NCBI GenBank assembly: GCA_965200025.1
Contig: OZ241325.1
Coordinates: 1,099,150 to 1,163,149, forward strand
Reading direction: 5' to 3'
From: Bdellovibrionales bacterium
Lineage (GTDB): Bacteria > Bdellovibrionota > Bdellovibrionia > Bdellovibrionales > UBA1609
DNA: 64,000 bases
A program made the position numbers and the translations under genes. The notes under the pieces are model-generated. The model was not told the DNA's origin. It searched no databases and worked only from the letters and a program-made list of their open reading frames with translations. Of this stretch, positions 1 through 64,000 are shown one piece after another. Numbering within the stretch: the stretch's first letter is position 1; each line of letters begins with the position of its first letter.

Positions 1-1147
1 ACCCCCCTGGCACACCAGCCACTCCAATGGAAGTCACCATCACCAAAACCACCAAAGTAATATGCTGCATCAGCGACAGCTCCACCCCAAACACCTGTGC
101 GATAAAAAGAGCAGCCATCACCTCAAAAAGAGCTGTGCCGTCCATGTTAATGGTGACACCCAGGGGGATACTGAAAGTGGTAATGCTGTCGGGGACATGG
201 AATTCTTTTTCCAGAGTGCGAATGGTCACCGGCATGGTGGCGGCAGAAGAGCTGGTACCAAAAGCTGTCATAAAAATGGTGCTGGCTTTTTTATAAAATT
301 TCAGAGGGGATATTTTGAGAATAACCTTTAAAATAAAGCCATAAACAACAAGAAACTGAAGAAGCAGGGCCCCTATCACAGTCAATACAAACCAGATCAG
401 GTTTTTAACCACAATATCAATGCCAAAGCTGGCCACTGTATTGATCATCAGGGCCCCTATGGCGTAAGGGGCTATTTTCATCACCCAGCCCACAATTTTT
501 ATGGAAGCCTCAGACAGGACAGAAAAAAAGTCCACAAAAGTCTCGCGGGCCCGGCCCGGCCTCATCCCCAAAAGACTGATTCCAAACAACAGGGACACAA
601 AAATAATGGCCAGCATGTTTTGCTCACTGTAATCCCTTAAAATATTTTTGGGGATAATTTTATTGATAATGTCCGGCCAAAGGGATTTGCCCACCCAGGA
701 GCTTTTTTCCTTTAAAGATTCCACCTGACCACTGGAGGCCTCCATGGCCCTTTCCGCCAGCTCCTGAGGGATACCCCCCCCTGGCTCCAGGGTGTTGATT
801 AAGGTCTGCCCTATAAGAGTGGCACACAAGGTGGTGGAAAGATAAAACAGAACCACCTTCCAGCCCAGCTTTCTCAACAAAGCCCCGGTCCCCAAATTTA
901 CAATCCCCACCAGTAAAGAACCTGCCACCAAAGGCACAATCACCATAAACAAAAGACGCAGGAACACAGTCCCCATGGGCTGCACAAAATGAACCAAAAA
1001 CCACTGCAGATTTTCATGCTGATTGGTGTGGCTGGCATAAACATTGAAAAGCCAGCCGATGAGGGCCCCCACCACCAAACCAATAAAGATACCCCAACCG
1101 GAAAGATGCCTGTTAGGGGAAGAATGGGAATTTTCGCTCATGACCAT
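1..1147 (-). CDS. Dicarboxylate/amino acid:cation (DAACS) symporter, runs off the window edge
   Basis: Manual translation from ATG 1147 (or 1141) gives FLRLLFMVIVPL, AFGTSSSAATMP, PLGVTINMDGTAL and SIGVAGVPGG, the GltP/DctA-family motifs. Missing from the ORF track because there is no stop in the window. Confidence 0.93.
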   Translation of the reverse strand, partial: MVMSENSHSSPNRHLSGWGIFIGLVVGALIGWLFNVYASHTNQHENLQWFLVHFVQPMGTVFLRLLFMVIVPLVAGSLLVGIVNLGTGALLRKLGWKVVLFYLSTTLCATLIGQTLINTLEPGGGIPQELAERAMEASSGQVESLKEKSSWVGKSLWPDIINKIIPKNILRDYSEQNMLAIIFVSLLFGISLLGMRPGRARETFVDFFSVLSEASIKIVGWVMKIAPYAIGALMINTVASFGIDIVVKNLIWFVLTVIGALLLQFLVVYGFILKVILKISPLKFYKKASTIFMTAFGTSSSAATMPVTIRTLEKEFHVPDSITTFSIPLGVTINMDGTALFEVMAALFIAQVFGVELSLMQHITLVVLVMVTSIGVAGVPGG

Positions 1148-1292
1148 AAAAGATTTACAAAATTCAGACCCCAAATCAACTGTTTTGAAAGAAACTGGAC
1201 CTTATTTCAGATCAAACCTTGACAAAAAACCCCTGTTTGTGGTTTTAATATATTTAACACTCTGTTACATACCCTTTTAAAGGAGGTTTTTT

Positions 1293-1754
1293 GTGAGTTC
1301 AATACCAAACCCTGGTCTTTCCCCTAAAATCAACGAGCAAAAAGCCCCCCTTCCACCACCCCCTCAGTTTAACTCGGTGATGGAAGATGCTGATATTGTT
1401 CAGCTGAACAATATCAAAAACATACTGGATGTGGAAGAATCGCAATATCCCCGTTTTGTGCTGGCCAAAAACAAAGCCCGCTTTCGAAAAAAACTGGTAT
1501 GGTACAAAGCAAAAAAAGACTGGCTGGATGTGGCACCCCAGCACAAAGTCAACAAGCTCTTTAAGCAGCAATCCAAAGAGCTGGAGATCATCCGTGCCAA
1601 CAAGCTGGACTATGAGATGGAATTGGAAACCTGTGCTTTAACCCCCTCCCAGAAAATCCACAGGAAGGATGAGCTTAAAATGTGCCGTGTGCATGAGAAA
1701 ATGGCTGTTCAGCTCATCACCAAAATTCAGCTGAAATTTAAAATGTCCCGATAA
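1293..1754 (+). CDS. Hypothetical helical protein
   Basis: 153-aa ORF. AGGAGG at 1281-1286 precedes the GTG, and TTGACA lies at 1219-1224. Confidence 0.7.
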   Translation: MSSIPNPGLSPKINEQKAPLPPPPQFNSVMEDADIVQLNNIKNILDVEESQYPRFVLAKNKARFRKKLVWYKAKKDWLDVAPQHKVNKLFKQQSKELEIIRANKLDYEMELETCALTPSQKIHRKDELKMCRVHEKMAVQLITKIQLKFKMSR

Positions 1755-1860
1755 ATCGCAAAAAAACTATAGTGATAAAGCAAAACACCCACAAGAGAGC
1801 TTTATAGAGGTTTGCTGTTTTGTGTTTTCAATGGCTGTGGCCTTCCTCTCATTAGAAAAC

Positions 1861-3144
1861 TTAAGCTTTTTTCTTAAAACCAGGAAGCTCTTTTTTTAGG
1901 ACGGGGATGAGGGTTTCTTTTGATATGGTTTTTTGTTCCTGTGTGTCCATGTTTTTAATGGCCAGTGTGTTGTTTTTTAACTCCTCTGGTCCAAAAATAA
2001 TGGCATAAAGGGAGCGAAGCTGGCTGGCTTTTTTCATCTTCTTCCCCAAACCGGCCGGCCGGGGGTGAAAGACGCAAAAGCCTGCCTGCCTCAGCTGCCA
2101 GGCCAGTTTTAAAGCCTCCCGTTCTGCCTCCTCGCCCAAAGGAACAAGGGTAATGGGTCTTGGTTTTTTATAGGGATTTTGAATCAGGAAACAAAGCCGC
2201 TCCACACCACAGGCCCAGCCCAGCCCGGGGGTTCTTTCCCCCCCTCCGGCAATGGTTTCCACCAGGGTGTCATAGCGACCCCCGGCCAAAACGGTGTTTT
2301 GACTTCCCAAGACCCCCTCCTCAGAACACTGAAACTCAAACACACAGTGGCTGTAGTAATCCAAACCCCGTACCAGAAGAGGATTGATTTGAAAGCTGAT
2401 ACCCAAATCCTGCAAAGTGGTTAACACATGCTGAAAAAAAGTTTTTGACCGCGGGTTTAAGAAATCACTGATTAAAGGGGCTTTTTTAAGAAGTTTTTTG
2501 TCTTCCGCCTCTTTGGAATCCAAAATACGAAGAGGGTTGGTGTTTAAGCGTTCCTGGCTGGTCTCGCTCAGCTGTTTTTTTAAAGGCTTAAGGTAGTTCA
2601 GAAAAGCTTTTAAGTAGTTTTCCCTGCTTTCCTTATCCCCAATGCTGTTGATTTGTAAAGTCAGGCGGCCCTCCTCCACACCAGCTTTTTTAAGAAACAA
2701 AGAGGCCAGGGACAAACACTCCCCTTCTCCGCGGAAGGATTCTTCCCCTAAAAGCTCCACCCCCACAGTATGAAACTGCCTGAGCCTTCCCTTCTGCGGA
2801 CGCTCGTACCGAAACATAGGTCCCTGGTACATAAAACGCAAAGGCAGTCCGTGTTTTTTGTTTTCCACCAAAAAGTGACGGGCAATACCGGCTGTGCCTT
2901 CCGGTCTTAAAGTCAGGCTTTCTTTTCCACGGCTTTCAAAGGTAAACATTTCCTTCTGAACCAAATCCGTATGCAGACCCAGGGGCCGGGCAAAAACCTC
3001 TGTATATTCCAAAAGAGGGGTGGATATTTCCTCATAACCAAAAAGAGAGGCCTGCTCCCTTAAGCAATTTGTAATGTAAAGGTGTTTTTGCTGCTCCTCA
3101 CCGGCAAGGTCTTCCATCCCTCTGGGTTTTTTGACTTCAGACAT
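1861..3144 (-). CDS. hisS: Histidine--tRNA ligase
   Basis: LRPEGTA, FRYERPQKGRLRQF, LVRGLDYY and GGRYD motifs. Confidence 0.97.
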   Translation of the reverse strand: MSEVKKPRGMEDLAGEEQQKHLYITNCLREQASLFGYEEISTPLLEYTEVFARPLGLHTDLVQKEMFTFESRGKESLTLRPEGTAGIARHFLVENKKHGLPLRFMYQGPMFRYERPQKGRLRQFHTVGVELLGEESFRGEGECLSLASLFLKKAGVEEGRLTLQINSIGDKESRENYLKAFLNYLKPLKKQLSETSQERLNTNPLRILDSKEAEDKKLLKKAPLISDFLNPRSKTFFQHVLTTLQDLGISFQINPLLVRGLDYYSHCVFEFQCSEEGVLGSQNTVLAGGRYDTLVETIAGGGERTPGLGWACGVERLCFLIQNPYKKPRPITLVPLGEEAEREALKLAWQLRQAGFCVFHPRPAGLGKKMKKASQLRSLYAIIFGPEELKNNTLAIKNMDTQEQKTISKETLIPVLKKELPGFKKKA

Positions 3145-3186
3145 TGTGTTTAACTTCAGACATTGTGTTTAACTTCAGACATTGTG
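3134..3186. repeat. 19-bp tandem repeat (about 2.8 copies) spanning the hisS start codon
   Basis: ACTTCAGACATTGTGTTTA at 3134-3152 and 3153-3171, with a partial copy at 3172-3186. Confidence 0.95.
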
Positions 3187-3204
3187 AAAGACTCTCAACA
3201 TCAC

Positions 3205-3810
3205 TTATGTGTTCGAAAACCGGAAAGGGGAATCAAGGTTTTTTTCCACAAACTCCCAGTGGACAATCTCCCAGAAGGCTTTTAGGTACTCTGGTCTTTT
3301 GTTTCTGTAATCAATGTAATAGGCATGCTCCCACACATCACAGGTCAAAAGGGGTCTGTCTTCAGAAGTTAAGGGAGTGTCTGCATTGGCAGTGGAACAG
3401 ATTTTTAATTTGCCCTCAGGGGTTTTCACCAGCCAGGCCCAGCCCGATCCAAACTGCCCCAAAGCCACTTGGGTAAATTGTTTTTTAAACTCCTCCACAG
3501 AACCAAAATGCTTTTCCAAAAGAGAGCTTAAGTGGGAAGAGGGGGCAAGCCCATGTTTTTCAGACAAACTGTTCCAGTAAAAAGTGTGATTAAACACCTG
3601 TGCGGCATTGTTAAACAGGGGGCCTTTGGACTCTCTGATAATGTCCTCCAAAGAGGCTTTTTGAAGATCAGATCTGGCCTCCAGCAGGGCGTTGAGTTTG
3701 TCCACATAAGTTTTATGGTGTTTTCCGTAGTGAAAATCCAGAGTCTCCTCTGAAATGTGGGGGGACAAAGCTTTTTTGGAATAAGGCAGATCTGGCAAAC
3801 GAACAGACAT
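3205..3810 (-). CDS. sodB: Superoxide dismutase [Fe]
   Basis: HYGKHH, FNNAAQVFNHTFYW (AAQ is the Fe-type signature) and DVWEHAYY. Confidence 0.93.
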   Translation of the reverse strand: MSVRLPDLPYSKKALSPHISEETLDFHYGKHHKTYVDKLNALLEARSDLQKASLEDIIRESKGPLFNNAAQVFNHTFYWNSLSEKHGLAPSSHLSSLLEKHFGSVEEFKKQFTQVALGQFGSGWAWLVKTPEGKLKICSTANADTPLTSEDRPLLTCDVWEHAYYIDYRNKRPEYLKAFWEIVHWEFVEKNLDSPFRFSNT

Positions 3811-4019
3811 TAAAATCTCCTCTTTATTTATTTACAGGAACCACGCATTACCGACAAAATTGGTGAAAGTCTCAATATTTTACGAAAACCACCATATCCC
3901 TTTACGGGAACCAGTAACAATAAAACACCACAATGGTTTGGCTGTCAAGATTTTATGAAAAATAAAATTGGAGCTACAGGCTTTGCTGCCATGACCAGAC
4001 AAAAACCTGTTTATAAGGC

Positions 4020-4096
4020 TGGGGCGATCGACGGGACTTGAACCCGCGACAGCCAGATCCACAATCTGGAGCTCTACCGGCTGAGCTACGACCGCC
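4020..4096 (-). tRNA. tRNA-His(GTG)
   Basis: Cloverleaf with anticodon arm CCAGA-TTGTGGA-TCTGG, GGTTCAAGTCC T-arm, encoded G-1:C73 and CCA. Confidence 0.97.
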
Positions 4097-4227
4097 ATTG
4101 TTTTCCCCTTACTTTACGCTATAAAGCAGTAAAAAACAACTCTTAAGCCCTTATTGTGGGGCAGAACTGCTTGTTTTTCACCAGCAGTCCTGATACAAAA
4201 TTTTTGACTGCTGCTCCTCTTAAAGTT

Positions 4228-4304
4228 CGGACCGTGGCGCAGCCCGGTAGCGCGCCACCTTGGGGTGGTGGAGGTCGCTGGTTCAAATCCAGTCGGTCCG
4301 ACCA
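4228..4304 (+). tRNA. tRNA-Pro(GGG)
   Basis: CGGACCG acceptor stem, CCACC-TTGGGGT-GGTGG anticodon arm, GGTTCAAATCC and encoded CCA. Confidence 0.97.
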
Positions 4305-4653
4305 TTTCTCAAAAGTGGGGCTTTTCAGAGGTTTCAGCGGCTTGCTCTATAAAATCCTGCACACCGGTTGAAGACTGAAAGACAAACAATAAAAACAACA
4401 TGGCATGGTTTTCTGTGTTTTGATGCATTCTGTCATTACCGCCGGGTTTTATTCTTAAGGTCTTTTAATGACAGGAAAGAAAACACTGTACCTGTTGGCT
4501 GTCTAAAAATGATAAAAATAACCCTCTTTAAAATATCCTAAACCATGTTAAAGTACCCCTCTCCCCCTTTTTAAAATAAAGATCCTGAATCATGATTAAA
4601 CCCATTTAAGTCACCAAAGAGTTTATCTTTATTCTTGTCCATTCTGTTAAACT

Positions 4654-5673
4654 ATGTTTTTCTGTAAGAAAACCTTTCCCTTAACTCCCTATAAGGTTAA
4701 AAAATCAACTATGTTGCAACAAGAGTTCTTCGATTACAAACAGCATTTTCTCAATTTAGAGGATAGAAAACGGCATTTTTTACACTGTTTGTCCAGCCCG
4801 GGAAAAAACAAATACAAAAGATACATAGGCACACCCTTGCGTTATGCCGGGGGCAAAAGTCTGGCTGTAGGCTTGATTACAGAGCTAATACCTGAAAATG
4901 TGAAAAAGATTGTGTCCCCATTTATTGGCGGAGGTTCTGTCGAAACAGCCTGTTCCAATGAATTACAAATTCCGGTGATTTCGTATGATATATTTGATAT
5001 TCTCGTAAATTATTGGCAAATCCAGTTAAAAGAACCAGCGGCCCTTTACCTCAGATTAAAAAAATTCAAACCCAACAGGGAAGAATTTAAACGGGTAAAA
5101 AATCGTTTAAAAACACACTGGTCTAAAAATAACAAACTGGGAAAAAGAGATTTGGCAGCGTATTATTATTTCAACCACAATACCTCTTACGGCCCTCATT
5201 TCCTGGGCTGGCCATCGGATGTTTATCTTCAAAGGCGAAGATATGACATTATGATAGAAAAAGTAAAAAATTTTCGTGCACCTTTAATGAGTGTTAACTG
5301 CCTTCCTTTTGAGCAATCCATTCCATTACACAAAAAAGATTTTCTTTACTGTGATCCCCCCTATTATTTGGGGGATGACAGCAAGACTTTTGTTGGCATG
5401 TACCCGCACCGTAATTTTCCCATTCATCATAAAGGTTTTAAGCATGCATTACTGAGAGATTATTTATTGTCTCATCGTGGAGGGTTTATATTATCATATA
5501 ACGATTGCCCCACCATTAGAAAATGGTACTCCTCCTGTAATATGATAACACCCAGCTGGCAATACACTTTTGGGCAGGGGGATACCCGTATCGGTCTGAA
5601 CAGAGCAAAACTCAACGGTGGCAGTCATATTAAAAAATCCCATGAGTTGATCATCTGGAAACCGCCCCGATGA
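4654..5673 (+). CDS. Dam-like N6-adenine DNA methyltransferase with no adjacent type II REase (start may be ATG 4711)
   Basis: PLRYAGGKS, SPFIGGGSV, CDPPY and ILSYND motifs. Confidence 0.9.
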   Translation: MFFCKKTFPLTPYKVKKSTMLQQEFFDYKQHFLNLEDRKRHFLHCLSSPGKNKYKRYIGTPLRYAGGKSLAVGLITELIPENVKKIVSPFIGGGSVETACSNELQIPVISYDIFDILVNYWQIQLKEPAALYLRLKKFKPNREEFKRVKNRLKTHWSKNNKLGKRDLAAYYYFNHNTSYGPHFLGWPSDVYLQRRRYDIMIEKVKNFRAPLMSVNCLPFEQSIPLHKKDFLYCDPPYYLGDDSKTFVGMYPHRNFPIHHKGFKHALLRDYLLSHRGGFILSYNDCPTIRKWYSSCNMITPSWQYTFGQGDTRIGLNRAKLNGGSHIKKSHELIIWKPPR

Positions 5674-5762
5674 AACCAAAGAAAACAAGAGCCTCCACTC
5701 CAACCGCCGCCAGAAAATACAACCTCTTTTAAAGTATCTTAAATCTATTTCTATCTTTTTTG

Positions 5763-6803
5763 TTATGACTCATGTTTTATCTCTGAGAAATCCTCAGTCA
5801 TATTTAAAATTCTTTTTGCTCTATCTAAAATATGATCATAGGTCATAATTGTTAAATTATGATAGCAGGAGTTCAATATTCTATACGCCCTGTGGTGTTC
5901 GTCTCGCCAATCATGTGATTTTCCACAAATCAAAGTGCAGCGGGGTTTTATAATCTTGATCCCTTGTGTGCGTTCTTGAAATTTGTCACTATTCATTTCT
6001 CTCTCCAAATCATAAATATAGATCGTGGCCTGAGTTATAGCTTTTATTAAATCCATTGAAGGAACAATATTATTGTGATCTGTGGTATTTGTCCAAAATG
6101 ACATGTCCGGTTTTTTTATTTCTATAATATCTAAAAACCCATCATACGCCTTCGCCAAATAATCGGGAATATTTTTTATATCTATTTTTCTTTCATCTAA
6201 AATTTTTGCAAATTCATTACCTAAAATCCAGCTATTGCCTTTAAACCATTTTTGCCATTTATATTCACTGTGATTTTGTGTAAGTTTTTCTTCGAATTGA
6301 GTAATAGCTCTTTGTTTATTTTTTGTTTGCAAACCCAACAGCAAAGCTTCAGAAAGATTGTTACTATCATCAAATTTTTCCAAAGCTTGAATGATTGAAT
6401 CTGTATTTTGTAAAATCACTAATTGTTGAATAACAGAAGGGATACTTTCATCTGTAATACGGAAATATGATTCTCCCCAAGGAATACCATGTTTTTTATA
6501 AAATTCTTTTAATAATGGCAATTTATCAAGTAATTTTTTAATTTCAGCTGACTTCAATTCCAGTTTAACCCACTCTCCACCTTTTAACTTACTTAATAGA
6601 AGGCTATTACAATCCTCCCAGTTTTCTGATGGTTTTTTCTTTTGAAAAATAAATTGACCTCTTACAGAAGCTTCAGGGTCACTTTGGTTTTTTATAATGC
6701 TTGGTTTAAAAATCAACCGAGTTGTTTTTGTGACTCGAAGTGTTATATCACTAACTTCTGCAGAAGAAAGTGAAGTGGATTTTATTTGTATTGATTCTTC
6801 CAT
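5763..6803 (-). CDS. sduA: Shedu anti-phage nuclease (DUF4263 family)
   Basis: C-terminal E..WQKWF..N.WILG, IPDYL, IIEIKKP, AITQA..Y and TYDHILDRA motifs typical of DUF4263. Confidence 0.8.
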   Translation of the reverse strand: MEESIQIKSTSLSSAEVSDITLRVTKTTRLIFKPSIIKNQSDPEASVRGQFIFQKKKPSENWEDCNSLLLSKLKGGEWVKLELKSAEIKKLLDKLPLLKEFYKKHGIPWGESYFRITDESIPSVIQQLVILQNTDSIIQALEKFDDSNNLSEALLLGLQTKNKQRAITQFEEKLTQNHSEYKWQKWFKGNSWILGNEFAKILDERKIDIKNIPDYLAKAYDGFLDIIEIKKPDMSFWTNTTDHNNIVPSMDLIKAITQATIYIYDLEREMNSDKFQERTQGIKIIKPRCTLICGKSHDWRDEHHRAYRILNSCYHNLTIMTYDHILDRAKRILNMTEDFSEIKHES

Positions 6804-6831
6804 AGGATTTTATTTCTCTTTTTTTACCTTC

Positions 6832-9420
6832 TTATCCTGTTTTGAAGATGCTGTTTAAGTCCTGCTTCCATTCATCTTCCAGTATAAGATCAAAAGTCAT
6901 TTTTTGATCCTGAATTTCAATAGTGCCAGCATCCATGGATTTTTTGGAGTATTCACTAAATAAATCAAACAACTTCTGTTTATAACAGGTATCAGGGTTT
7001 CCCAAAAGGTGCTGGCCCTTTGTCTCCAAAACAGAAAAAGAGGCATTTCCATTTTTAGAGGCTTTGAGGCAAACCAGAAAATCAGGATAAATTCTGTTTT
7101 TCTGCCAACCCTGCAAATGCCAGTCATGCCTTTCTATAATTCTGTGCCACCATTTTATCACTGAATCTTTATCATCCAAATACCAGGCAATGCTTTTCTC
7201 CAAATTGTTAAACTTAAGCTCTTCTTCATAAAGATCTTCAAATAAGGAAAACTGCAAATCTTTATTATTTCTCTTTCTTAAAATCCTGCTGTCTTCAGAT
7301 ACAGACAAGTTTAAAGTTTCAGCCATTTCCCAGTTGAGTTTAGGGTCGCCGGCACTTACCAGTTTAAATAAAATTTCATTGTTTTTTAATTTTCTTCTAA
7401 AAATATTTTCTGTTTTGCAGCTGATTTGTTTTTGAAAATCATTCCTCATACAGTCCAGGATAAAAAACTTATTTGAATAAACTTTTTCTTTCCCATATTT
7501 TTTTTTTAGAGAAGATAAAATTTTATTCACAATAACATAAGCATTCCAGGAATTGGGAATCACATCAGAAAGCCTTTGGCACATAAACCCCACATCCAAA
7601 GGAGTGTTTTCGGCAATATTTTTTGATCTGCCCTGATAAGAGGAAACAAGCCCCAGCTGCTCTTTAATATCCAATTGTGTGTGTGACATATCCAGTGTTT
7701 TGTTATCCAAATCAGGACTGTAGCTCATTTTTAACTGAGACCAGTCAATACAGGAAAGCAAATCCCTGAAATAACTTAACTCTCTGAGTTGTTTTCCCGA
7801 CCTGTGTAAAACTTTTGGTAAAAAGATTTTAACACCTCTAAAAGGTTTTCTTCTTTTGACTTGAATATTTTTTATTGTTTTATTTTTGTCTGCCAAAGTT
7901 TTTATATCCCCGGCAAGACCATCCATACCTTCGTTTTGAAGACCTTTCTTAACACCCTCCACAGCCTCTCTGACATCGGAATCCATACACACAATATAGC
8001 ACTGATTCAGTGATTCTATACCCGTTCTTTGTGTATGAGGTTGTCTTAAAACTCTGCCAATCATTTGCTCAATAGCTACAGGGGCTTTGGTTTTGGACAG
8101 AATGGTTAAAACATACGCAAAAGGGCAATCCCAGCCTTCTTTAAGAGCCTCTTTGGTAATAATGTACTTGACCTGAGAGTATTCAGACAACAAATCTTCA
8201 TTCCCCAGTTCATCTCTGGAGGCGGATTTTACTCTAATTTCTTCAGAAGAGATGCCAAAGTTTTTTATTAAATACTCCCTGACATCCTCAGAGTGAATAA
8301 ATTTCCTGTCTCTTTGATCTTTTCCTGTTCTCTCCACCCGCACCAGCATAATGGGACGAACATGGCGTTTTTCTCTTCGCTTGAGTTTTACTGTGTCTTG
8401 TGTTAATTTTTCCAAAACTTCACAGCCTTTGGATAAAGCTTTTTTCCAGTCTTTGCTGTTCAGGTTAAAAATATTAATGGGTAGTTTAATCATTTCCTCT
8501 TTTTTCAGCTCTCCCCCTGAAACAGAAACCAGCACATTACTATGATGTTCTTTCTTATTGGGTGTGGCCGACAGCTCTAAAATAAAACAGGGGTTAAAAT
8601 CCATTAAAGTGTTTTTTGCTTTTTCTGTATAAGCTCTGTGACCTTCGTCAATAACAATTATGGGCTGAACCAGTTTTAAAACATTACCCAAGCTGTGCTT
8701 TATATAACTCTTATGGTTTTTGTAAGTGTCCAGGTTGCAACATATTTTGAGAAGTTTTTGGTTTTTATGACGGTTTTCAGCAGATGGAAAAAAATAGGGG
8801 AATTTTCCGGAATTTTTAAACATTCGCAAAGTTTCTTTGGATTCACGACCAGCCGATTGAAGCATCAACAACATAACACACAAGTAATTTTCCACATCCT
8901 GCGGGGTAAAACTGCTTGTTTTTTGCAAAATTTTAACTTTACCACAACTGGCCCGGTCCAAAATTTGTCTGTAAAGGCTCTCTCTGTCAGACAAAGCTTT
9001 TAAGGTTTGTTTATAAATGGCATCACTGGGGACCACCCACAAAACAAACCCTGTGTTTTTTTCAAAAAAATCGGTGTTGATTCTCTCTGTTCCAGCGGCT
9101 CCCAGTAAAGTTTTACCCCCACCTGTGGGAACTTTAAGACAAATATTGGGAACAGGGTGCTTCAAACCACTGATGCGGTTTTTATAGGGAGCTGTGCTTT
9201 CCCCATGTTTGGTGGATATGAGAGGGAGAAGCTTTTGTTTATTAAGAGTGTTCCATACTTTTTCACAAAAATTAAAATCTTCAGAATCCCACTCTATAGG
9301 GCGTTTGTTTTTTTTCTTAACCTCAGCCAGGTCCAAAGTGTCCTGTTTTTTCTCTTTAAGTGTATTGAGATAAACAGACAGTCTGTCCAAAACACCTTCC
9401 TGATAGTCCTTTAATTCCAA
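6832..9420 (-). CDS. res: Type III restriction enzyme Res subunit (SF2 helicase-nuclease)
   Basis: LKDYQ, VPTGGGKT, IDEGH, SATP, LKEGWDCP, QMIGRVLR and PDF..ETKG. The likely start is TTG 9420 after AGGAGAG. Confidence 0.9.
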   Translation of the reverse strand: MELKDYQEGVLDRLSVYLNTLKEKKQDTLDLAEVKKKNKRPIEWDSEDFNFCEKVWNTLNKQKLLPLISTKHGESTAPYKNRISGLKHPVPNICLKVPTGGGKTLLGAAGTERINTDFFEKNTGFVLWVVPSDAIYKQTLKALSDRESLYRQILDRASCGKVKILQKTSSFTPQDVENYLCVMLLMLQSAGRESKETLRMFKNSGKFPYFFPSAENRHKNQKLLKICCNLDTYKNHKSYIKHSLGNVLKLVQPIIVIDEGHRAYTEKAKNTLMDFNPCFILELSATPNKKEHHSNVLVSVSGGELKKEEMIKLPINIFNLNSKDWKKALSKGCEVLEKLTQDTVKLKRREKRHVRPIMLVRVERTGKDQRDRKFIHSEDVREYLIKNFGISSEEIRVKSASRDELGNEDLLSEYSQVKYIITKEALKEGWDCPFAYVLTILSKTKAPVAIEQMIGRVLRQPHTQRTGIESLNQCYIVCMDSDVREAVEGVKKGLQNEGMDGLAGDIKTLADKNKTIKNIQVKRRKPFRGVKIFLPKVLHRSGKQLRELSYFRDLLSCIDWSQLKMSYSPDLDNKTLDMSHTQLDIKEQLGLVSSYQGRSKNIAENTPLDVGFMCQRLSDVIPNSWNAYVIVNKILSSLKKKYGKEKVYSNKFFILDCMRNDFQKQISCKTENIFRRKLKNNEILFKLVSAGDPKLNWEMAETLNLSVSEDSRILRKRNNKDLQFSLFEDLYEEELKFNNLEKSIAWYLDDKDSVIKWWHRIIERHDWHLQGWQKNRIYPDFLVCLKASKNGNASFSVLETKGQHLLGNPDTCYKQKLFDLFSEYSKKSMDAGTIEIQDQKMTFDLILEDEWKQDLNSIFKTG

Positions 9421-9440
9421 TTTCTCTCTCCTGTTGTGTA

Positions 9441-11105
9441 TTAAAACCCCATAATTTTGTGAATGGCATAAGGAAGCTGGCAAAACACCATGTTGTAGTC
9501 TTTTTTCAGCTCTTTTTGTTCTAGGTATGTTTCTGGAGCAAAAACAAAAACAGTTTTCCTGGATCCGGAATGAAATGCTTTTATCTTTTCTATCATATCC
9601 AGGTTTAAAGCACTTTTTTTGCTTCTTAAAAATTGAACATCAGGTTGATAAACAAGATGAAAAGCACAAAGCTCTGTTTCACCAATAAACCATGCCGGGT
9701 TTTCTTTTACCGGTTTATTTAAGCTTTTTCCTGTGGCGGTATAAAAAACATACTCAGCCAGCTGTTTGTAGTCTGGCAGGTTTTTGCCTTTTAACAGGTT
9801 GATTGTATTGATTTCGTCCCCAAGAGTGCAGTAGGTAAAAGACCCCCCCAGGCCTTTTTTAAGTTTGTCTTTTGCACGAGGTACACCTTTTATGACTCTG
9901 CGAACACGCTCTGCTGTAATGTTATCTGCATAATCTTCACATTCCACAAGAATAAATTTACGGTTGCCTCCGTCTTCTTTGTTAAGGTCAAGTACGGCCT
10001 GAGCTGTTGTACCGGAACCTGCAAAAGAATCCAAAATAACAGAATTTTTATCCACCCCTATTTGAATGAGACGATATATCAACCTGGAAGGTTTTGGATT
10101 ATCAAACGGATTTTTTTTATCATGGAATATTTCTTTAATCTCTTTTCGTGCAGAATCTGTGTGGCCAACTTCATCATAAGTCCATACAGTTAAAGGAACA
10201 ACCCCATGTTGCACCTCTTTTAAATATCTTTTTAATTGTGGAACACCTTTTCCGTCATGTCCAAAAAAGACACGATTTTCCTGTATCCATAATTGCATTT
10301 TTCTTTTTGTGACTCTCCAACAGGTACCTTGAGGAGGATGGTGTTTTTGCCCTGTATTAGAGTTAATGATGGGATAATCATACTCAGAGGAATAAGATTT
10401 CACACTTAAATCTCCTAACCTATAAGGACCTCTTCCATCCTGATCATTATACTTATAAAATTTGTCTTGTTTTTCTGTACGGGGTAGCAGTTTTCTCTTC
10501 CATGCTTGCGAGCCATTGTTTGTATTTTTTGCATAACACAGAATAAAGTCATGATTGTCGGAAAAGTATTTTGCATCATTGGCTGGAGCATATTTTTTTT
10601 GCCAAATGATATTTGTAATAAAATTTTCTTTTCCAAAAATTTCATCCATTATTGTTCGCAAACGATGCTGCTCATTATCATCAATACTGATAAAAATAAC
10701 ACCATCATCAGCAAGAAGCTCTTTTAGTAACTGTAGCCGGGGCCACATCATGCAAAGCCATTTGTCGTGTCTTTCCAGATCATCTGTACCTACAGTTTGA
10801 TTTAACCATTCTTTTATCATGGGGCTATTGACTTTGTCGTTATATTTCCAACCTTCATTGCCTGTATTATAAGGAGGATCAATGTAGATACATTTTATTT
10901 TGCCGGAATATCTTGGCAGTAAAGCCTTTAAAGCATGAAGGTTATCCCCGTGGATAATAAGATTATCATCCAAAGACGGGTGATCTTTTTTGCCGCCCCG
11001 GGAAGAGGAAAAAGATTTTTTCTTATTCACCTGCAAAGAACGAAAAGGCACCCTTAAGTGGTGGGAGGCAATAATGCCCTTTCCTTCAAAATCCAAAAAT
11101 GGCAT
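9441..11105 (-). CDS. mod: Type III R-M Mod subunit (adenine MTase)
   Basis: IHGDNL, YIDPPYNTG and LDSFAGSGTT. It lies directly upstream of res, with TATAAT at 11120-11125. Confidence 0.92.
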   Translation of the reverse strand: MPFLDFEGKGIIASHHLRVPFRSLQVNKKKSFSSSRGGKKDHPSLDDNLIIHGDNLHALKALLPRYSGKIKCIYIDPPYNTGNEGWKYNDKVNSPMIKEWLNQTVGTDDLERHDKWLCMMWPRLQLLKELLADDGVIFISIDDNEQHRLRTIMDEIFGKENFITNIIWQKKYAPANDAKYFSDNHDFILCYAKNTNNGSQAWKRKLLPRTEKQDKFYKYNDQDGRGPYRLGDLSVKSYSSEYDYPIINSNTGQKHHPPQGTCWRVTKRKMQLWIQENRVFFGHDGKGVPQLKRYLKEVQHGVVPLTVWTYDEVGHTDSARKEIKEIFHDKKNPFDNPKPSRLIYRLIQIGVDKNSVILDSFAGSGTTAQAVLDLNKEDGGNRKFILVECEDYADNITAERVRRVIKGVPRAKDKLKKGLGGSFTYCTLGDEINTINLLKGKNLPDYKQLAEYVFYTATGKSLNKPVKENPAWFIGETELCAFHLVYQPDVQFLRSKKSALNLDMIEKIKAFHSGSRKTVFVFAPETYLEQKELKKDYNMVFCQLPYAIHKIMGF

Positions 11106-11416
11106 AAACCACCTGCTCCATTATACTACAAGACTTTTGTCTTTAAACAGGTGCCAACCCATGTGTTGATCTTCTAAAAAACTTAAGACACCTAATAATA
11201 AACGGGATAACCTCTATGACTTTATGGGATTTTTTATCCCCAGTCTATGGCAGGATACCCCATTTTCAGGTCAAAAACCCGCTTTTCTTTATGACACTCC
11301 CCGTCAATTCGATCTGGTCCGACCATTTCTAAAAAACGGGGCTTTTCAGGGAGTGAAGCAGGGGATGATTAAAAAAAGAGTCCTGACCTCTAACTCAAAT
11401 CCCAGGTAAAAAAAGC

Positions 11417-11444
11417 TTGACAAAAAATGGGGGGGGGTAAAAAT
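11417..11444 (+). promoter_or_regulatory. Poly-G-spacer promoter cassette, copy 1 (G9)
   Basis: TTGACA-AAAAAT-G9-TAAAAAT. Confidence 0.65.
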
Positions 11445-11470
11445 GGTATCTCTACACAAAAGGTGAAATT

Positions 11471-11953
11471 ATGATGTTTGGTTTTTTTCTTCCCCTGGCA
11501 CTTGCTGGCTTTACTGCTCTGTCTTTTGCACAAAACCCCCCATCCCATGCAGCAGCAGTGCTTTGTCGATGTACACTGCAAGTGACAAAAACTAAAGAGG
11601 AAAGCCCCCATTCACAAAACCTTACAAAGGCTCAGGAGTGGTGTGTAAATTATGTTAACACCCTTTTAAAGGCAAAAGGCCACACCGGGGAATCCCAGCT
11701 CACGGCACAAGCCAGCTTTCATAGTTTCCAACCCGATCAGGATGTCTATGTGTGTGAAGCCAAAAGCCAGGAGCATTTTGCCAGTTTTGGATCTTCCCAT
11801 GAAGAGGCAAAAAAAAATGCCTACCAATCATGTCTCACCTTAATGGAACAACATTTTAATGTTTTCACTCCGGATATGGAATACCAGGTCCACCCACCGG
11901 ATGTTTTGCTCGAAGACTGCCACCCTGTAAATCCACAAACCACAATGCCCTAA
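11471..11953 (+). CDS. Secreted hypothetical protein
   Basis: Signal-peptide-like N-terminus (...ALSFA-Q) and several Cys residues. Confidence 0.75.
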   Translation: MMFGFFLPLALAGFTALSFAQNPPSHAAAVLCRCTLQVTKTKEESPHSQNLTKAQEWCVNYVNTLLKAKGHTGESQLTAQASFHSFQPDQDVYVCEAKSQEHFASFGSSHEEAKKNAYQSCLTLMEQHFNVFTPDMEYQVHPPDVLLEDCHPVNPQTTMP

Positions 11954-11991
11954 AAAACCACAAAAACAAAGCTTCCCAATACCTCAATACT

Positions 11992-12084
11992 TGGCGGAGA
12001 GAGAGGGATTCGAACCCTCGAGGTGCGGTTTAGACACCTACACGCTTTCCAAGCGTGCGCCTTCAACCACTCGGCCACCTCTCC
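11992..12084 (-). tRNA. tRNA-Ser(GGA)
   Basis: GGAGAGG stem, CACGC-TTGGAAA-GCGTG anticodon arm, long variable arm, GGTTCGAATCC and CCA. Confidence 0.97.
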
Positions 12085-12355
12085 CTCTGGTAGGAATGGA
12101 AAACACAAACTATATCACTCTTCAGGTCCCATAACAACTTTTCCCACCCCCCTATCACTTGATACACCGCTTTATTCGCCATGAGGATAAAGATTCCACA
12201 GATTCTACAACACACAAGCCAAAGCTTTCTCTAAAGAGAAAGCTCAGGAAATACCCTCACCTTATCCTCATCCTCCCCCTCCCCTTCCACAAAAAAACCT
12301 TCTTTTCTGTTTTTACTTTATTTTCTTTTCTGTTTTTTTAGTGTTTAATAAGCTT

Positions 12356-15300
12356 ATGAGCAAAGCTTCTTTTGTACATCTGCATACACACACACATTAT
12401 TCTCTGTTAAAATCCTCATGCACGGTGTCCCATTTGGTGGATCAGTGTATCAAACACCAGCAGCCCGCTTTGGCCATTACTGACTATGGCAATATGTTTG
12501 GGGTTTTGGATATGTATTTTTCTGCCATGGACAAGGGTGTTAAACCCATCCTGGGTTTGGACATTTGTTTATCGCTTCAGCCCTTAAAGCACAGAGAATC
12601 AAAACCTGTCCAGCAAAAATACTGTAACCTGGTGCTTTTGGCCCAAAATCAGGAAGGTTATAAAAATCTTTGTAAAATCAACACCATAGCTTATAAAGAG
12701 GGTTTTTATTATGTGCCACGGATCGATTTAAAAAATCTGGAACAACACAACCAGGGTGTGATAGCTCTCACAGGGGGTTTTTCTGGAGTCTTAAACAGTA
12801 CTTATTTGAAATCCGGACCTGATGCAGCACTTAAAATTCTTTCCTCACTAAAAAGTATTTATAAAGACCGCCTTTATATGGAAATCAACCGAATAAACAG
12901 CCCGGAGTGGGACAGAGCCAACACTTTCTTAATGGAAACCGGCAAGAAAGAAAACATACCCCTGATAGCCACCAACAATGTACATTATTTAAACAGGAAA
13001 GACCGCATGGTGCAGGATGTGCTTCACTGTATTGGTATCAACCGCACCTTACATGATCGAAGCCGTGAGCGTCTTCCCTCTGATCAACTATACTTTAAAA
13101 GCTCTGAGGAAATGAAAGAGCTGTTCCACGATTTGCCCGAAGCCTGTGAAGGCACCTTACACTGTCACGAACGCTGCAACCTTCAATTTACCGTTCAAAA
13201 AGGGGGAAGGCCCATTTACCACCTGCCCCGGCTCAAACTTTCTGAAGGGGCCAAAAACCCCAAAACCACACTTAAGGAATTAAGCTTTAAGGGGCTTCAG
13301 AAAAGGTGGGAGGAGTTAAAAAAGCAAAATAAAAACCTTTCAGAAACAGACAAAAACACTTACAAAGACCGGCTGGAAAAAGAGCTGAAGATTATCACCA
13401 CCCGGGGCTTTTCTGATTACTTTCTTATTATTTACGACTTTGTCCATTGGGCCAAAGAGCAGGGTATCCCTGTGGGGCCGGGCCGGGGGTCCGGGGCCAG
13501 CTCTTTGGTGGCCTATTGTCTGGAAATTACAGATTTAAACCCCATGCCTTACCACCTGCTTTTTGAAAGATTTTTAAACCCGGAGCGTATTTCTCTTCCT
13601 GATTTTGATGTGGATTTTTGCCAGGAAAACCGCGGACGGGTGATTGAGTATGTTACAGAAAAATACGGAGAGGATTATGTGGCCCAGGTGATGACTTACG
13701 GACGGCTTCAGGCCCGGGCTGCCACCCGGGATGTGGGCCGTGTGATGGGCATGAGTTATACAGAGGTGGATCGTGTCGCCAAGCTCATACCTGAAAAATT
13801 AGGCATCACTTTAAAGCAGGCCGTGGAAAGCAACACTCAGCTGAAAGAGCTTATGGACACCGACCCCCAGGTAAAAACCCTTATCACTTTGGCCCGTCAA
13901 ATTGAGGGACTTATCCGCCATGCCAGCATCCATGCCGCAGGGGTTATTATTGCCAACCATCCCATTAGGGACTATGCCCCTCTTTACCCGGGAGCACAGA
14001 GGGAAAATGTTATTCAAAGCGATTTGTATCACACAAAAAAAATAGGACTCGTTAAATTTGATTTTTTGGGTTTAAAAACTCTGACCCATATCCGCCAGGC
14101 CCTTCAACTCATCAATAAAAAAAACCATTCCCACCTTTCAGAAAAAAATATTTCTCTGCAAGATCCGGGGATTTACGAAATTATGTGCCGGGGAGACACC
14201 AAGGGGGTTTTTCAGTTTGAGGGGGAAGGTATCACAGACCTTTTAAAAAAGGCCCAGCCCTCATGTTTTGAGGACATTGTGGCCATTAATGCCCTTTACC
14301 GGCCGGGACCTATGGAAATGATCCCCTCTTATCTGGAGCGTAAAAAGGGGCTTATTAAAGTGGAGTATTTGTTTTCAGAGCTGGAGTTTATTTTAAAGGA
14401 AACCTACGGTGTGATTGTGTATCAGGAGCAGGTCCTTTTGATTGCGGCCCGTATTGCCGGTTACAGTTATGGGGAGGCGGATGTACTTCGCCGGGCCATG
14501 GGGGAAAAAAAGACCTCTGTGATGAAGAAACAAAAAACCCGTTTTCTGACAGGGGCCAAAAAAAACAACTTTGATTTAAAGAAATCAGAAAAACTTTTTG
14601 ATTTGGTGGCTGAGTTTGCCAAGTATGGATTTAACAAATCCCATGCTGCGGCCTATTGTGTTTTGGCCGCTCAAACCGCTTATTTAAAAAAATACCACCC
14701 GGTGGAGTTTTTTGCCTCTTTACTCACAGTGGAGATCAACAACACCGACAAAATGATAAAATATGTGGCAGACACAAAAGCCCATGGCATTAAGGTTTTA
14801 CCCCCTCATATTAATCATTCAGAATATCTTTTCACCACGGGGGAAAACTGTATTTACTTTTCCCTGGGAGCCATTAAGGGAGTGGGAAGACCTGCTGTGG
14901 ATGCCATACAAAAAGCCAAAAACACTTTAAAAGACAAAAAATTTAAATCTGTGATGGAGTTTTTTGAAACTATGGATACAAAAAAAGTCACCAAAAAAAC
15001 CATAGAATCCCTGGTAAAGGCCGGAGCTTTTTCAGGTATGGATATCAACGAATCAGGGATTTTATCCAATTACGAAAATCTTCTCAAACAGGTGGAACAA
15101 AAAAAACAGGACAAAGCCAGCGGACAAATCACTTTGTTTCAAAAAACACACCTGACACCTGTCTTAAAATCCTCCACCCTGTGGTCAGAAGAACAAAAAC
15201 TGGAATACGAAAAATCTGTCATGGGTTTTTATTTAAGCCAGCATCCTTTAAATCGCATGGAGTATTTAAGGGAAAGCTTAAAAGTTATACCCATAGCCTC

Positions 15301-15817
15301 TCTTTCGCATCAAAAACACAAAAGCAGTTGTTTTACATGGGGGCTTTTGGAGGAGTTAAGGGAAATCACAACCAAAAAGGGAAACACAATGGCCTTTGGA
15401 AAACTGGAGGACAACACAGGAAGTGTGGAAGTGGTGTTTTTTTCTGATGTATATGAAAAATTTGAACAGCACATTAAAACAAAAAAAGCTCTTCTGGTGA
15501 AAGCCACTTTGGAAAAAAACACCCGGTCCAATGGAAACAAACTGATAGCCGGAACCATACAACCTGTGGAGGAGAGAATACATCACTGCCAAAGAGTGGT
15601 GATTTACCTGACAGACAAAGAGCAGGACAAACTGCACACTTTAAAAAGTATTTTAATGCAATACACAGGGGAGGTGCCTCTTTATTTTTCTGTTCAGGTG
15701 AAAAACAAAAACATCCCCCTAAAACTGAACATGACAAGAGGGGTACGGGTGAATTTGGAGTTTTTAAGTCAAATAAGCAAAGTGGTGGGGGATCACAAAA
15801 AGGTGAGGATTTTTTAA
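12356..15817 (+). CDS. dnaE: DNA polymerase III alpha subunit
   Basis: FVHLHTH PHP start, GPGRGSGASSLVAY, PDFDVDF, KFDFLGL, FNKSHAAAY, QITLF clamp motif and OB domain. Confidence 0.97.
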   Translation: MSKASFVHLHTHTHYSLLKSSCTVSHLVDQCIKHQQPALAITDYGNMFGVLDMYFSAMDKGVKPILGLDICLSLQPLKHRESKPVQQKYCNLVLLAQNQEGYKNLCKINTIAYKEGFYYVPRIDLKNLEQHNQGVIALTGGFSGVLNSTYLKSGPDAALKILSSLKSIYKDRLYMEINRINSPEWDRANTFLMETGKKENIPLIATNNVHYLNRKDRMVQDVLHCIGINRTLHDRSRERLPSDQLYFKSSEEMKELFHDLPEACEGTLHCHERCNLQFTVQKGGRPIYHLPRLKLSEGAKNPKTTLKELSFKGLQKRWEELKKQNKNLSETDKNTYKDRLEKELKIITTRGFSDYFLIIYDFVHWAKEQGIPVGPGRGSGASSLVAYCLEITDLNPMPYHLLFERFLNPERISLPDFDVDFCQENRGRVIEYVTEKYGEDYVAQVMTYGRLQARAATRDVGRVMGMSYTEVDRVAKLIPEKLGITLKQAVESNTQLKELMDTDPQVKTLITLARQIEGLIRHASIHAAGVIIANHPIRDYAPLYPGAQRENVIQSDLYHTKKIGLVKFDFLGLKTLTHIRQALQLINKKNHSHLSEKNISLQDPGIYEIMCRGDTKGVFQFEGEGITDLLKKAQPSCFEDIVAINALYRPGPMEMIPSYLERKKGLIKVEYLFSELEFILKETYGVIVYQEQVLLIAARIAGYSYGEADVLRRAMGEKKTSVMKKQKTRFLTGAKKNNFDLKKSEKLFDLVAEFAKYGFNKSHAAAYCVLAAQTAYLKKYHPVEFFASLLTVEINNTDKMIKYVADTKAHGIKVLPPHINHSEYLFTTGENCIYFSLGAIKGVGRPAVDAIQKAKNTLKDKKFKSVMEFFETMDTKKVTKKTIESLVKAGAFSGMDINESGILSNYENLLKQVEQKKQDKASGQITLFQKTHLTPVLKSSTLWSEEQKLEYEKSVMGFYLSQHPLNRMEYLRESLKVIPIASLSHQKHKSSCFTWGLLEELREITTKKGNTMAFGKLEDNTGSVEVVFFSDVYEKFEQHIKTKKALLVKATLEKNTRSNGNKLIAGTIQPVEERIHHCQRVVIYLTDKEQDKLHTLKSILMQYTGEVPLYFSVQVKNKNIPLKLNMTRGVRVNLEFLSQISKVVGDHKKVRIF

Positions 15818-15820
15818 AGA

Positions 15821-16147
15821 ATGAAAAAACTTTATCGATTTATTTTACAGTTTTTACATCGTCCGGTCTGGGTTATTATAGCCTGTGGTATTTTAATGTC
15901 TGCACATATTGTTTTTGATGGCACGCTTTGGCAAATTTACAGCCTTTCAAAAAACCGAAAAGTTCTGGAGTTGAGGATAGACATGATACACAAAAAAAAC
16001 AAAGAGGTGGAAGGCAATTTAAAAAAACTCTCTTCTGATTCCTCTTTTTTGGAAAAAGAGGCCAGGGACCGACTCAACCTGGCCGGCGAAAACGACTTAA
16101 TCTTCCTCTTCCCGGAAGAGGAAGAACTCACACCCCCCCGGGAATAA
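15821..16147 (+). CDS. Septum formation initiator (FtsB/DivIC-like) protein
   Basis: N-terminal TM helix, coiled coil and LEKEARDRLNL..END.IF tail. Confidence 0.7.
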   Translation: MKKLYRFILQFLHRPVWVIIACGILMSAHIVFDGTLWQIYSLSKNRKVLELRIDMIHKKNKEVEGNLKKLSSDSSFLEKEARDRLNLAGENDLIFLFPEEEELTPPRE

Positions 16148-17054
16148 AGTTTTTAGGATTCAAAAAAAATTCCCGGGCCTGGTGAGTGTCTTTTTGAATT
16201 TGAAGGGTAAGTTTTTCCACCGTGGGGAATTTTTTTTCTTTCCTGAGGGGTTTTAAAACCTCCACCTCACACCACTGCCCGGTTTTCCACAAATCGCCAC
16301 CCTTTAACAAATGCACTTCTATCTGGTAAGATTTTTTATTCCCATCCAAAGAGGAAAAAGTGGGTCGCCAGCCAATATTCATCACGGCAGGCAAAACAGC
16401 TTTGTTTCTTTTGACACGGGTCAGGTACACCCCTCTTTGAGGTAAAATTTGCTCTCTGGCACATTTTAAATTCAAAGTGGGAAAGCCCATTTTTTTGCCT
16501 CTTCCTTTTCCTCTCACCACCTTCCCCTGAAAAGCAAAAAACCTTCCCAGAAGGGCAGACACCAAATCCCATTTCCCTTTTGCAATACCCTGCCTCACCT
16601 GTGAGCTGGAAATTCTTTTCCCCTTATACTCACAACCTCTCACCATATTCACTTTAAAGTGACCAGCCCGTGCAGTATGCTTTAAAAGCTCTTTGTCGCC
16701 CCTTCCCTGAAAACCAAAGCGAAAATTCTCCCCCACACAAAACACAGAAGGTTTGTATTTTTTTACAATATAATCCTCAATAAACTCCTGTGGGGAAAGT
16801 TTTGCAAAAGCTTTTGTAAAGGGTTGAATGATGACATAATCCAAACCCCATTTTTTTAAGAGCTGTTTTTTTTGTTCATACAGGGGAAATAACAGGGGGA
16901 CCGGCTTTAAAGAGGCCAGAACATAAGAGGGATGGGGCCAAAAAGTCAAAAGACAGGATTTTTTTTTGTACCTGCGGGCCAGGCTTACCACCTTTTGGAT
17001 TAAAAACTGATGCCCTCTATGAAGCCCATCAAAGTTACCCACAGTTAAAATCAT
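16128..17054 (-). CDS. ribF: Bifunctional riboflavin kinase/FAD synthetase
   Basis: GNFDGLHRGH, ISSS, GFPTLN, NIGWRPTF and EVHLL. Confidence 0.95.
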   Translation of the reverse strand: MILTVGNFDGLHRGHQFLIQKVVSLARRYKKKSCLLTFWPHPSYVLASLKPVPLLFPLYEQKKQLLKKWGLDYVIIQPFTKAFAKLSPQEFIEDYIVKKYKPSVFCVGENFRFGFQGRGDKELLKHTARAGHFKVNMVRGCEYKGKRISSSQVRQGIAKGKWDLVSALLGRFFAFQGKVVRGKGRGKKMGFPTLNLKCAREQILPQRGVYLTRVKRNKAVLPAVMNIGWRPTFSSLDGNKKSYQIEVHLLKGGDLWKTGQWCEVEVLKPLRKEKKFPTVEKLTLQIQKDTHQAREFFLNPKNFIPGGV

Positions 17055-17097
17055 TTTCCCGATCCCAACAGGGACTTCGCCCTCTGAAAGTTAACAG

Positions 17098-17577
17098 TTA
17101 CACCAACCGGGAAAACACAATATGGGCTATGATATCGGCCCGGGCCGCAAGCTCAGAGTCCACATAAGCCTCCCCCCTTCCCCAGTAAAAGTGGTTTTTT
17201 TGACGCTTCATCTCCACTTGCAGTTTTAAAACATCTCCAGGTACCACAGGCTTTTTAAATCGCACATGTTCGGCCCCCACAAAAAAAATTTCTTTCATGG
17301 GAGGGTCCGAAGGCAAAGCCCCGCAACACAAAGCCCCGGCCTGGGCAATAGCCTCTAAAATTAAAACCCCCGGCATAACAGCTTTGTGGGGAAAATGCCC
17401 CGGGAAAAAAAAATCTCCACTGGTGACATTCTTCACAGCCTTTAAAACACGGCCCACCACCTGCCCCGGATCTTTGGCCTCAAGAGACAAGACCTTATCC
17501 ACCAGCAAAAAAGGGTGCCTGTGGGGAAGTCGCTTTTTTATCTCCTCCACATCCAAAGGGGCTTGTAATTTTGTCAT
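17098..17577 (-). CDS. fabZ: 3-hydroxyacyl-ACP dehydratase
   Basis: LPHRHPFLLVD, FPGHFP..AVMPGVLILEAIAQ and FKKPVVPGD. Confidence 0.95.
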   Translation of the reverse strand: MTKLQAPLDVEEIKKRLPHRHPFLLVDKVLSLEAKDPGQVVGRVLKAVKNVTSGDFFFPGHFPHKAVMPGVLILEAIAQAGALCCGALPSDPPMKEIFFVGAEHVRFKKPVVPGDVLKLQVEMKRQKNHFYWGRGEAYVDSELAARADIIAHIVFSRLV

Positions 17578-18134
17578 TTGCCCTTAATTTTTTTGTAAGC
17601 CCGTACCACCTGGGCAGTCAGGTCCATCTTTGGATTCACCCATATCAGGCTGTCACGGTTTTTAATCAGGTCCACTTTTTCCTCAGCCGCCACAAGGGCC
17701 GCAGCTTTTTGTATTTTTTTCATGACTGTTTTTCTCAACTCCGTCTCTTTTTTTTGAAACTTCATCTCCTGCTCTCTGGCAAATTGCTCAATACGCATCT
17801 GCATCTGTTGTATCTCCTCGTATTTCTTCATTTTCTCCTCTTCAGACAAAATGGCCATACCTTTCTTGATTTCCTCCACTTCCTCTCTGAATTTTTTGCT
17901 TCGGTTCTGAATGTTTTGTTGGATTTTGTTTTTATCCGCCTCCAAAATTTTGCGAATACGCTTTTGCTCCCCTGTTCGCTCCACGGCTTCATTCACGCTG
18001 ATATAGGCCATTTTGTGAGAAGCCACCTCCTCCAGAGACTTTTTGGCCTGAACCTCCCCCACCAGCATAAGCCAGAGGCAAAAAAAGCTTAAGCCCGTTT
18101 TTAAACCCGTATAATGTTGTGTTGTTCTTTTCAT
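17574..18134 (-). CDS. skp: Skp/OmpH periplasmic chaperone
   Basis: Signal peptide, KMAYISV, coiled coil and DLT..V end. Positioned between bamA and fabZ. Confidence 0.82.
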   Translation of the reverse strand: MKRTTQHYTGLKTGLSFFCLWLMLVGEVQAKKSLEEVASHKMAYISVNEAVERTGEQKRIRKILEADKNKIQQNIQNRSKKFREEVEEIKKGMAILSEEEKMKKYEEIQQMQMRIEQFAREQEMKFQKKETELRKTVMKKIQKAAALVAAEEKVDLIKNRDSLIWVNPKMDLTAQVVRAYKKIKGK

Positions 18135-18222
18135 TTTTTTCTCCTTCCGGTTGAGATCATACTTTGTTTTTTATAACTCGATGTTTGTGCTTTTGTCACC
18201 TCCTGATTTTTTTTTACTTCAT

Positions 18223-20658
18223 TTAAAAGGGAAAACCCAGGGTAAAATTCATACGGGAGGGGGGTTCCATATCCTTTGCCCGGGGATTGAGGGGAAAGCC
18301 CCACTCCAGGCGAATGGGTCCCATAGGGGTCAGCACCCTTAAACCCAGGCCCCAATTGGACCTCAGGTCCAAAGAGGACCACCTGTCGTAAGCAGAACCT
18401 GTATCAAAAAATAAAACTCCCATAAACTGGTTTTTCCCCAAAAGGGGAATTTGAAGCTCCACATTTATCAAAGCCTCTTTTAAGCCCCCTTCCACACGCC
18501 AGGCCAGAGCCTCCGGGTTTTCGTACCCGTATTGTGTGGCTTTCTCCAACAGAAGCTGAGACCTCTTCCTTGGCCCTATGGAGAAGTAATCAAAACCTCT
18601 TAAAGAGTCTATCCCCCCCAGGCGAAATTTTTCGTCCATGGGGACAAAACTCTGCTTTCCCAGACCGGTGTGGTGTCCATACCTGGTATTTAAGCGAAAC
18701 ACCATACCCCAAAAAAGCTCCTGATAAAAACGCATATTGGCAGTCCATGTGATGTAATTAAATTTGCTGAACAAAGGGCTGTTGTAACGAAGGGAGGACA
18801 ATATGTAAAAACCGGATTTTGGAAACATTCTGTCGTCTCTTCCATCGTATTCCAAAGTGAGTTTTAAGGGGTTTCTGAACCCGCTGGATTTTTGACTCAA
18901 ATCTTTGTCCAAATCATCATAAATTTTTATATACCCCCACCGGGAGGACACTTTTCCACTCCATGTGTCTGAAAACGACCTCCCCAAAATAAAACCAGCA
19001 TCTGTTTTTTGCTCTGAAAAACTTCTAAACCGCAGATCAGGAAACACCCGCTGGCATTCACGAAGCAGCTTTCCCGCTTCCATCTGGTTGTCCAGTTTTT
19101 TAAGGGCTTCCTCGTACTCCTGACAGTGAGCCAGCCCACTGATTCGATCGTAATTCCAATAGTCCACCTGAAAATCAGTGCCAAAAAACCAGGGAGAGTC
19201 CAAAAGGTAAGGTTCTGTAAAACTCAAATTCACATACTGTCTGTTAAAATTCAAATCCCCCATAACAGATATGTTTTGGCCCCGTCCAAACAAGTTCATC
19301 CTCTGCACTTTCAAATGACCGGAAATACCATAAGGCCCCCCCACCTGCACACCCGCTGTAAACATACCCGTCATTTCCCTCTCTTTAACCTCTATCTCCA
19401 TATCCACCACACCATCCCTTTGGGGAATGGTTTTGGTTCCCACTTTAACTTCATCAAAAAAACCCAGCCTTTGTATGTTTTGCCGGGAACGCTCTTTGTC
19501 CCCCTCGTGGTAAAATTCGTTTTCATACACTCTCACCTCTCTTCTTATCACTTTGTCCCGGGTGTGAGAGTTTCCTGTGATGTCAATCCTTCTGATTTTC
19601 ACTTTTTTGCCTTTTTGTATTTCAAAACGCAGGTGTACCAGCCCTTTGCCAGCCACAGCCATACGGGGTATCACATTGCAAAAGGCATAGCCCTCATCTC
19701 CATATCTTTTTTGGATATACTCCATATCCCTGCCCAACTTTCCATAAGAAAGTACCTTCCCCTCCTCACTTTGCAGATGATCGGTTAAAGCCCCCACCAC
19801 CTCCTGCCCATCCAAAAGCACATCAGTATCCCCTGCAAAACTGATCTGTGACACCTCAAAAACATCCCCCTCCTGAATGGGAACATGGATGGAAACATTT
19901 TTTTTGTCCTGGGAGATAAACACCTTTGGCTCCCCCACCTGCACCTGAAAATACCCCCGATCCATATACAAAAATTTTATTCGTTCTCTGTCATGCTCCA
20001 GCACCTTCCGGTTGTAAACCCCCTGTGAGGAGGAAAACAAACCAAACAGGCTTTGCTCTTTGGTCAGCATAAAAGCCTTGATCTCAGAACTTTTAATGGA
20101 CCGGTTACCCTGAAACTCAATTCTTTTCACTATGGTTTTGTTGTTCTCCCTGATTTGAAGAAGAAGATCCACCTTCCCTTTGTCCTTGGGGTTTTTGGCC
20201 TCCACCCGGTAGGATATATCAGCAAGATAGTAACCTTTTTTACTGTACTCCTCTTTTAAATTCTCTATAGCCTGTTTGATTTTCTTATGGTCCAAAAACT
20301 CATACTGGGAAACCAAAAACAATTTATCCATCTCTTTTTTACTGATGTTTTTATTGCCTTTGTAAGAAACTTTTTCCACAATGGGGTTTTCTTTCACTGC
20401 GTAGGTTAAAATAATTTTTTTGGATTTTGTTTTTTTAAAATCCACTTCAATATGGGAAAACCACCCCGTCTCAAAAAGTTTTTTGACATCTTTTCGAACC
20501 TGGTTTAACTGATAGGCCCTGGCAGGGCGGGAGGATATCTTTGCCAAAATTGCCCCCGTTTCAATAATACGATTACCCTTCACCACAATTTTATGAATAC
20601 GGTCGGCATAAGAGGGTATTACCACAGACACCACAAACAAAAGTAAAATTATTTTCAT
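18223..20658 (-). CDS. bamA: Outer membrane protein assembly factor BamA
   Basis: POTRA repeats (GN..T.DKVIRRE), LGGIDSLRGF, TPMGPIRLEWG and terminal Phe. Confidence 0.95.
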   Translation of the reverse strand: MKIILLLFVVSVVIPSYADRIHKIVVKGNRIIETGAILAKISSRPARAYQLNQVRKDVKKLFETGWFSHIEVDFKKTKSKKIILTYAVKENPIVEKVSYKGNKNISKKEMDKLFLVSQYEFLDHKKIKQAIENLKEEYSKKGYYLADISYRVEAKNPKDKGKVDLLLQIRENNKTIVKRIEFQGNRSIKSSEIKAFMLTKEQSLFGLFSSSQGVYNRKVLEHDRERIKFLYMDRGYFQVQVGEPKVFISQDKKNVSIHVPIQEGDVFEVSQISFAGDTDVLLDGQEVVGALTDHLQSEEGKVLSYGKLGRDMEYIQKRYGDEGYAFCNVIPRMAVAGKGLVHLRFEIQKGKKVKIRRIDITGNSHTRDKVIRREVRVYENEFYHEGDKERSRQNIQRLGFFDEVKVGTKTIPQRDGVVDMEIEVKEREMTGMFTAGVQVGGPYGISGHLKVQRMNLFGRGQNISVMGDLNFNRQYVNLSFTEPYLLDSPWFFGTDFQVDYWNYDRISGLAHCQEYEEALKKLDNQMEAGKLLRECQRVFPDLRFRSFSEQKTDAGFILGRSFSDTWSGKVSSRWGYIKIYDDLDKDLSQKSSGFRNPLKLTLEYDGRDDRMFPKSGFYILSSLRYNSPLFSKFNYITWTANMRFYQELFWGMVFRLNTRYGHHTGLGKQSFVPMDEKFRLGGIDSLRGFDYFSIGPRKRSQLLLEKATQYGYENPEALAWRVEGGLKEALINVELQIPLLGKNQFMGVLFFDTGSAYDRWSSLDLRSNWGLGLRVLTPMGPIRLEWGFPLNPRAKDMEPPSRMNFTLGFPF

Positions 20659-20788
20659 AAATTTCAAACCCTGAAAACCTTGTAATTTTCTTTATTTTGA
20701 TTGACCAAAAAGATCACCCCTGCACTTAAGGGTAAGGCTTTATATCAGGGGAGAAGCAGAGATGTCAAATCCCTTTTAAAAAAGGGGT

Positions 20789-21214
20789 TTAAAAGGATTC
20801 CGAAAGGCCGTAACACACAGCAAAGGCCAGGCCTGTAAGAACAACCCCATACCCTCTAAAGTACCATTTTAAAAACGACTCCTTTTTACCATATAAACAA
20901 GTGCAGCACTTTCTTAAAATCTGCGGCCAAAGAACCAAAGCCAAAGATTTTGCAAGAAGAATCCAAACGGCTACAGTAACAATGAGGGAAAAACTTAAAA
21001 ACCAGTCATTATGCACCAAAACCAAGGCCACAGCCCAGGGTAACATCAAAACCCCTGAAACCAAAAAAACCATGTTTTGTGTCTGCTGCTCCTGTGCATA
21101 CAATTTTTTAACCAGGCGAATATAGACAGAGGTCTGACAAATCAAAGACAAACCCCCTATTAAAAAAACCCAGCAAAACACCCTTTCCACCAAAAAAAAC
21201 AAATCGCTTTCCAT
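20789..21214 (-). CDS. Small membrane protein with about 4 TM segments
   Basis: Hydrophobic segments and an LVLVHNDW motif. GGAGGG-type RBS. Confidence 0.75.
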   Translation of the reverse strand: MESDLFFLVERVFCWVFLIGGLSLICQTSVYIRLVKKLYAQEQQTQNMVFLVSGVLMLPWAVALVLVHNDWFLSFSLIVTVAVWILLAKSLALVLWPQILRKCCTCLYGKKESFLKWYFRGYGVVLTGLAFAVCYGLSESF

Positions 21215-21465
21215 AAGACCCTCCCCCTGTAAAAGTTGATAAAGACCATTTTACGACAACACAACATTTTTTTAAAGATGCACCGCATAGCTTTCTTCTG
21301 CCTCATCAAAAACCCATTAATGAGGGGTTTTCCCCCTCAAAAAAGCCCCTTTTTTAAGTTTTTGTGTGGACATGTGAGGATAAAGACCCACCACCACGGA
21401 CACGTCGTGTGTGCCACCAATGGCACCAGCCAGGTCATAACCACCAGCTGAACTCATACCTCTTC

Positions 21466-21539
21466 AAATGCATGTCAAAGGTCCAGTTTTTGTGTTTCCA
21501 AAGAAAAACCCTTGAAAAAAAATGGGGGGGGGGTAAAGT
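21466..21539 (+). promoter_or_regulatory. Poly-G-spacer promoter cassette, copy 2 (G10), with upstream GTCAAAGGTCCAG block
   Basis: TTGAAA(21512)-AAAAAT-G10-TAAAGT. Confidence 0.7.
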
Positions 21540-21613
21540 CAGTTTTAAATCAGATATTTTGGCTGGTTTGATATTAAAAACATTAAATAAAACTTATCTA
21601 ATGGGAGGTTATT

Positions 21614-21886
21614 ATGAAAAACTTTTTTTGCACTATACTATTTATGGGGGTTTTGTGCTTTGGATTTAGCACATATTCTCAAAACCAAAACACTGAATGG
21701 AAAACCTGCTTAGAGACACTTGGTGGCTGGTTTTCCGGGGGTGAGTGTATAGAACACCCAATACAATCCATCATTGGAGTTAAGTATGACGGGAATACAG
21801 TGGATGTAACTCTTGAAATGATTCGTTTCAGGTGTTTAATTAATAACTGGATTGATGGCCGGCATTGTTCAACCAATGATCAGTAA
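21614..21886 (+). CDS. Small secreted Cys-containing protein
   Basis: GGGAGG RBS, signal peptide MKNFF...STYS-Q and four Cys in the mature part. Confidence 0.75.
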   Translation: MKNFFCTILFMGVLCFGFSTYSQNQNTEWKTCLETLGGWFSGGECIEHPIQSIIGVKYDGNTVDVTLEMIRFRCLINNWIDGRHCSTNDQ

Positions 21887-22078
21887 GCAAATTTTACCCA
21901 TTTGACTATGGGGGACCTGTTTGCCCCGGGCAATCCTGTCCGGGGAGTAAAACCATACGTTTTTTTAACAGAGGGGAGGCTCTCAGATTCAAGGCCACCT
22001 GTGACCGGGTCACTGCCCCCGGTTCTTTTTTTGATGGAAAACTGCCAAAAAATCCACAGAAAAATCAGGGGAAAGTGT

Positions 22079-22453
22079 TTAAGCCTTATTTTTAATTAAG
22101 TGATCCATTAACCGATCAAGCTTGGAATCGAGTTTATCTATTTTGGTATTCATGTCATTTTTAAAACCATCAAATCTGGTATTCATATCATTCTTAAAAC
22201 CATCAAATCTGGTATTCATATCATTCTTAATACCATCAAATCTGGTATTCATGTCATTCTTAATACCATCAAATCTGGCATTCATGTCATCCTTAAGATC
22301 ATCAATCTTTTTGTTTGTGTCTGTGACATGATTATTCAGTTTTTCATCTATATACCCAATCTTCCAGCTAACTCTGAGAAGGTAAACCACCAAAAAAACC
22401 ACCCCAATCGGGACAGTCGGTTCAAAAAAGTTTAAAATGGATACCACACTCAT
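22079..22453 (-). CDS. Membrane-anchored coiled-coil protein with 11-aa repeats (Bdr-like architecture)
   Basis: TM segment, then NHVTDTNKKID and (KNDMNTRFDG[IF]) about 4 times. Confidence 0.8.
   Translation of the reverse strand: MSVVSILNFFEPTVPIGVVFLVVYLLRVSWKIGYIDEKLNNHVTDTNKKIDDLKDDMNARFDGIKNDMNTRFDGIKNDMNTRFDGFKNDMNTRFDGFKNDMNTKIDKLDSKLDRLMDHLIKNKA
22145..22296. repeat. 33-bp in-frame tandem repeat (about 4.5 copies)
   Basis: GGTATTCAT[AG]TCATTCTTAA[AT]ACCATCAAATCT units. Confidence 0.9.
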
Positions 22454-22687
22454 AACCCCACTATATCACACCAAAAATCGCCGGGATACCCCTTTTTTAA
22501 GTTTTTTTTGGGCATGATACCAAAGAGGGCTGAAAAACCACCGATTTTGAGAAACACACCACAGATGCACAAAAAAACCTCATTTAAAGCTTGTTAAGAA
22601 GCCCAAAACGATTATGAACACCACCACCCCCCCCCAGCCAGCCATTAGGGCATTATCCAGGTCATAAATAGCAAAAAAATCACATTA
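22451..22687. repeat. About 230-bp intergenic repeat, copy A, including an extended -10 for the coiled-coil gene
   Basis: Aligns by eye with 23554-23785. A partial copy lies at 26121-26168. Confidence 0.85.
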
Positions 22688-23269
22688 TCTGTATGGTTTT
22701 TTGTATGGCTTTTTGTCTGGCTCTGTTCTAATGATCCTAACATTATCAGGATCAGGAAGATTCATTCTTAGTTTCTTTTCTGGTATATCAGTTTGTATAT
22801 AAAGTATCTGAAGAGAATCAAGTCCTGAAAATACTCCATAAGGTATCTTTAAATTGTTACCAAACAATCTAAGCATCCTAAGAGAATGAAGATCCGAAAA
22901 TATCCCGGAAGGTAAAGTACTTAACTTGTTCCTCTCCAAATCAAGCTTTATAAGAGAAGTAAGACCCGAAAATACCCCAACAAGCAACTCTCTTAAGTTG
23001 TTATTATCCAGATCAAGCGTCTCAAGAGAAGTAAGAGCCGAAAAGTCACCCACCTTCAAAGATTCGATACTTCTACCTCTTAAATATAAGGTTTTTATCT
23101 GATCCAAAAGATAATCTGCCAAATTACAGTCTATTCTGGAATCCACATTTTCTTTAAGCTTTTTCACAATCGCATCCCTTACCTGCGAGGTACGACCACA
23201 AACTGGAATAAATATCTCACCATAAGCAAAAAAATTAAAAGAAAAAGCAGCCATTATAAAAAACTTCAT
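22685..23269 (-). CDS. Secreted leucine-rich-repeat protein
   Basis: GGAG RBS, signal peptide, VCGRTSQVRDAIV cap and L..L.L..N.L..LP.G.FS.L repeats. Confidence 0.88.
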   Translation of the reverse strand: MKFFIMAAFSFNFFAYGEIFIPVCGRTSQVRDAIVKKLKENVDSRIDCNLADYLLDQIKTLYLRGRSIESLKVGDFSALTSLETLDLDNNNLRELLVGVFSGLTSLIKLDLERNKLSTLPSGIFSDLHSLRMLRLFGNNLKIPYGVFSGLDSLQILYIQTDIPEKKLRMNLPDPDNVRIIRTEPDKKPYKKPYR

Positions 23270-23328
23270 TTTAAGACTCCTAACCCTTCTTGGTTTTGTG
23301 CCATGCATTAAACCTCTCTTAAAGATGT

Positions 23329-23556
23329 TTAAGACTTTTTTAAAAGCTCTTGAATACTTTCTTTTACTTCCTTTATCTCTTCTTTTATCTCTGATCTGAA
23401 GGCATCAATCTTCTTATTTGTGTCTGTTATATGGTTAGTTAAAAGATGTTCAATGGGAGAAATTTTGGCATCAATCATCCAGGCCATCCCACCTAAAAGC
23501 ATCCCCGTATAAACAACTAAAAAAGTGGCCGCCGACCATAAAGATTTTTTGTCCAT
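23329..23556 (-). CDS. Small TM plus coiled-coil protein, paralog of 22079-22453
   Basis: Shares LTNHITDTNKKID. The ATG at 23556 lies 6 nt after TG-n-TATAAT. Confidence 0.75.
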   Translation of the reverse strand: MDKKSLWSAATFLVVYTGMLLGGMAWMIDAKISPIEHLLTNHITDTNKKIDAFRSEIKEEIKEVKESIQELLKKS

Positions 23557-23785
23557 AGCCCCATTATACCACACTAAAAACCGCCCGGATACCCTTTTTT
23601 TTGGGACATGATACCAAAGAAGGCTGAAAAATCACCGATTTTGAGGCACCACGCCACAGATGCACAAAAAAACCTCATTTAAAGCCTGTTAAGCAGCCCA
23701 AAACGATATTATGACCACACACACACCCCCCACAGCCATTAGGGCATCAGTCAGGTCATAAAACACCAAAAGAATGCAAATTATA
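23554..23785. repeat. About 230-bp intergenic repeat, copy B
   Basis: Shares GATACCAAAGA.GGCTGAAAAA, ACAGATGCACAAAAAAACCTCATTTAAAGC, AGCCATTAGGGCAT and CAGGTCATAAA with copy A. Confidence 0.85.
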
Positions 23786-23918
23786 ATGGCTCTTTAAATA
23801 ACACGTTTAAGGAAAAATAATAACCCCCCTGTAAATTTTACATTGTTGTCACAAAAAACTGCATTAAAAGAAAGCCACCAGGGGGACACATTTCCCCAGT
23901 ATCCAGAGAAGGTGATCC

Positions 23919-24964
23919 TTAACCTGGAAGACACTCAGCCGGTGTGGCTAATTGTTGAGTTGGCTGCGGTGTGGGGGAAGGTGTTTGAGGGGAAGGACTT
24001 GGCCTTCGGGGACACTCTGAACTTGAGCAATACCTTGATCCATTCCAACACGAATAAGCAGGTCTTGTGCAATGCGGGGGATTCCCACAGGACCGGGGGG
24101 ATGTACAAGCTTGAGGTGTTGGTGGAGGTGGGGGAGGAGGCGGCGGGGGTGGGGAATTACACTTGCAGGTGGTGGAATTTTGTCCATAAGCACAGTGTTT
24201 TGCCGGACATTCACAGGGGCAGCCAGACTTTGAAGTGTTGAGGAATGTTTTGACTGTTTCCCCTTGTACAACACATCGGTTTTCGCATTGCCCGGAAGAG
24301 TTAGGTATTGTCCCACTTGGGCAGCGGCAGGCTTTGCCTCTTGGATAGTTAGGGTTACAGGTGAGGACATCCCTCCACACTCTGCCGGAAGGGCAAGCTA
24401 TACACTGAGAGCCGTCCCATTTAGGTTTGTTTGAAGGGCAAGAGCAGTCTGGCCAGGTACCAGCCGTTTTCCCCCCTTCCCCGTCTGCACTACATGTATA
24501 TTTTGTTTTCTTGCATGAATCATCGCAAGACTTTTCAGTGGTGTTGTCTGTCCTGTAACAAGTGTGCTTTGCCTTACAACTCCCTAGCTCACCACATGGT
24601 TTTGGATCTGTACAGTCTTGTTGGGAACAAGCTCCTCTTGTCCAAGATCCACCTGAACCACAACAAGGGCCACCACCAGAGCCACGTCTCTGCTCATAAC
24701 AGTTAAGAGTGTGACCTTGTCTTCCTCCAAAGTTATGTACCTTTATATGGGGTGGAGTTATGATGTTACTTCTCTCCCGGTACTGCAAACAGAAACCTTT
24801 CCATTTACACATCCTATCCCCACGTTTGGGCCATTTCCTGACGGCATATTTAGACTGAAGCTATGAGAGAAGTTTAAAAATAGACTGAAAAAGAAAAGAA
24901 GTGAGAGGGCAATTTCCCCCCCCCCCATTTTTTTTCCTGGAAACCTAAAAAACAAAGTCTTCAT
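23919..24964 (-). pseudogene. Secreted Cys-rich/Pro-rich protein split by an apparent frameshift near 24760-24860
   Basis: The signal-peptide frame from ATG 24964 stops at 24758. The 297-aa Cys-rich body (C.CPS, WDGSQC, poly-Pro) is in the adjacent frame. Confidence 0.6.
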
Positions 24965-25228
24965 ACTTCCCCGCAAAAAAAGGTCGGCCCCAGTAAGGTT
25001 TTTAATCCTTTGAAAGCTTTGTGTCCCGGGGGCTTCCATGGGACCTTATCGGATTAGTCTCAAAAAACTTTAATCCCGGCCACCAGGGGGCTTGTGGGAT
25101 GTTTCAGAGTGAGACACTTTTGGGAACAAACCTGCCTACTTGGTGTGGCCGGCCACTTACTCCCCGGCCACAAAAGGTATCAAAATAGGGGTTATTCTTT
25201 TTTACCTCATGATATTTGTAGCGGACAG

Positions 25229-25825
25229 CTACTCTCTGTCATCATCATCATCAAGGGGATCAAAATCAATAATGGTTGTATGAGGCAGCTCTTCTCTTAG
25301 GCGGCCTTCTTCCCTTATTGACAAAGAATTATCTCCTAGATTAAGCCACCTAAGAGAAGTAAGTCCCGAAAATATTCCAACAGGTAAATTACTTAAATCA
25401 TTATTCTCCAAATAAAGCGAAAAGAGAGAAGTAAGTCCTGAAAAGACCCCCACAGGTAAATTACTTAATTTGTTATTATCCAAATAAAGCTTCCGAAGAG
25501 AAACAAGTCCTGAAAAGATCCCCACAGGTAAATTACTTAATTTGTTATTATCCAAATAAAGCCACCTAAGAGAAGTAAGTCCTGAAAAATCCCCCACCTT
25601 CAGCGATTCAATACCTCTCTCACTTAAAAATAAAACTCTTATCTGATCCAAAAAGTGATCTGCCAAATTGCAGTTTATGTTGGAATCCACATTTCCTTTA
25701 AGCTTTTCCACAATCGCATCTTTTACCTGCGGGGTACGAAGACAAACCGTCGGAAATCGGACGTACGATTCCTGTCCGTAAGCAAACAAATTAAAAGAAA
25801 AAACTGCCATTATAAAAAACTTCAT
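25229..25825 (-). CDS. Secreted leucine-rich-repeat protein (72-bp repeat units), paralog of 22685-23269
   Basis: Same RBS and start (GGAGTCTTAAAATGAAGTTTTTTATAATGGC), VCLRTPQVKDAIV cap and near-identical 24-aa LRRs. Confidence 0.9.
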   Translation of the reverse strand: MKFFIMAVFSFNLFAYGQESYVRFPTVCLRTPQVKDAIVEKLKGNVDSNINCNLADHFLDQIRVLFLSERGIESLKVGDFSGLTSLRWLYLDNNKLSNLPVGIFSGLVSLRKLYLDNNKLSNLPVGVFSGLTSLFSLYLENNDLSNLPVGIFSGLTSLRWLNLGDNSLSIREEGRLREELPHTTIIDFDPLDDDDDRE

Positions 25826-26120
25826 TTTAAGACTCCTGGTTAAAATTAAACATACAGTCTTATCGGTTCAAAGTCCGGGGGAATTGAGACAGCACCAGTA
25901 AAATAAAATCAATGGGCAGGCCCTGATTCAAAGCCTGACAAAGACTTCCTATTGTTTGCATACTCCCTCACTATACCACCCGGAGGCCACCAAAAACAAG
26001 GGTTTTTGAAAAAACCTGCCAAAAAGTGCATCCCCGGAACACGGGAAGACGGTTTATCCAGCCTATTTCATTCTTTGAGAGAAAAATGTAGAAAGTCAAA
26101 AGACTTGTGTCCAGCTCCCA

Positions 26121-26168
26121 TTTAAGTTTTTTTGGGCATGATGCCAAAGAGGGCTGAAAAACACCGAT
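26121..26168. repeat. Partial copy C of the intergenic repeat, abutting the lolD stop
   Basis: TTTAAGTTTTTTTGGGCATGATGCCAAAGAGGGCTGAAAAACACCGAT. Confidence 0.8.
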
Positions 26169-26177
26169 ACAGAGGGA

Positions 26178-26849
26178 TTATTCGCGGAGGTACCCATCTG
26201 TCATATTCAACACTCTGGGAAAATGTTTGGCGAACACAGGATCGTGGCTGGCAACAATTAAAGTGATACCAAAGCGGATACGCAGTTCAGAAAAAATATT
26301 CAAAATATGGGTGGAGTTGTCCGCATCCAGGTTTCCTGTGGGTTCGTCAGCCAAAACAATTTCCGGTTTATTCATTAAGGCCCGGGCTATAGCCACCCTT
26401 TGTTGCTCCCCCCCGCTCAGCTCAGAGGGAAAATGAGTGGATCGGTGAGACAGGCCCACCAGGTCAATCAAATACCTGGCCCTTTTTTGTGATTCTTTAA
26501 AGGGCTGGCCTGCAATTTGGGCTGCCAGCATAATATTTTCCATGGCGTTAAACTCATTAAACAGATAATGAAACTGAAAAATAAAGCCCATTTTTTGACT
26601 TCGAAACTGGCAAAGACGGGCCTCATCCGCCTGGCTTAAATTATCCTTATAGTACCACACCTGCCCTTTGGTGGGGCGATCCAGGGTCCCTACCATATAA
26701 AGAAAAGTGCTTTTGCCAGCCCCTGAACCTCCTGTAATGCACAAAGCCTCCCCTCTTCTCACACTCAGGTTGATGTCTTTTAACACCTCCACCTCTGAGC
26801 TTCCCCTGGAAAAACTTTTATAAAGAGACTTCACATACAGTATGTCCAT
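26178..26849 (-). CDS. lolD: Lipoprotein-releasing ABC transporter ATPase
   Basis: GGSGAGKST, GFIFQFHYL, LSGGEQQRVAIARAL and ADEPTGNLD. Confidence 0.9.
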   Translation of the reverse strand: MDILYVKSLYKSFSRGSSEVEVLKDINLSVRRGEALCITGGSGAGKSTFLYMVGTLDRPTKGQVWYYKDNLSQADEARLCQFRSQKMGFIFQFHYLFNEFNAMENIMLAAQIAGQPFKESQKRARYLIDLVGLSHRSTHFPSELSGGEQQRVAIARALMNKPEIVLADEPTGNLDADNSTHILNIFSELRIRFGITLIVASHDPVFAKHFPRVLNMTDGYLRE

Positions 26850-26942
26850 TGTTTTATTGCCTCTTGACTTTCCCCGGGAATTTCAACAACCAAGCTAAAC
26901 TCATACTCTCTGAAAGGCAAAGTGTCAAAAAGAAAAAAACTC

Positions 26943-26969
26943 TTGACAAAAAATGGGGGGGGTAAAACT
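26943..26969 (+). promoter_or_regulatory. Poly-G-spacer promoter cassette, copy 3 (G8)
   Basis: TTGACA-AAAAAT-G8-TAAAACT. Confidence 0.65.
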
Positions 26970-27034
26970 CTTGATATAAAGTGATACAACTACAAGCTTT
27001 CCCCACAAAAGTGGGATAAAAAAAGGAGTTACCA

Positions 27035-27508
27035 ATGAAAAATTACTTTTATATTTTGTTATTTTTTGGAGTTTTGCCTTTTCAGAGTCTTGCCCGGAAT
27101 GCAGAGATGGAGAACCTTCTGGACGGTATCTGCTATCTTTTTAGCACCCGTATAGGGGATCAGAAACTTGCTCACATGGATCAGTGGGAAATCCGGGCGA
27201 CCTTTTACCCCAACCTTGAGGGCTGGAAATCAAATTTGGAGGATCTTCAGGGGCAGTGCCAGGTGATTTTTAGAAGAGGAATAATGGATCCCGGAAATCC
27301 TTTGCAAACACATGGCATGACTATACATGTTGTAAAGATTTTTACAGACAAAGCAGAGGCTGAAAACATCCATGGACTAAGCACCCCCATACCCGCCATT
27401 GTTTATGATGGAGAAAACTATCGTTTAAAAACAACCACAGACGGGGAAAACCACCCCACTTATTATGTGGCGGCAAAAAATTTGGAGTTCCTTTTTAACA
27501 TCCAGTAA
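27035..27508 (+). CDS. Secreted hypothetical protein inserted antisense between lolC/E and lolD
   Basis: AAGGAG RBS and signal peptide MKNYFYILLFFGVLPFQSLA. Confidence 0.8.
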   Translation: MKNYFYILLFFGVLPFQSLARNAEMENLLDGICYLFSTRIGDQKLAHMDQWEIRATFYPNLEGWKSNLEDLQGQCQVIFRRGIMDPGNPLQTHGMTIHVVKIFTDKAEAENIHGLSTPIPAIVYDGENYRLKTTTDGENHPTYYVAAKNLEFLFNIQ

Positions 27509-27579
27509 TAACAAACATTCCCGTTCTTGTTATTCCGGCTTTCAGGGAAGTATAAAGCCCAAAAAAACGATGGGGAACA

Positions 27580-28809
27580 TCAGCTGCTTTGAAGACCATC
27601 TGTTAAAGGCATTTTAAAAACTTTTAAGGCTGGTCCCACACAAGCCAAAAAACACACCACCTGGGAACAGGCAAGTACCAGCAAAAGGTCTGTGGACCTG
27701 ACATCTGTTACAATAGTCCCCACATGGTAAATTTCCTGAGGCACAATGTTCCAAAAATTTTGCAGCCACACCAGTCCCCTGGACAACATCAACCCTGCTG
27801 CAACACCCAACACACTGCCCACAAGACCCACAATCAGCCCCTGAATAAGAAACAGACGTACAATAAAAAAAGACCTGGCCCCCATAGCCCTTAACACACT
27901 GATCTCCCTCATCTGATTTAAAACAGAAATAGACAGATGAGAGGCCACATTAAAACAACCTGCAAGTACCAAAATCATGAGAATAAAAAAAATAATAAAC
28001 TTTTCCCTTTTGACTGTTTGCATATAGCTGTCACTGATACTTCCCACGATATGCCCCCAGGGGCTGATTCGGTAAGAGACCCCCAGCTTTTTTTTAACCC
28101 GCATGCTCCATTTTTGCACATCCTGTGGAGCAAACTGAGGGGGCATAAGCAGCCTGAGACCAGACAGTGCCTGCCCCACAGAGGTCAAACCTCTGGCAGT
28201 TTTTAAAGACACCAAAACCTGGCGGGCATTAAACTCATAAAATCCAAAATCCAAAATCCCCACCACAAAAAGCTCTTTATGACGGGAGTGCAGAGTGGAA
28301 GACCTTGCTGACAGATTTTGCGGCACAATAATATGAAATTTATCCCCTGTTTTTAAATGAAATTTTTTTGCCAGACTTTTCCCAATCACCGCAGCCCCCT
28401 TGGGGTTTAAATCAAAAGTCCCTTCCACCAAACGCCTCTTAAGAGGAAGAACAGAAAACACTGTTTGTAAATCCACACCCTCCAAAAGCACTCCGGAAAG
28501 CCTTCCCTCATAAGCCAGCAGGGATTTTAAATGCAAAAAACCAGAGTGGACCCGGGCCTGCTTTATCTCTTTTTGAATCCTCCCCATCAGCTGAAATTCC
28601 GAGACCGGTTGAGACCGGCTAAGCACCAAATCACCTGTCATATCCTTAATGGCCTTATTGACAGTGGTTTCATAACCACTATAAACAGACATACCCAAAA
28701 CCAGGCAGGAGACTGCCAAAATCAAACTCACAATACTCACCAAAGGGGTGAAAGAGATAAAATGTACGGGGGATAAAAAAAATCTTCTGAACCATAATAA
28801 AAAATACAT
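27580..28809 (-). CDS. LolC/LolE-family lipoprotein-releasing ABC permease
   Basis: MacB/FtsX architecture, with REISVLRAMGA and LFLIQGL. Confidence 0.88.
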   Translation of the reverse strand: MYFLLWFRRFFLSPVHFISFTPLVSIVSLILAVSCLVLGMSVYSGYETTVNKAIKDMTGDLVLSRSQPVSEFQLMGRIQKEIKQARVHSGFLHLKSLLAYEGRLSGVLLEGVDLQTVFSVLPLKRRLVEGTFDLNPKGAAVIGKSLAKKFHLKTGDKFHIIVPQNLSARSSTLHSRHKELFVVGILDFGFYEFNARQVLVSLKTARGLTSVGQALSGLRLLMPPQFAPQDVQKWSMRVKKKLGVSYRISPWGHIVGSISDSYMQTVKREKFIIFFILMILVLAGCFNVASHLSISVLNQMREISVLRAMGARSFFIVRLFLIQGLIVGLVGSVLGVAAGLMLSRGLVWLQNFWNIVPQEIYHVGTIVTDVRSTDLLLVLACSQVVCFLACVGPALKVFKMPLTDGLQSS

Positions 28810-28854
28810 TTGTTTTTTAATCCTTTACCCATTCTTTGAGTTTTACACAATACA

Positions 28855-29965
28855 TTAGTTTTTACTTTTGAGCCATGCAGAAATAAAAGGATTGAGTTCC
28901 CCATTAAGTACAGAGGAAACATCCCCCGTTTCCCATTGTGTTCTGTGATCTTTGACTTTGCGGTAAGGGTGCAGAATATAGGATCGGATTTGAGAACCCC
29001 ATTCGTTGGCTTTTTGCGAAGACTGGGCGGAGGATTTTTCCGCTTTTTGTTTTTCCTCCTCTTTGTGGACCAGTGCAGACTGAAGCATCTTCATGGCCTG
29101 GTGCCGGTTGGCGTGCTGGCTTCTTTGATTTTGACACTGTACCACCAATTTTGTGGGCAGGTGGGTAATTCTCACCGCACTGTCTGTTTTGTTGATGTGT
29201 TGGCCTCCGGCCCCACTGGCTCTGTAGGTGTCTACCCGAATGTCCTCGTCTTTAATTTGTACTGTGATGTTTTCCTCCACTTCAGGCCATACAAAAACAC
29301 TGGCAAAGCTGGTGTGCCTTCTGGAACCCGCATCAAAGGGACTGATACGCACCAGGCGGTGCACTCCCACCTCAGACTTCAGATACCCGTAAGAGCAAAA
29401 ACCTTTGACCAAAAACTGCACAGAGCGAATGCCCGCCTCCTCCCCCGGACTTAAAGAGATAAGCTCCACAGCAAAGCCCTGCCCGCCCGCCCACCGGAAA
29501 TACATTCTTTGAAGAATAAGGGCCCAGTCCTGTGCCTCTGTACCACCTGCCCCGGCATGGATGGACACATAAGAGTTTTTTTTGTCATAAGTGCCACTTA
29601 AAAAACTCTTAAGTTCCAGGTCTTTCAGCTGCCTTAAGGTCTGTGTAAAATCCCTCTTCAGATCAGAAAACAGGGCCTCATCCGCCTCCTCTTCCAGAAG
29701 ATGTGCCAGCTCCTCACTTTCCTTCAGTTTTTGGTGCAAGCTCCCCCACTCCGTGAGGGATTTTTCCAGCAGGGATTTTTCCCTGGATATTTGATTTAAC
29801 TTTTGATGATTTTTCCACACTTCCGGATGGGTGCTTTCGGAAGCCAGTTCCTTCAAACGCCTCTTTGATTGATCCAAATCAAAGATACCTCCAAAGCTCA
29901 TTCAGTTTTTTTTGAGCTTCCAGAATTTGATTTTTTATTTCGTCAAGTGGGAGGGGTGTTTTCAT
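28855..29965 (-). CDS. prfB: Peptide chain release factor 2 with programmed +1 frameshift
   Basis: ATG 29965 reads MKTPLP...LWRYL to GGAGG-TAT-CTT-TGA-T (UGA at 29879-29881). The +1 frame carries the SPF and GGQ motifs. Confidence 0.96.
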
Positions 29966-30023
29966 TTTCTTAAATCCTCATGGTTTTTTTGGGGGTAAAG
30001 ACCAGACTTTAGCAAAAAAAACC

Positions 30024-31139
30024 TTAAGGGGTAAGAGATATTTCACTGACCACACCAAAATGATCAGAACCTATCAGCCCATGTGCATTGGCTTTGTCCC
30101 CAAAAAGAGCAGAAGAGGAAAAATCCACCCCCGGGCTGACAAAAATATAATCAATGCGTCGGGGTTCCAGCAGGTAATGGGTCTGAAACCAGCTTTTGAC
30201 CTCTGGTTTTCCAAATACAGGCAGAGGAAGGCTTAAATGTTTTGTGTATTGGTGATTGATCTGGTTGGCGTGGATATTAAAAGTAAAGGGTTTTAAGGGA
30301 TCGGCACTGTCCATGACATCTCTCAGATTCTGAGCCAAGACTCTTTGGTAAGCCGGAGAGCTGGGTTTAAAGTTAAAATCCCCTGCCAAAATCAGGGGTT
30401 TTTTCGAAATGCCGGACAGTTTATCCATGTGTTGAAACAACATATTTAATTCCTTGTCTCTTCGCTGAGCGGATTTTTCAACAGCCTGCGTGATTTCCAA
30501 TTTTTGCTTAAGATTTAAAACCCCTTCTTGTTCCCACTTTGTGAGCTGGTTTTTTATGTTTTCTGAAAGCTCAGGACCATGGTGCAGATGGGTGAGGACT
30601 CCATAAAAAGAACCAAAAGAGGGGTGAAAAATATCAACAAACAAAGCATAGCGAAACTCCGCATACTGAAAAGTAAAAGCCCCATCACAATCCCCTAAAG
30701 GCCCGCTGAGTTTTAAAGCGGTAATTTTTCTTAACTGAAGAGGCTTTTTGGCAAAAACCACCAAACCACTGTTTAAATTCACCGGAAGCCCCACATTAAA
30801 AAGGGAAATTCCACAGTTGTCCCGGTGATACACGTAGGAATAAGAGTTTCCCAGGGCCCGGCCAATATGTTGAGCCAGCTTTTGAACAGGATTCACCTCC
30901 TGAAGGAAAATCAAATCCGGCTGAAGAGCTTTTAACCGGGAGATCTGAAGCTCAACCCTTTGGTTTTTTCTCCCCTCAGGTTCCAGCTCTTTCATTTTAA
31001 ATGTGGAAGTACTTAAACCATGCCACACATTATAGGTAAGAGCTTTGAGATCAATCTTTTTGGGGTGAGGAACCGGGGGAAAAGGTGCTGGCTGACAGGC
31101 AGTAAGAAACAAGCCTGTGAAAAGTAAAAAAACCTTCAT
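30024..31139 (-). CDS. Endonuclease/exonuclease/phosphatase-family lipoprotein
   Basis: LTAC lipobox, TYNV, LQEV, GDFN, RIDYIF and SDH. Confidence 0.9.
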   Translation of the reverse strand: MKVFLLFTGLFLTACQPAPFPPVPHPKKIDLKALTYNVWHGLSTSTFKMKELEPEGRKNQRVELQISRLKALQPDLIFLQEVNPVQKLAQHIGRALGNSYSYVYHRDNCGISLFNVGLPVNLNSGLVVFAKKPLQLRKITALKLSGPLGDCDGAFTFQYAEFRYALFVDIFHPSFGSFYGVLTHLHHGPELSENIKNQLTKWEQEGVLNLKQKLEITQAVEKSAQRRDKELNMLFQHMDKLSGISKKPLILAGDFNFKPSSPAYQRVLAQNLRDVMDSADPLKPFTFNIHANQINHQYTKHLSLPLPVFGKPEVKSWFQTHYLLEPRRIDYIFVSPGVDFSSSALFGDKANAHGLIGSDHFGVVSEISLTP

Positions 31140-31804
31140 TTCCCACCCAAGGCAAGACTTTTAAAAAAAAACAAACCACTGTCCCCGCCCATGTCAGAGT
31201 CTATGGCTCTTTCCGGATGAGGCATAAGCCCTGCCACATGCCCTGTTTTACTTTTTACACCTGCAATGCTTTGAAGAGATCCATTGGGGTTTTTTAAGTA
31301 AGTGAGCCAAATTCCCCCTGTGTCCTGAAGCTCTTTGATTTGATCCCCGGAGGCATAAAACCGGCCCTCTTTGTGTGCTATGGGAATTGAAAAATTTTGC
31401 CCGACTGAAGAAAAATCCCCTCCCCAGGCTTGAGATCCCCGTTGAATCTGAAGCCGAACCCACTTATGAATAAATTTTAAATGATGATTGATCTGAAGAG
31501 TGCCAGGCAAAAGCCCCACTTCACACAAAATTTGAAAGCCATTACAAATACCTAAAATGGGCCAGCCTTTTCGGGCCGCTGCCTGTACATCCTTTAAGGC
31601 CGGTGTGCGGGCCGCTAAAGCCCCGGCCCTTAAATAATCCCCGTAAGAAAAACCCCCTGGAAGAATCACAGCCCCAAAATCCCGGTACTCAAACCGGTCC
31701 CTGCCGTCCATCACCTGCGCAGGAATGCTTAAAAACTTAAAAGCCCTCACCACATCTTTTTCACACTGTGTACCTGGAAAGCGTAAAACAGCAACAGCTT
31801 TCAA
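31136..31804 (-). CDS. purQ: FGAM synthase glutaminase subunit
   Basis: FPGT.C, PGGFSYGDYLR, GICNGFQIL, IAH.EG and MPHPER. Confidence 0.95.
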   Translation of the reverse strand: MKAVAVLRFPGTQCEKDVVRAFKFLSIPAQVMDGRDRFEYRDFGAVILPGGFSYGDYLRAGALAARTPALKDVQAAARKGWPILGICNGFQILCEVGLLPGTLQINHHLKFIHKWVRLQIQRGSQAWGGDFSSVGQNFSIPIAHKEGRFYASGDQIKELQDTGGIWLTYLKNPNGSLQSIAGVKSKTGHVAGLMPHPERAIDSDMGGDSGLFFFKSLALGGK

Positions 31805-32106
31805 TCCAGGGCCTCAAGCGTCTCATCCAAGCCTAAAAGCTCTTCCTCTGTGAAAGGTTTTGTTGTTATAATCTCCTCACTGAAATCGGGATAAATCACT
31901 TTGATAACCAAAACTTTCCTGGCGGGGACAAACCAGTACTCCCTTTGTGTTTGATCTTCCATCTGCCGGGAACCCAGCAGCACATAGCTTTCCCCTTCTG
32001 AAACCCCCTCCCCTTCACTGAAAACCTGAAGAGAAAGACACAAAGCACACAAAATCAGTATCTTCTTCACCATAAACATTGTAATAAAAACCACCCTCTG
32101 TATCAA
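31801..32106 (-). CDS. Small secreted hypothetical protein (true start probably a downstream ATG)
   Basis: Signal-like KKILILCALCLSLQVFS. The stop overlaps the purQ start. Confidence 0.6.
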   Translation of the reverse strand: MIQRVVFITMFMVKKILILCALCLSLQVFSEGEGVSEGESYVLLGSRQMEDQTQREYWFVPARKVLVIKVIYPDFSEEIITTKPFTEEELLGLDETLEALD

Positions 32107-32130
32107 CTTTACATTCCGTTTATGACCCTT

Positions 32131-34191
32131 TTAGTCAGGAGCATGAATATGAATATCTTTTAAAATAAAGGGAATGTTTCTCCCCCTCACAGATGGGGGC
32201 TTTGCGGTGACACGGGCGGGGGGCTTTGTTTTTTGATCCTGAAGGGCTTCACTCAGCTGCCTGTTGAGTTTTTGCAGGCTTAAAACCTGTTTTTGGTACT
32301 GCTCTATATGCGGCTTTTGCCTGTCACAAAGATTTTCCAGCTCTGTCACCTGGTTTTGCAGTTTATGGTGGGTGCGGGTTAAAGAATCTTTTTCCTGAAG
32401 AAGGCTCGCTTTCTGAGTTTGCAGGCTATGGATTTTAAAGCTTTTAAGCTCCCCCTCCGCCTGAAGCTGCTTAAATTCTTTTTGAAGCTTAAAGACCTCT
32501 TCGGTGTGAGAATGGTGCAGGGCCTGGGAGTTTCTTTTTTCTGCAATCAGATCATTTTCCATCTCCACCCGCAAGGTGTGTAAAGCATCCTCGTGCATCT
32601 CTTTCAATTCCCCTATACGGGCTTCAAGCTCCTCCTCTTTTTGCTTTCTTTTTAAATCATACTGCTTTTTTATCTCCTGCCACTTGTGCCTTAAGGAGTC
32701 CTCTTTTTCCTCCAGCATAAGGTGGTATTTTTTCTCCATCTGCTGAAGCTCTTTTTGTTTCTCAAGGTTGAGTTCTTTTTGCCACCTGGTAAAGCGTCCG
32801 TCCCATTTGACTTCCAGGGTCTCCTGGTAATCGATATAGTTTTTGTTCAGGTTTTCCACCTCATTGTTTAAAGACAAAATCAAATCCTCTTTGTTCTGAA
32901 GCTTAAGCTGTAGGGCCTGCTGACGGGTGGTCAGGGTGTTTTGATGCTGCTTTCTGATGTCAGTTATCATTTGGCGAAAATAAGCCTCTTTTTTTAAGAG
33001 TTCCTGGTGGTGGTCCTTCTTCATTTTTTGACTTTTGACCTGAGCCTGAACAGCCAGCCCCCTGATACGGTTTTCAAACTCCCCCTTTAAGCGGTTTTGA
33101 ACCTCTTTTTGTTGTTGTTTGTATTTTAGAAGGTTTTGGTTTTGTTTTTGCATCACCCGCTGAATCCTCTGATGCCATTGGGTTTTAAGGTTTTTATATT
33201 TTTTAAAGAGCCTGTGGGTGATGTCCCGATGACCAGCCAGTATCTGATTTTGTTTTTTTAATTTTAACCATTTTTCAGTACTCTCTTTGATTTTTTGTGA
33301 ATGGTGGCGGTTTAACCTTTGAATTAAAGAGCTGTAATGCCTGCGGGTTTGAAGGATGCCTTCCCTGTGGGAGTTTTCCATCTGTGTTTTTTGTTTTTCA
33401 AATTTTTGCTGAAGGATGTTAAATTGTTTCTCTTTTTGCCGGAGTGTGTTTTTGTGCCAGGCCTCAAACATAAGGCTTTGTTTTTGAAAAACCTCCATTT
33501 GTTTGTTCATCATAAGATGGATCTGATAAGTTTGCTCTATTTCCTGATGAAGCCTGAGACGCAAAGTGCTTTGCTGTTTTTTTAACTGAAGGGTGTTGTT
33601 TGCACTTTGTTGTTCTTTGTGTTTTAAAGCCCCCCTTAACATACAAATGTTTTGCCCCTGTATTTTTTTAAACCGCAGATGGGTGTTTATTTTTTTCACC
33701 TGGATTTGGTTTTGTTTTTTGTGTTCCTGAATTTCCACCTGGGCCTGCCGGTTTTTTTGTATCTCTTCACGAATTTGATTTTGCAGGTGGTGATTAAGGC
33801 GGCTCAGCCGGTGTTCCGCCTCTTTTTTCAGCTTCAGGTCTTTTTGCAGAAGATCTATACAGGTTTTTATTTTTTCTGCCTCCTGGTTGTAGTGTTTAAT
33901 ACTTTGCTGAAAGTGTGTGTTGGCGGTTAAAAGGTTTTCGTGTTCTTTTTTTATTTTCAGAGATTCCTGCTCAAGAGCATTGTGCTTTTGAACCAGGTCA
34001 AGGTTTTCCTGTTTTAAAGACTGAATGCGGGACACCAAAAACATGTTTTTTCTTAAAGAAAGAGAGTATTCCTTACGAAGTTGAATCTGGCTTAAAGCCT
34101 CATCAGACAGGACAGGTATTTGTGAAACCCGGTCAAAATCCTCTGACCCCTCTTCCCGTAAGCGGGCTTTTTTTAAAAGTGAAGAATCCAT
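32131..34191 (-). CDS. Long coiled-coil protein
   Basis: 686 aa, rich in Q/K/E/L heptads, with no ATPase motifs. Confidence 0.8.
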   Translation of the reverse strand: MDSSLLKKARLREEGSEDFDRVSQIPVLSDEALSQIQLRKEYSLSLRKNMFLVSRIQSLKQENLDLVQKHNALEQESLKIKKEHENLLTANTHFQQSIKHYNQEAEKIKTCIDLLQKDLKLKKEAEHRLSRLNHHLQNQIREEIQKNRQAQVEIQEHKKQNQIQVKKINTHLRFKKIQGQNICMLRGALKHKEQQSANNTLQLKKQQSTLRLRLHQEIEQTYQIHLMMNKQMEVFQKQSLMFEAWHKNTLRQKEKQFNILQQKFEKQKTQMENSHREGILQTRRHYSSLIQRLNRHHSQKIKESTEKWLKLKKQNQILAGHRDITHRLFKKYKNLKTQWHQRIQRVMQKQNQNLLKYKQQQKEVQNRLKGEFENRIRGLAVQAQVKSQKMKKDHHQELLKKEAYFRQMITDIRKQHQNTLTTRQQALQLKLQNKEDLILSLNNEVENLNKNYIDYQETLEVKWDGRFTRWQKELNLEKQKELQQMEKKYHLMLEEKEDSLRHKWQEIKKQYDLKRKQKEEELEARIGELKEMHEDALHTLRVEMENDLIAEKRNSQALHHSHTEEVFKLQKEFKQLQAEGELKSFKIHSLQTQKASLLQEKDSLTRTHHKLQNQVTELENLCDRQKPHIEQYQKQVLSLQKLNRQLSEALQDQKTKPPARVTAKPPSVRGRNIPFILKDIHIHAPD

Positions 34192-34372
34192 TCTTTACGA
34201 CACCCTTTAATCAATACCTTTAGAAGCACTGTCTCAAAGTGTGTCTCTGTCTTTGTGTTTTTGTCAAAATAATTTAAAGAATTTAATCTCTACGACCCAC
34301 CACAAAATAAACTCTTTTTTTGGACCAAAGTCTGGTTTTTAAACCCTTCACCCGGAAAACAGTGAGGGCCTT

Positions 34373-36226
34373 TTATGAGATGGTGGTGACAGAGATTTCA
34401 ATCTCCTGGGAGACCTCGTTTTGCAGCCTGCGGGAGTTTTCGGGGTCCCGGCCCACGCCAAAATACACCATCTGGGGGGAAAAAGCATTCTTTAAGGTCT
34501 GAAGCCCCTCCACCAAACTCCCCGGTAAAATCTTAACAGTCAAAATAATATGCAGGTTTTGAAACTGGGGAGCCACCTGTTGAGAGACCACCCTTTGTAA
34601 CAACTCATAAAAAACCTCACTGCTGGAGGTGGACTCTTCACTTTCTGCATAAAACAAAATCAGCTCAAAAGCCCCGGGATGTTTTTTGGAAATAAACTCC
34701 AGGGTGGAGGATATCAGCCTTCGAACCCGATGCTCCCCCACACACAAAATGTATTTGGGTAAATTTTCCGGAAGTTCCCCCATGGTACGCATAAATTTGC
34801 CAAAACCCAGTCGGAGATCAGTATGGGTTTTTAGACGATTTTCCAAAACCCCCCAACGGTAGTAAGTCATAAGCATCAGAGTTACAAAAATAAGAAAAGT
34901 CAGCATAAACTTAACATTGGAGTCTGCATTCACAAACAAAATCCATACGGCCCCACTCAAAATCAGGGCGGTCCATAAGGGGGGGGCGGCAATAACGGCC
35001 CGGCCCACCTGTAAAGTACTCTGAGACAAATACTCTTTGGGAGCCGACTTTCTAAACCCCTTGTTTCTCATAAAAATAGCCCCCAGGGCAAAGCTCACCA
35101 TCACACCCAAAAAAGCAATCTCATAAACTTTGGCAGCCACATCCACTTCCCCTGCCACCATGGCAGACATAAACATAACAATCACCATTAATCCCAGACA
35201 GATAATGGGATAGCCCTCCACCTGAGGAAGAAAATGAGAAATTCTTTTCAGGCAGATTTGTGGCAGGTTTCCATGTTTGGCCATTGTGGTGGCCAGGCCA
35301 ATAAAGCCCACAAATGCCGTATTGGTGGCGGCAAACAAAGTCAGCGTGGCATCTATAACAATCACAGTGAGGAGAAATTTGCCTCCTATTTTTTCTGACA
35401 GGCCGGAAAGCAGGTAGTTGAGATTATAATGCACCTCCTCCGGGGTCAAAATGGTTAAGCACAACAAAGAGATGGCAGGGGCTGTGACAGAAACCATAAT
35501 AATCACCACCTTGTAAAGCCTTCGAACGGTATACAAAGTCGGATGTTTTAAAGTCTCCACAATTTGAGCTGCTGACTCAAAACCGGTAATACCCAAAAAT
35601 GCCGCAGAAAAACCATAGGCCAAAGTGGCAAGGCTTAAAGTCCTTGGGAAAGCTCCAAAATCCATAAACTTTGAAAAACGAATCTCTGACCAGTGAAAAC
35701 CAATATAAATCAAACCCCACAAGGTGATCAACATCAGAAGTCCAAAATGAAAGATGGCAACCCCTGTGACCAGCCGGGCAGGTTCTTTAATACCCTTAAT
35801 GTTCAACACACCAAAAAAAATCACCGGTATAAAAGAGACCAGCACCACAGTGGTGGTGTCGCTCATCTGAGCGGGAAACAAAGAGGACAGGTAAAAACTC
35901 CCGGAAAGAGAGCTGACAGCAGCTGTTGCCAGGTAAGAAACAAAAGTCAAAGCCCCTGCAAAAATGGCAGCCCTCTTACCCACGCTTCTTAAGATCATGG
36001 AGTAAGCCCCACCATTGTAGGGACTCATGGCCAGCCCCTCCTCGTAGGTTCTCTTAAAAAGCCACATGGCCAGGCAGGCGGTGAGTACAAACAAAGGGGC
36101 CAAATGCCCCACAATGGGGAACAAAATCCCCGTACCGTAAAAGACAGAAGTCCCTATATCCGCCCCAACCACACCCGCGGCGATGAGCCAGTTGAGTTCT
36201 GATTTGTGCTTACCATTCTGATCCAA
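34373..36226 (-). CDS. APC-family permease with C-terminal soluble domain
   Basis: GADIGTSVFY, NGGAYS and GITGFES motifs, about 12 TM segments. Confidence 0.85.
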   Translation of the reverse strand: MDQNGKHKSELNWLIAAGVVGADIGTSVFYGTGILFPIVGHLAPLFVLTACLAMWLFKRTYEEGLAMSPYNGGAYSMILRSVGKRAAIFAGALTFVSYLATAAVSSLSGSFYLSSLFPAQMSDTTTVVLVSFIPVIFFGVLNIKGIKEPARLVTGVAIFHFGLLMLITLWGLIYIGFHWSEIRFSKFMDFGAFPRTLSLATLAYGFSAAFLGITGFESAAQIVETLKHPTLYTVRRLYKVVIIMVSVTAPAISLLCLTILTPEEVHYNLNYLLSGLSEKIGGKFLLTVIVIDATLTLFAATNTAFVGFIGLATTMAKHGNLPQICLKRISHFLPQVEGYPIICLGLMVIVMFMSAMVAGEVDVAAKVYEIAFLGVMVSFALGAIFMRNKGFRKSAPKEYLSQSTLQVGRAVIAAPPLWTALILSGAVWILFVNADSNVKFMLTFLIFVTLMLMTYYRWGVLENRLKTHTDLRLGFGKFMRTMGELPENLPKYILCVGEHRVRRLISSTLEFISKKHPGAFELILFYAESEESTSSSEVFYELLQRVVSQQVAPQFQNLHIILTVKILPGSLVEGLQTLKNAFSPQMVYFGVGRDPENSRRLQNEVSQEIEISVTTIS

Positions 36227-36369
36227 CGCTGCTTAACCTTTCCCCTTATACCAAAACAAACGCCCACAAAGAATTATTAAACATCTATAATCAATGACAA
36301 GAGTTTTCTTTACTCTTTACAAGGGATGGCCGGCAAGAAATAAACGATTTTTTACAATAACGCAAAGCT

Positions 36370-36687
36370 TTATTTTGTGGGGCTGCATTTTTTAAAGGAC
36401 TTGGACAGTTTTTGGCATCTTTCTGTGGCTTTTGCCTGTACATCCGGAAGGCCTTTGCCCTCCAGGATAAAAGTGGTTTCTGTATTGTCCGGGTTCAGGC
36501 AGTGGCATAAGAAACTTTTTTGCCCCCCGCTGGTGGGCTGGGCCTGGGGCGTGGTTTTACCACTTTGCCCATCACTCTGTGGGGGTGATGGGCTTGGCTG
36601 CACGGGAGAACCTCCCTTTGGCGGGGTTTTTGGGGAGCAACAAAGCATGCCTGTACAAGCAATTAGGGCCACAAAAAATGTTTTCAT
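36370..36687 (-). CDS. Small Pro-rich lipoprotein
   Basis: GGAGG RBS, MKTFFVALIACTGMLCC, P/S/Q linker and Cys-containing C-terminal domain. Confidence 0.7.
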   Translation of the reverse strand: MKTFFVALIACTGMLCCSPKTPPKGGSPVQPSPSPPQSDGQSGKTTPQAQPTSGGQKSFLCHCLNPDNTETTFILEGKGLPDVQAKATERCQKLSKSFKKCSPTK

Positions 36688-36747
36688 TCGTACTTTACCT
36701 CCCATTTTTAATTTTACATAATATACCTGTAAGCGGAAGTCAAATTT

Positions 36748-38385
36748 ATGAAAAAGCTTTTTTTTATTTTTATTTTGCTTTTTGTTTATTATGTGTGGTC
36801 TCACCCGCTTTTTAATCATCCTGTACATTTTATGGCAGCCTTTGTGCCTTTTCCGCCAGTGGTGGCGTTGTTGTTATCCCCTGAAGCTTTAAGCAGGAGG
36901 GGTAAAGATTTTGGAGTGGCCCTTCACTACGCCGCCCGGTTTAACCCCAACCCCCGGGTGCTAAATCTTTTGTTGAAAAAGGGGGCAGATCCCAATGCCC
37001 GGGACAAATACGGCAGGGGGGCTGTTCATTTATCCCTCAACAGCTTAAAAAAATTTCAAATCCTGATACGGCACAAAGCCGATACAGGCTTAAAAACCAA
37101 AACCGGGGACAACCCCCTGCACTACCTAATGACCCAATCCCATAATTTAAAGTTTTTAAAATTCCTTTTAAAACAGGGGGGTCTTGGGCTTTTTACAAAA
37201 AATCACAAGGGGGATACACCTTTGCACACAGCCGCTGCCCATAACCCGGACCCTGCACTTATGGAGTATCTGCTCTCTTACCTGCAAAAAAACTCACAAC
37301 AGAAAGCAGGCCTTCCTCAAAAAAATAACTGGGTGAATATCAAAAACTTTAATGGTTTAAGTCTGCTGCACAAAGCTGCTGCCCAAAATCCAAAGCCCAA
37401 AAAAATGATAGATTTTCTTATTCAAAAAGGGGCTGAGCTGGAAGCTTATGACAAAGAGGGCAGCCGTCCCCTGCACTGGGCTGCGGGCTTTAACCCCTCC
37501 CCTGAGGCTGCAAAGGCTTTGATACTCCACGGGGCGGATGTCAATGCTTTAAACCGGTACCAGGCCCCGCCCCTGTTATGGGGGGCCATGCACAACACCC
37601 ATCCGGAGGTTTTAAAAGTGATTGTTTTTTCCAAAAACTTTAACCCGGGCCTGACAGGTCGAAGTAAAAGCAATGCACTTCATAAGGCCGCAGCCATGAA
37701 TAAAAACCCTGCTGTTTCAGAGTTTTTAATTCAGATGGGATTTCAGGTAAATATGCCCGATGAAGACGGCAACACCCCCCTTCATTATGCTGCTTCCGAA
37801 AACCCTCACCTTTCTGTGTTAAAGGTGCTGCTTAAGGCGGGGGCCAGGCCCAATCAGACCGACCACTACGAAGGCATAGCCCTGCACCTGGCTGCCAAAC
37901 AAAACCCCAACCCCCAAGTGTTTAAAACCCTGCGGGACTTAACCCACGATCTCAACAAAAAAAACTCAGACGGAAACACAGCTCTTCATTTTGCCTCAGC
38001 CCGAAGTTTTTTACCCGCCCTTAAGTTTTTGACAGAAAAAAAAGTGGAGGTGAATATCAAAAACAAACAAAAACAAACAGCTCTTCATTGGGCGGCCTCT
38101 TTTAACACAGGCCCTGTGGTCACAAACATTTTGTTAAAAGCGGGGGCTGATCCCAACACACAGGATCAGCAAAAACAAAGCCCTTTGCACAAGGCTGTTT
38201 TGCAGGGCTATAGAAGTGAGATTGTGGCAGCTCTTTTAAAAGGGGGGGCTGATCCCTGCCTGAAAGATCAAAAGGATTATCTGCCCGTGGATTATGCAGA
38301 CCAATACAAGGGGCTTTCAAAAATCCCCTCTTATCAAAAACTCAAATCCTTAAGCCTGAAATGCACGCATTTACACGAGAAATAA
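36748..38385 (+). CDS. Ankyrin-repeat protein with N-terminal membrane anchor
   Basis: More than 10 G.TPLH.AA..NP.....LL..GAD.N repeats. Confidence 0.93.
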   Translation: MKKLFFIFILLFVYYVWSHPLFNHPVHFMAAFVPFPPVVALLLSPEALSRRGKDFGVALHYAARFNPNPRVLNLLLKKGADPNARDKYGRGAVHLSLNSLKKFQILIRHKADTGLKTKTGDNPLHYLMTQSHNLKFLKFLLKQGGLGLFTKNHKGDTPLHTAAAHNPDPALMEYLLSYLQKNSQQKAGLPQKNNWVNIKNFNGLSLLHKAAAQNPKPKKMIDFLIQKGAELEAYDKEGSRPLHWAAGFNPSPEAAKALILHGADVNALNRYQAPPLLWGAMHNTHPEVLKVIVFSKNFNPGLTGRSKSNALHKAAAMNKNPAVSEFLIQMGFQVNMPDEDGNTPLHYAASENPHLSVLKVLLKAGARPNQTDHYEGIALHLAAKQNPNPQVFKTLRDLTHDLNKKNSDGNTALHFASARSFLPALKFLTEKKVEVNIKNKQKQTALHWAASFNTGPVVTNILLKAGADPNTQDQQKQSPLHKAVLQGYRSEIVAALLKGGADPCLKDQKDYLPVDYADQYKGLSKIPSYQKLKSLSLKCTHLHEK

Positions 38386-38401
38386 AAACTTTTTGTGTTC
38401 C

Positions 38402-38980
38402 TTATGGCTTTGAACAAATACAACCCGGTGGTTTTTTATTAACATGGGCAGGTGTGTTACTGGTGGGACAATAAACAACCTCATTAATAAGAATGCAGTT
38501 TTTATTGGTAAATGTGTCCTGACCTCCGGAAAAATCAGACTCACTGGCTGTCTGATCCACATACTTCGGATCTGGATGGGGATACAGCTTTTTGCACTTC
38601 CTCTGTGCTTCATCAATTAAGGCCTGACATTGTTCAGGATCGGGATCAATCGCCTCCTCTTCAGGTCCGTAAGAGTATTTTCCAGTTTTGCGATTTGTCT
38701 TCGTTTTGATCTCCTGAAAGAGAGGGGTATCGTAACAAAAACCCCTTTTTTTTCCTTCCACTCGTGCTTTTTGTCTCATATTAAAACATCTGATATCCCC
38801 CGGTATCACTGTGGAAGCCAAAGGGCTTGAAGAAGAAACTTTAACAGAAGTACACCACTTTTTGCACTCTTCAGAAACACCAGAATCCTTCAAAGAATCA
38901 GAATCTTTTACAGAACGGGAGTTTAATCTGCAAGACGCTGTAAAAAACACACTGATAAGAAAAATACCCATTATTTTCAC
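38402..38980 (-). CDS. Cys-rich lipoprotein, family B, copy 1
   Basis: GGAGG RBS and FTASC lipobox. Near-identical to 40180-40725 except for the central loop. Confidence 0.85.
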   Translation of the reverse strand: MKIMGIFLISVFFTASCRLNSRSVKDSDSLKDSGVSEECKKWCTSVKVSSSSPLASTVIPGDIRCFNMRQKARVEGKKRGFCYDTPLFQEIKTKTNRKTGKYSYGPEEEAIDPDPEQCQALIDEAQRKCKKLYPHPDPKYVDQTASESDFSGGQDTFTNKNCILINEVVYCPTSNTPAHVNKKPPGCICSKP

Positions 38981-38997
38981 TTTACCACCTCCATTTT

Positions 38998-39753
38998 TTA
39001 AGAAAGCTCCTCTATCAAAATAGCTAAAACTTCATCCAATGTTGAATCAAATTTTATCTCTGTTTTTGAACTATAAGGTTTTAAAAAAGATTCAAAATCT
39101 GCATCCTGTAACTCGCAAATCTTATCATTTTTCCCCGGCGTTCCACATCCAAAACCATGAGAACTCATAATCTCTGTTTGCTCAGGTCTTAAATGGGAAA
39201 GTCCCAAAGCATGACCCAACTCATGCATCATCACATTAATAAAATGTTCTTTGTCCCAAAATACCTGTTTATTCATTTTGATTATACCATAAAGAGGGAG
39301 ATAATCTACTGCCCTGCGAGAAACAGAGATATAACCATCTGCTGTGTTATGTGTTCCCCATATATTTAAAGGTAAAATGGCTTTTTGAGGATAAATAATG
39401 TTGTGTTTTTCCTTATTGCAAGACTCCACAAATAAAGGACCATCTGGAACTCCCCACATACCACAAAACCCTCCATGTTTCCTTTTTTGATATCTTTCAT
39501 ATCCTTTATTCCATCTCTGCATAGCTTCCCTTGTCCATTCATCTTCCACACGAGAGGTGTTGGCTGTTTTTAAACACACCCCCCAAGGGTAATCCCTTTT
39601 ATCCAAAATCCTGTTGGTTCTTGAACGATATTTCTTTTGTTCAATATTGTAGCTGCACCTCATTACACTTTCATTAAGCGTTACAGCATGAGTCACAGCA
39701 TATAAAGCATAACTGTGAAAGTAAAATAAAAAAATTATAATTAAATGTTTCAT
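38998..39753 (-). CDS. Secreted metzincin (matrixin-like) Zn-metalloprotease
   Basis: Signal peptide, HELGHALGLSH and Met-turn EIMSS. Confidence 0.88.
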   Translation of the reverse strand: MKHLIIIFLFYFHSYALYAVTHAVTLNESVMRCSYNIEQKKYRSRTNRILDKRDYPWGVCLKTANTSRVEDEWTREAMQRWNKGYERYQKRKHGGFCGMWGVPDGPLFVESCNKEKHNIIYPQKAILPLNIWGTHNTADGYISVSRRAVDYLPLYGIIKMNKQVFWDKEHFINVMMHELGHALGLSHLRPEQTEIMSSHGFGCGTPGKNDKICELQDADFESFLKPYSSKTEIKFDSTLDEVLAILIEELS

Positions 39754-39900
39754 TATGACGCTTTATATCATAATTCAACAGAATCCCAGTAAGAGTTTTT
39801 AAAGTTGTGAAAAAATTACACTCTGTAACCAAGAGATAAATGAAAAATTTACACACTTGTTCGTGACCCCCGAAAGGTGACTGCTTTTCCCTAAGAAAAT

Positions 39901-40166
39901 CTGATAAAAATAGCCCTTCTTTGGCAGCTGACCCAAGATGTTCTGGATTTACAAAAGAAGCTGTGAAATTTTGTAAGGATCTTGGGGTTTGGTTTGAGGA
40001 TGAAAGGTGTTGGAAAAAAATTAATGAATCAGAGGCCAAATGCCGGGAGTTAACGGGAACAGATCCTGGACCTCAGGATGTTATTTCTGAAAGACCTCCT
40101 TTTTTTATAAGGGTATTTGGCAATATAATATGCAGAGACAAAAAAATCAAAAAAGTTAAAAAATAA
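39901..40166 (+). pseudogene. Inverted, 5'-truncated copy of the family A lipoprotein
   Basis: Near-identical to the reverse complement of 40850-41115. No signal peptide, and an in-frame TGA at 39864. Confidence 0.85.
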
Positions 40167-40179
40167 AACTTTTTTTTCC

Positions 40180-40725
40180 TTATGGCTTTGAACAAATACA
40201 ACCCGGTGGTTTTTTATTAACATGGGCAGGTGTGTTACTGGTGGGACAATAAACAACCTCATTAATAAGAATGCAGTTTTTATTGGTAAGTGTGTCCTGA
40301 CCTCCGGAAAAATCAGACTCACTGGCTGTCTGATCCATGTACTTCGGATCTGGATGGGGATACAACTTTTTGCACTTCCTCTGTGCTTCATCAATTAAGG
40401 CATGGCATTTATCCGGGTCCGGATGATTTCCTCCATCAGATCTGAGATGAAAGGGCAAATCAGAAGGAGGATCTTTTTCACAAAAACCTTTTTGTTTCCC
40501 TTCTTCAAGAGCTTTTTGTCTCATATTAAAACATCTGATATCCCCCGGTATCACTGTGGAAGCCGAAAGGCTTGAAGAAGAACCCTTAACAGAAGCACAC
40601 CACTTTTTGCACTCTTCAGAAATACCAGAATCCTTCAAAGAATCAGAATCTTTTACAGAACGGGAGTTTAATCTGCAAGACGCTGTAAAAAACACACTGA
40701 TAAGAAAAATACCCATTATTTTCAC
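40180..40725 (-). CDS. Cys-rich lipoprotein, family B, copy 2
   Basis: Same termini as 38402-38980 with a different central segment. Confidence 0.85.
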   Translation of the reverse strand: MKIMGIFLISVFFTASCRLNSRSVKDSDSLKDSGISEECKKWCASVKGSSSSLSASTVIPGDIRCFNMRQKALEEGKQKGFCEKDPPSDLPFHLRSDGGNHPDPDKCHALIDEAQRKCKKLYPHPDPKYMDQTASESDFSGGQDTLTNKNCILINEVVYCPTSNTPAHVNKKPPGCICSKP

Positions 40726-40849
40726 TTTACCACCTCCATTTTTTAAAAAAGCTCTCTGCTATCACCCCCGCTTGTGGATCGAGCAAAGGGTATGTAAGGA
40801 TCTCATACATTTCTAAAAAAAACTACAATAAAGAGAGCAGGAGTGAAAG

Positions 40850-41191
40850 CTATTTTTTAACTTTTTTGATTTTTTTGTCCCTGCATATTATATTGCCAAA
40901 TACCCTTATAAAAAAGGGTGGTCTTTCAGAAATAACATCCTGAGGTCCAGGCTCTGTTCCCGTTACCTCCCGGCATTTGGCTTCTGATTCATTAATTTTT
41001 TTCCAACACCTTTCATCCTCAAACCAAACTCCAAGATCCTTACAAAATTTCACAGCTTCTTTTGTAAATCCAGAACATCTTGGGTCAGCTGCCAATGAAG
41101 GGTTGTTTTTGTCAGTATCAGAGGAATCCTCATAACAGGCACAAGCTCCACAGAACCACAAAATCCATATTAAAATAATTACTTTTTTCAT
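40850..41191 (-). CDS. Cys-rich probable lipoprotein, family A, copy 2
   Basis: MKKVIILIWILWFCGAC leader and GGGGAG RBS. Confidence 0.82.
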   Translation of the reverse strand: MKKVIILIWILWFCGACACYEDSSDTDKNNPSLAADPRCSGFTKEAVKFCKDLGVWFEDERCWKKINESEAKCREVTGTEPGPQDVISERPPFFIRVFGNIICRDKKIKKVKK

Positions 41192-41340
41192 TTTTTTAAC
41201 TCCCCTTCTTGTTACCTTAAAAGCATACGTCGGTTTTGGCCACCGAGGCTGCCACCGCCACCCCCGCTTGTGGATCGAGCAGGTGTATAAGGATCATACA
41301 TCTTTAAAAAAAACTACAATAAAGAGAGCAGGAGTGAAAG

Positions 41341-41682
41341 CTATTTTTTAACTTTTTTGATTTTTTTGTCCCTGCATATTATATTGCCAAATACCCTTAT
41401 AAAAAAGGGTGGTCTTTCAGAAATAACATCCTGAGGTCCAGGCTCTGTTCCCGTTACCTCCCGGCATTTGTTTATTGCTTCATCCCATTCTTTTTTACAT
41501 CTTTCATCCTCAAACCAAACTCCAAGATTCTTACAAAATTTAAAAGTCTCGTCATAAAATTTATCACATCTTGGGTCAGCCGCCAATGAAGGGTTGTTTT
41601 TATCAGTATCAGAGGAGTCCTCATAACAGGCACAAGCTCCACAGAACCACAAAATCCATATTAAAATAATTACTTTTTTCAT
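41341..41682 (-). CDS. Cys-rich probable lipoprotein, family A, copy 1
   Basis: Identical to copy 2 except within the central 33 aa or so. Confidence 0.82.
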   Translation of the reverse strand: MKKVIILIWILWFCGACACYEDSSDTDKNNPSLAADPRCDKFYDETFKFCKNLGVWFEDERCKKEWDEAINKCREVTGTEPGPQDVISERPPFFIRVFGNIICRDKKIKKVKK

Positions 41683-41703
41683 TTTGTTTAACTCCCCTTC
41701 TTG

Positions 41704-42447
41704 TTACCTTAAAAGCATACGTCGGTTTTGGCCACCGAGGCTGCCACCCCCACCACCACCTGTGGATTGAGCAGGTATATAAGGATCATACATCTCCAAG
41801 AAAGATTCAAAATGAAAAGAGTTGGGAAGGCACTTATCCAAATTTTTGTTACACGACTCTTGAGTGGGAAACATTAAATCATCATATTTAAAATGAGGAA
41901 TACCCAAAACATGGCCCAGTTCATGCATAACAACAGCAACCAAAAAGTTATTCCCCGGGCTGGAAAGGCTAAAATCAAAATCCCTGTCTTCATCTATCAC
42001 TATACTTGTCCCCTGATAACCCCCACAAAAAAAGCTCCATGGACGGCTCACGCGTGCCAAAGTTTTTCCCTTAATATTTTTCTTATAAATATCAATAACA
42101 TCATATTTCCTTTTTGTATAGTCTGATTTACATCCAAAAGTAAATAAAGCCCCCTTTGGTATCCCCTTTAAGCGTTTCAGTTGATTTCCCCACTTATTTT
42201 TGATATACTCTGTGTACCTATAGTTCTATTCTGCAGCAGCATGAATAATCAGATAACTTTCATCTTCTGAAAAATTCTCACTATCATAGCAAAGATACAA
42301 GGGAAATACATCCCAGTCATGCTTAATAACATATGATTGAAAATAATGATTTGTTCTATGATTGTAAGTAAGCCTTTTTCTCCACTCATAAGCTTTTGTG
42401 GAAAGGCTTAAGAAAAACAACATAAAAAGCAGTATTATTTTTGTCAT
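41704..42447 (-). pseudogene. Second metzincin protease with in-frame TAG at 42226-42228
   Basis: ORFs 42226-42447 and 41704-42060 are in one frame, joined by open sequence. HELGHVLGIPH..DLMFP is present, and the TAG aligns with Trp of the paralog (QRWN vs AE*N). Confidence 0.85.
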
Positions 42448-42689
42448 ATAAAGTATTTTTATAAATATACTGCATTGTGTCAATAAAAAGCTTATCAGGG
42501 TTTGTTTTTTTTCTCTGTGTGTGAAAAAATTACACACATTGGAATAAAGTTGGCTGTTTTGTGGCGGGCATAGTCACTGATGCAGTTTTTAAGCTGTTAT
42601 TGAATATTCCCCTGGGGGTATTATGGTTTTCTTTTTCTCATAGTGTAACAGCACTTTTCCTATACCAATTCAATGGGAGGTAAGTAAGA

Positions 42690-43227
42690 ATGAAAAAAAT
42701 TTTATGTATTTTTGGAGTATTTTGCTTTTGTTTTTTGGTTTCAGCTCAAGAGTTTTTTTATTACCTCTATTTGTGACAGAACCCCACAGATTGCGGCGGC
42801 TATCTTAAGGAAAGCGGAGAGAAAAGATTGTGCAAAAGTCACTGTGGAGGAGTTGGGAGTGATAGAGACAATGAGTTTAATGGAAGAGGACATAACTTCG
42901 CTTAAACCTGGTGATTTTTCTGGTTTATTCTCTTTAACAATGATTCTTCTGGGTTATAATAAGTTAAGAATCCTTAAGGAAGGGGTATTTTTTGGTTTGC
43001 AGAAATTGGAAATACTTCGTCTTAACAGCAATCAGCTTCACAGTTTGCCAGCGGGGGTGTTTTCCGGTTTGGTTTCTTTAAAGAAACTGAGCCTTGAGGG
43101 GAATCAGATAAGTACTTTGCCAGTGGGGATCTTTTCCCGTTTAAGCTCTCTGAGCTGGCTTGATTTGAGAAACAATCCACTGCCAAAAAAAGAGATTCTG
43201 CGTATTTATAGAGAAGTAAACAGATAA
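42690..43227 (+). pseudogene. Secreted LRR protein frameshifted in a T7 run (42753-42759)
   Basis: GGGAGG plus ATG 42690 gives MKKILCIFGVFCFCFLVSAQEFF. Removing one T joins it to ITSICDRTPQ and the LRRs. Confidence 0.8.
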
Positions 43228-43232
43228 TTTCC

Positions 43233-43682
43233 TTACTTTGGTTTGAGTTTGTTAAACACAGTGTCTTGCAGCTGATACATTTTTTTGGCCTCTGCTTTGC
43301 TTTTTTCATGATCAAAACCCAAAAGATGAAGCAGGCCATGTAAAACCAAATACTCCAGCCAAAAATCCAACCTGTCCTTTTTTGATTTTCTTTGAATCAC
43401 AGGCAGGCAAAGGGCTATTTCACCCAAGGAACCCTCCTCTGAAGGGGCAAAACTTAAAATATCTGTCGCTTTGTCATGCTTTCTGTGGCTTTTGTTCAAA
43501 TTTCGCATACGCTCTTCTGTAACAAAAACCAAATTCACACTTTTAAAGGCCTCAGGCTTTGACACCACCCCCATGGCAACAAGCTCTTTAAATACACTCC
43601 TCACCCATAACAAAAGAGAAGCTTTACCTGGTAAAGCCCCCTGAGTGTTTAAAATCCGAACTTTCATTTTCTTTGTTGTCAC
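43233..43682 (-). CDS. ybeY: rRNA maturation RNase YbeY
   Basis: ATDILSF, LGEI and HGLLHLLGFDH. Confidence 0.95.
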   Translation of the reverse strand: MTTKKMKVRILNTQGALPGKASLLLWVRSVFKELVAMGVVSKPEAFKSVNLVFVTEERMRNLNKSHRKHDKATDILSFAPSEEGSLGEIALCLPVIQRKSKKDRLDFWLEYLVLHGLLHLLGFDHEKSKAEAKKMYQLQDTVFNKLKPK

Positions 43683-45277
43683 TCATTAAATTTATAAAAA
43701 AGTTTTCTTTTAAAAGCATTAAAAAACACAAGAGCCTCAGAAAGTTTTAACCACCAGCACACACACAAATACCAGGCAAAAGCAAAAGCCAGTAAAAACA
43801 AAAACCCACACAGGTAAAGCCAAAAATTATTTTTTAAACCCTCTGTAAAAAACCCCAAACCCCAATGAAAAACAACTGCCATACATAAAAGCCCGGGCAG
43901 GAGAGCAAAAACCTTTTTCAGAGTACGCCACACATAAAGTGGCCCCACACAGAAAGGATAAGCCAGCAAAAGCAAAGCCATAAAAAACAGATGAGAGAGT
44001 ACTGTGGCCCACACCAGCCCCGGCAAATCAAAACCCCTGACCATGTAAGGGGTCCATAAAGCATGAAACAACACATAAAGACACACACACAGGGCCGGGT
44101 ACCAGGTGTTTTTTACAGCATAAAAAGCGGTGGAAAGCACATAAGTCACAGAGCTTAGCACAAGCAGGGCTGAGTGGATTTTCACCACCACGGCGGTTTG
44201 CAGCACAGCGGCCTCGTCAAAAAAACCTCTTTGAAACAAAAGCCCAACCACATACTCCCCCCCAAACACAAACACCACCGCACAGGGAAGGGTTAAAAAC
44301 AAAAGCATATCCAGGTTCTCAGCCGCTTTGTCAGAAACCTTAAACTGCTTTCCCTTTGCCACCATTTGAGAAAGCGAGGTAAGCAAGGCTGTACCCAGGC
44401 TGACAGCTATCAGGGACCGGGGAAGCTCCAACAAACGATCCCCGTAATAAATAAAAGTGTGAGTGCCTTCCGGAAGCCAGCCGGCAAAATACAAATTCAG
44501 CATTCCCACAAGACTTAAACCCCCCACCCCCAAAAGCCCCGGGAAAAAACGACTGTAAAACAATTTTAACTCCGGGGTAAAAAAACAAAACCTGAATTTT
44601 GGAAAAAACCCCATACGGCCCAATGCAAAAGCTGTCAGTATCATTTGAAAAAAACCCCCCACCAAAACCCCAAAACAAAGCAGCATCGATGGCACAGGCA
44701 CCCATGAGGGGGGAAGAAAAGCAAACGCAATAACAAAAGCATTTAAAACAGCAGGAGCCAGAGCCGGAACAAAAAACCTCCCCAAAGCATTGCACACACC
44801 CATAAAATACGCATACAAAGTCACTAAAAACAAATACACAAACATAAGCCGGGAAAGAAGAATCACAGTGTCCAGCTTCCCCTCAACCTGCGAAAAAGCA
44901 CTGCCCTCAAACATGGCGTAAAACACATACTCCATCATCAAAACCCCCACCACCACCAAAATCCCCACCACCACCAAAAGCAGAGTATAAACACTGTTCA
45001 TAAAATTTTTAGCTTTTTCCTCAGCAGAAGGGGGTGAAGACAAAAGATGCACAAACACCGGGATAAAACTTATGGACAAAGCCCCCTCCCCCAAAAACTT
45101 TCGAAAAAAATTAGGGATTCGAAAAGCCACAAAAAAAATATCCGTCTGGGTGCGGGAAAAAAAGGCCCCCACCGCCACATCCCGAAACAAACCCAAAACC
45201 CGGGAGATAAAAGTCCCTGAGGACATAAAAAAGGCCCTTTTCACCACTTTATGGCGTTCCTGCTGAGAAGTGGACAA
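43679..45277 (-). CDS. murJ: Lipid II flippase MurJ
   Basis: SRVLGLFRD, AFRIPNFFRKFLGEGA and DRLLELP. Confidence 0.95.
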   Translation of the reverse strand: MSTSQQERHKVVKRAFFMSSGTFISRVLGLFRDVAVGAFFSRTQTDIFFVAFRIPNFFRKFLGEGALSISFIPVFVHLLSSPPSAEEKAKNFMNSVYTLLLVVVGILVVVGVLMMEYVFYAMFEGSAFSQVEGKLDTVILLSRLMFVYLFLVTLYAYFMGVCNALGRFFVPALAPAVLNAFVIAFAFLPPSWVPVPSMLLCFGVLVGGFFQMILTAFALGRMGFFPKFRFCFFTPELKLFYSRFFPGLLGVGGLSLVGMLNLYFAGWLPEGTHTFIYYGDRLLELPRSLIAVSLGTALLTSLSQMVAKGKQFKVSDKAAENLDMLLFLTLPCAVVFVFGGEYVVGLLFQRGFFDEAAVLQTAVVVKIHSALLVLSSVTYVLSTAFYAVKNTWYPALCVCLYVLFHALWTPYMVRGFDLPGLVWATVLSHLFFMALLLLAYPFCVGPLYVWRTLKKVFALLPGLLCMAVVFHWGLGFFTEGLKNNFWLYLCGFLFLLAFAFAWYLCVCWWLKLSEALVFFNAFKRKLFYKFNE

Positions 45278-45417
45278 TGTAAAATCCCCTGTGATATAAA
45301 AAAGTTGAAACCAGAAATTTTATATGCAAAAGTACATTTATAAGAAAATACACCACAGAAAGCTTAAAAAGAGCAAGAAAGTTTAAAAATTTTTAAAACC
45401 GGAAGGGGTTATTTAAA

Positions 45418-45729
45418 ATGGCCAATCACAAGTCTGCAAAAAAAAGAATCCGTCAAACAGCCAGAAGGCTTCAGACCTCAAAACCGGTCAGAAGCCATCT
45501 GAAAAGTGCTGAAAAAACTCTCAAAAACCTCTTAAGCCAGGGGGAAAAACACAAAGCAGAAGGGCTAAAAAACAAGCTCAGTGCTTTTTACACTCTTATG
45601 GACCAGGCCGTAAGGAAAGGCATTCAACACAAAAACAAAGCCATGCGTAAAAAATCTCAAATGGCCCGCCTTATCAACCAGCACTTCAGCAAAAACAAGG
45701 AGAAAAGCCCATCCCCGCCATCCGCATAA
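45418..45729 (+). CDS. rpsT: 30S ribosomal protein S20
   Basis: MANHKSAKKRIRQ and KGI.HKNKA.RKKS. Confidence 0.95.
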   Translation: MANHKSAKKRIRQTARRLQTSKPVRSHLKSAEKTLKNLLSQGEKHKAEGLKNKLSAFYTLMDQAVRKGIQHKNKAMRKKSQMARLINQHFSKNKEKSPSPPSA

Positions 45730-45743
45730 AACAACATTCCATA

Positions 45744-46709
45744 TTGTACAGTGTGGTTTTAGCCCTGTTGCTTTTTCCCTTAAAAAGCCAGGCTCTGCTT
45801 TCCAGCTGCCAGGTGGCAAATATCTTATGGAACCAGGGGCAAAAACAGGGGGCCTGCAAGCTGGCCCGGCAATTTAACTGCCAACAGATTAGCAAACAGT
45901 GCGGACCACCTGCACCTCCCTCCCCTCCCGTATCCCACACAGAAGAGGCAGAGGAAAGCACACCACCCCCACCACCAAAACCTCCACAAGTACCTCCACC
46001 TTCACCTTCAACTTCCCCAAAAAGCCAGGTGCTTAATATGGGCAACCTGATAAAGGCAAGGCTCCCCAAAGGCAACCTGCCACCTTCCGCTCACCCTATT
46101 CCTGCCGCAGGAAAACCAGGCATCACCCTTCAGGGCCGGTTAAAAGTTATGGTCAAAAACTTTGATGACTTAAAAGTCTGTGACAAATCCGGCAGATGTC
46201 AAAAGGTGTGTTATGAGGATGGTACAAACTGCATGGGGCAGGAAAAAAAGGGAGGGTGCAACTCCCACACCACCTGTACAGAGCTTTGTGCCAGAAGGTC
46301 CACCAAGCTTTGCCGGTTTAAAAAATGCCATCCCCCTTTGAAGGAGGAGGAGTTAAACTCCCTCACTGTTTTAAAGGAATTATGCTCCCCCTCCAGCACC
46401 AGATGCCAGACCGACAGAAGAAGATGGCATTACACCAAGCACACCGGAAGCCCCAGCAGTGTGGGGGGCCACAGTCATGACATGTGGACGGGAGGATTTA
46501 CCACCTGTATGAGAACACAAATCACCAACAAAAAATGTCAAGAACCGGAATGCCAAAAATGCACAGACTGTATCAATAAAATTAAACCGGGAAGAAAACA
46601 CAAACGGATTTGGAGAAAAGCAGGTGGGAAAGCCGCTCTTTACGCCTGTGACCCCGTATGTGCCAATGTGTGGCAAAAGGTTATTCCACCGGATTACCCG
46701 GAGGGTTAA
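45744..46709 (+). CDS. Secreted Pro-rich/Cys-rich protein
   Basis: Signal-like N-terminus, poly-Pro stalk and about 20 Cys. The start codon is uncertain. Confidence 0.7.
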   Translation: MYSVVLALLLFPLKSQALLSSCQVANILWNQGQKQGACKLARQFNCQQISKQCGPPAPPSPPVSHTEEAEESTPPPPPKPPQVPPPSPSTSPKSQVLNMGNLIKARLPKGNLPPSAHPIPAAGKPGITLQGRLKVMVKNFDDLKVCDKSGRCQKVCYEDGTNCMGQEKKGGCNSHTTCTELCARRSTKLCRFKKCHPPLKEEELNSLTVLKELCSPSSTRCQTDRRRWHYTKHTGSPSSVGGHSHDMWTGGFTTCMRTQITNKKCQEPECQKCTDCINKIKPGRKHKRIWRKAGGKAALYACDPVCANVWQKVIPPDYPEG

Positions 46710-46715
46710 TCACAC

Positions 46716-47711
46716 TTAAGAACAGGTTTTTAAAATCAGATTTTCCAGCCAGATGTGAGAGGGCAGGGGCGAAGACTTTAAAGCCTTGTCTGTCAGATAC
46801 AAAGTCTGAAGGGTGGAAGTGATTTTTTTATCCTGCCACATGTCTGCCTCCAAAATATACTCTCTCACAAAAAATAAGGGAAGCCCCGTTCTTTGTGCCA
46901 AAGTACGCTCTGTATAACCTTTTTTTACCCCTTCCTTGATACGGGCCAGGATGCGAATATGACGCAAAACCAAAGACAAAACCCCTATTTCACTCTGGTT
47001 GTCCTCCAACAAACGGGACAGGCAGCACAAAGCCTCTGAGAGTTTTTGAGTGGCAATGGCCTTGGAAAGAGCAAAAATATTTTCCGGACGAATTCTGGGT
47101 ACCACCTTTAACACATCCTCTGCCCCAATCACATGGCCCCTGTCAAAAACCTGGCTGAGTTTTTGCAACTCATGCTCTATGCTCATAAGATCGTAACCGG
47201 CGTACTGTCTGAGAACAGACACAGCCGCCCCGGAGAGTTTAATCCCCTGTTGTTTGGCCATCTCATCCACCCACAGGGACCACTCACTGTCCTTGGGCCG
47301 CCCGGCAGACATCGTCTCACAGAATTGCATAAGGGTTTTGATGGCTTTTTTTCGCTTGTCAGGGGCGGAGGAGACAAACACCAACACACAAGCGGGGGCT
47401 GGCTCTTCCATAAGAGTTTTTAAGAGCTTAAGATCTTTTTCATTAAATCGCTCAGCCTGCTCACAAAGCACCATTCTTTTTTCAGAAAACACGGGCAGGG
47501 TTTGAACAGTCTCTTTCAGTTTTTCCACCTCGCATTCCCCGGCCCGAAACACATGGTAATTAAAATCCTCTGAAGCTCCCTTTAAACTGTGTTTTTTGAT
47601 TTCTTTAAGAGCCTCCCTGATGAGATAAGTCTCCTCCCCCATAAGAAAATACAGGTTTTTTACCGGCTTTTCGAAAAGCTTGGTTTTTAAACTCTTCAGT
47701 GTTAAAGACAT
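46716..47711 (-). CDS. holA: DNA polymerase III delta subunit
   Basis: YFLMGEE.YL, LPVFSEKR.V, PDKRKK, ELQKL and D.ALKSS. Confidence 0.9.
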   Translation of the reverse strand: MSLTLKSLKTKLFEKPVKNLYFLMGEETYLIREALKEIKKHSLKGASEDFNYHVFRAGECEVEKLKETVQTLPVFSEKRMVLCEQAERFNEKDLKLLKTLMEEPAPACVLVFVSSAPDKRKKAIKTLMQFCETMSAGRPKDSEWSLWVDEMAKQQGIKLSGAAVSVLRQYAGYDLMSIEHELQKLSQVFDRGHVIGAEDVLKVVPRIRPENIFALSKAIATQKLSEALCCLSRLLEDNQSEIGVLSLVLRHIRILARIKEGVKKGYTERTLAQRTGLPLFFVREYILEADMWQDKKITSTLQTLYLTDKALKSSPLPSHIWLENLILKTCS

Positions 47712-47763
47712 GAAAACTGCATTGTGTAAAAAGTCATAAACCCCTTATAAGGAACTTTAAAAA

Positions 47764-49008
47764 ATGCCCCCACCCCCCTCTTATTACCCCAAGGCAAAAG
47801 ACCAGGTCAAGGCTCATCCCCACTTAAGGCCAAACAAAACCCCGGAGGCAAAAAAACCTTTGCTTTTAACCCCCGGACCTGTGTGTATGCCCCAAAGGGT
47901 TTTAAAGCAGCTGGCCCAACCTATGATTCACCACAGAAGCAAAGGGGCCAAAGAGTTGATATTAAAAGTACAGGTTTTACTGAAAAAGTTTTTTCAAACC
48001 TCTCAGCCGGTATTGATTTTGAATGCCAACGGCACGGGGGCTATGGCAGCAGCTCTTTTAAACACCCTGTCACCCAAAGACAAAGTGATAGCCTTGTGCG
48101 CCGGCCGGTTTGCCGCCCGCTGGGCGGATATGGCAAAAGCTTACCGCTTAAAAGTTTTGCCCGTCCATGTCCCCTGGGGAAAAGCCATCAATCCTAATCT
48201 GCTGAAAACCCAGCTGCAAAAACACCCCGACACCAAAGCCGTTTTGTGCCAGGCCTGTGAAACCAGCACCGGTGTTTTGCATCCTGTAAGAGAGCTGGCC
48301 CGCTTAACCAAAAACAAACCCGGCACTTTGTTTTTAGTGGATGCCATATCGGCCCTGGGTGCGGTGTCTTTACCCATGGACCGATGGGGAATAGATGCTC
48401 TCATTGGGGGTTCACAAAAATCTTTCAGCCTGCCTGCGGGTATGTCTTTTATTGCTTTGTCCAAAAAAGCATGGCGTTTTAATCAAGGGGCAAAAATGCC
48501 GGTCTTTTACCTGAATTTAAAAAAAGAGCTTCAGGTTCAACAGCAGGGGCAAACCGCCTTTAGCACCAATATCAGTTTTTTAAAAGCTCTTTACGCTTCT
48601 CTTTATCCCTTAAAAACCCACAGGCTTTCTTATTTTCAAAGCAAATCTTTAAAACTTTCCCGCATGACTTTAAAGTTTTGCCAGTGCATGGGGCTTAAAG
48701 TTTTTTCGCAAAACCCCTCCCCTTCTGTAACGGCCTTTCAGCTGCCAGATCATATCGACGGCACTCAACTAAAAGACGATATAGAAAAAAAACATTGTAT
48801 TACTTTTGGGGGAGGTATGGAGCATCTGAAGGGAAAAATCCTGCGGGTGGGGCATTTGGGGGAAATCCCCCCCTCCCGGCTTTTAAAAAGCTTAAAAATT
48901 TTATCCCTGGCCCTTCACAAAAAAGATCCCCGTTTGTTTACCAAAGAAAAAATCAAAACCACTTTTCAGAAAATTACTGGGGAAAAACCCCACAAGTGGC
49001 AATTTTAA
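47764..49008 (+). CDS. Class V PLP aminotransferase (serine-pyruvate/alanine-glyoxylate type)
   Basis: LLTPGP, HHRS, ETSTGV, VDAIS, GSQKS and RVGHLG. Confidence 0.92.
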   Translation: MPPPPSYYPKAKDQVKAHPHLRPNKTPEAKKPLLLTPGPVCMPQRVLKQLAQPMIHHRSKGAKELILKVQVLLKKFFQTSQPVLILNANGTGAMAAALLNTLSPKDKVIALCAGRFAARWADMAKAYRLKVLPVHVPWGKAINPNLLKTQLQKHPDTKAVLCQACETSTGVLHPVRELARLTKNKPGTLFLVDAISALGAVSLPMDRWGIDALIGGSQKSFSLPAGMSFIALSKKAWRFNQGAKMPVFYLNLKKELQVQQQGQTAFSTNISFLKALYASLYPLKTHRLSYFQSKSLKLSRMTLKFCQCMGLKVFSQNPSPSVTAFQLPDHIDGTQLKDDIEKKHCITFGGGMEHLKGKILRVGHLGEIPPSRLLKSLKILSLALHKKDPRLFTKEKIKTTFQKITGEKPHKWQF

Positions 49009-49654
49009 ACTGCCCCAACACCCCTTTTAGGCCGGCAGTAAACTCTTCATAACCGTCATCATCCAGAGCCACCAGTTGTTTTTCATTGTCAAAAGAGGCC
49101 TGGCCTGTAAAAGTCCCTGAAGCAAAAGACCCCTCCAAAGTTACAGAGCCTTTACTGTCTGCAAACACCAAAACCACCTGGGTTCCACTCACATACCCCC
49201 TGTGGCCATTGAGTGTGACCGGGAGCTGATTTTCCGGCTCCTCCAGAGAATGCACCCGTATTTCCATTTGAGAGGCGGGGGCATCCAAAGTCACATTCTG
49301 GTTGTCACCATACAGATTGACTTTCCCCTTAAATTTTAAATTTAACTTGAATAACACCCCTTTACCATTCCCCGGCTCACAGGATATGGAATCCGATTCA
49401 GCATAAGGCTCAATCAAAGTGCCTGAAGAAATAAAATTTTTAAAACTTTGATCAGAGCCTCCCACGCAGGTTATCCCCCCCCAAACCTCCTGATCGTTGT
49501 GGGCGGGACAATCTGTTTGAGATCTGAGGTACACTTCATCCACCCCATACCTGTTGTCTGAGGCAAAGGGCAGGGAAAGAGAGGGGGGCTGGCAGCTAAA
49601 CAGGCACCAAATCCCACCCAAAATCATCAATAAAAACAGACCAGGCTTCCACAT
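48974..49654 (-). CDS. Hypothetical lipoprotein
   Basis: LFSC lipobox and beta-rich body. Confidence 0.75.
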   Translation of the reverse strand: MWKPGLFLLMILGGIWCLFSCQPPSLSLPFASDNRYGVDEVYLRSQTDCPAHNDQEVWGGITCVGGSDQSFKNFISSGTLIEPYAESDSISCEPGNGKGVLFKLNLKFKGKVNLYGDNQNVTLDAPASQMEIRVHSLEEPENQLPVTLNGHRGYVSGTQVVLVFADSKGSVTLEGSFASGTFTGQASFDNEKQLVALDDDGYEEFTAGLKGVLGQFKIATCGVFPQ

Positions 49655-49761
49655 GCCCCTCTTTTCGGCCTTTAACCTTAAAAAACTTTAGTTTTTGATA
49701 TTTACACTTCTGCTGTTTTGAGCTAAAACATTTAAAATTCCAGACTAAAGAATGAAAAATC

Positions 49762-52086
49762 ATGAAAAAAAAACCCACTTCCCCCCCGCCTCAGCGGTCA
49801 GATAAAAAAAACCTTTACAGGGCGGCTTTAAACTTTCACAAAAAAGAACCCCGGGGGAAAATCTCTGTACAGGCCTCCAAGCCTGTGGACACCGACTATG
49901 AGCTGTCCCTGGCTTATAGTCCCGGTGTGGCAGCCCCCTGCCTCAGCATTGCCAAAAACCCTGCACAGGTTTACGACTACACAACCAAGGGAAACCTTGT
50001 GGCTGTGGTCAGCAACGGAAGTGCGGTACTCGGCCTGGGCAATATTGGCCCTTTGGCAGCCAAGCCGGTGATGGAGGGCAAAGGGGTTTTATTCAAGCAG
50101 TTTGCTGGCATTCATGTGTTTGACATAGAGTTAAAGGTCAAAACCCCTGAGGAGTTTATCTCTGTCTGTAAGGCCCTGGAGCCCACCTTTGGTGGTATCA
50201 ACCTGGAGGACATTGCAGCCCCCCACTGCTTTGAAATTGAAAAAAAGCTGGAGGCTGCACTCAATATCCCTGTTTTTCACGATGATCAGCACGGCACAGC
50301 CATTATTACAGCAGCGGCCCTTTTAAACGCCTGTCACTTAAGAGGCAAAAAACTCAGTCAAATCCAAATTGTGTTTAACGGGGCGGGGGCGGCTGCCATT
50401 GCCTGTGCCAAATTGCTCTTAACCCTGGGGGTGAAAAAAAACCATATTGTCATGTGTGATTCCAAAGGGGTTATTCACGCAGGAAGAAAAGACATTAACA
50501 CCTACAAGCAGCAGTTTGCTTTAAAAACCCCTCACAGAACTTTAAAGGCTGCCTTAAAAAACGCGGATGTGTTTATTGGTCTTTCTGTGGGCAACACACT
50601 GACACCCCTAATGTTGAAAAGCATGGGCAAAAGTCCCATTGTGTTTGCTTTGGCCAATCCTGATCCGGAGATCAGGCCCGAGCTGGCCAAAAAAACAGTA
50701 CCTGATGTGATTATTGCCACAGGCCGGAGTGATTACCCCAATCAGGTCAACAATGTACTTGGGTTTCCCTTTATTTTCCGGGGGGCTTTGGATGTGGGGG
50801 CCACCCATATTAACGAGGCTATGAAGAAAGCTGCTGTGTTTGCCCTGGCCCGCCTGGCCCGGGAGAATGTTCCCGACAATGTTTTAAGGGCCTATCAAAG
50901 TGAAAAATTTCACTTCGGCCCGGACTACATACTTCCCAAGCCCTTTGACATGAGAGTGCTGACCACCCTGGCCCCTGCGGTGGCACAGGCAGCCATGGAC
51001 TCAGGCGTGGCAAGAAGGCCCATCAGGGATTTTGAAAAATATAAGCAAACTCTGGCAGGTTTTCAGAGTCGAAAACGGGGTTTTATCCGGCAAACTTTAA
51101 ATCGTATCAAAAACTCTCAAAACTCTTTGCCTAAAATTGTATTTCCCGAAGGAACCTCTCACAGGATTTTAAAAGCCCTTAACACCCTTCATGAGGAAAA
51201 CATCATAAGCCCCATCCTTTTGGGGGACAAAGAGGAAATACGCCAAACAATAAAAAGCAAAGACTTGGACAATATGGACCGTGTGCAAATTGTGGACCCC
51301 ATACATTCCCCCTCTTTTGAGGCTTATGCCCAAAAATTTTACAGTATGAAAAAACGCAAAGGGATTTTAAAAAAAGAGGCTCTTCGTCTGATGAAAGATC
51401 CCAATTACTTTGCCTCCATGATGGTGCACTCAGGAGCTGCTGATGCTCTGATCACCGGGGCCACTGTGAATTATGCAGACAGTGTAAGGCCCATTTTACA
51501 GATTATTGGCACCGGGAAAAGAAAAATCGCCTCTGGTACAAACATTGTACTGATTAAGAATCAAATGTTGTTTTTTGCAGACACCACAGTGAATATTAAC
51601 CCCACAGCAGAAGACATTGCCCACATTGCGGTACACACGGCCCGGGTGGCCCAGTGGATGAACAAAAAACCCCGTATTGCCATGCTAAGTTTTTCCAACT
51701 TTACAGGTAAAAAAGACAACCCCAAAAAAATGAGTGAGGCAGCGGCTCTTGTCAGAAGCTGGTATCCAAGCTGGACAGTGGATGGGGAAATGCAGGCGGA
51801 CACAGCGGTCAACCCTCACATTGTGAAACACATTTTTCCCTTTTGCCGTATTCAAACCGGGGCCAATGTTTTAATATTTCCCAACCTGGACTCTGGCAAC
51901 ATTGCCTACAAACTGGTTCAACAGCTGGGATCGGGAGAGGTCCTGGGGCCTTTCCTTATGGGGGTTAAAAAACCTGCCAATGTTTTACAGCGAACCTGCA
52001 CCACCGAAGAGGTGGCAGGCATGGTGGTTATGACATGCCTTAAAATCCAGGCTTATAAAGAGTTTCAAAAAAAACAAAAAAAGTGA
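49762..52086 (+). CDS. maeB: NADP-dependent malic enzyme with PTA domain
   Basis: [23 protein letters not shown] and [13 protein letters not shown], with C-terminal VDGEMQAD and [12 protein letters not shown]. Confidence 0.96.
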
Positions 52087-52092
52087 CCACCC

Positions 52093-52575
52093 TTAGTTGA
52101 TCTGATAAGGTGCTTGTTGCGATTCAATTTCAGTAATAGCAACATACATAATCCACAGATGCCGCTCTTTTGCTCTGGCGGAGAATAAAGGTGCAAAAGT
52201 GGGAGGGCTTCTGTATTCTACGGTACCTACTGGTATGAGATGACTTTGGGTGTGTATTGACAGAGCTTCACTATACGCTTCCTCTTTATCGCTTCGAGCA
52301 GCGGCATTAATGATTGAAACCCCAGAGATATGAACAGTGTATTTTTCCATTGCTCTCTCTTTATTTCTGGCATAACATGTCCAGTTATTAGTAAAGTGAG
52401 GACTGTCCAATGTGTAGCTTAAATTTTTTGAATTTTTACCTAAGAATTTTGACATAACCACTTTACAGTACTTACGCACCTGCTCATCCAAATAACCGGG
52501 AGCCCATCCTCCGGAACCATAAGAACACCAAAGGCAGGTTAAGCAAACAACTAAAGACATGAGACGGGTTTTCAT
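52093..52575 (-). CDS. Secreted hypothetical protein, paralog of 53734-54231
   Basis: AGGAGG RBS, signal peptide, and shared Y.D.QV.KYCK and AYSEALS.HTQ.HLI. Confidence 0.82.
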   Translation of the reverse strand: MKTRLMSLVVCLTCLWCSYGSGGWAPGYLDEQVRKYCKVVMSKFLGKNSKNLSYTLDSPHFTNNWTCYARNKERAMEKYTVHISGVSIINAAARSDKEEAYSEALSIHTQSHLIPVGTVEYRSPPTFAPLFSARAKERHLWIMYVAITEIESQQAPYQIN

Positions 52576-52644
52576 TTTACTCCTCCTTTTTTTTGATTTA
52601 AGTACTTCAAAACACCTAATATAAGGATTTTGAAACTTAAACCC

Positions 52645-52700
52645 ACTTTACCCCCCCCCCATTTTTTTTCAAGGGTTTTTATAAAAGCTGGACCTTTGAC
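52645..52700 (-). promoter_or_regulatory. Poly-G-spacer promoter cassette, copy 4 (G10)
   Basis: Reverse complement reads GTCAAAGGTCCAG...CCCTTGAAA-AAAAAT-G10-TAAAGT. Confidence 0.7.
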
Positions 52701-52727
52701 CTTAAATTTTCCAGGGGATGGGGATAA

Positions 52728-52828
52728 TGGAAGTCTCATTCCCCTTTAGAGGTTCCGTCACTCTTTCTGGGGAGGTCCCATTGTCCTTTAGAAGTTCCGT
52801 CACCCCCGCCCACTTTGCGGGGGTTCAG
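52728..52828. repeat. Direct repeat with 42-bp period, ending in a REP-like hairpin
   Basis: CCTTTAGA[GA]GTTCCGTCAC occurs twice, followed by ACCCCCGC-N7-GCGGGGGT at 52802-52824. Confidence 0.7.
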
Positions 52829-52910
52829 AACAAAAATACCACATTTTAAGAAAACGCCTTTTCTATAAGTAATAATGGTTTTTAATGCCGCAATGTATAA
52901 TAACTTTCCA

Positions 52911-53032
52911 GAAGGTTCAAGATACTTTAAGTTGACTAAAAGGTGAGTTAACTTATTTTAATAACTCCCTCTAAGGTGTCTTGAGCCTTCCAGAATAAAA
53001 ATCTTAAGGCTTGTCTTTAAGTAGCCACCTTT
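52911..53032 (+). ncRNA. Candidate structured cis-regulatory leader RNA
   Basis: A 19-bp stem (52911-52929/52972-52990) and an 8-bp stem (52930-52937/52946-52953). All four non-WC pairs are G.U. It begins just after TATAAT at 52896-52901. Confidence 0.5.
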
Positions 53033-53064
53033 CGGAGATCACAAACATAAGGGGGAATGGACTA

Positions 53065-53727
53065 ATGAAATTTAATATTAAAAAAATGTGTTTTGGTTTG
53101 TTGTGTTTGTTTTCTTTTATAGCAGCTTCTCATGCTGCTCCACTTCCACTTCATTTTATTAATACAGGGTCCAGTGTGGAAGCAGGCAAGCACTTTGTGG
53201 CAATGGATGTGGGATTAAATCCGAAAAGACTCTCTTACAAAACTGTTCCTTTCTCTTTAGCTTATGCCTTTGGTTTTAAAAAATGGGACTTGGGTTTGTC
53301 TGCATCTTATGCTCTGTCGTATGCTTATCAGGTTTCTCTGATTTCAAAATACCATGTTTTTTCCAAAAACACTTTTAATTTGGGAGTTGCAGGTGCGGCA
53401 GGGGCTGCACATATCGGGATGCTGATTCCAGTTCCTTTTCTGAGTGCTTTTTTGGTTGGCAGTTCCCGGTGGGGGGCTTACGAAGCTGCTTTGTTTTTGG
53501 GTGTCAGCCACCTTTTAATAGGACAAAAAGTTTCGGGAGGTTCCACAGCTGATCAAAAAAATAAAAACCTTGAGGGAGAGAAATTTTTCCGGTGGTCTGC
53601 TGTTCAGGTGGGGACTTCTCATACCTACCACTGGACATCTGATTTTTTCACCACATTGGTTCTCCGCACAAAACTGAAGAAGGTCCAAAATTTTGCACTT
53701 AGCCTACAGGCCCGCCATCTTTTTTAA
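53065..53727 (+). CDS. Probable small outer-membrane beta-barrel protein
   Basis: GGGGGA RBS, signal peptide ending SHA, amphipathic strands and C-terminal L.A.HLF. Confidence 0.72.
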   Translation: MKFNIKKMCFGLLCLFSFIAASHAAPLPLHFINTGSSVEAGKHFVAMDVGLNPKRLSYKTVPFSLAYAFGFKKWDLGLSASYALSYAYQVSLISKYHVFSKNTFNLGVAGAAGAAHIGMLIPVPFLSAFLVGSSRWGAYEAALFLGVSHLLIGQKVSGGSTADQKNKNLEGEKFFRWSAVQVGTSHTYHWTSDFFTTLVLRTKLKKVQNFALSLQARHLF

Positions 53728-53733
53728 GTTTCT

Positions 53734-54231
53734 TTATTTTTCTTGGAAAATTTTAGTAATAGCTAAATACGTAGTATAATTCCCGCTGCGGTCAAATAAC
53801 GTGGGTAGGAGATTATCCATTACATACAAGGGGCTATGTTCGAGTGAATACTCTACACCAGCTACTTCTATGAGATGACCTTGGGTGTGCATTGACAGAG
53901 CTTCACTATACGCTGCTTTTATACTGTTTTGGGAGTCTTCTTTTTTGGCTTGAAATCCAGTTATTTCAGCAATGTATGTTTTTTCTGTATTTTGTTTTTG
54001 TTCCACTAAAGTACACATCCAGATTGTTTTATTGGGATTCATAGATTTCTTATTTCTGAATTTTTTAATTGTAGTTTTATAAGTAAAATTTTTTATATCT
54101 GCCTCTAAATACTTTGCCATAAAAGCCTTACAGTACTTCAAAACCTGATCATCCACATAATCGGCTGTACTATAAGAAGACCAAAGGCTGAAGCCAAGAC
54201 AGGCAACTAAAGACATTAAATGGTTTTTCAT
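53734..54231 (-). CDS. Secreted hypothetical protein, paralog of 52093-52575
   Basis: AGGAGG RBS, signal peptide and shared motifs. Confidence 0.82.
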   Translation of the reverse strand: MKNHLMSLVACLGFSLWSSYSTADYVDDQVLKYCKAFMAKYLEADIKNFTYKTTIKKFRNKKSMNPNKTIWMCTLVEQKQNTEKTYIAEITGFQAKKEDSQNSIKAAYSEALSMHTQGHLIEVAGVEYSLEHSPLYVMDNLLPTLFDRSGNYTTYLAITKIFQEK

Positions 54232-54281
54232 TTTACTCCTCCTTTTTTGTTTTTAAATATCAAAAATAAGACTTAAAATTG

Positions 54282-54355
54282 ATTTTACCCCCCCCCATTT
54301 TTTTTCAAGCTTTTTTTTCAGAAAAACAAAAACTGGACTTTTGACCCGTGCATTT
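54282..54355 (-). promoter_or_regulatory. Poly-G-spacer promoter cassette, copy 5 (G9)
   Basis: Reverse complement reads AAATGCA..GTCAAAAGTCCAGTTTTTGT...CTTGAAA-AAAAAT-G9-TAAAAT. Confidence 0.7.
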
Positions 54356-54363
54356 AGGCACCT

Positions 54364-54549
54364 ATTGGAGAATATTGAGTGAGATAGAGGCAAAGGCTTA
54401 AAACTGGGACTTCAAAAAGGCCGCAAAGAAGGCCAACAGGAGCTGATTTTAAAGATGTTGGAGGAAAGGTGGATTTGTCTCTTATCTCCAAGGTAACGGG
54501 TTTGTCAGCACAGGAGCTTAAAAAACTGAAAAATGGCTCCAAAAAATAA
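54364..54549 (+). pseudogene. Rpn (YhgA-like) 3' remnant
   Basis: Aligns with 61042-61381 with internal deletions. The downstream 150 bp or so also matches 61382-61530. Confidence 0.88.
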
Positions 54550-54728
54550 TACCTGTTGCCTGAAAATCACTAAAAATACCCATTAAGGCAAGTATCCTGA
54601 ACTTTAAATATTACAGATGATGGGGATATTTCAGGCTTTTTAACCAAATTGACAATCTTTCTGTACCGCATACAAACTTGGCAGTTCTGGCTGGTTTTTG
54701 GCTTCCTGAAAAGCAGACCTTACAATGT

Positions 54729-54790
54729 GAGTATTTTTGGCTTAAGTCCAAAATACTCGTGAGTAAAATGGACTCTTGTCAAAAAAACTC
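54729..54790. promoter_or_regulatory. Two tandem 30-bp GAGT-N22-ACTC pseudo-palindromes (putative operators)
   Basis: 54729-54758 and 54761-54790, ending 20 bp before ATG 54811. Confidence 0.55.
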
Positions 54791-54810
54791 AGATTTGTTA
54801 AATCAGGTGT

Positions 54811-55965
54811 ATGAGCGTTAAAACACCACATATTAAAAGGTATCTGAAGCATCCCATTGCCAGGGATTTAAGGGACAAGATGGTTTTTATCAGCGGTCCC
54901 CGGCAGGCAGGTAAAACCACTTTGGCACTTCCTTTTCTAAAAAAACCGGAACCTTCCCATCCTGCTTATTTGAATTATGATCACCCGGCGGATCAGGATA
55001 TGATTGTAAAGGGTCTTTTCCCATCCGGGCAAAAAATAATTGTTTTGGATGAAGTTCATAAGTATCCCCGATGGCGGAATCTGATTAAGGGTTTTTACGA
55101 TAAACAAAAAACCTACCGGCGATTTTTGGTAACGGGTTCTGCCAGATTGTCCCATTACAGCCGGGGAGGCGATTCCCTGCAAGGTCGTTACTACTCTTAT
55201 CGCTTGCATCCTTTGTCTTTAAGAGAGTTAAACTCCAGCCCCAAAGTGGGGGATTTAAAAGATTTGTTAAAGTGGGGTGGTTTTCCTGAACCTTTTTTAA
55301 AAGGTTCTTTAAAGACTTTAAAACGCTGGCATAAAAACTTCAGGGAACGACTGGTGCAAGAGGACATCAGAACCCTGGAAAACATTAAAACTCTTTATTT
55401 AATGGACTTGTTGGTTCAGGCTTTGCCAGAACGAGTGGGGTCTCCTTTGTCTTTGAAAAATCTTATGGAGGATCTTCAGGTCTCTCACAAAACAGTGGAA
55501 CAATGGATTTATATTTTGGAAAATATGTATTTTTGTTTTCGTATTCCCCCTTTTGATTCACCTCAAATTCGGGCGGTTAAAAAAGAGCAAAAACTTTATT
55601 TGTTTGACTGGTCAGCGGTGCCAGAAGAGGGTGGGCAGAGGTTTGAAAACCTGGTGGCCTGCCAGCTTCTGAAGTACTGTCATTTTGAAGAGGACACAGA
55701 GGGCCACACCATGGAGCTTCGTTTTTTAAGGGACACGGATAAAAGAGAGGTGGATTTTGTGGTGTTGAAAAACAAAAAACCTGTGTTTGCAGTGGAGTGC
55801 AAATCCGGGGACAGGGGGCTGGCCCCTGCCATTTCTTATTTTAAGCAGAGAACAAACATTCCTCAGTTTTATCAGGTTCATTTAAAAGAAAAAGATGTGG
55901 AAACTTTATCCGGGGACAGAATTTTACCTTTTACCACTTTTTGCCAGGCACTCAAAATGCCTTGA
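54811..55965 (+). CDS. AAA+ ATPase with DUF4143 C-terminal domain
   Basis: GPRQAGKTT, LDEVH, TGSA, GGFPEP, KLYLFD, FENLV and EVDFV..ECK. Confidence 0.92.
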   Translation: MSVKTPHIKRYLKHPIARDLRDKMVFISGPRQAGKTTLALPFLKKPEPSHPAYLNYDHPADQDMIVKGLFPSGQKIIVLDEVHKYPRWRNLIKGFYDKQKTYRRFLVTGSARLSHYSRGGDSLQGRYYSYRLHPLSLRELNSSPKVGDLKDLLKWGGFPEPFLKGSLKTLKRWHKNFRERLVQEDIRTLENIKTLYLMDLLVQALPERVGSPLSLKNLMEDLQVSHKTVEQWIYILENMYFCFRIPPFDSPQIRAVKKEQKLYLFDWSAVPEEGGQRFENLVACQLLKYCHFEEDTEGHTMELRFLRDTDKREVDFVVLKNKKPVFAVECKSGDRGLAPAISYFKQRTNIPQFYQVHLKEKDVETLSGDRILPFTTFCQALKMP

Positions 55966-55971
55966 GTTTTT

Positions 55972-56020
55972 TTTAAGGGGACCATATTTTTTATCCGGCA
56001 TCTCGTCCCAAGGTTTTTCC
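55972..56020 (-). pseudogene. 3'-end remnant of a DUF5131 gene
   Basis: TTAAGGGGACCATATTTTTTATCCGGCATCTCGTCCCA matches 61657-61700. Confidence 0.8.
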
Positions 56021-56059
56021 TGTAATGAGGTGAAGAGTGTGAATCCACTGTTTTTTTCA

Positions 56060-59000
56060 TTAAGTTAGTTTTTGTTTCAGTTTTTTGTATTCTGTATGGC
56101 TTTCTATTTGAGGGTGTTTTTCTTTTAACTTGTTCAAAACTTTTTCAATATTATTTCTTTGATAAGATTCTATATTTTTTAAGGGAAAATTTAAATTTAA
56201 AAGCTTGAGTAGTGTATCGGGATAATTAAAAATATGTTGTAATTTGGTTTGTTTATTTAAGTCCTTTGAATTTTTTTGAGAGTTTTCAGATAATGCTCTA
56301 AAATATATTTCATCAGCAATAGAATATCTACGGGGTTTTGGTGTGAAATAATTTTTGATTGTATCTTTTAAAGTTTCAAAAGCATCTGGAAAATTATTTT
56401 CACAATACAAAACAGCCAAAGATAAGTAAAGAGCTGTTTCAGAGTTATTTTTATTTTTTTGTTGTAGCCAAAATGTTTTTATCCAGGGTTTTATTTTATT
56501 GGACCATAAAACAGCAGATTTTCCTGGTTCTGCATCTCTCAAAAGCATAAACATCTTTCTGGTAAGAGATTCAAAAATATCCACATCCATTTTTCGGATA
56601 AGGCTTTCGCTTTCTTTCTCTGTAAAAGTGGCCGCTATATCCTTACCACCGGTGAGGATCAAAAACAAATTAGAAATAACCCCAATATATTGATTATGTT
56701 CATTTTTTAAATCGAGTAATTTTTTATAATTTAAAAACAACTGAGAAAACTCTTCTTTAAAATCAGATAAAAAATCTGAACTGTAACTTGGGTTATAAAA
56801 AACACCCTGCCATAAAGATTTATAAACACTTTCAGGTTGTTTGTGCCAATCCATTAAAGGCCTTATATTTTTGATGGTCCAAGCCTTGTCCAAAAACCAA
56901 AGTTGCCACAAATTATGACCAAAGTGATACAAAACTGAAGGTTCTTTATTTAAACCCTGAGCAATAATATCCTGAAAATAATTTTTTATATCTTCCGGTA
57001 TTTTTCCATTTTTTGTAATTTTTTGATCAGGCATACTGTTCCATAAGGCCTTAAATATACACCACGACAACCTTCCCAAATTTGAGTTTAAGGCTGTAAT
57101 TGCTGAAGGTGGGGTTTTTCTACATTCTTTAACACTTAAATTCCATAGTCTTTTCCACCACTTTTGAAAGCGTGATTTATCCTTAAAGTATATCAAACCT
57201 CCTTTCATGTTCAACATAAATATCAATGATCCCAGACATCCTTTAAAAAAATCATCATTAAAGTTTTCTGCTTTTTCAACAATTTTAAAAAACCATTCAT
57301 TGCTTTTTTTGGCATCAGTCATCATGGAAGTCTCACCAATAAAAACACTCCAATAAGGAATGCCTGTTTTATCGTGATCTGAAAACATGGATAAAACTTT
57401 AAAACCCCTGTCAGGAAAACCTTTACAAAAAGTTCTAAATTCACTTATTTTGTTTATAATATTTTTTTTGTTTACCACATAGAAATCATCGTTTTGTTTG
57501 ATGTCATTAAAAATTTGTTCATCAGTCATGTTATGGTAATACTTTTCAAGTCCTGAGCGTCTCACCCCTGTATGAAAAACAGGAAAATTATCGGAATCAT
57601 CTACCTTGTTTGGAAGACTGTATTTTGATTGTATACTGTTATAACGCCTTTCTATATCTTTGGGAAGTGGAGTGCCTGAAGCTTTCATGCGATTTAACTT
57701 TTGATATATCTCTCTTTCTTTTAACTCCACAAATATTTTGTCATTAATATTCTCGTATAAATGGCGGGGTGGCCCTTTTATAATTAAAGAAAAGAGTTGT
57801 TTGGCTGCCTGGGGGGCGTGTTGCCTGCCCTTTAAATATCTTAACATCTCATTTTGGCACGATACAGACCATAAAATATTTTCATTTTTTGATAGTAAAT
57901 CAATAACAATGGTTTCATCCAGTATATCTGGATACTTTGTAACAGCATATAAAATAAGTCTATAAAACAAAGAATAAGGATATAAACTCCATTTATTGAG
58001 CAAAAACCTGGCAAGTGTTTTATCTTTTTTTATAGCCATATCAAAACTGTCCCGGGCTAAAACAATTAAATAAGTCCAGGGATAAAAAGTTGTATTTTGA
58101 CTGTCAGGAGAAATAGAAGGTCTTTTAAGAAAGAAATTATCACGCCCATCTTCTTCAATAAGTCCCACCCACTTTGCCAGCTCCATTGCTTCTTTTAGTA
58201 AATTTGTCCAATCTTCCGCATGGAGTAAAAGAGCTTTCTCATTATTTTCCAAGGATCCAAATAAAGAAGGATCAAACTGCATATTTATTGTCAATTTAGG
58301 CTCATAAATAGGATCATCTGCAACAGGTTTTTGTTCCCCAGGGAATTTGAAATTATATGGTAAACGTGTCTCAAATCCAATATAAGGTTTTAACCAATAA
58401 AACAGCTCTTTAATTTTTGACTGCGAGTAGCTTGTGCTTAAATCCCTTATCAGGGATGAACCATTAAAAGAAGATATTAAAACTTCTGAAGAAGTGTCTT
58501 GAGTGGTAACAATTTGCCAAAACAAAGCAACCCTTTTACTTAATTGTGGGTTTTCATTATTAGATAATATATTTTCTAATTTTCGTTTAATGCAATATTT
58601 AAATTCAGGATGTAAAGAAATAACACCTGTTTGAGGATGAGAGCATTCTGTTATAACCTGGTGGATTAATTTTTCGTTATCCAAATGATGCATCAGCCAA
58701 TGCATCATACATCGTTCCATATTGGACAAAGGTTCCCATAAAGGGGTACGGGAAACATAGTAAGTGGGGAAAGAGAGTTTTTTTAGTAGTGTGTTTTCAT
58801 ACTGTGGCACATCATCACTTGTTTTAGCAGAGGTTTGTTTTTCCTTTAAAAAAGCTTTTAACCAGGTAATATCCACAGGCTTATATTTGTGTGGATCAGA
58901 AGATAAATTTATTTCAGGAAAATACTCTGCCAGTTTTTCGTTCACTTTAATTGCAGAAAACATATTTTTTGCATTTATTTTATCTCTTCCTTCTTCATAA

Positions 59001-59989
59001 GGAATGCTAACCAACTTCTTCAGCCACTGTTTTTTACCTGTCAGTCCAAGTGTTTTTAATTCAGCCCATTTTTTTATGGTACCATATAACAGTGAATGAT
59101 CTTCATTGTCTTTAATTTTATATACAATAGGCTTAACTCCAATGGATTTCCATTTATTTTCTATTTTGTTTTTTTCATTTTCCCTGTATCCGGCGAAAGC
59201 ATATATGGAAGGTTTAATATTATTTTTATCAATTTTTTTTGCTTGTGTGTCAATAGTTTCAGAGTAATGTATGTTATTTTCTTTTCTTCTGTGATTTACG
59301 TAACTAATGGCTGAAACCAGATAATTCATTACAGGGTCATTAACTTCGTATCCAATAAAAAATACCGTAAAATCCTGAAACAGCTGGATAACAAATCGAG
59401 CTGTCCAATTATCATGCAAGTAGGCCAAACCAAAATCCCTTCTTGTGAGAACCAAATTATCTCCAGAAGGATCATAAGATTCATCAATAAGACCATGTAA
59501 AAATGTCAGATTTTTCCATGTTTCCTTTCTGGATGGTGCAAGCTTTGGAGCGGAATCTGAAAGCTTAAGATCAAGCCCTGCCTCAAAAAATAATCTGTCA
59601 AAGTTGGTGGTTACCAGCCTGTAACCTTTTTTATCTGGCAAAACAGACAAATCCAAAAGGGCTTTATGAATATCAGGGTTATTTTTGTACTGGCTTAAAA
59701 TTTTTATCACTTTTTCTCTTAAAACTTTTCTTGAAACAGAAAATGACTGATTTCCCTCTATCATATCCAAAACACTGCTATAATCTTTTCTGTCCCAGGC
59801 TTCTTTTAAAAGAGGTTCTTCTTTAAGAGATATATTGAGGTTTTGACAAATCTGTTCGACCAAGCCTTTGAACACAGGCAGACCATTATCTACAGAAATA
59901 CCGGAACCACAAAACAAAACCAAATTGTCTTGTCTAAGGGCGTATTCCACTTCTTCGGGTATATCAGGGCCATCTTTAATGTATTGCAT
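56060..59989 (-). CDS. Large SIR2-domain anti-phage protein (Dsr1-like)
   Basis: N-terminal GPDIP...LFCGSGIS..GLP.F, TTNFD, LHG, DFGLAYL and FIGY..DP. 1309 aa and AT-rich. Confidence 0.85.
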   Translation of the reverse strand: MQYIKDGPDIPEEVEYALRQDNLVLFCGSGISVDNGLPVFKGLVEQICQNLNISLKEEPLLKEAWDRKDYSSVLDMIEGNQSFSVSRKVLREKVIKILSQYKNNPDIHKALLDLSVLPDKKGYRLVTTNFDRLFFEAGLDLKLSDSAPKLAPSRKETWKNLTFLHGLIDESYDPSGDNLVLTRRDFGLAYLHDNWTARFVIQLFQDFTVFFIGYEVNDPVMNYLVSAISYVNHRRKENNIHYSETIDTQAKKIDKNNIKPSIYAFAGYRENEKNKIENKWKSIGVKPIVYKIKDNEDHSLLYGTIKKWAELKTLGLTGKKQWLKKLVSIPYEEGRDKINAKNMFSAIKVNEKLAEYFPEINLSSDPHKYKPVDITWLKAFLKEKQTSAKTSDDVPQYENTLLKKLSFPTYYVSRTPLWEPLSNMERCMMHWLMHHLDNEKLIHQVITECSHPQTGVISLHPEFKYCIKRKLENILSNNENPQLSKRVALFWQIVTTQDTSSEVLISSFNGSSLIRDLSTSYSQSKIKELFYWLKPYIGFETRLPYNFKFPGEQKPVADDPIYEPKLTINMQFDPSLFGSLENNEKALLLHAEDWTNLLKEAMELAKWVGLIEEDGRDNFFLKRPSISPDSQNTTFYPWTYLIVLARDSFDMAIKKDKTLARFLLNKWSLYPYSLFYRLILYAVTKYPDILDETIVIDLLSKNENILWSVSCQNEMLRYLKGRQHAPQAAKQLFSLIIKGPPRHLYENINDKIFVELKEREIYQKLNRMKASGTPLPKDIERRYNSIQSKYSLPNKVDDSDNFPVFHTGVRRSGLEKYYHNMTDEQIFNDIKQNDDFYVVNKKNIINKISEFRTFCKGFPDRGFKVLSMFSDHDKTGIPYWSVFIGETSMMTDAKKSNEWFFKIVEKAENFNDDFFKGCLGSLIFMLNMKGGLIYFKDKSRFQKWWKRLWNLSVKECRKTPPSAITALNSNLGRLSWCIFKALWNSMPDQKITKNGKIPEDIKNYFQDIIAQGLNKEPSVLYHFGHNLWQLWFLDKAWTIKNIRPLMDWHKQPESVYKSLWQGVFYNPSYSSDFLSDFKEEFSQLFLNYKKLLDLKNEHNQYIGVISNLFLILTGGKDIAATFTEKESESLIRKMDVDIFESLTRKMFMLLRDAEPGKSAVLWSNKIKPWIKTFWLQQKNKNNSETALYLSLAVLYCENNFPDAFETLKDTIKNYFTPKPRRYSIADEIYFRALSENSQKNSKDLNKQTKLQHIFNYPDTLLKLLNLNFPLKNIESYQRNNIEKVLNKLKEKHPQIESHTEYKKLKQKLT

Positions 59990-60354
59990 AATCGTAGCAT
60001 ATTATGAGAACAAACCACAGTTTGTCAAATACCTAAAAAAAGAAGATGTTGAATATGAAACATATAATTCTTGTTTTCCACTTTACCCCTACTACTCTCG
60101 TTTTCAAAAAGGAATGAATATGTATTTAAATTATGCTGAAAAGCATTAGACCCTCAAAGGGGAAAATCCCCCTTAAGGTACCCTTGAACCTTACAAAATC
60201 AAGGGTGTTTTATGTGCAAGACCTGAAGCTAAAGCACGCTTGACCTCTTAAGTCATTAAAATACCACCAGTATATTAGGGCTTTTTTTTATTTTCAAAAA
60301 ACTTGAGAAAAAATAGTGACACCTCCCTTTTACATACGGTAAAAGAACAAAACC

Positions 60355-61381
60355 ATGCATCAAAACAAAAAAACCAGAAAAACCTCTCTACACGACATCT
60401 TCTTTAAGGAGGTTTATTCCCACCTCCCTTACAGTCTGGATATTTTTCGTCTTATCCTCACCCCTTCAGAGTTTAAGCTCTTTGACTTCAAGACTCTGAA
60501 ACTGGAACTTAACTCTTTTGTGGACAAAGAGTTTAAAGAGAAGAGAATGGACCTGCTGTTTTCTGTAAAAAAGCGTGGTTCAAAAAAAAGCACCCGTATT
60601 TTGTTTTTGCTGGAACATAAATCCTACCAAGACGAAGGTCTTTTAAGGCAGATACTAAATTACCAGACAGGGATATACGGCAAAATCAGGGAGCCGGTGA
60701 TACCTGTGGTGGTCTACCATGGAAGCAAGAGGTGGAGGGGTGTTTTAAGCTTTCATGAGTATTTGAGTGATTTTAGTGGGGTTTTGAAGAGGTGTTTTGG
60801 TAAGAATGTCTTGAATTTTAAGTGCCGGTTGTTAAATCTTCAGGATTTGGGCAAAAATGGAAAAAAGTTAAAGAGCTTGACAAGCTACCCGGCTCTGTAT
60901 ATTATGAGTCATATATGGGATTTGAATGAGGGGGTTATGAGGTCCCTGTTTGTAATCGGCAGAAGGTTGTCGGTCAAGGATCGTATGAGGTTGATAAAGA
61001 AGGCTGTGGATTATGTGCGTCATTACAACCCGGGATTTAGTTGGAGGATTATTGAGTGAGATAGAGGCAAGGGCTGTTCATAAAGAGGAGGAAAGAGTTA
61101 TGCCACCATTACAGATATCACTGGATGAGGAGAGGTCCAAGGGCTTAAAACTGGGGCTTCAAAAAGGCCGCCAGGAAGGACTTCAAAAGGGACTTCAAAA
61201 AGGGCTTCAAAAGGGACTTCAAAAAGGCCGTCTGGAGGGCCAACAGGAGGGCCGCAAAGAAGGTCAGCAGGAGCTGATTTTAAAGATGTTGCGAAAGAAG
61301 GCTGACCTGTCTTTTATCTCTGAAGTAACAGGCTTGTCAGAACAGGAGCTTAAAAAACTGAAAAATGGCTCTAAAAAATAA
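60355..61381 (+). pseudogene. Rpn family recombination-promoting nuclease/putative transposase, split by a 1-nt insertion at 61049-61050
   Basis: HD.FFK, RMDLLFSV, LLEHKS and PVIPVVVYHG. The sequence is GGATTATTGAG here and GGATATTGAG in the other copy. Confidence 0.88.
61100..61381 (+). CDS. Putative internally initiated Rpn C-terminal small protein (RpnS-like), 93 aa
   Basis: GAGGAGG precedes ATG 61100. GLQK repeats and an IS..TGLS..EL tail. Confidence 0.6.
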   Translation: MPPLQISLDEERSKGLKLGLQKGRQEGLQKGLQKGLQKGLQKGRLEGQQEGRKEGQQELILKMLRKKADLSFISEVTGLSEQELKKLKNGSKK

Positions 61382-61532
61382 TATTTGTTGCCTGAAAATC
61401 ACTAAAAATACCCATTAAGGCAAGTATCCTGAGCTTTAAATATTACAGGTGATGGGGATATTTCAGGTTTTTTAACCAATATTGACAGTCTTTCTGTACC
61501 GCATGCAAACTTGGCAGTTCTGGCTGGGGTTT

Positions 61533-61660
61533 TTGACTGGTCAGCAGTGCCGGAAAAGGGGGAAAAAAGAGGTTTGAAAACCTAATGGCCTGCCAGCTTC
61601 TGAAGTACTGTCATTGTGAAGAGGACACAGAGGGCCACACCATAGAGCTTCGTTTTTTAA
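61533..61660 (+). pseudogene. Fragment of the AAA-DUF4143 gene
   Basis: Matches 55603-55732 (GACTGGTCAGC...GAGCTTCGTTTTTTAAGG). Confidence 0.85.
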
Positions 61661-62382
61661 GGGGACCACATTTTTTTATCCGGCATCTCGTCCCAGGTTT
61701 TTCCTTTAAACAACCTCCCGGTCTTGTGTTTTTTTACTCCCCCCCACTGTTTGAAAAAAAAAGCTGTTTTTGTTTTTATACATCGAAGTTGAATTTGCTT
61801 TACCCATTCAGGTTTTATGACTCTGGCTTTAGGTCCGGATTCCCCTCCCACAATAACCCAATCAATGCCTTTTAATTTCAAATCAGGTAGAGAACCTAAA
61901 AGTGGTTCCAATGACAAAAATTTTATATAAGCTGGTGTTTGCAGAAGGTGTGGAATGCGAAACATATAATTTTTGTTTTCCACGCTAACCCCCATCCATA
62001 TATTTTTAGTCCAAGTTAGCTTGCAGGACAACTCTTCCAGCCTCTCAGCCCTTTTTGTTAAAACCTGGAAATGATGCTGAGGACATGAGTTCATGACTTC
62101 AAATACTTTTTTGATAAATGAAACAGGTACTTTATTATGAAACAAATCACTCATGGAGTTAACAAAAATCATTTTTGGTTTTTTCCATTTCAGGGGAATG
62201 CTTAGGGCATGGTGATGTAAGGTTAAGTTAAAACCATTTCTGTAATTATATTGGCCCATTTTCTGAAGACGATGGGATAATTTTTCTGCATAACAGTTTT
62301 TACATCCCGGGCTGATTTTATTACAACCAGTTAGTGGATTCCATGTGGCTTCTGTCCACTCTATGGTAGATAATGTTGCCAT
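61657..62382 (-). CDS. DUF5131 / phage Gp37-Gp68 family protein
   Basis: IEWTEATWNP.TGC.KISPGCKNCYA, FVNSMSDLFH, WVIVGGESG and FFFKQWGG. Confidence 0.93.
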   Translation of the reverse strand: MATLSTIEWTEATWNPLTGCNKISPGCKNCYAEKLSHRLQKMGQYNYRNGFNLTLHHHALSIPLKWKKPKMIFVNSMSDLFHNKVPVSFIKKVFEVMNSCPQHHFQVLTKRAERLEELSCKLTWTKNIWMGVSVENKNYMFRIPHLLQTPAYIKFLSLEPLLGSLPDLKLKGIDWVIVGGESGPKARVIKPEWVKQIQLRCIKTKTAFFFKQWGGVKKHKTGRLFKGKTWDEMPDKKMWSP

Positions 62383-62603
62383 AGTTAAGGTTTTCCTAAA
62401 ATATGCTGACTATATTCAAATTTTTATGCAATACATTATATTTTTATTAAAAAGCCCGCTTCTTAGGTTTTTCCACTTTTTGAGTAGTCTCTAAGTGAAA
62501 GTACAATATACATCAGTATAAAATCAAGCTTTTCCATGTATTGCACTTTTAAGATTTTTGCTTTACCCTTTGAGACTTAAAATAGTATTATTACAACCAC
62601 TTA

Positions 62604-62876
62604 TTGGGAAACAGGAAGAAAAGAATTGTGAAAATGGAACAAAAAGGTAAACACCGGGCAGAATATGGAGAGAAAATTATACAAAAAATAGCAGTAGATT
62701 TAACAAAAAGTTTTGAAAGAGGATTTAGTGAAAGAAAATTAGAAAAATATCGCCAATTTTATCTCTGCTACTCTTATTTTCAAAAAGAGCTGACGGTGTC
62801 GGCCAAATCTTATAAGTATTTGAAAATAAAAGATTTTTTGAACACAGCAAAAAACTACTCAACTTTTTGGTGCTAA
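62604..62876 (+). pseudogene. YhcG/DUF1016 N-terminal fragment
   Basis: RIV..EQ.G..RAEYG...DLT..F.RGFS.R.L...RQFY. No nuclease half follows. Confidence 0.75.
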
Positions 62877-63111
62877 CAGGCCCAGCTATATCACAACACC
62901 TGTATAATATTTATAAAGCCAGGGAATTGGATAAAAAATTACCTGTACATTTTGCTGCCTAAAGCGACAGATTATATGCCTCTTTGCTGATGCCCTGCAA
63001 GAAAGCAAAGCTTAAGATTCTGTACAGCTATATCATCCTTAAAATCAGAAAAAACATGTTTGAAAAAATATAGTGACATCCCCCTTTTACATACGATAAA
63101 AGAACAAAACC

Positions 63112-63675
63112 ATGCATCAAAACAAAAAAACCAGAAAAACCTCTCTACACGACATCTTCTTTATTTGGGCAAAAACGGAAAAAAGTTAAAGGGCTTGACA
63201 AGCTACCCGGCTCTCGTATATTATGAGTCATATATGGGATTTGAATGAGGGGGTTATGAGGTCCCTGTTTGTAATCGGCAGAAGGCTGTCGGTCAAGGAT
63301 CGTATGAGGTTGATAAAGAAGGCTGTGGATTATGTGCGTCATTACAGCCCGGGATTTAGTTGGAGGATATTGAGTGAGATAGAGGCCAGGGCTATTGATA
63401 AGGAGGAGGAGAGAGTTATGCCACCATTACAGATATCATTGGATGAGGAAAGAGCCAAGGGTTTAAAACTGGGGCTTCAAAAGGGCCGCCAAGAAGGACT
63501 TCAAAAGGGACTTCAAAAAGGCCGTCTGGAGGGCCAACAGGAGGGCCGCAAAGAAGGTCAGCAGGAGTTGATTTTAAAGATGTTGCGAAAGAAGGCTGAC
63601 CTGTCTTTTATCTCTGAAGTAACAGGCTTGTCAGAACAGGAGCTTAAAAAACTGAAAAATGGCTCCAAAAAATAA
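63112..63675 (+). pseudogene. Third Rpn copy with the nuclease domain deleted; RpnS-like ORF 63418-63675 intact
   Basis: The upstream region and start match 60301-60405, then the sequence jumps to the equivalent of about 60845. Confidence 0.88.
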
Positions 63676-63737
63676 TACCTGTTGCCTGAAAATCACTAAA
63701 AATACCCCGTAAGGCAGATATCTTGAACCATGCTTAT

Positions 63738-63947
63738 TTAGAGCTTTATGGTTTTTTTCTTTGGAACACATCTCATTCTTACACTTTTTCTTTTCTGGTG
63801 GTGGTGGTTTGCCTTGTAAAGCTTATTTAGTTTTCCATTAAGCCAGACAATCTTTGCCCTTTGTTCATAAGCCACAAAAGCCACAAAACCATGCAGTGAA
63901 ACCATACTCACAATCACAAAACCTTTAAAAAAAGTCACTTTACCCAC
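63738..63947 (-). CDS. Small TM-anchored hypothetical protein
   Basis: 69-aa ORF with a hydrophobic N-terminus. Support is weak. Confidence 0.35.
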   Translation of the reverse strand: MGKVTFFKGFVIVSMVSLHGFVAFVAYEQRAKIVWLNGKLNKLYKANHHHQKRKSVRMRCVPKKKTIKL

Positions 63948-64000
63948 TTATTTTGAATAATCCAGCTTTGGATAATCCTCACTTGTGGCAGTCCAGTCAT

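Follow-up and report, generated by a model that had tools for sequence, protein, structure and literature searches.

Five cassette copies and the genes behind them

Five copies of a short poly-G cassette lie in the window (the whole 64,000-nt stretch of DNA analyzed here), each ahead of a gene for a small orphan protein with a signal-peptide-like start (Table 1). Every copy comprises a −35-like hexamer, the sequence AAAAAT, a run of 8–10 G residues and a −10-like hexamer; the exact motif occurs five times in the window, compared with no occurrence in each of 100 dinucleotide shuffles. The initial annotation had placed these copies at 11417, 21512, and 26943 on the forward strand and at 52672 and 54308 on the reverse strand, and we recovered all of them with exactly the tract lengths, spacers and −10 forms that it gave. 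Start codons follow the −10 hexamer after 27, 74, 66, 69, and 50 nt for copies 1–5, matching the annotated position about 25–75 bp before the gene, and the GTCAAA(G/A)GTCCAG block described as common to three copies is present in those at 21512, 52672, and 54308. Copy 4 (52645..52701) was the sole window copy picked up by a promoter scan with 16–18-bp spacing.

Table 1. Cassette copies, the genes that follow them and one gene of a second poly-G class in the window
Feature	Position	Strand	Details
Cassette copy 1, type B, no upstream block	11417..11443	+	Spacer 15; −35 TTGACA 11417-11422; AAAAAT 11423-11428; G9 11429-11437; −10 TAAAAA 11438-11443
160-aa orphan protein, signal-peptide-like N-terminus	11471..11953	+	Family 6, 2 members in genome
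Cassette copy 2, type A	21474..21539	+	Spacer 16; block GTCAAAGGTCCAG...AAAAACCC 21474-21511; −35 TTGAAA 21512-21517; AAAAAT; G10 21524-21533; −10 TAAAGT 21534-21539
90-aa Cys-containing orphan protein, signal-peptide-like start	21614..21886	+	Family 4, 4 members
Second-class gene	24758..25072	-	Promoter TAAAGTTT-N11-TCCGATAA 25072-25046; ATG 24964; G11 24926-24916
Cassette copy 3, type B	26943..26968	+	Spacer 14; −35 TTGACA; AAAAAT; G8 26955-26962; −10 TAAAAC
157-aa orphan protein, signal-peptide-like start	27035..27508	+	Singleton family
160-aa orphan secreted family 0 protein	52093..52575	-	BLAST families
Cassette copy 4, type A	52645..52701	-	Spacer 16; block GGTCAAAGGTCCAG... 52701-52673; −35 TTGAAA 52672-52667; AAAAAT; G10 52660-52651; −10 TAAAGT 52650-52645
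165-aa orphan secreted family 0 protein	53734..54231	-	BLAST families; structure model
Cassette copy 5, type A	54282..54346	-	Spacer 15; block GGTCAAAAGTCCAG... 54346-54309; −35 TTGAAA 54308-54303; AAAAAT; G9 54296-54288; −10 TAAAAT 54287-54282

The five downstream ORFs (160, 90, 157, 160, and 165 aa) agree with the annotated range of 90–165 aa, and each has a hydrophobic, signal-peptide-like start as called by a crude hydropathy rule (not SignalP). Their division into four apparently unrelated families is also borne out by BLAST, in which the products of 52093-52575 and 53734-54231 are paralogues. Family 0, to which both belong, has 16 cassette-driven members and 22 matches in the genome but none in 40 relatives, and pairwise identity among its members is only 23–42%. 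A structure model of the 53734..54231 product (pLDDT 69.9) found no fold match in the PDB at E ≤ 0.001, and its best score against the Atlas, 0.78, is under the useful range. Pfam matched just 3 of 25 cassette-driven proteins scanned, with LRR, ankyrin, and trypsin-TPR/Sel1 domains in some scanned families, and NCBIfam matched 0/10 proteins. None of the 25 is a housekeeping protein, consistent with the annotated absence of copies before core genes.

Distribution and context of the cassette across the genome

A looser regular expression ([A-rich]-TTGAMA-A5-6-T-Gn-TAAA(A/G)T) finds 74 copies in the 1.93-Mb genome; at one mismatch or fewer there are 58 matches genome-wide and 0 for the reversed pattern. 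Matches are tied to gene starts, as the window had led the initial annotation to expect. The next gene is co-oriented for 68/74 copies, 67/74 lie outside crude ORF calls, and behind 70/74 an ORF of 45 aa or longer starts within 300 nt, in most cases with a Shine-Dalgarno match. Placement is strictly oriented, mostly 18–180 nt ahead of the start codon. Signal-peptide-like ORF starts (hydropathy rule) stand behind 60/74 copies, compared with 36.6% of 1683 crude genes (odds ratio 7.4, P = 3e-14).

The suggestion that one promoter module has been reused before unrelated secreted-protein genes holds at this scale, since 32 protein families stand behind the 74 copies, whose common sequence ends at the −10. 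The 70 downstream proteins form these 32 families by BLAST, and similarity of the left flank abutting the −35 joins 180 pairs of differing protein family, compared with only 10 for the right flank. The copies at 1072616 and 1069700, for example, match without a difference over ~72 nt as far as the −10, past which they lead into unrelated genes. Copies fall into a type A (38 copies), which has an upstream block of ~40 nt in common, and a type B (36 copies), in which the common part is the 30-nt promoter core alone; this core is nearly invariant, with rare base substitutions. The upstream block was also considered as a terminator, which was ruled out as it forms no stable hairpin.

The cassette is rare elsewhere. 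The exact motif was not found in 40 relatives, 14 congeners included, and occurs in only 11 stretches across the genomes of 185,579 species and as 10 single stretches in metagenome contigs; no second strain of the species was found among the 40 relatives and the metagenome contigs. In a distant species (G042) 6/6 copies have a G9 tract although their −10 (TAGAAT) differs, while another genome (G041) has two tandem copies, G9 and G8. A congener (G010) carries one repeat in 12 copies that range from G9 to G21, two of which have identical displayed flanks and differ as G18 versus G14.

Spacer, tract length, and competing explanations

The conserved blocks of the cassette resemble TTGACA and TATAAT, with a −10 that varies only within TAnAAT-like forms, and all 74 copies carry, by sequence, a homopolymer between a recognizable −35 (TTGAMA) and −10 (TAAA(A/G)T) upstream of a gene. 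We infer that these hexamers are the ones in actual use and that they are read by RpoD. Spacers of 15 bp (37 copies), 16 bp (20), 14 bp (10), and 17 bp (3) nevertheless depart from the canonical sigma70 (RpoD) spacing of 17 ± 1 bp. Among non-cassette TTGACA/TATAAT-like pairs in this genome, a 17-bp spacer is the peak (30 observed versus 13.8 shuffled) and a 15-bp spacer shows no excess (12 versus 11.7 shuffled), so that the cassette, at 14–16 bp, is off-optimum. G11 would bring its spacer to 17 bp, yet the conserved state is G9.

The cassette does not match the consensus of other sigma factors in full. Three sigma70-family factors are present in the genome, one of them RpoH-like. Promoters of sigma32 (RpoH) have the −35 CTTGAAA and the −10 CCCCATNT with 13–15 nt between them, and the sigma28 (FliA) consensus is TAAAGTTT-N11-GCCGATAA. 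Judged against these consensuses, the cassette fits sigma32 at the −35 (GCTTGAAA) but has GGGGTAAA rather than CCCCATNT in its forward −10 region, and for sigma28 it has TAAAGT but is missing GCCGATAA downstream.

Tract length is both variable and strongly centered. G9 is found in 56/74 copies and other G lengths in 18/74, while the length of the A-run deviates in ~30%; G9 is independent of A-run length (Spearman −0.02), i.e., there is no A/G compensation. The share of G9 in the cassette exceeds that in other intergenic tracts (56/71 versus 27/56, P = 4e-4), and a G9 peak among tracts is genome-wide. Locally identical copies differ in run length alone in four cases (G10/G9, G10/G9, G11/G9, and A8/A7), and, judged from such comparisons, no other feature of the module changes as fast as the length of its G-run. 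The annotated idea that the G-run sets the spacer does not hold as a simple dial: G9 is kept at any A-run length and in all six copies of the distant species, so that G9 itself, and not spacer length, seems to be selected.

Mismatch repair is intact, with MutS (870 aa) and MutL (608 aa) in the genome, and 256 G/C tracts of 8–11 nt lie in frame within open crude gene calls. Only 2/56 other intergenic tracts have the look of a frameshift junction. Together, the in-frame tracts and the scarcity of junction-like ones rule out extreme instability of G9 in this genome. The coding G tracts were mostly rejected as frameshift switches, being in-frame GG/GGG/PP/PPP codon runs; GGG and CCC are the commonest Gly and Pro codons of the genome, an observation linked to these tracts. 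Four sequencing runs, none of them recorded as RNA, were compared as assembled contigs over a 20-kb stretch containing 11 G tracts, where contigs break at cassettes because of repeated 31-mers. The lone length difference between contigs ('2 left out') falls at a G11 copy; depth there is at the level of repeats, and a cross-placed paralogue is the probable source.

We consider, with slightly better than even confidence, that the cassette is a promoter module whose spacer is tuned by slippage. It would be a sigma70-type module in which an A-rich stretch precedes a −35 TTGA(A/C)A and a −10 TAAA(A/G)T, with A5-6-T-G9 as the fixed spacer between the two hexamers. The lineage would have put it before ~70 genes whose small products carry signal peptides and are mostly orphan or eukaryote-like-repeat proteins. 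Slipped-strand mispairing would alter both spacer homopolymers, chiefly the G-run, and thereby shift the −35/−10 distance across 14–17 bp; we propose that these shifts change promoter strength gene by gene. The predicted outcome is a stochastic, heritable, and reversible dial on the secretome, with tracts expected to vary within the population and expression to track tract length.

A static promoter is a rather unlikely alternative. Here, A6-T-G9 would be a fixed recognition or shape element co-regulating the secretome, either because a dedicated regulator binds it or because a particular holoenzyme, such as one with the RpoH-like sigma, needs it, and non-G9 copies would be decayed or neutral variants. 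Such an element should not allow deviant G lengths in 18/74 copies and deviant A lengths in ~30% where substitutions are rare, nor should run length be the sole difference between locally identical copies, but it would explain why G9 persists at any spacer length without compensation, also next to the TAGAAT of the distant species, and why the spacer is conserved as well as the hexamers even in the 36 otherwise unlike type-B copies. The −35 with its flanking C, CTTGAAA, which equals the sigma32 −35 consensus, points the same way given that an RpoH-like sigma is among only three sigma70-family factors; however, the groES and dnaK promoters have CTTGACA without any G-run, and no candidate binding protein was identified. 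Intact mismatch repair and the tolerance of hundreds of coding G tracts also favor a static element, while variable-length poly-G tracts are clearly used elsewhere in this genome and in congeners.

Three further readings are far less probable. The reverse complement of many copies places CTT(T)AAA ~14 nt upstream of CCCCATTT, the sigma32 −10 consensus, and could be read as a heat-shock-like sigma32 promoter (CTTTAAA-N14-CCCCATTT) firing away from the secreted-protein gene. Upstream neighbors are divergent for 43/74 copies, including all five in the window, but the latter (a DNA methylase, an ABC ATPase, an AAA_14/DUF4143 protein, and two unknowns) are not heat-shock genes, and for the 31/74 copies with a co-oriented upstream gene a reverse promoter would fire antisense into that gene. 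One copy does lie ~300 nt upstream of groES, divergent from its own secreted-protein gene, but groES has its own CCTTGACA promoter-like site nearby, and the strong association with co-oriented, signal-peptide genes is forward, which leaves this reading very improbable. It is likewise highly doubtful that the cassette is a MITE-like miniature mobile element, or a recombination scar, resembling a promoter by chance: it is dispersed at high copy number and patchily distributed among species, and the type-A copies have their upstream block in common, but no terminal inverted repeat or hairpin is present (folding is no better than in shuffles, with z 0.5 to 1.4 for the whole module and 0.1 to 1.5 over four modules and three upstream blocks), placement before start codons is strictly oriented, and type-B copies have only the core in common. 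Finally, it is scarcely credible that the homopolymer lengths are assembly artefacts, for although long homopolymers are liable to miscalls in long-read consensus and the G9 peak is genome-wide, the 256 coding tracts remain in frame, all lengths from G8 to G14 are called rather than collapsed to a single value, and separate Logan contigs of two runs (X1 and X2, probably of the same sample and hence not independent data) span several tracts of the 20-kb stretch with 0 gaps.

A second poly-G class, related systems, and implications

Poly-G tracts also occur inside genes. We found 15 secreted-protein genes with G9–11 in the 5′ coding region (G9 in nine, G10 in four, and G11 in two), 14 of them behind a sigma28-like promoter. 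The tract is in frame with the upstream ATG in 4/15 and out of frame in 11/15, with open frames of 87–419 codons past it, and the class thus shows the early tract, mixed frames, and long downstream frame of intragenic contingency genes. In the window member (24758..25072), G11 sits just ahead of the signal-peptide hydrophobic core and is in frame, giving a 68-aa product. The same signature characterizes the intragenic poly-G contingency genes of Campylobacter jejuni and Helicobacter pylori, which to our knowledge are without MutS/MutL-type mismatch repair. Unlike those species, this genome has both MutS and MutL, and its tracts occupy a fixed signal-peptide site of one sigma28-driven gene family.

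Promoter switches of the kind proposed for the cassette have been described before. The initial annotation did not recognize a described family, and this stands for the scale and multi-family use, which are new, but not for the kind of switch, which is known from porA, tp0126, fim, and vlp. Mycoplasma hyorhinis vlp genes have poly-A in a conserved promoter and Bordetella fim2/fim3/fimX have poly-C in a conserved 'fim' promoter; in both, several genes for surface proteins have a shared cassette with the homopolymer between an upstream element and the −10, and switch independently. These cassettes serve one paralogous family of 3–7 genes, whereas the downstream genes here are unrelated. The conserved unit of vlp includes the signal peptide while ours ends at the −10, and Bordetella fim requires the activator BvgA, in contrast to the cassette, which is without a known activator.

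Closer in layout are Neisseria meningitidis porA, where the series G11/G10/G9 corresponds to high, medium, and no expression, and Treponema pallidum tp0126. As in the cassette, a G homopolymer fills part of a sigma70-type spacer ahead of a surface or secreted gene, and the products behind the cassette are of this sort too (60/74 versus a 37% background). Yet porA and tp0126 belong to pathogens in which such loci occur singly or in small numbers per genome, while here one module occupies 74 loci and 32 protein families; its modal state is 15–16 bp with G9 conserved across species, and switching here is a prediction. In one report (PMC7864442), the tp0126 poly-G is placed between −35 and −10 with an optimum of 17 bp, and T. 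pallidum is described as having many poly-G tracts of at least 8 nt upstream of signal-peptide protein genes, 76% of 17 tested tracts varying and the tprL tract being predominantly G9 within isolates, where G8, G10, and G11 are minor variants. The tprE/G/J/L genes and the wider poly-G 'phasome' of T. pallidum thus resemble the cassette genes in having tracts upstream of signal-peptide genes. The tprL tract, however, overlaps the −10 and has no spacing role, and the T. pallidum tracts, numbering in the tens, stand in varied promoter contexts, unlike the one reused module here (74 copies plus the 15 second-class genes). Our searches on homopolymeric phase variation in Bdellovibrio, poly-G promoter spacers, and sponge symbionts of Bdellovibrionota found no description in print of such a module.

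The slippage-tuned promoter module leads to a broader proposal, which we advance tentatively and, taken as a whole, with less than even confidence. With 74 transcriptional dials and 15 translational switches, ~5% of genes, this may be the largest promoter-borne contingency repertoire known to us. It would concern secreted proteins throughout, and many of these are orphans or eukaryote-like (LRR, ankyrin, TPR/Sel1), so that a clonal population would display a combinatorially randomized secretome. The A6-T-G9 spacer may be a selected 'poised' design, with G9 conserved across order-level distances, and not a slippage accident, and sister species may each have evolved their own poly-G cassette.

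Homopolymer promoter switches are known from few loci in few pathogens. If the proposed reading is true, dozens of unrelated secretome genes have come under copies of one tiny module, making contingency loci a genome-wide promoter grammar. Such organization would then exist beyond the classical pathogens, in a bacterium that is uncultured, has a small genome and appears akin to MAGs labelled Bdellovibrionales, and it would do so with mismatch repair intact. With 74 replicates, this genome is a natural test bed for how spacer length and sequence relate to promoter strength, and it bears on whether the prevalence of G9 reflects selection for a set-point or a mutational equilibrium. The bacterium is probably host-associated, and the motif offers a ready marker for the lineage's secreted, possibly host-interaction genes, most of which are without detectable homologues.

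A promoter module ahead of a secreted-protein repertoire

The motif TTGAMAAAAAATG7 (M = A or C) occurs five times in the window and in none of 100 dinucleotide-preserving shuffles. A pattern search found the positions, strands, G-runs and spacers reported in the initial annotation to be exact (see table), with spacers measured from the TTGA(C/A)A to the TAAA(A/G)(A/T/C) hexamer. As it had also described, an ORF of 90–165 aa starts a short way downstream of each copy (5/5; 27–74 nt), all five ORFs encode a hydrophobic, signal-peptide-like N-terminal segment, and the products fall into four families. By BLAST, those of 52093-52575 and 53734-54231 are paralogues and the other three unrelated. That description was thus right in each detail checked. 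A Shine-Dalgarno-like match precedes 4/5 ORFs, and a Pfam scan gave no family for any of the five proteins.

The module recurs throughout the genome (1.93 Mb, 2 contigs, 42% G+C): the exact motif with at most one mismatch gave 58 matches (0 in the reversed control), and a looser regular expression gave 74 copies. Their −35 hexamers are TTGAAA (43), TTGACA (28) and TTGCAA (3), their −10 hexamers TAAAGT (27), TAAAAT (23), TAAAAA (9), TAAAAC (6) and other (9), and their spacers 15 bp (37), 16 bp (20), 14 bp (10), 17 bp (3) and other (4). The intergenic, co-oriented placement proposed for the window copies extends genome-wide: against a crude gene call (1683 ORFs, 87% of the genome covered), 67/74 are intergenic and 68/74 share the orientation of the next gene, with an upstream neighbor that is divergent for 43 copies and co-oriented for the other 31. 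For 70 copies, an ORF of 45 aa or more lies within the next 300 nt. Signal peptides, called by a hydropathy heuristic and not by SignalP, are likewise overrepresented, with a strongly hydrophobic N-terminal window after 60/74 copies vs. 36.6% of crude genes (odds ratio 7.4, P = 3e-14) and K or R within residues 2–8 in 56/60 of these ORFs. Four cassettes without a signal-peptide gene instead precede a conserved stretch of ~120 nt (83–99% identity between copies), which may be a small RNA or small protein; its sole ORF has 48–62 aa and no hydrophobic start.

By information content, aligned copies (one representative per family) share a conserved order of A-rich stretch, (G)CTTGAMA, near-invariant AAAAA(A)T, G-run and TAAA(A/G)T. 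Type A (38 copies, 35 with TTGAAA) carries a GGTCAAAGGTCCAG block 31–32 nt upstream of the −35, and type B (36 copies, 26 with TTGACA) has nothing in common except a 30-nt core. In BLAST comparisons of flanks, 180 pairs of copies ahead of different protein families are linked by upstream similarity that reaches the −35, and only 10 by downstream similarity; copies 1072616 and 1069700 are identical over ~72 nt up to the −10, with unrelated genes beyond. The shared unit therefore stops at the −10, the boundary expected for a promoter and not for a duplicated gene. A terminator and a hairpin-forming MITE were rejected because both the upstream block and the whole module fold no better than shuffled sequence. 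Judged from sequence, we have high confidence that the cassette is a genuine promoter module devoted to a secretome.

The 70 cassette-driven proteins (median 167 aa, range 79–608) form 32 BLAST families, with sizes of 16, 9, 7, 4, 4, 2, 2 and 2 plus 24 singletons. Among 25 scanned with Pfam (the five of the window and 20 family representatives), matches comprised leucine-rich repeats in the family of 9, ankyrin repeats in a family of 2 and one trypsin-like protease with TPR/Sel1 repeats; 22 had no match, and NCBIfam returned nothing for 10/10 proteins tested. The largest family (family 0), which includes the two window paralogues, has 22 matches within the genome, none in 40 relatives, and members only 23–42% identical to the window protein. 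Its structural model (pLDDT 69.9) matched no PDB fold at E ≤ 0.001 and scored no higher than 0.78 against Atlas. One member, at 853016-853447, is probably a dying copy. These orphan families and repeat matches suggest that the module drives a lineage-specific secretome, partly of eukaryote-like repeat proteins.

Coordinates of cassette copies and associated features (C1, a contig of the same genome; other positions are in the window)
Feature	Position	Strand	Details
Cassette	11417	+	G9, spacer 15 bp
Cassette	21512	+	G10, spacer 16 bp
Cassette	26943	+	G8, spacer 14 bp
Cassette	52672	-	G10, spacer 16 bp
Cassette	54308	-	G9, spacer 15 bp
Second-class gene	24758-25072	-	sigma28-like promoter TAAAGTTT-N11-TCCGATAA; ATG 24964; G11 24926-24916, inside signal-peptide coding region, in frame; 68-aa product
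G9 tract without cassette context	22627-22635	-	~50 nt past stop codon of LRR gene 22685-23308
N6/N4 DNA methylase	9441-11105	-	defense-island type, near cassettes
AAA_14/DUF4143 ATPase	54811-55965		defense-island type, adjoining cassettes
SIR2_2-domain protein, 1309 aa	56060-59989	-	defense-island type, near cassettes
Family 0 member	C1:853016-853447		behind decayed cassette CTGGAAAAAAAAC-G9-TAAAATCAG, −35 lost; alignment begins only at profile position 12
Cassette near groES	C1:1783131-1783151		~300 nt upstream of groES (1783448), pointing away; groES has its own CCTTGACA-N17-ATATTT site
Cassette before ~120-nt stretch	C1:641506	+	
Cassette before ~120-nt stretch	C1:1182390	-	
Cassette before ~120-nt stretch	C1:1164577	-	
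Cassette before ~120-nt stretch	C1:483856	-	
Locally identical pair	C1:1164768/1166585		G10/G9
Locally identical pair	C1:1072616/1069700		G10/G9
Locally identical pair	C1:518861/520242		G11/G9
Locally identical pair	C1:580597/578545		A8/A7

The G-run as a proposed slippage-driven dial and its probable reader

Among non-cassette TTGACA/TATAAT matches in upstream regions, spacers peak at 17 (30 observed vs. 13.8 in shuffles), with 16 and 18 also enriched and no excess at 15 (12 vs. 11.7); by these motifs housekeeping promoters appear canonical. The peak at 17 puts the 15–16-bp spacer of the cassette off the optimum. A 16–18-bp promoter scan of the window picks only the G10 copy at 52672 and not the G9 copy at 54308.

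The best single explanation, to which we lean at somewhat better than even confidence, is that the poly-G spacer would act as a slippage-driven dial. Its main rival, which we consider possible but less likely, would be a static regulon promoter whose A6-T-G9 stretch serves as a fixed recognition or shape element. In favor of a switch, locally identical copies differ in run length alone (see table), and in another species two tandem copies that share the same 45-nt upstream sequence carry G9 and G8. A second, coding poly-G class in this genome and the wide G-run range of a dispersed repeat in the congener G010 (both described below) count on the same side; two copies of that repeat, identical in the flanks shown, carry G18 and G14. 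There is also published precedent (PMC7864442): in tp0126 the −35 and −10 are separated by a spacer that contains the poly-G and is optimal at 17 bp, and G9 predominates in the tprL tract, with minorities of G8, G10 and G11. Against a switch, 56/74 copies have G9 (the others being G10 in 7, G8 in 4, G11 in 3, G7 in 3 and G14 in 1), and MutS and MutL are intact. G9 is also commoner in cassettes than in other intergenic tracts of at least 8 nt (56/71 vs. 27/56, P = 4e-4) and shows no correlation with A-run length (Spearman −0.02). In a distant species, whose DnaE is only 50–57% identical, all six copies likewise have G9, which points to selection on G9 itself.

Homopolymers are abundant in this genome, with 423 G/C runs of at least 8 nt (~12 expected from composition by our own estimate) and a peak at length 9 (G8/C8 161, G9/C9 204, G10/C10 44). 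GGG and CCC are the commonest codons for their residues (33% of Gly and 37% of Pro codons), and GGG-GGG pairs reach 1.7 times their expected frequency. Since 256/423 runs are in-frame Gly/Pro codon runs within genes, and only 2/56 other intergenic tracts resemble frameshift junctions, G9 cannot be extremely unstable, which also speaks against a switch.

RpoD (629 aa), FliA/sigma28 (258 aa) and an RpoH-like factor (299 aa) are the only sigma70-family genes present, and RpoD would be the most economical reader of the cassette. The −35 with its flanking C is the same as the sigma32 −35; the −10 does not fit that of sigma32. A sigma32-like promoter, CTTTAAA-N14-CCCCATTT, can be read on the reverse strand, but gene context speaks against it: 31 upstream neighbors are co-oriented, the five divergent window neighbors are a methylase, an ABC ATPase, an AAA_14/DUF4143 protein and two unknowns, and groES and dnaK each have a CTTGACA site of their own that lacks a G-run.

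A second poly-G class and the distribution of the module

A second class, separate from the annotated cassette, comprises 15 genes, 14 of them behind a sigma28-type promoter (TAAAGTTT-N11-GCCGATAC), with tracts of G9 (9), G10 (4) and G11 (2) situated in the coding sequence after the charged start of the signal peptide and before its hydrophobic core. Only 4/15 are in frame with the upstream ATG; the 11/15 out-of-frame copies have open frames of 87–419 codons after the tract. Translational phase variation classically leaves this signature.

The exact cassette motif is absent from 40 relatives, among them 14 congeners. G010 has its own dispersed repeat, ...AATGACGCGGTGC-Gn-TAAAATGGG... (n = 9 to 21; loci L006, L078-L093), with at least 12 copies (G9, G10, G10, G12, G13, G13, G14, G14, G15, G15, G16, G21), and shares a third type, CCCAGACTAAC-G8-11-TAAA, with G001. 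Across one genome each of 185,579 species, the exact cassette string occurs in only 11 stretches. Two are MAGs labeled 'Bdellovibrionales bacterium' (2 and ~6 copies, upstream of signal-peptide or lipoprotein-like starts), and the remaining nine come from unrelated phyla, with one or two occurrences each; a further 10 single stretches were found in metagenome contigs. The unrelated bacteria with one or two copies of this string, TTGACAAAAAAT-G7-13-TAAA(AT), include Acetatifactor, Massilicoli, Muribaculaceae, Alphaproteobacteria, Anaerolineales and Methylococcales MAGs (loci L012-L022, L029-L038). Such scattered occurrences may be coincidental, favored by homopolymer richness, or may represent a promoter design that recurs.

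A literature search found no description of such a module for this lineage. Switches of this kind have been described before. The novelty is that a single module serves 74 loci and 32 families within a 1.9-Mb genome, that a translational second class accompanies it there, and that congeners carry species-specific cassettes.
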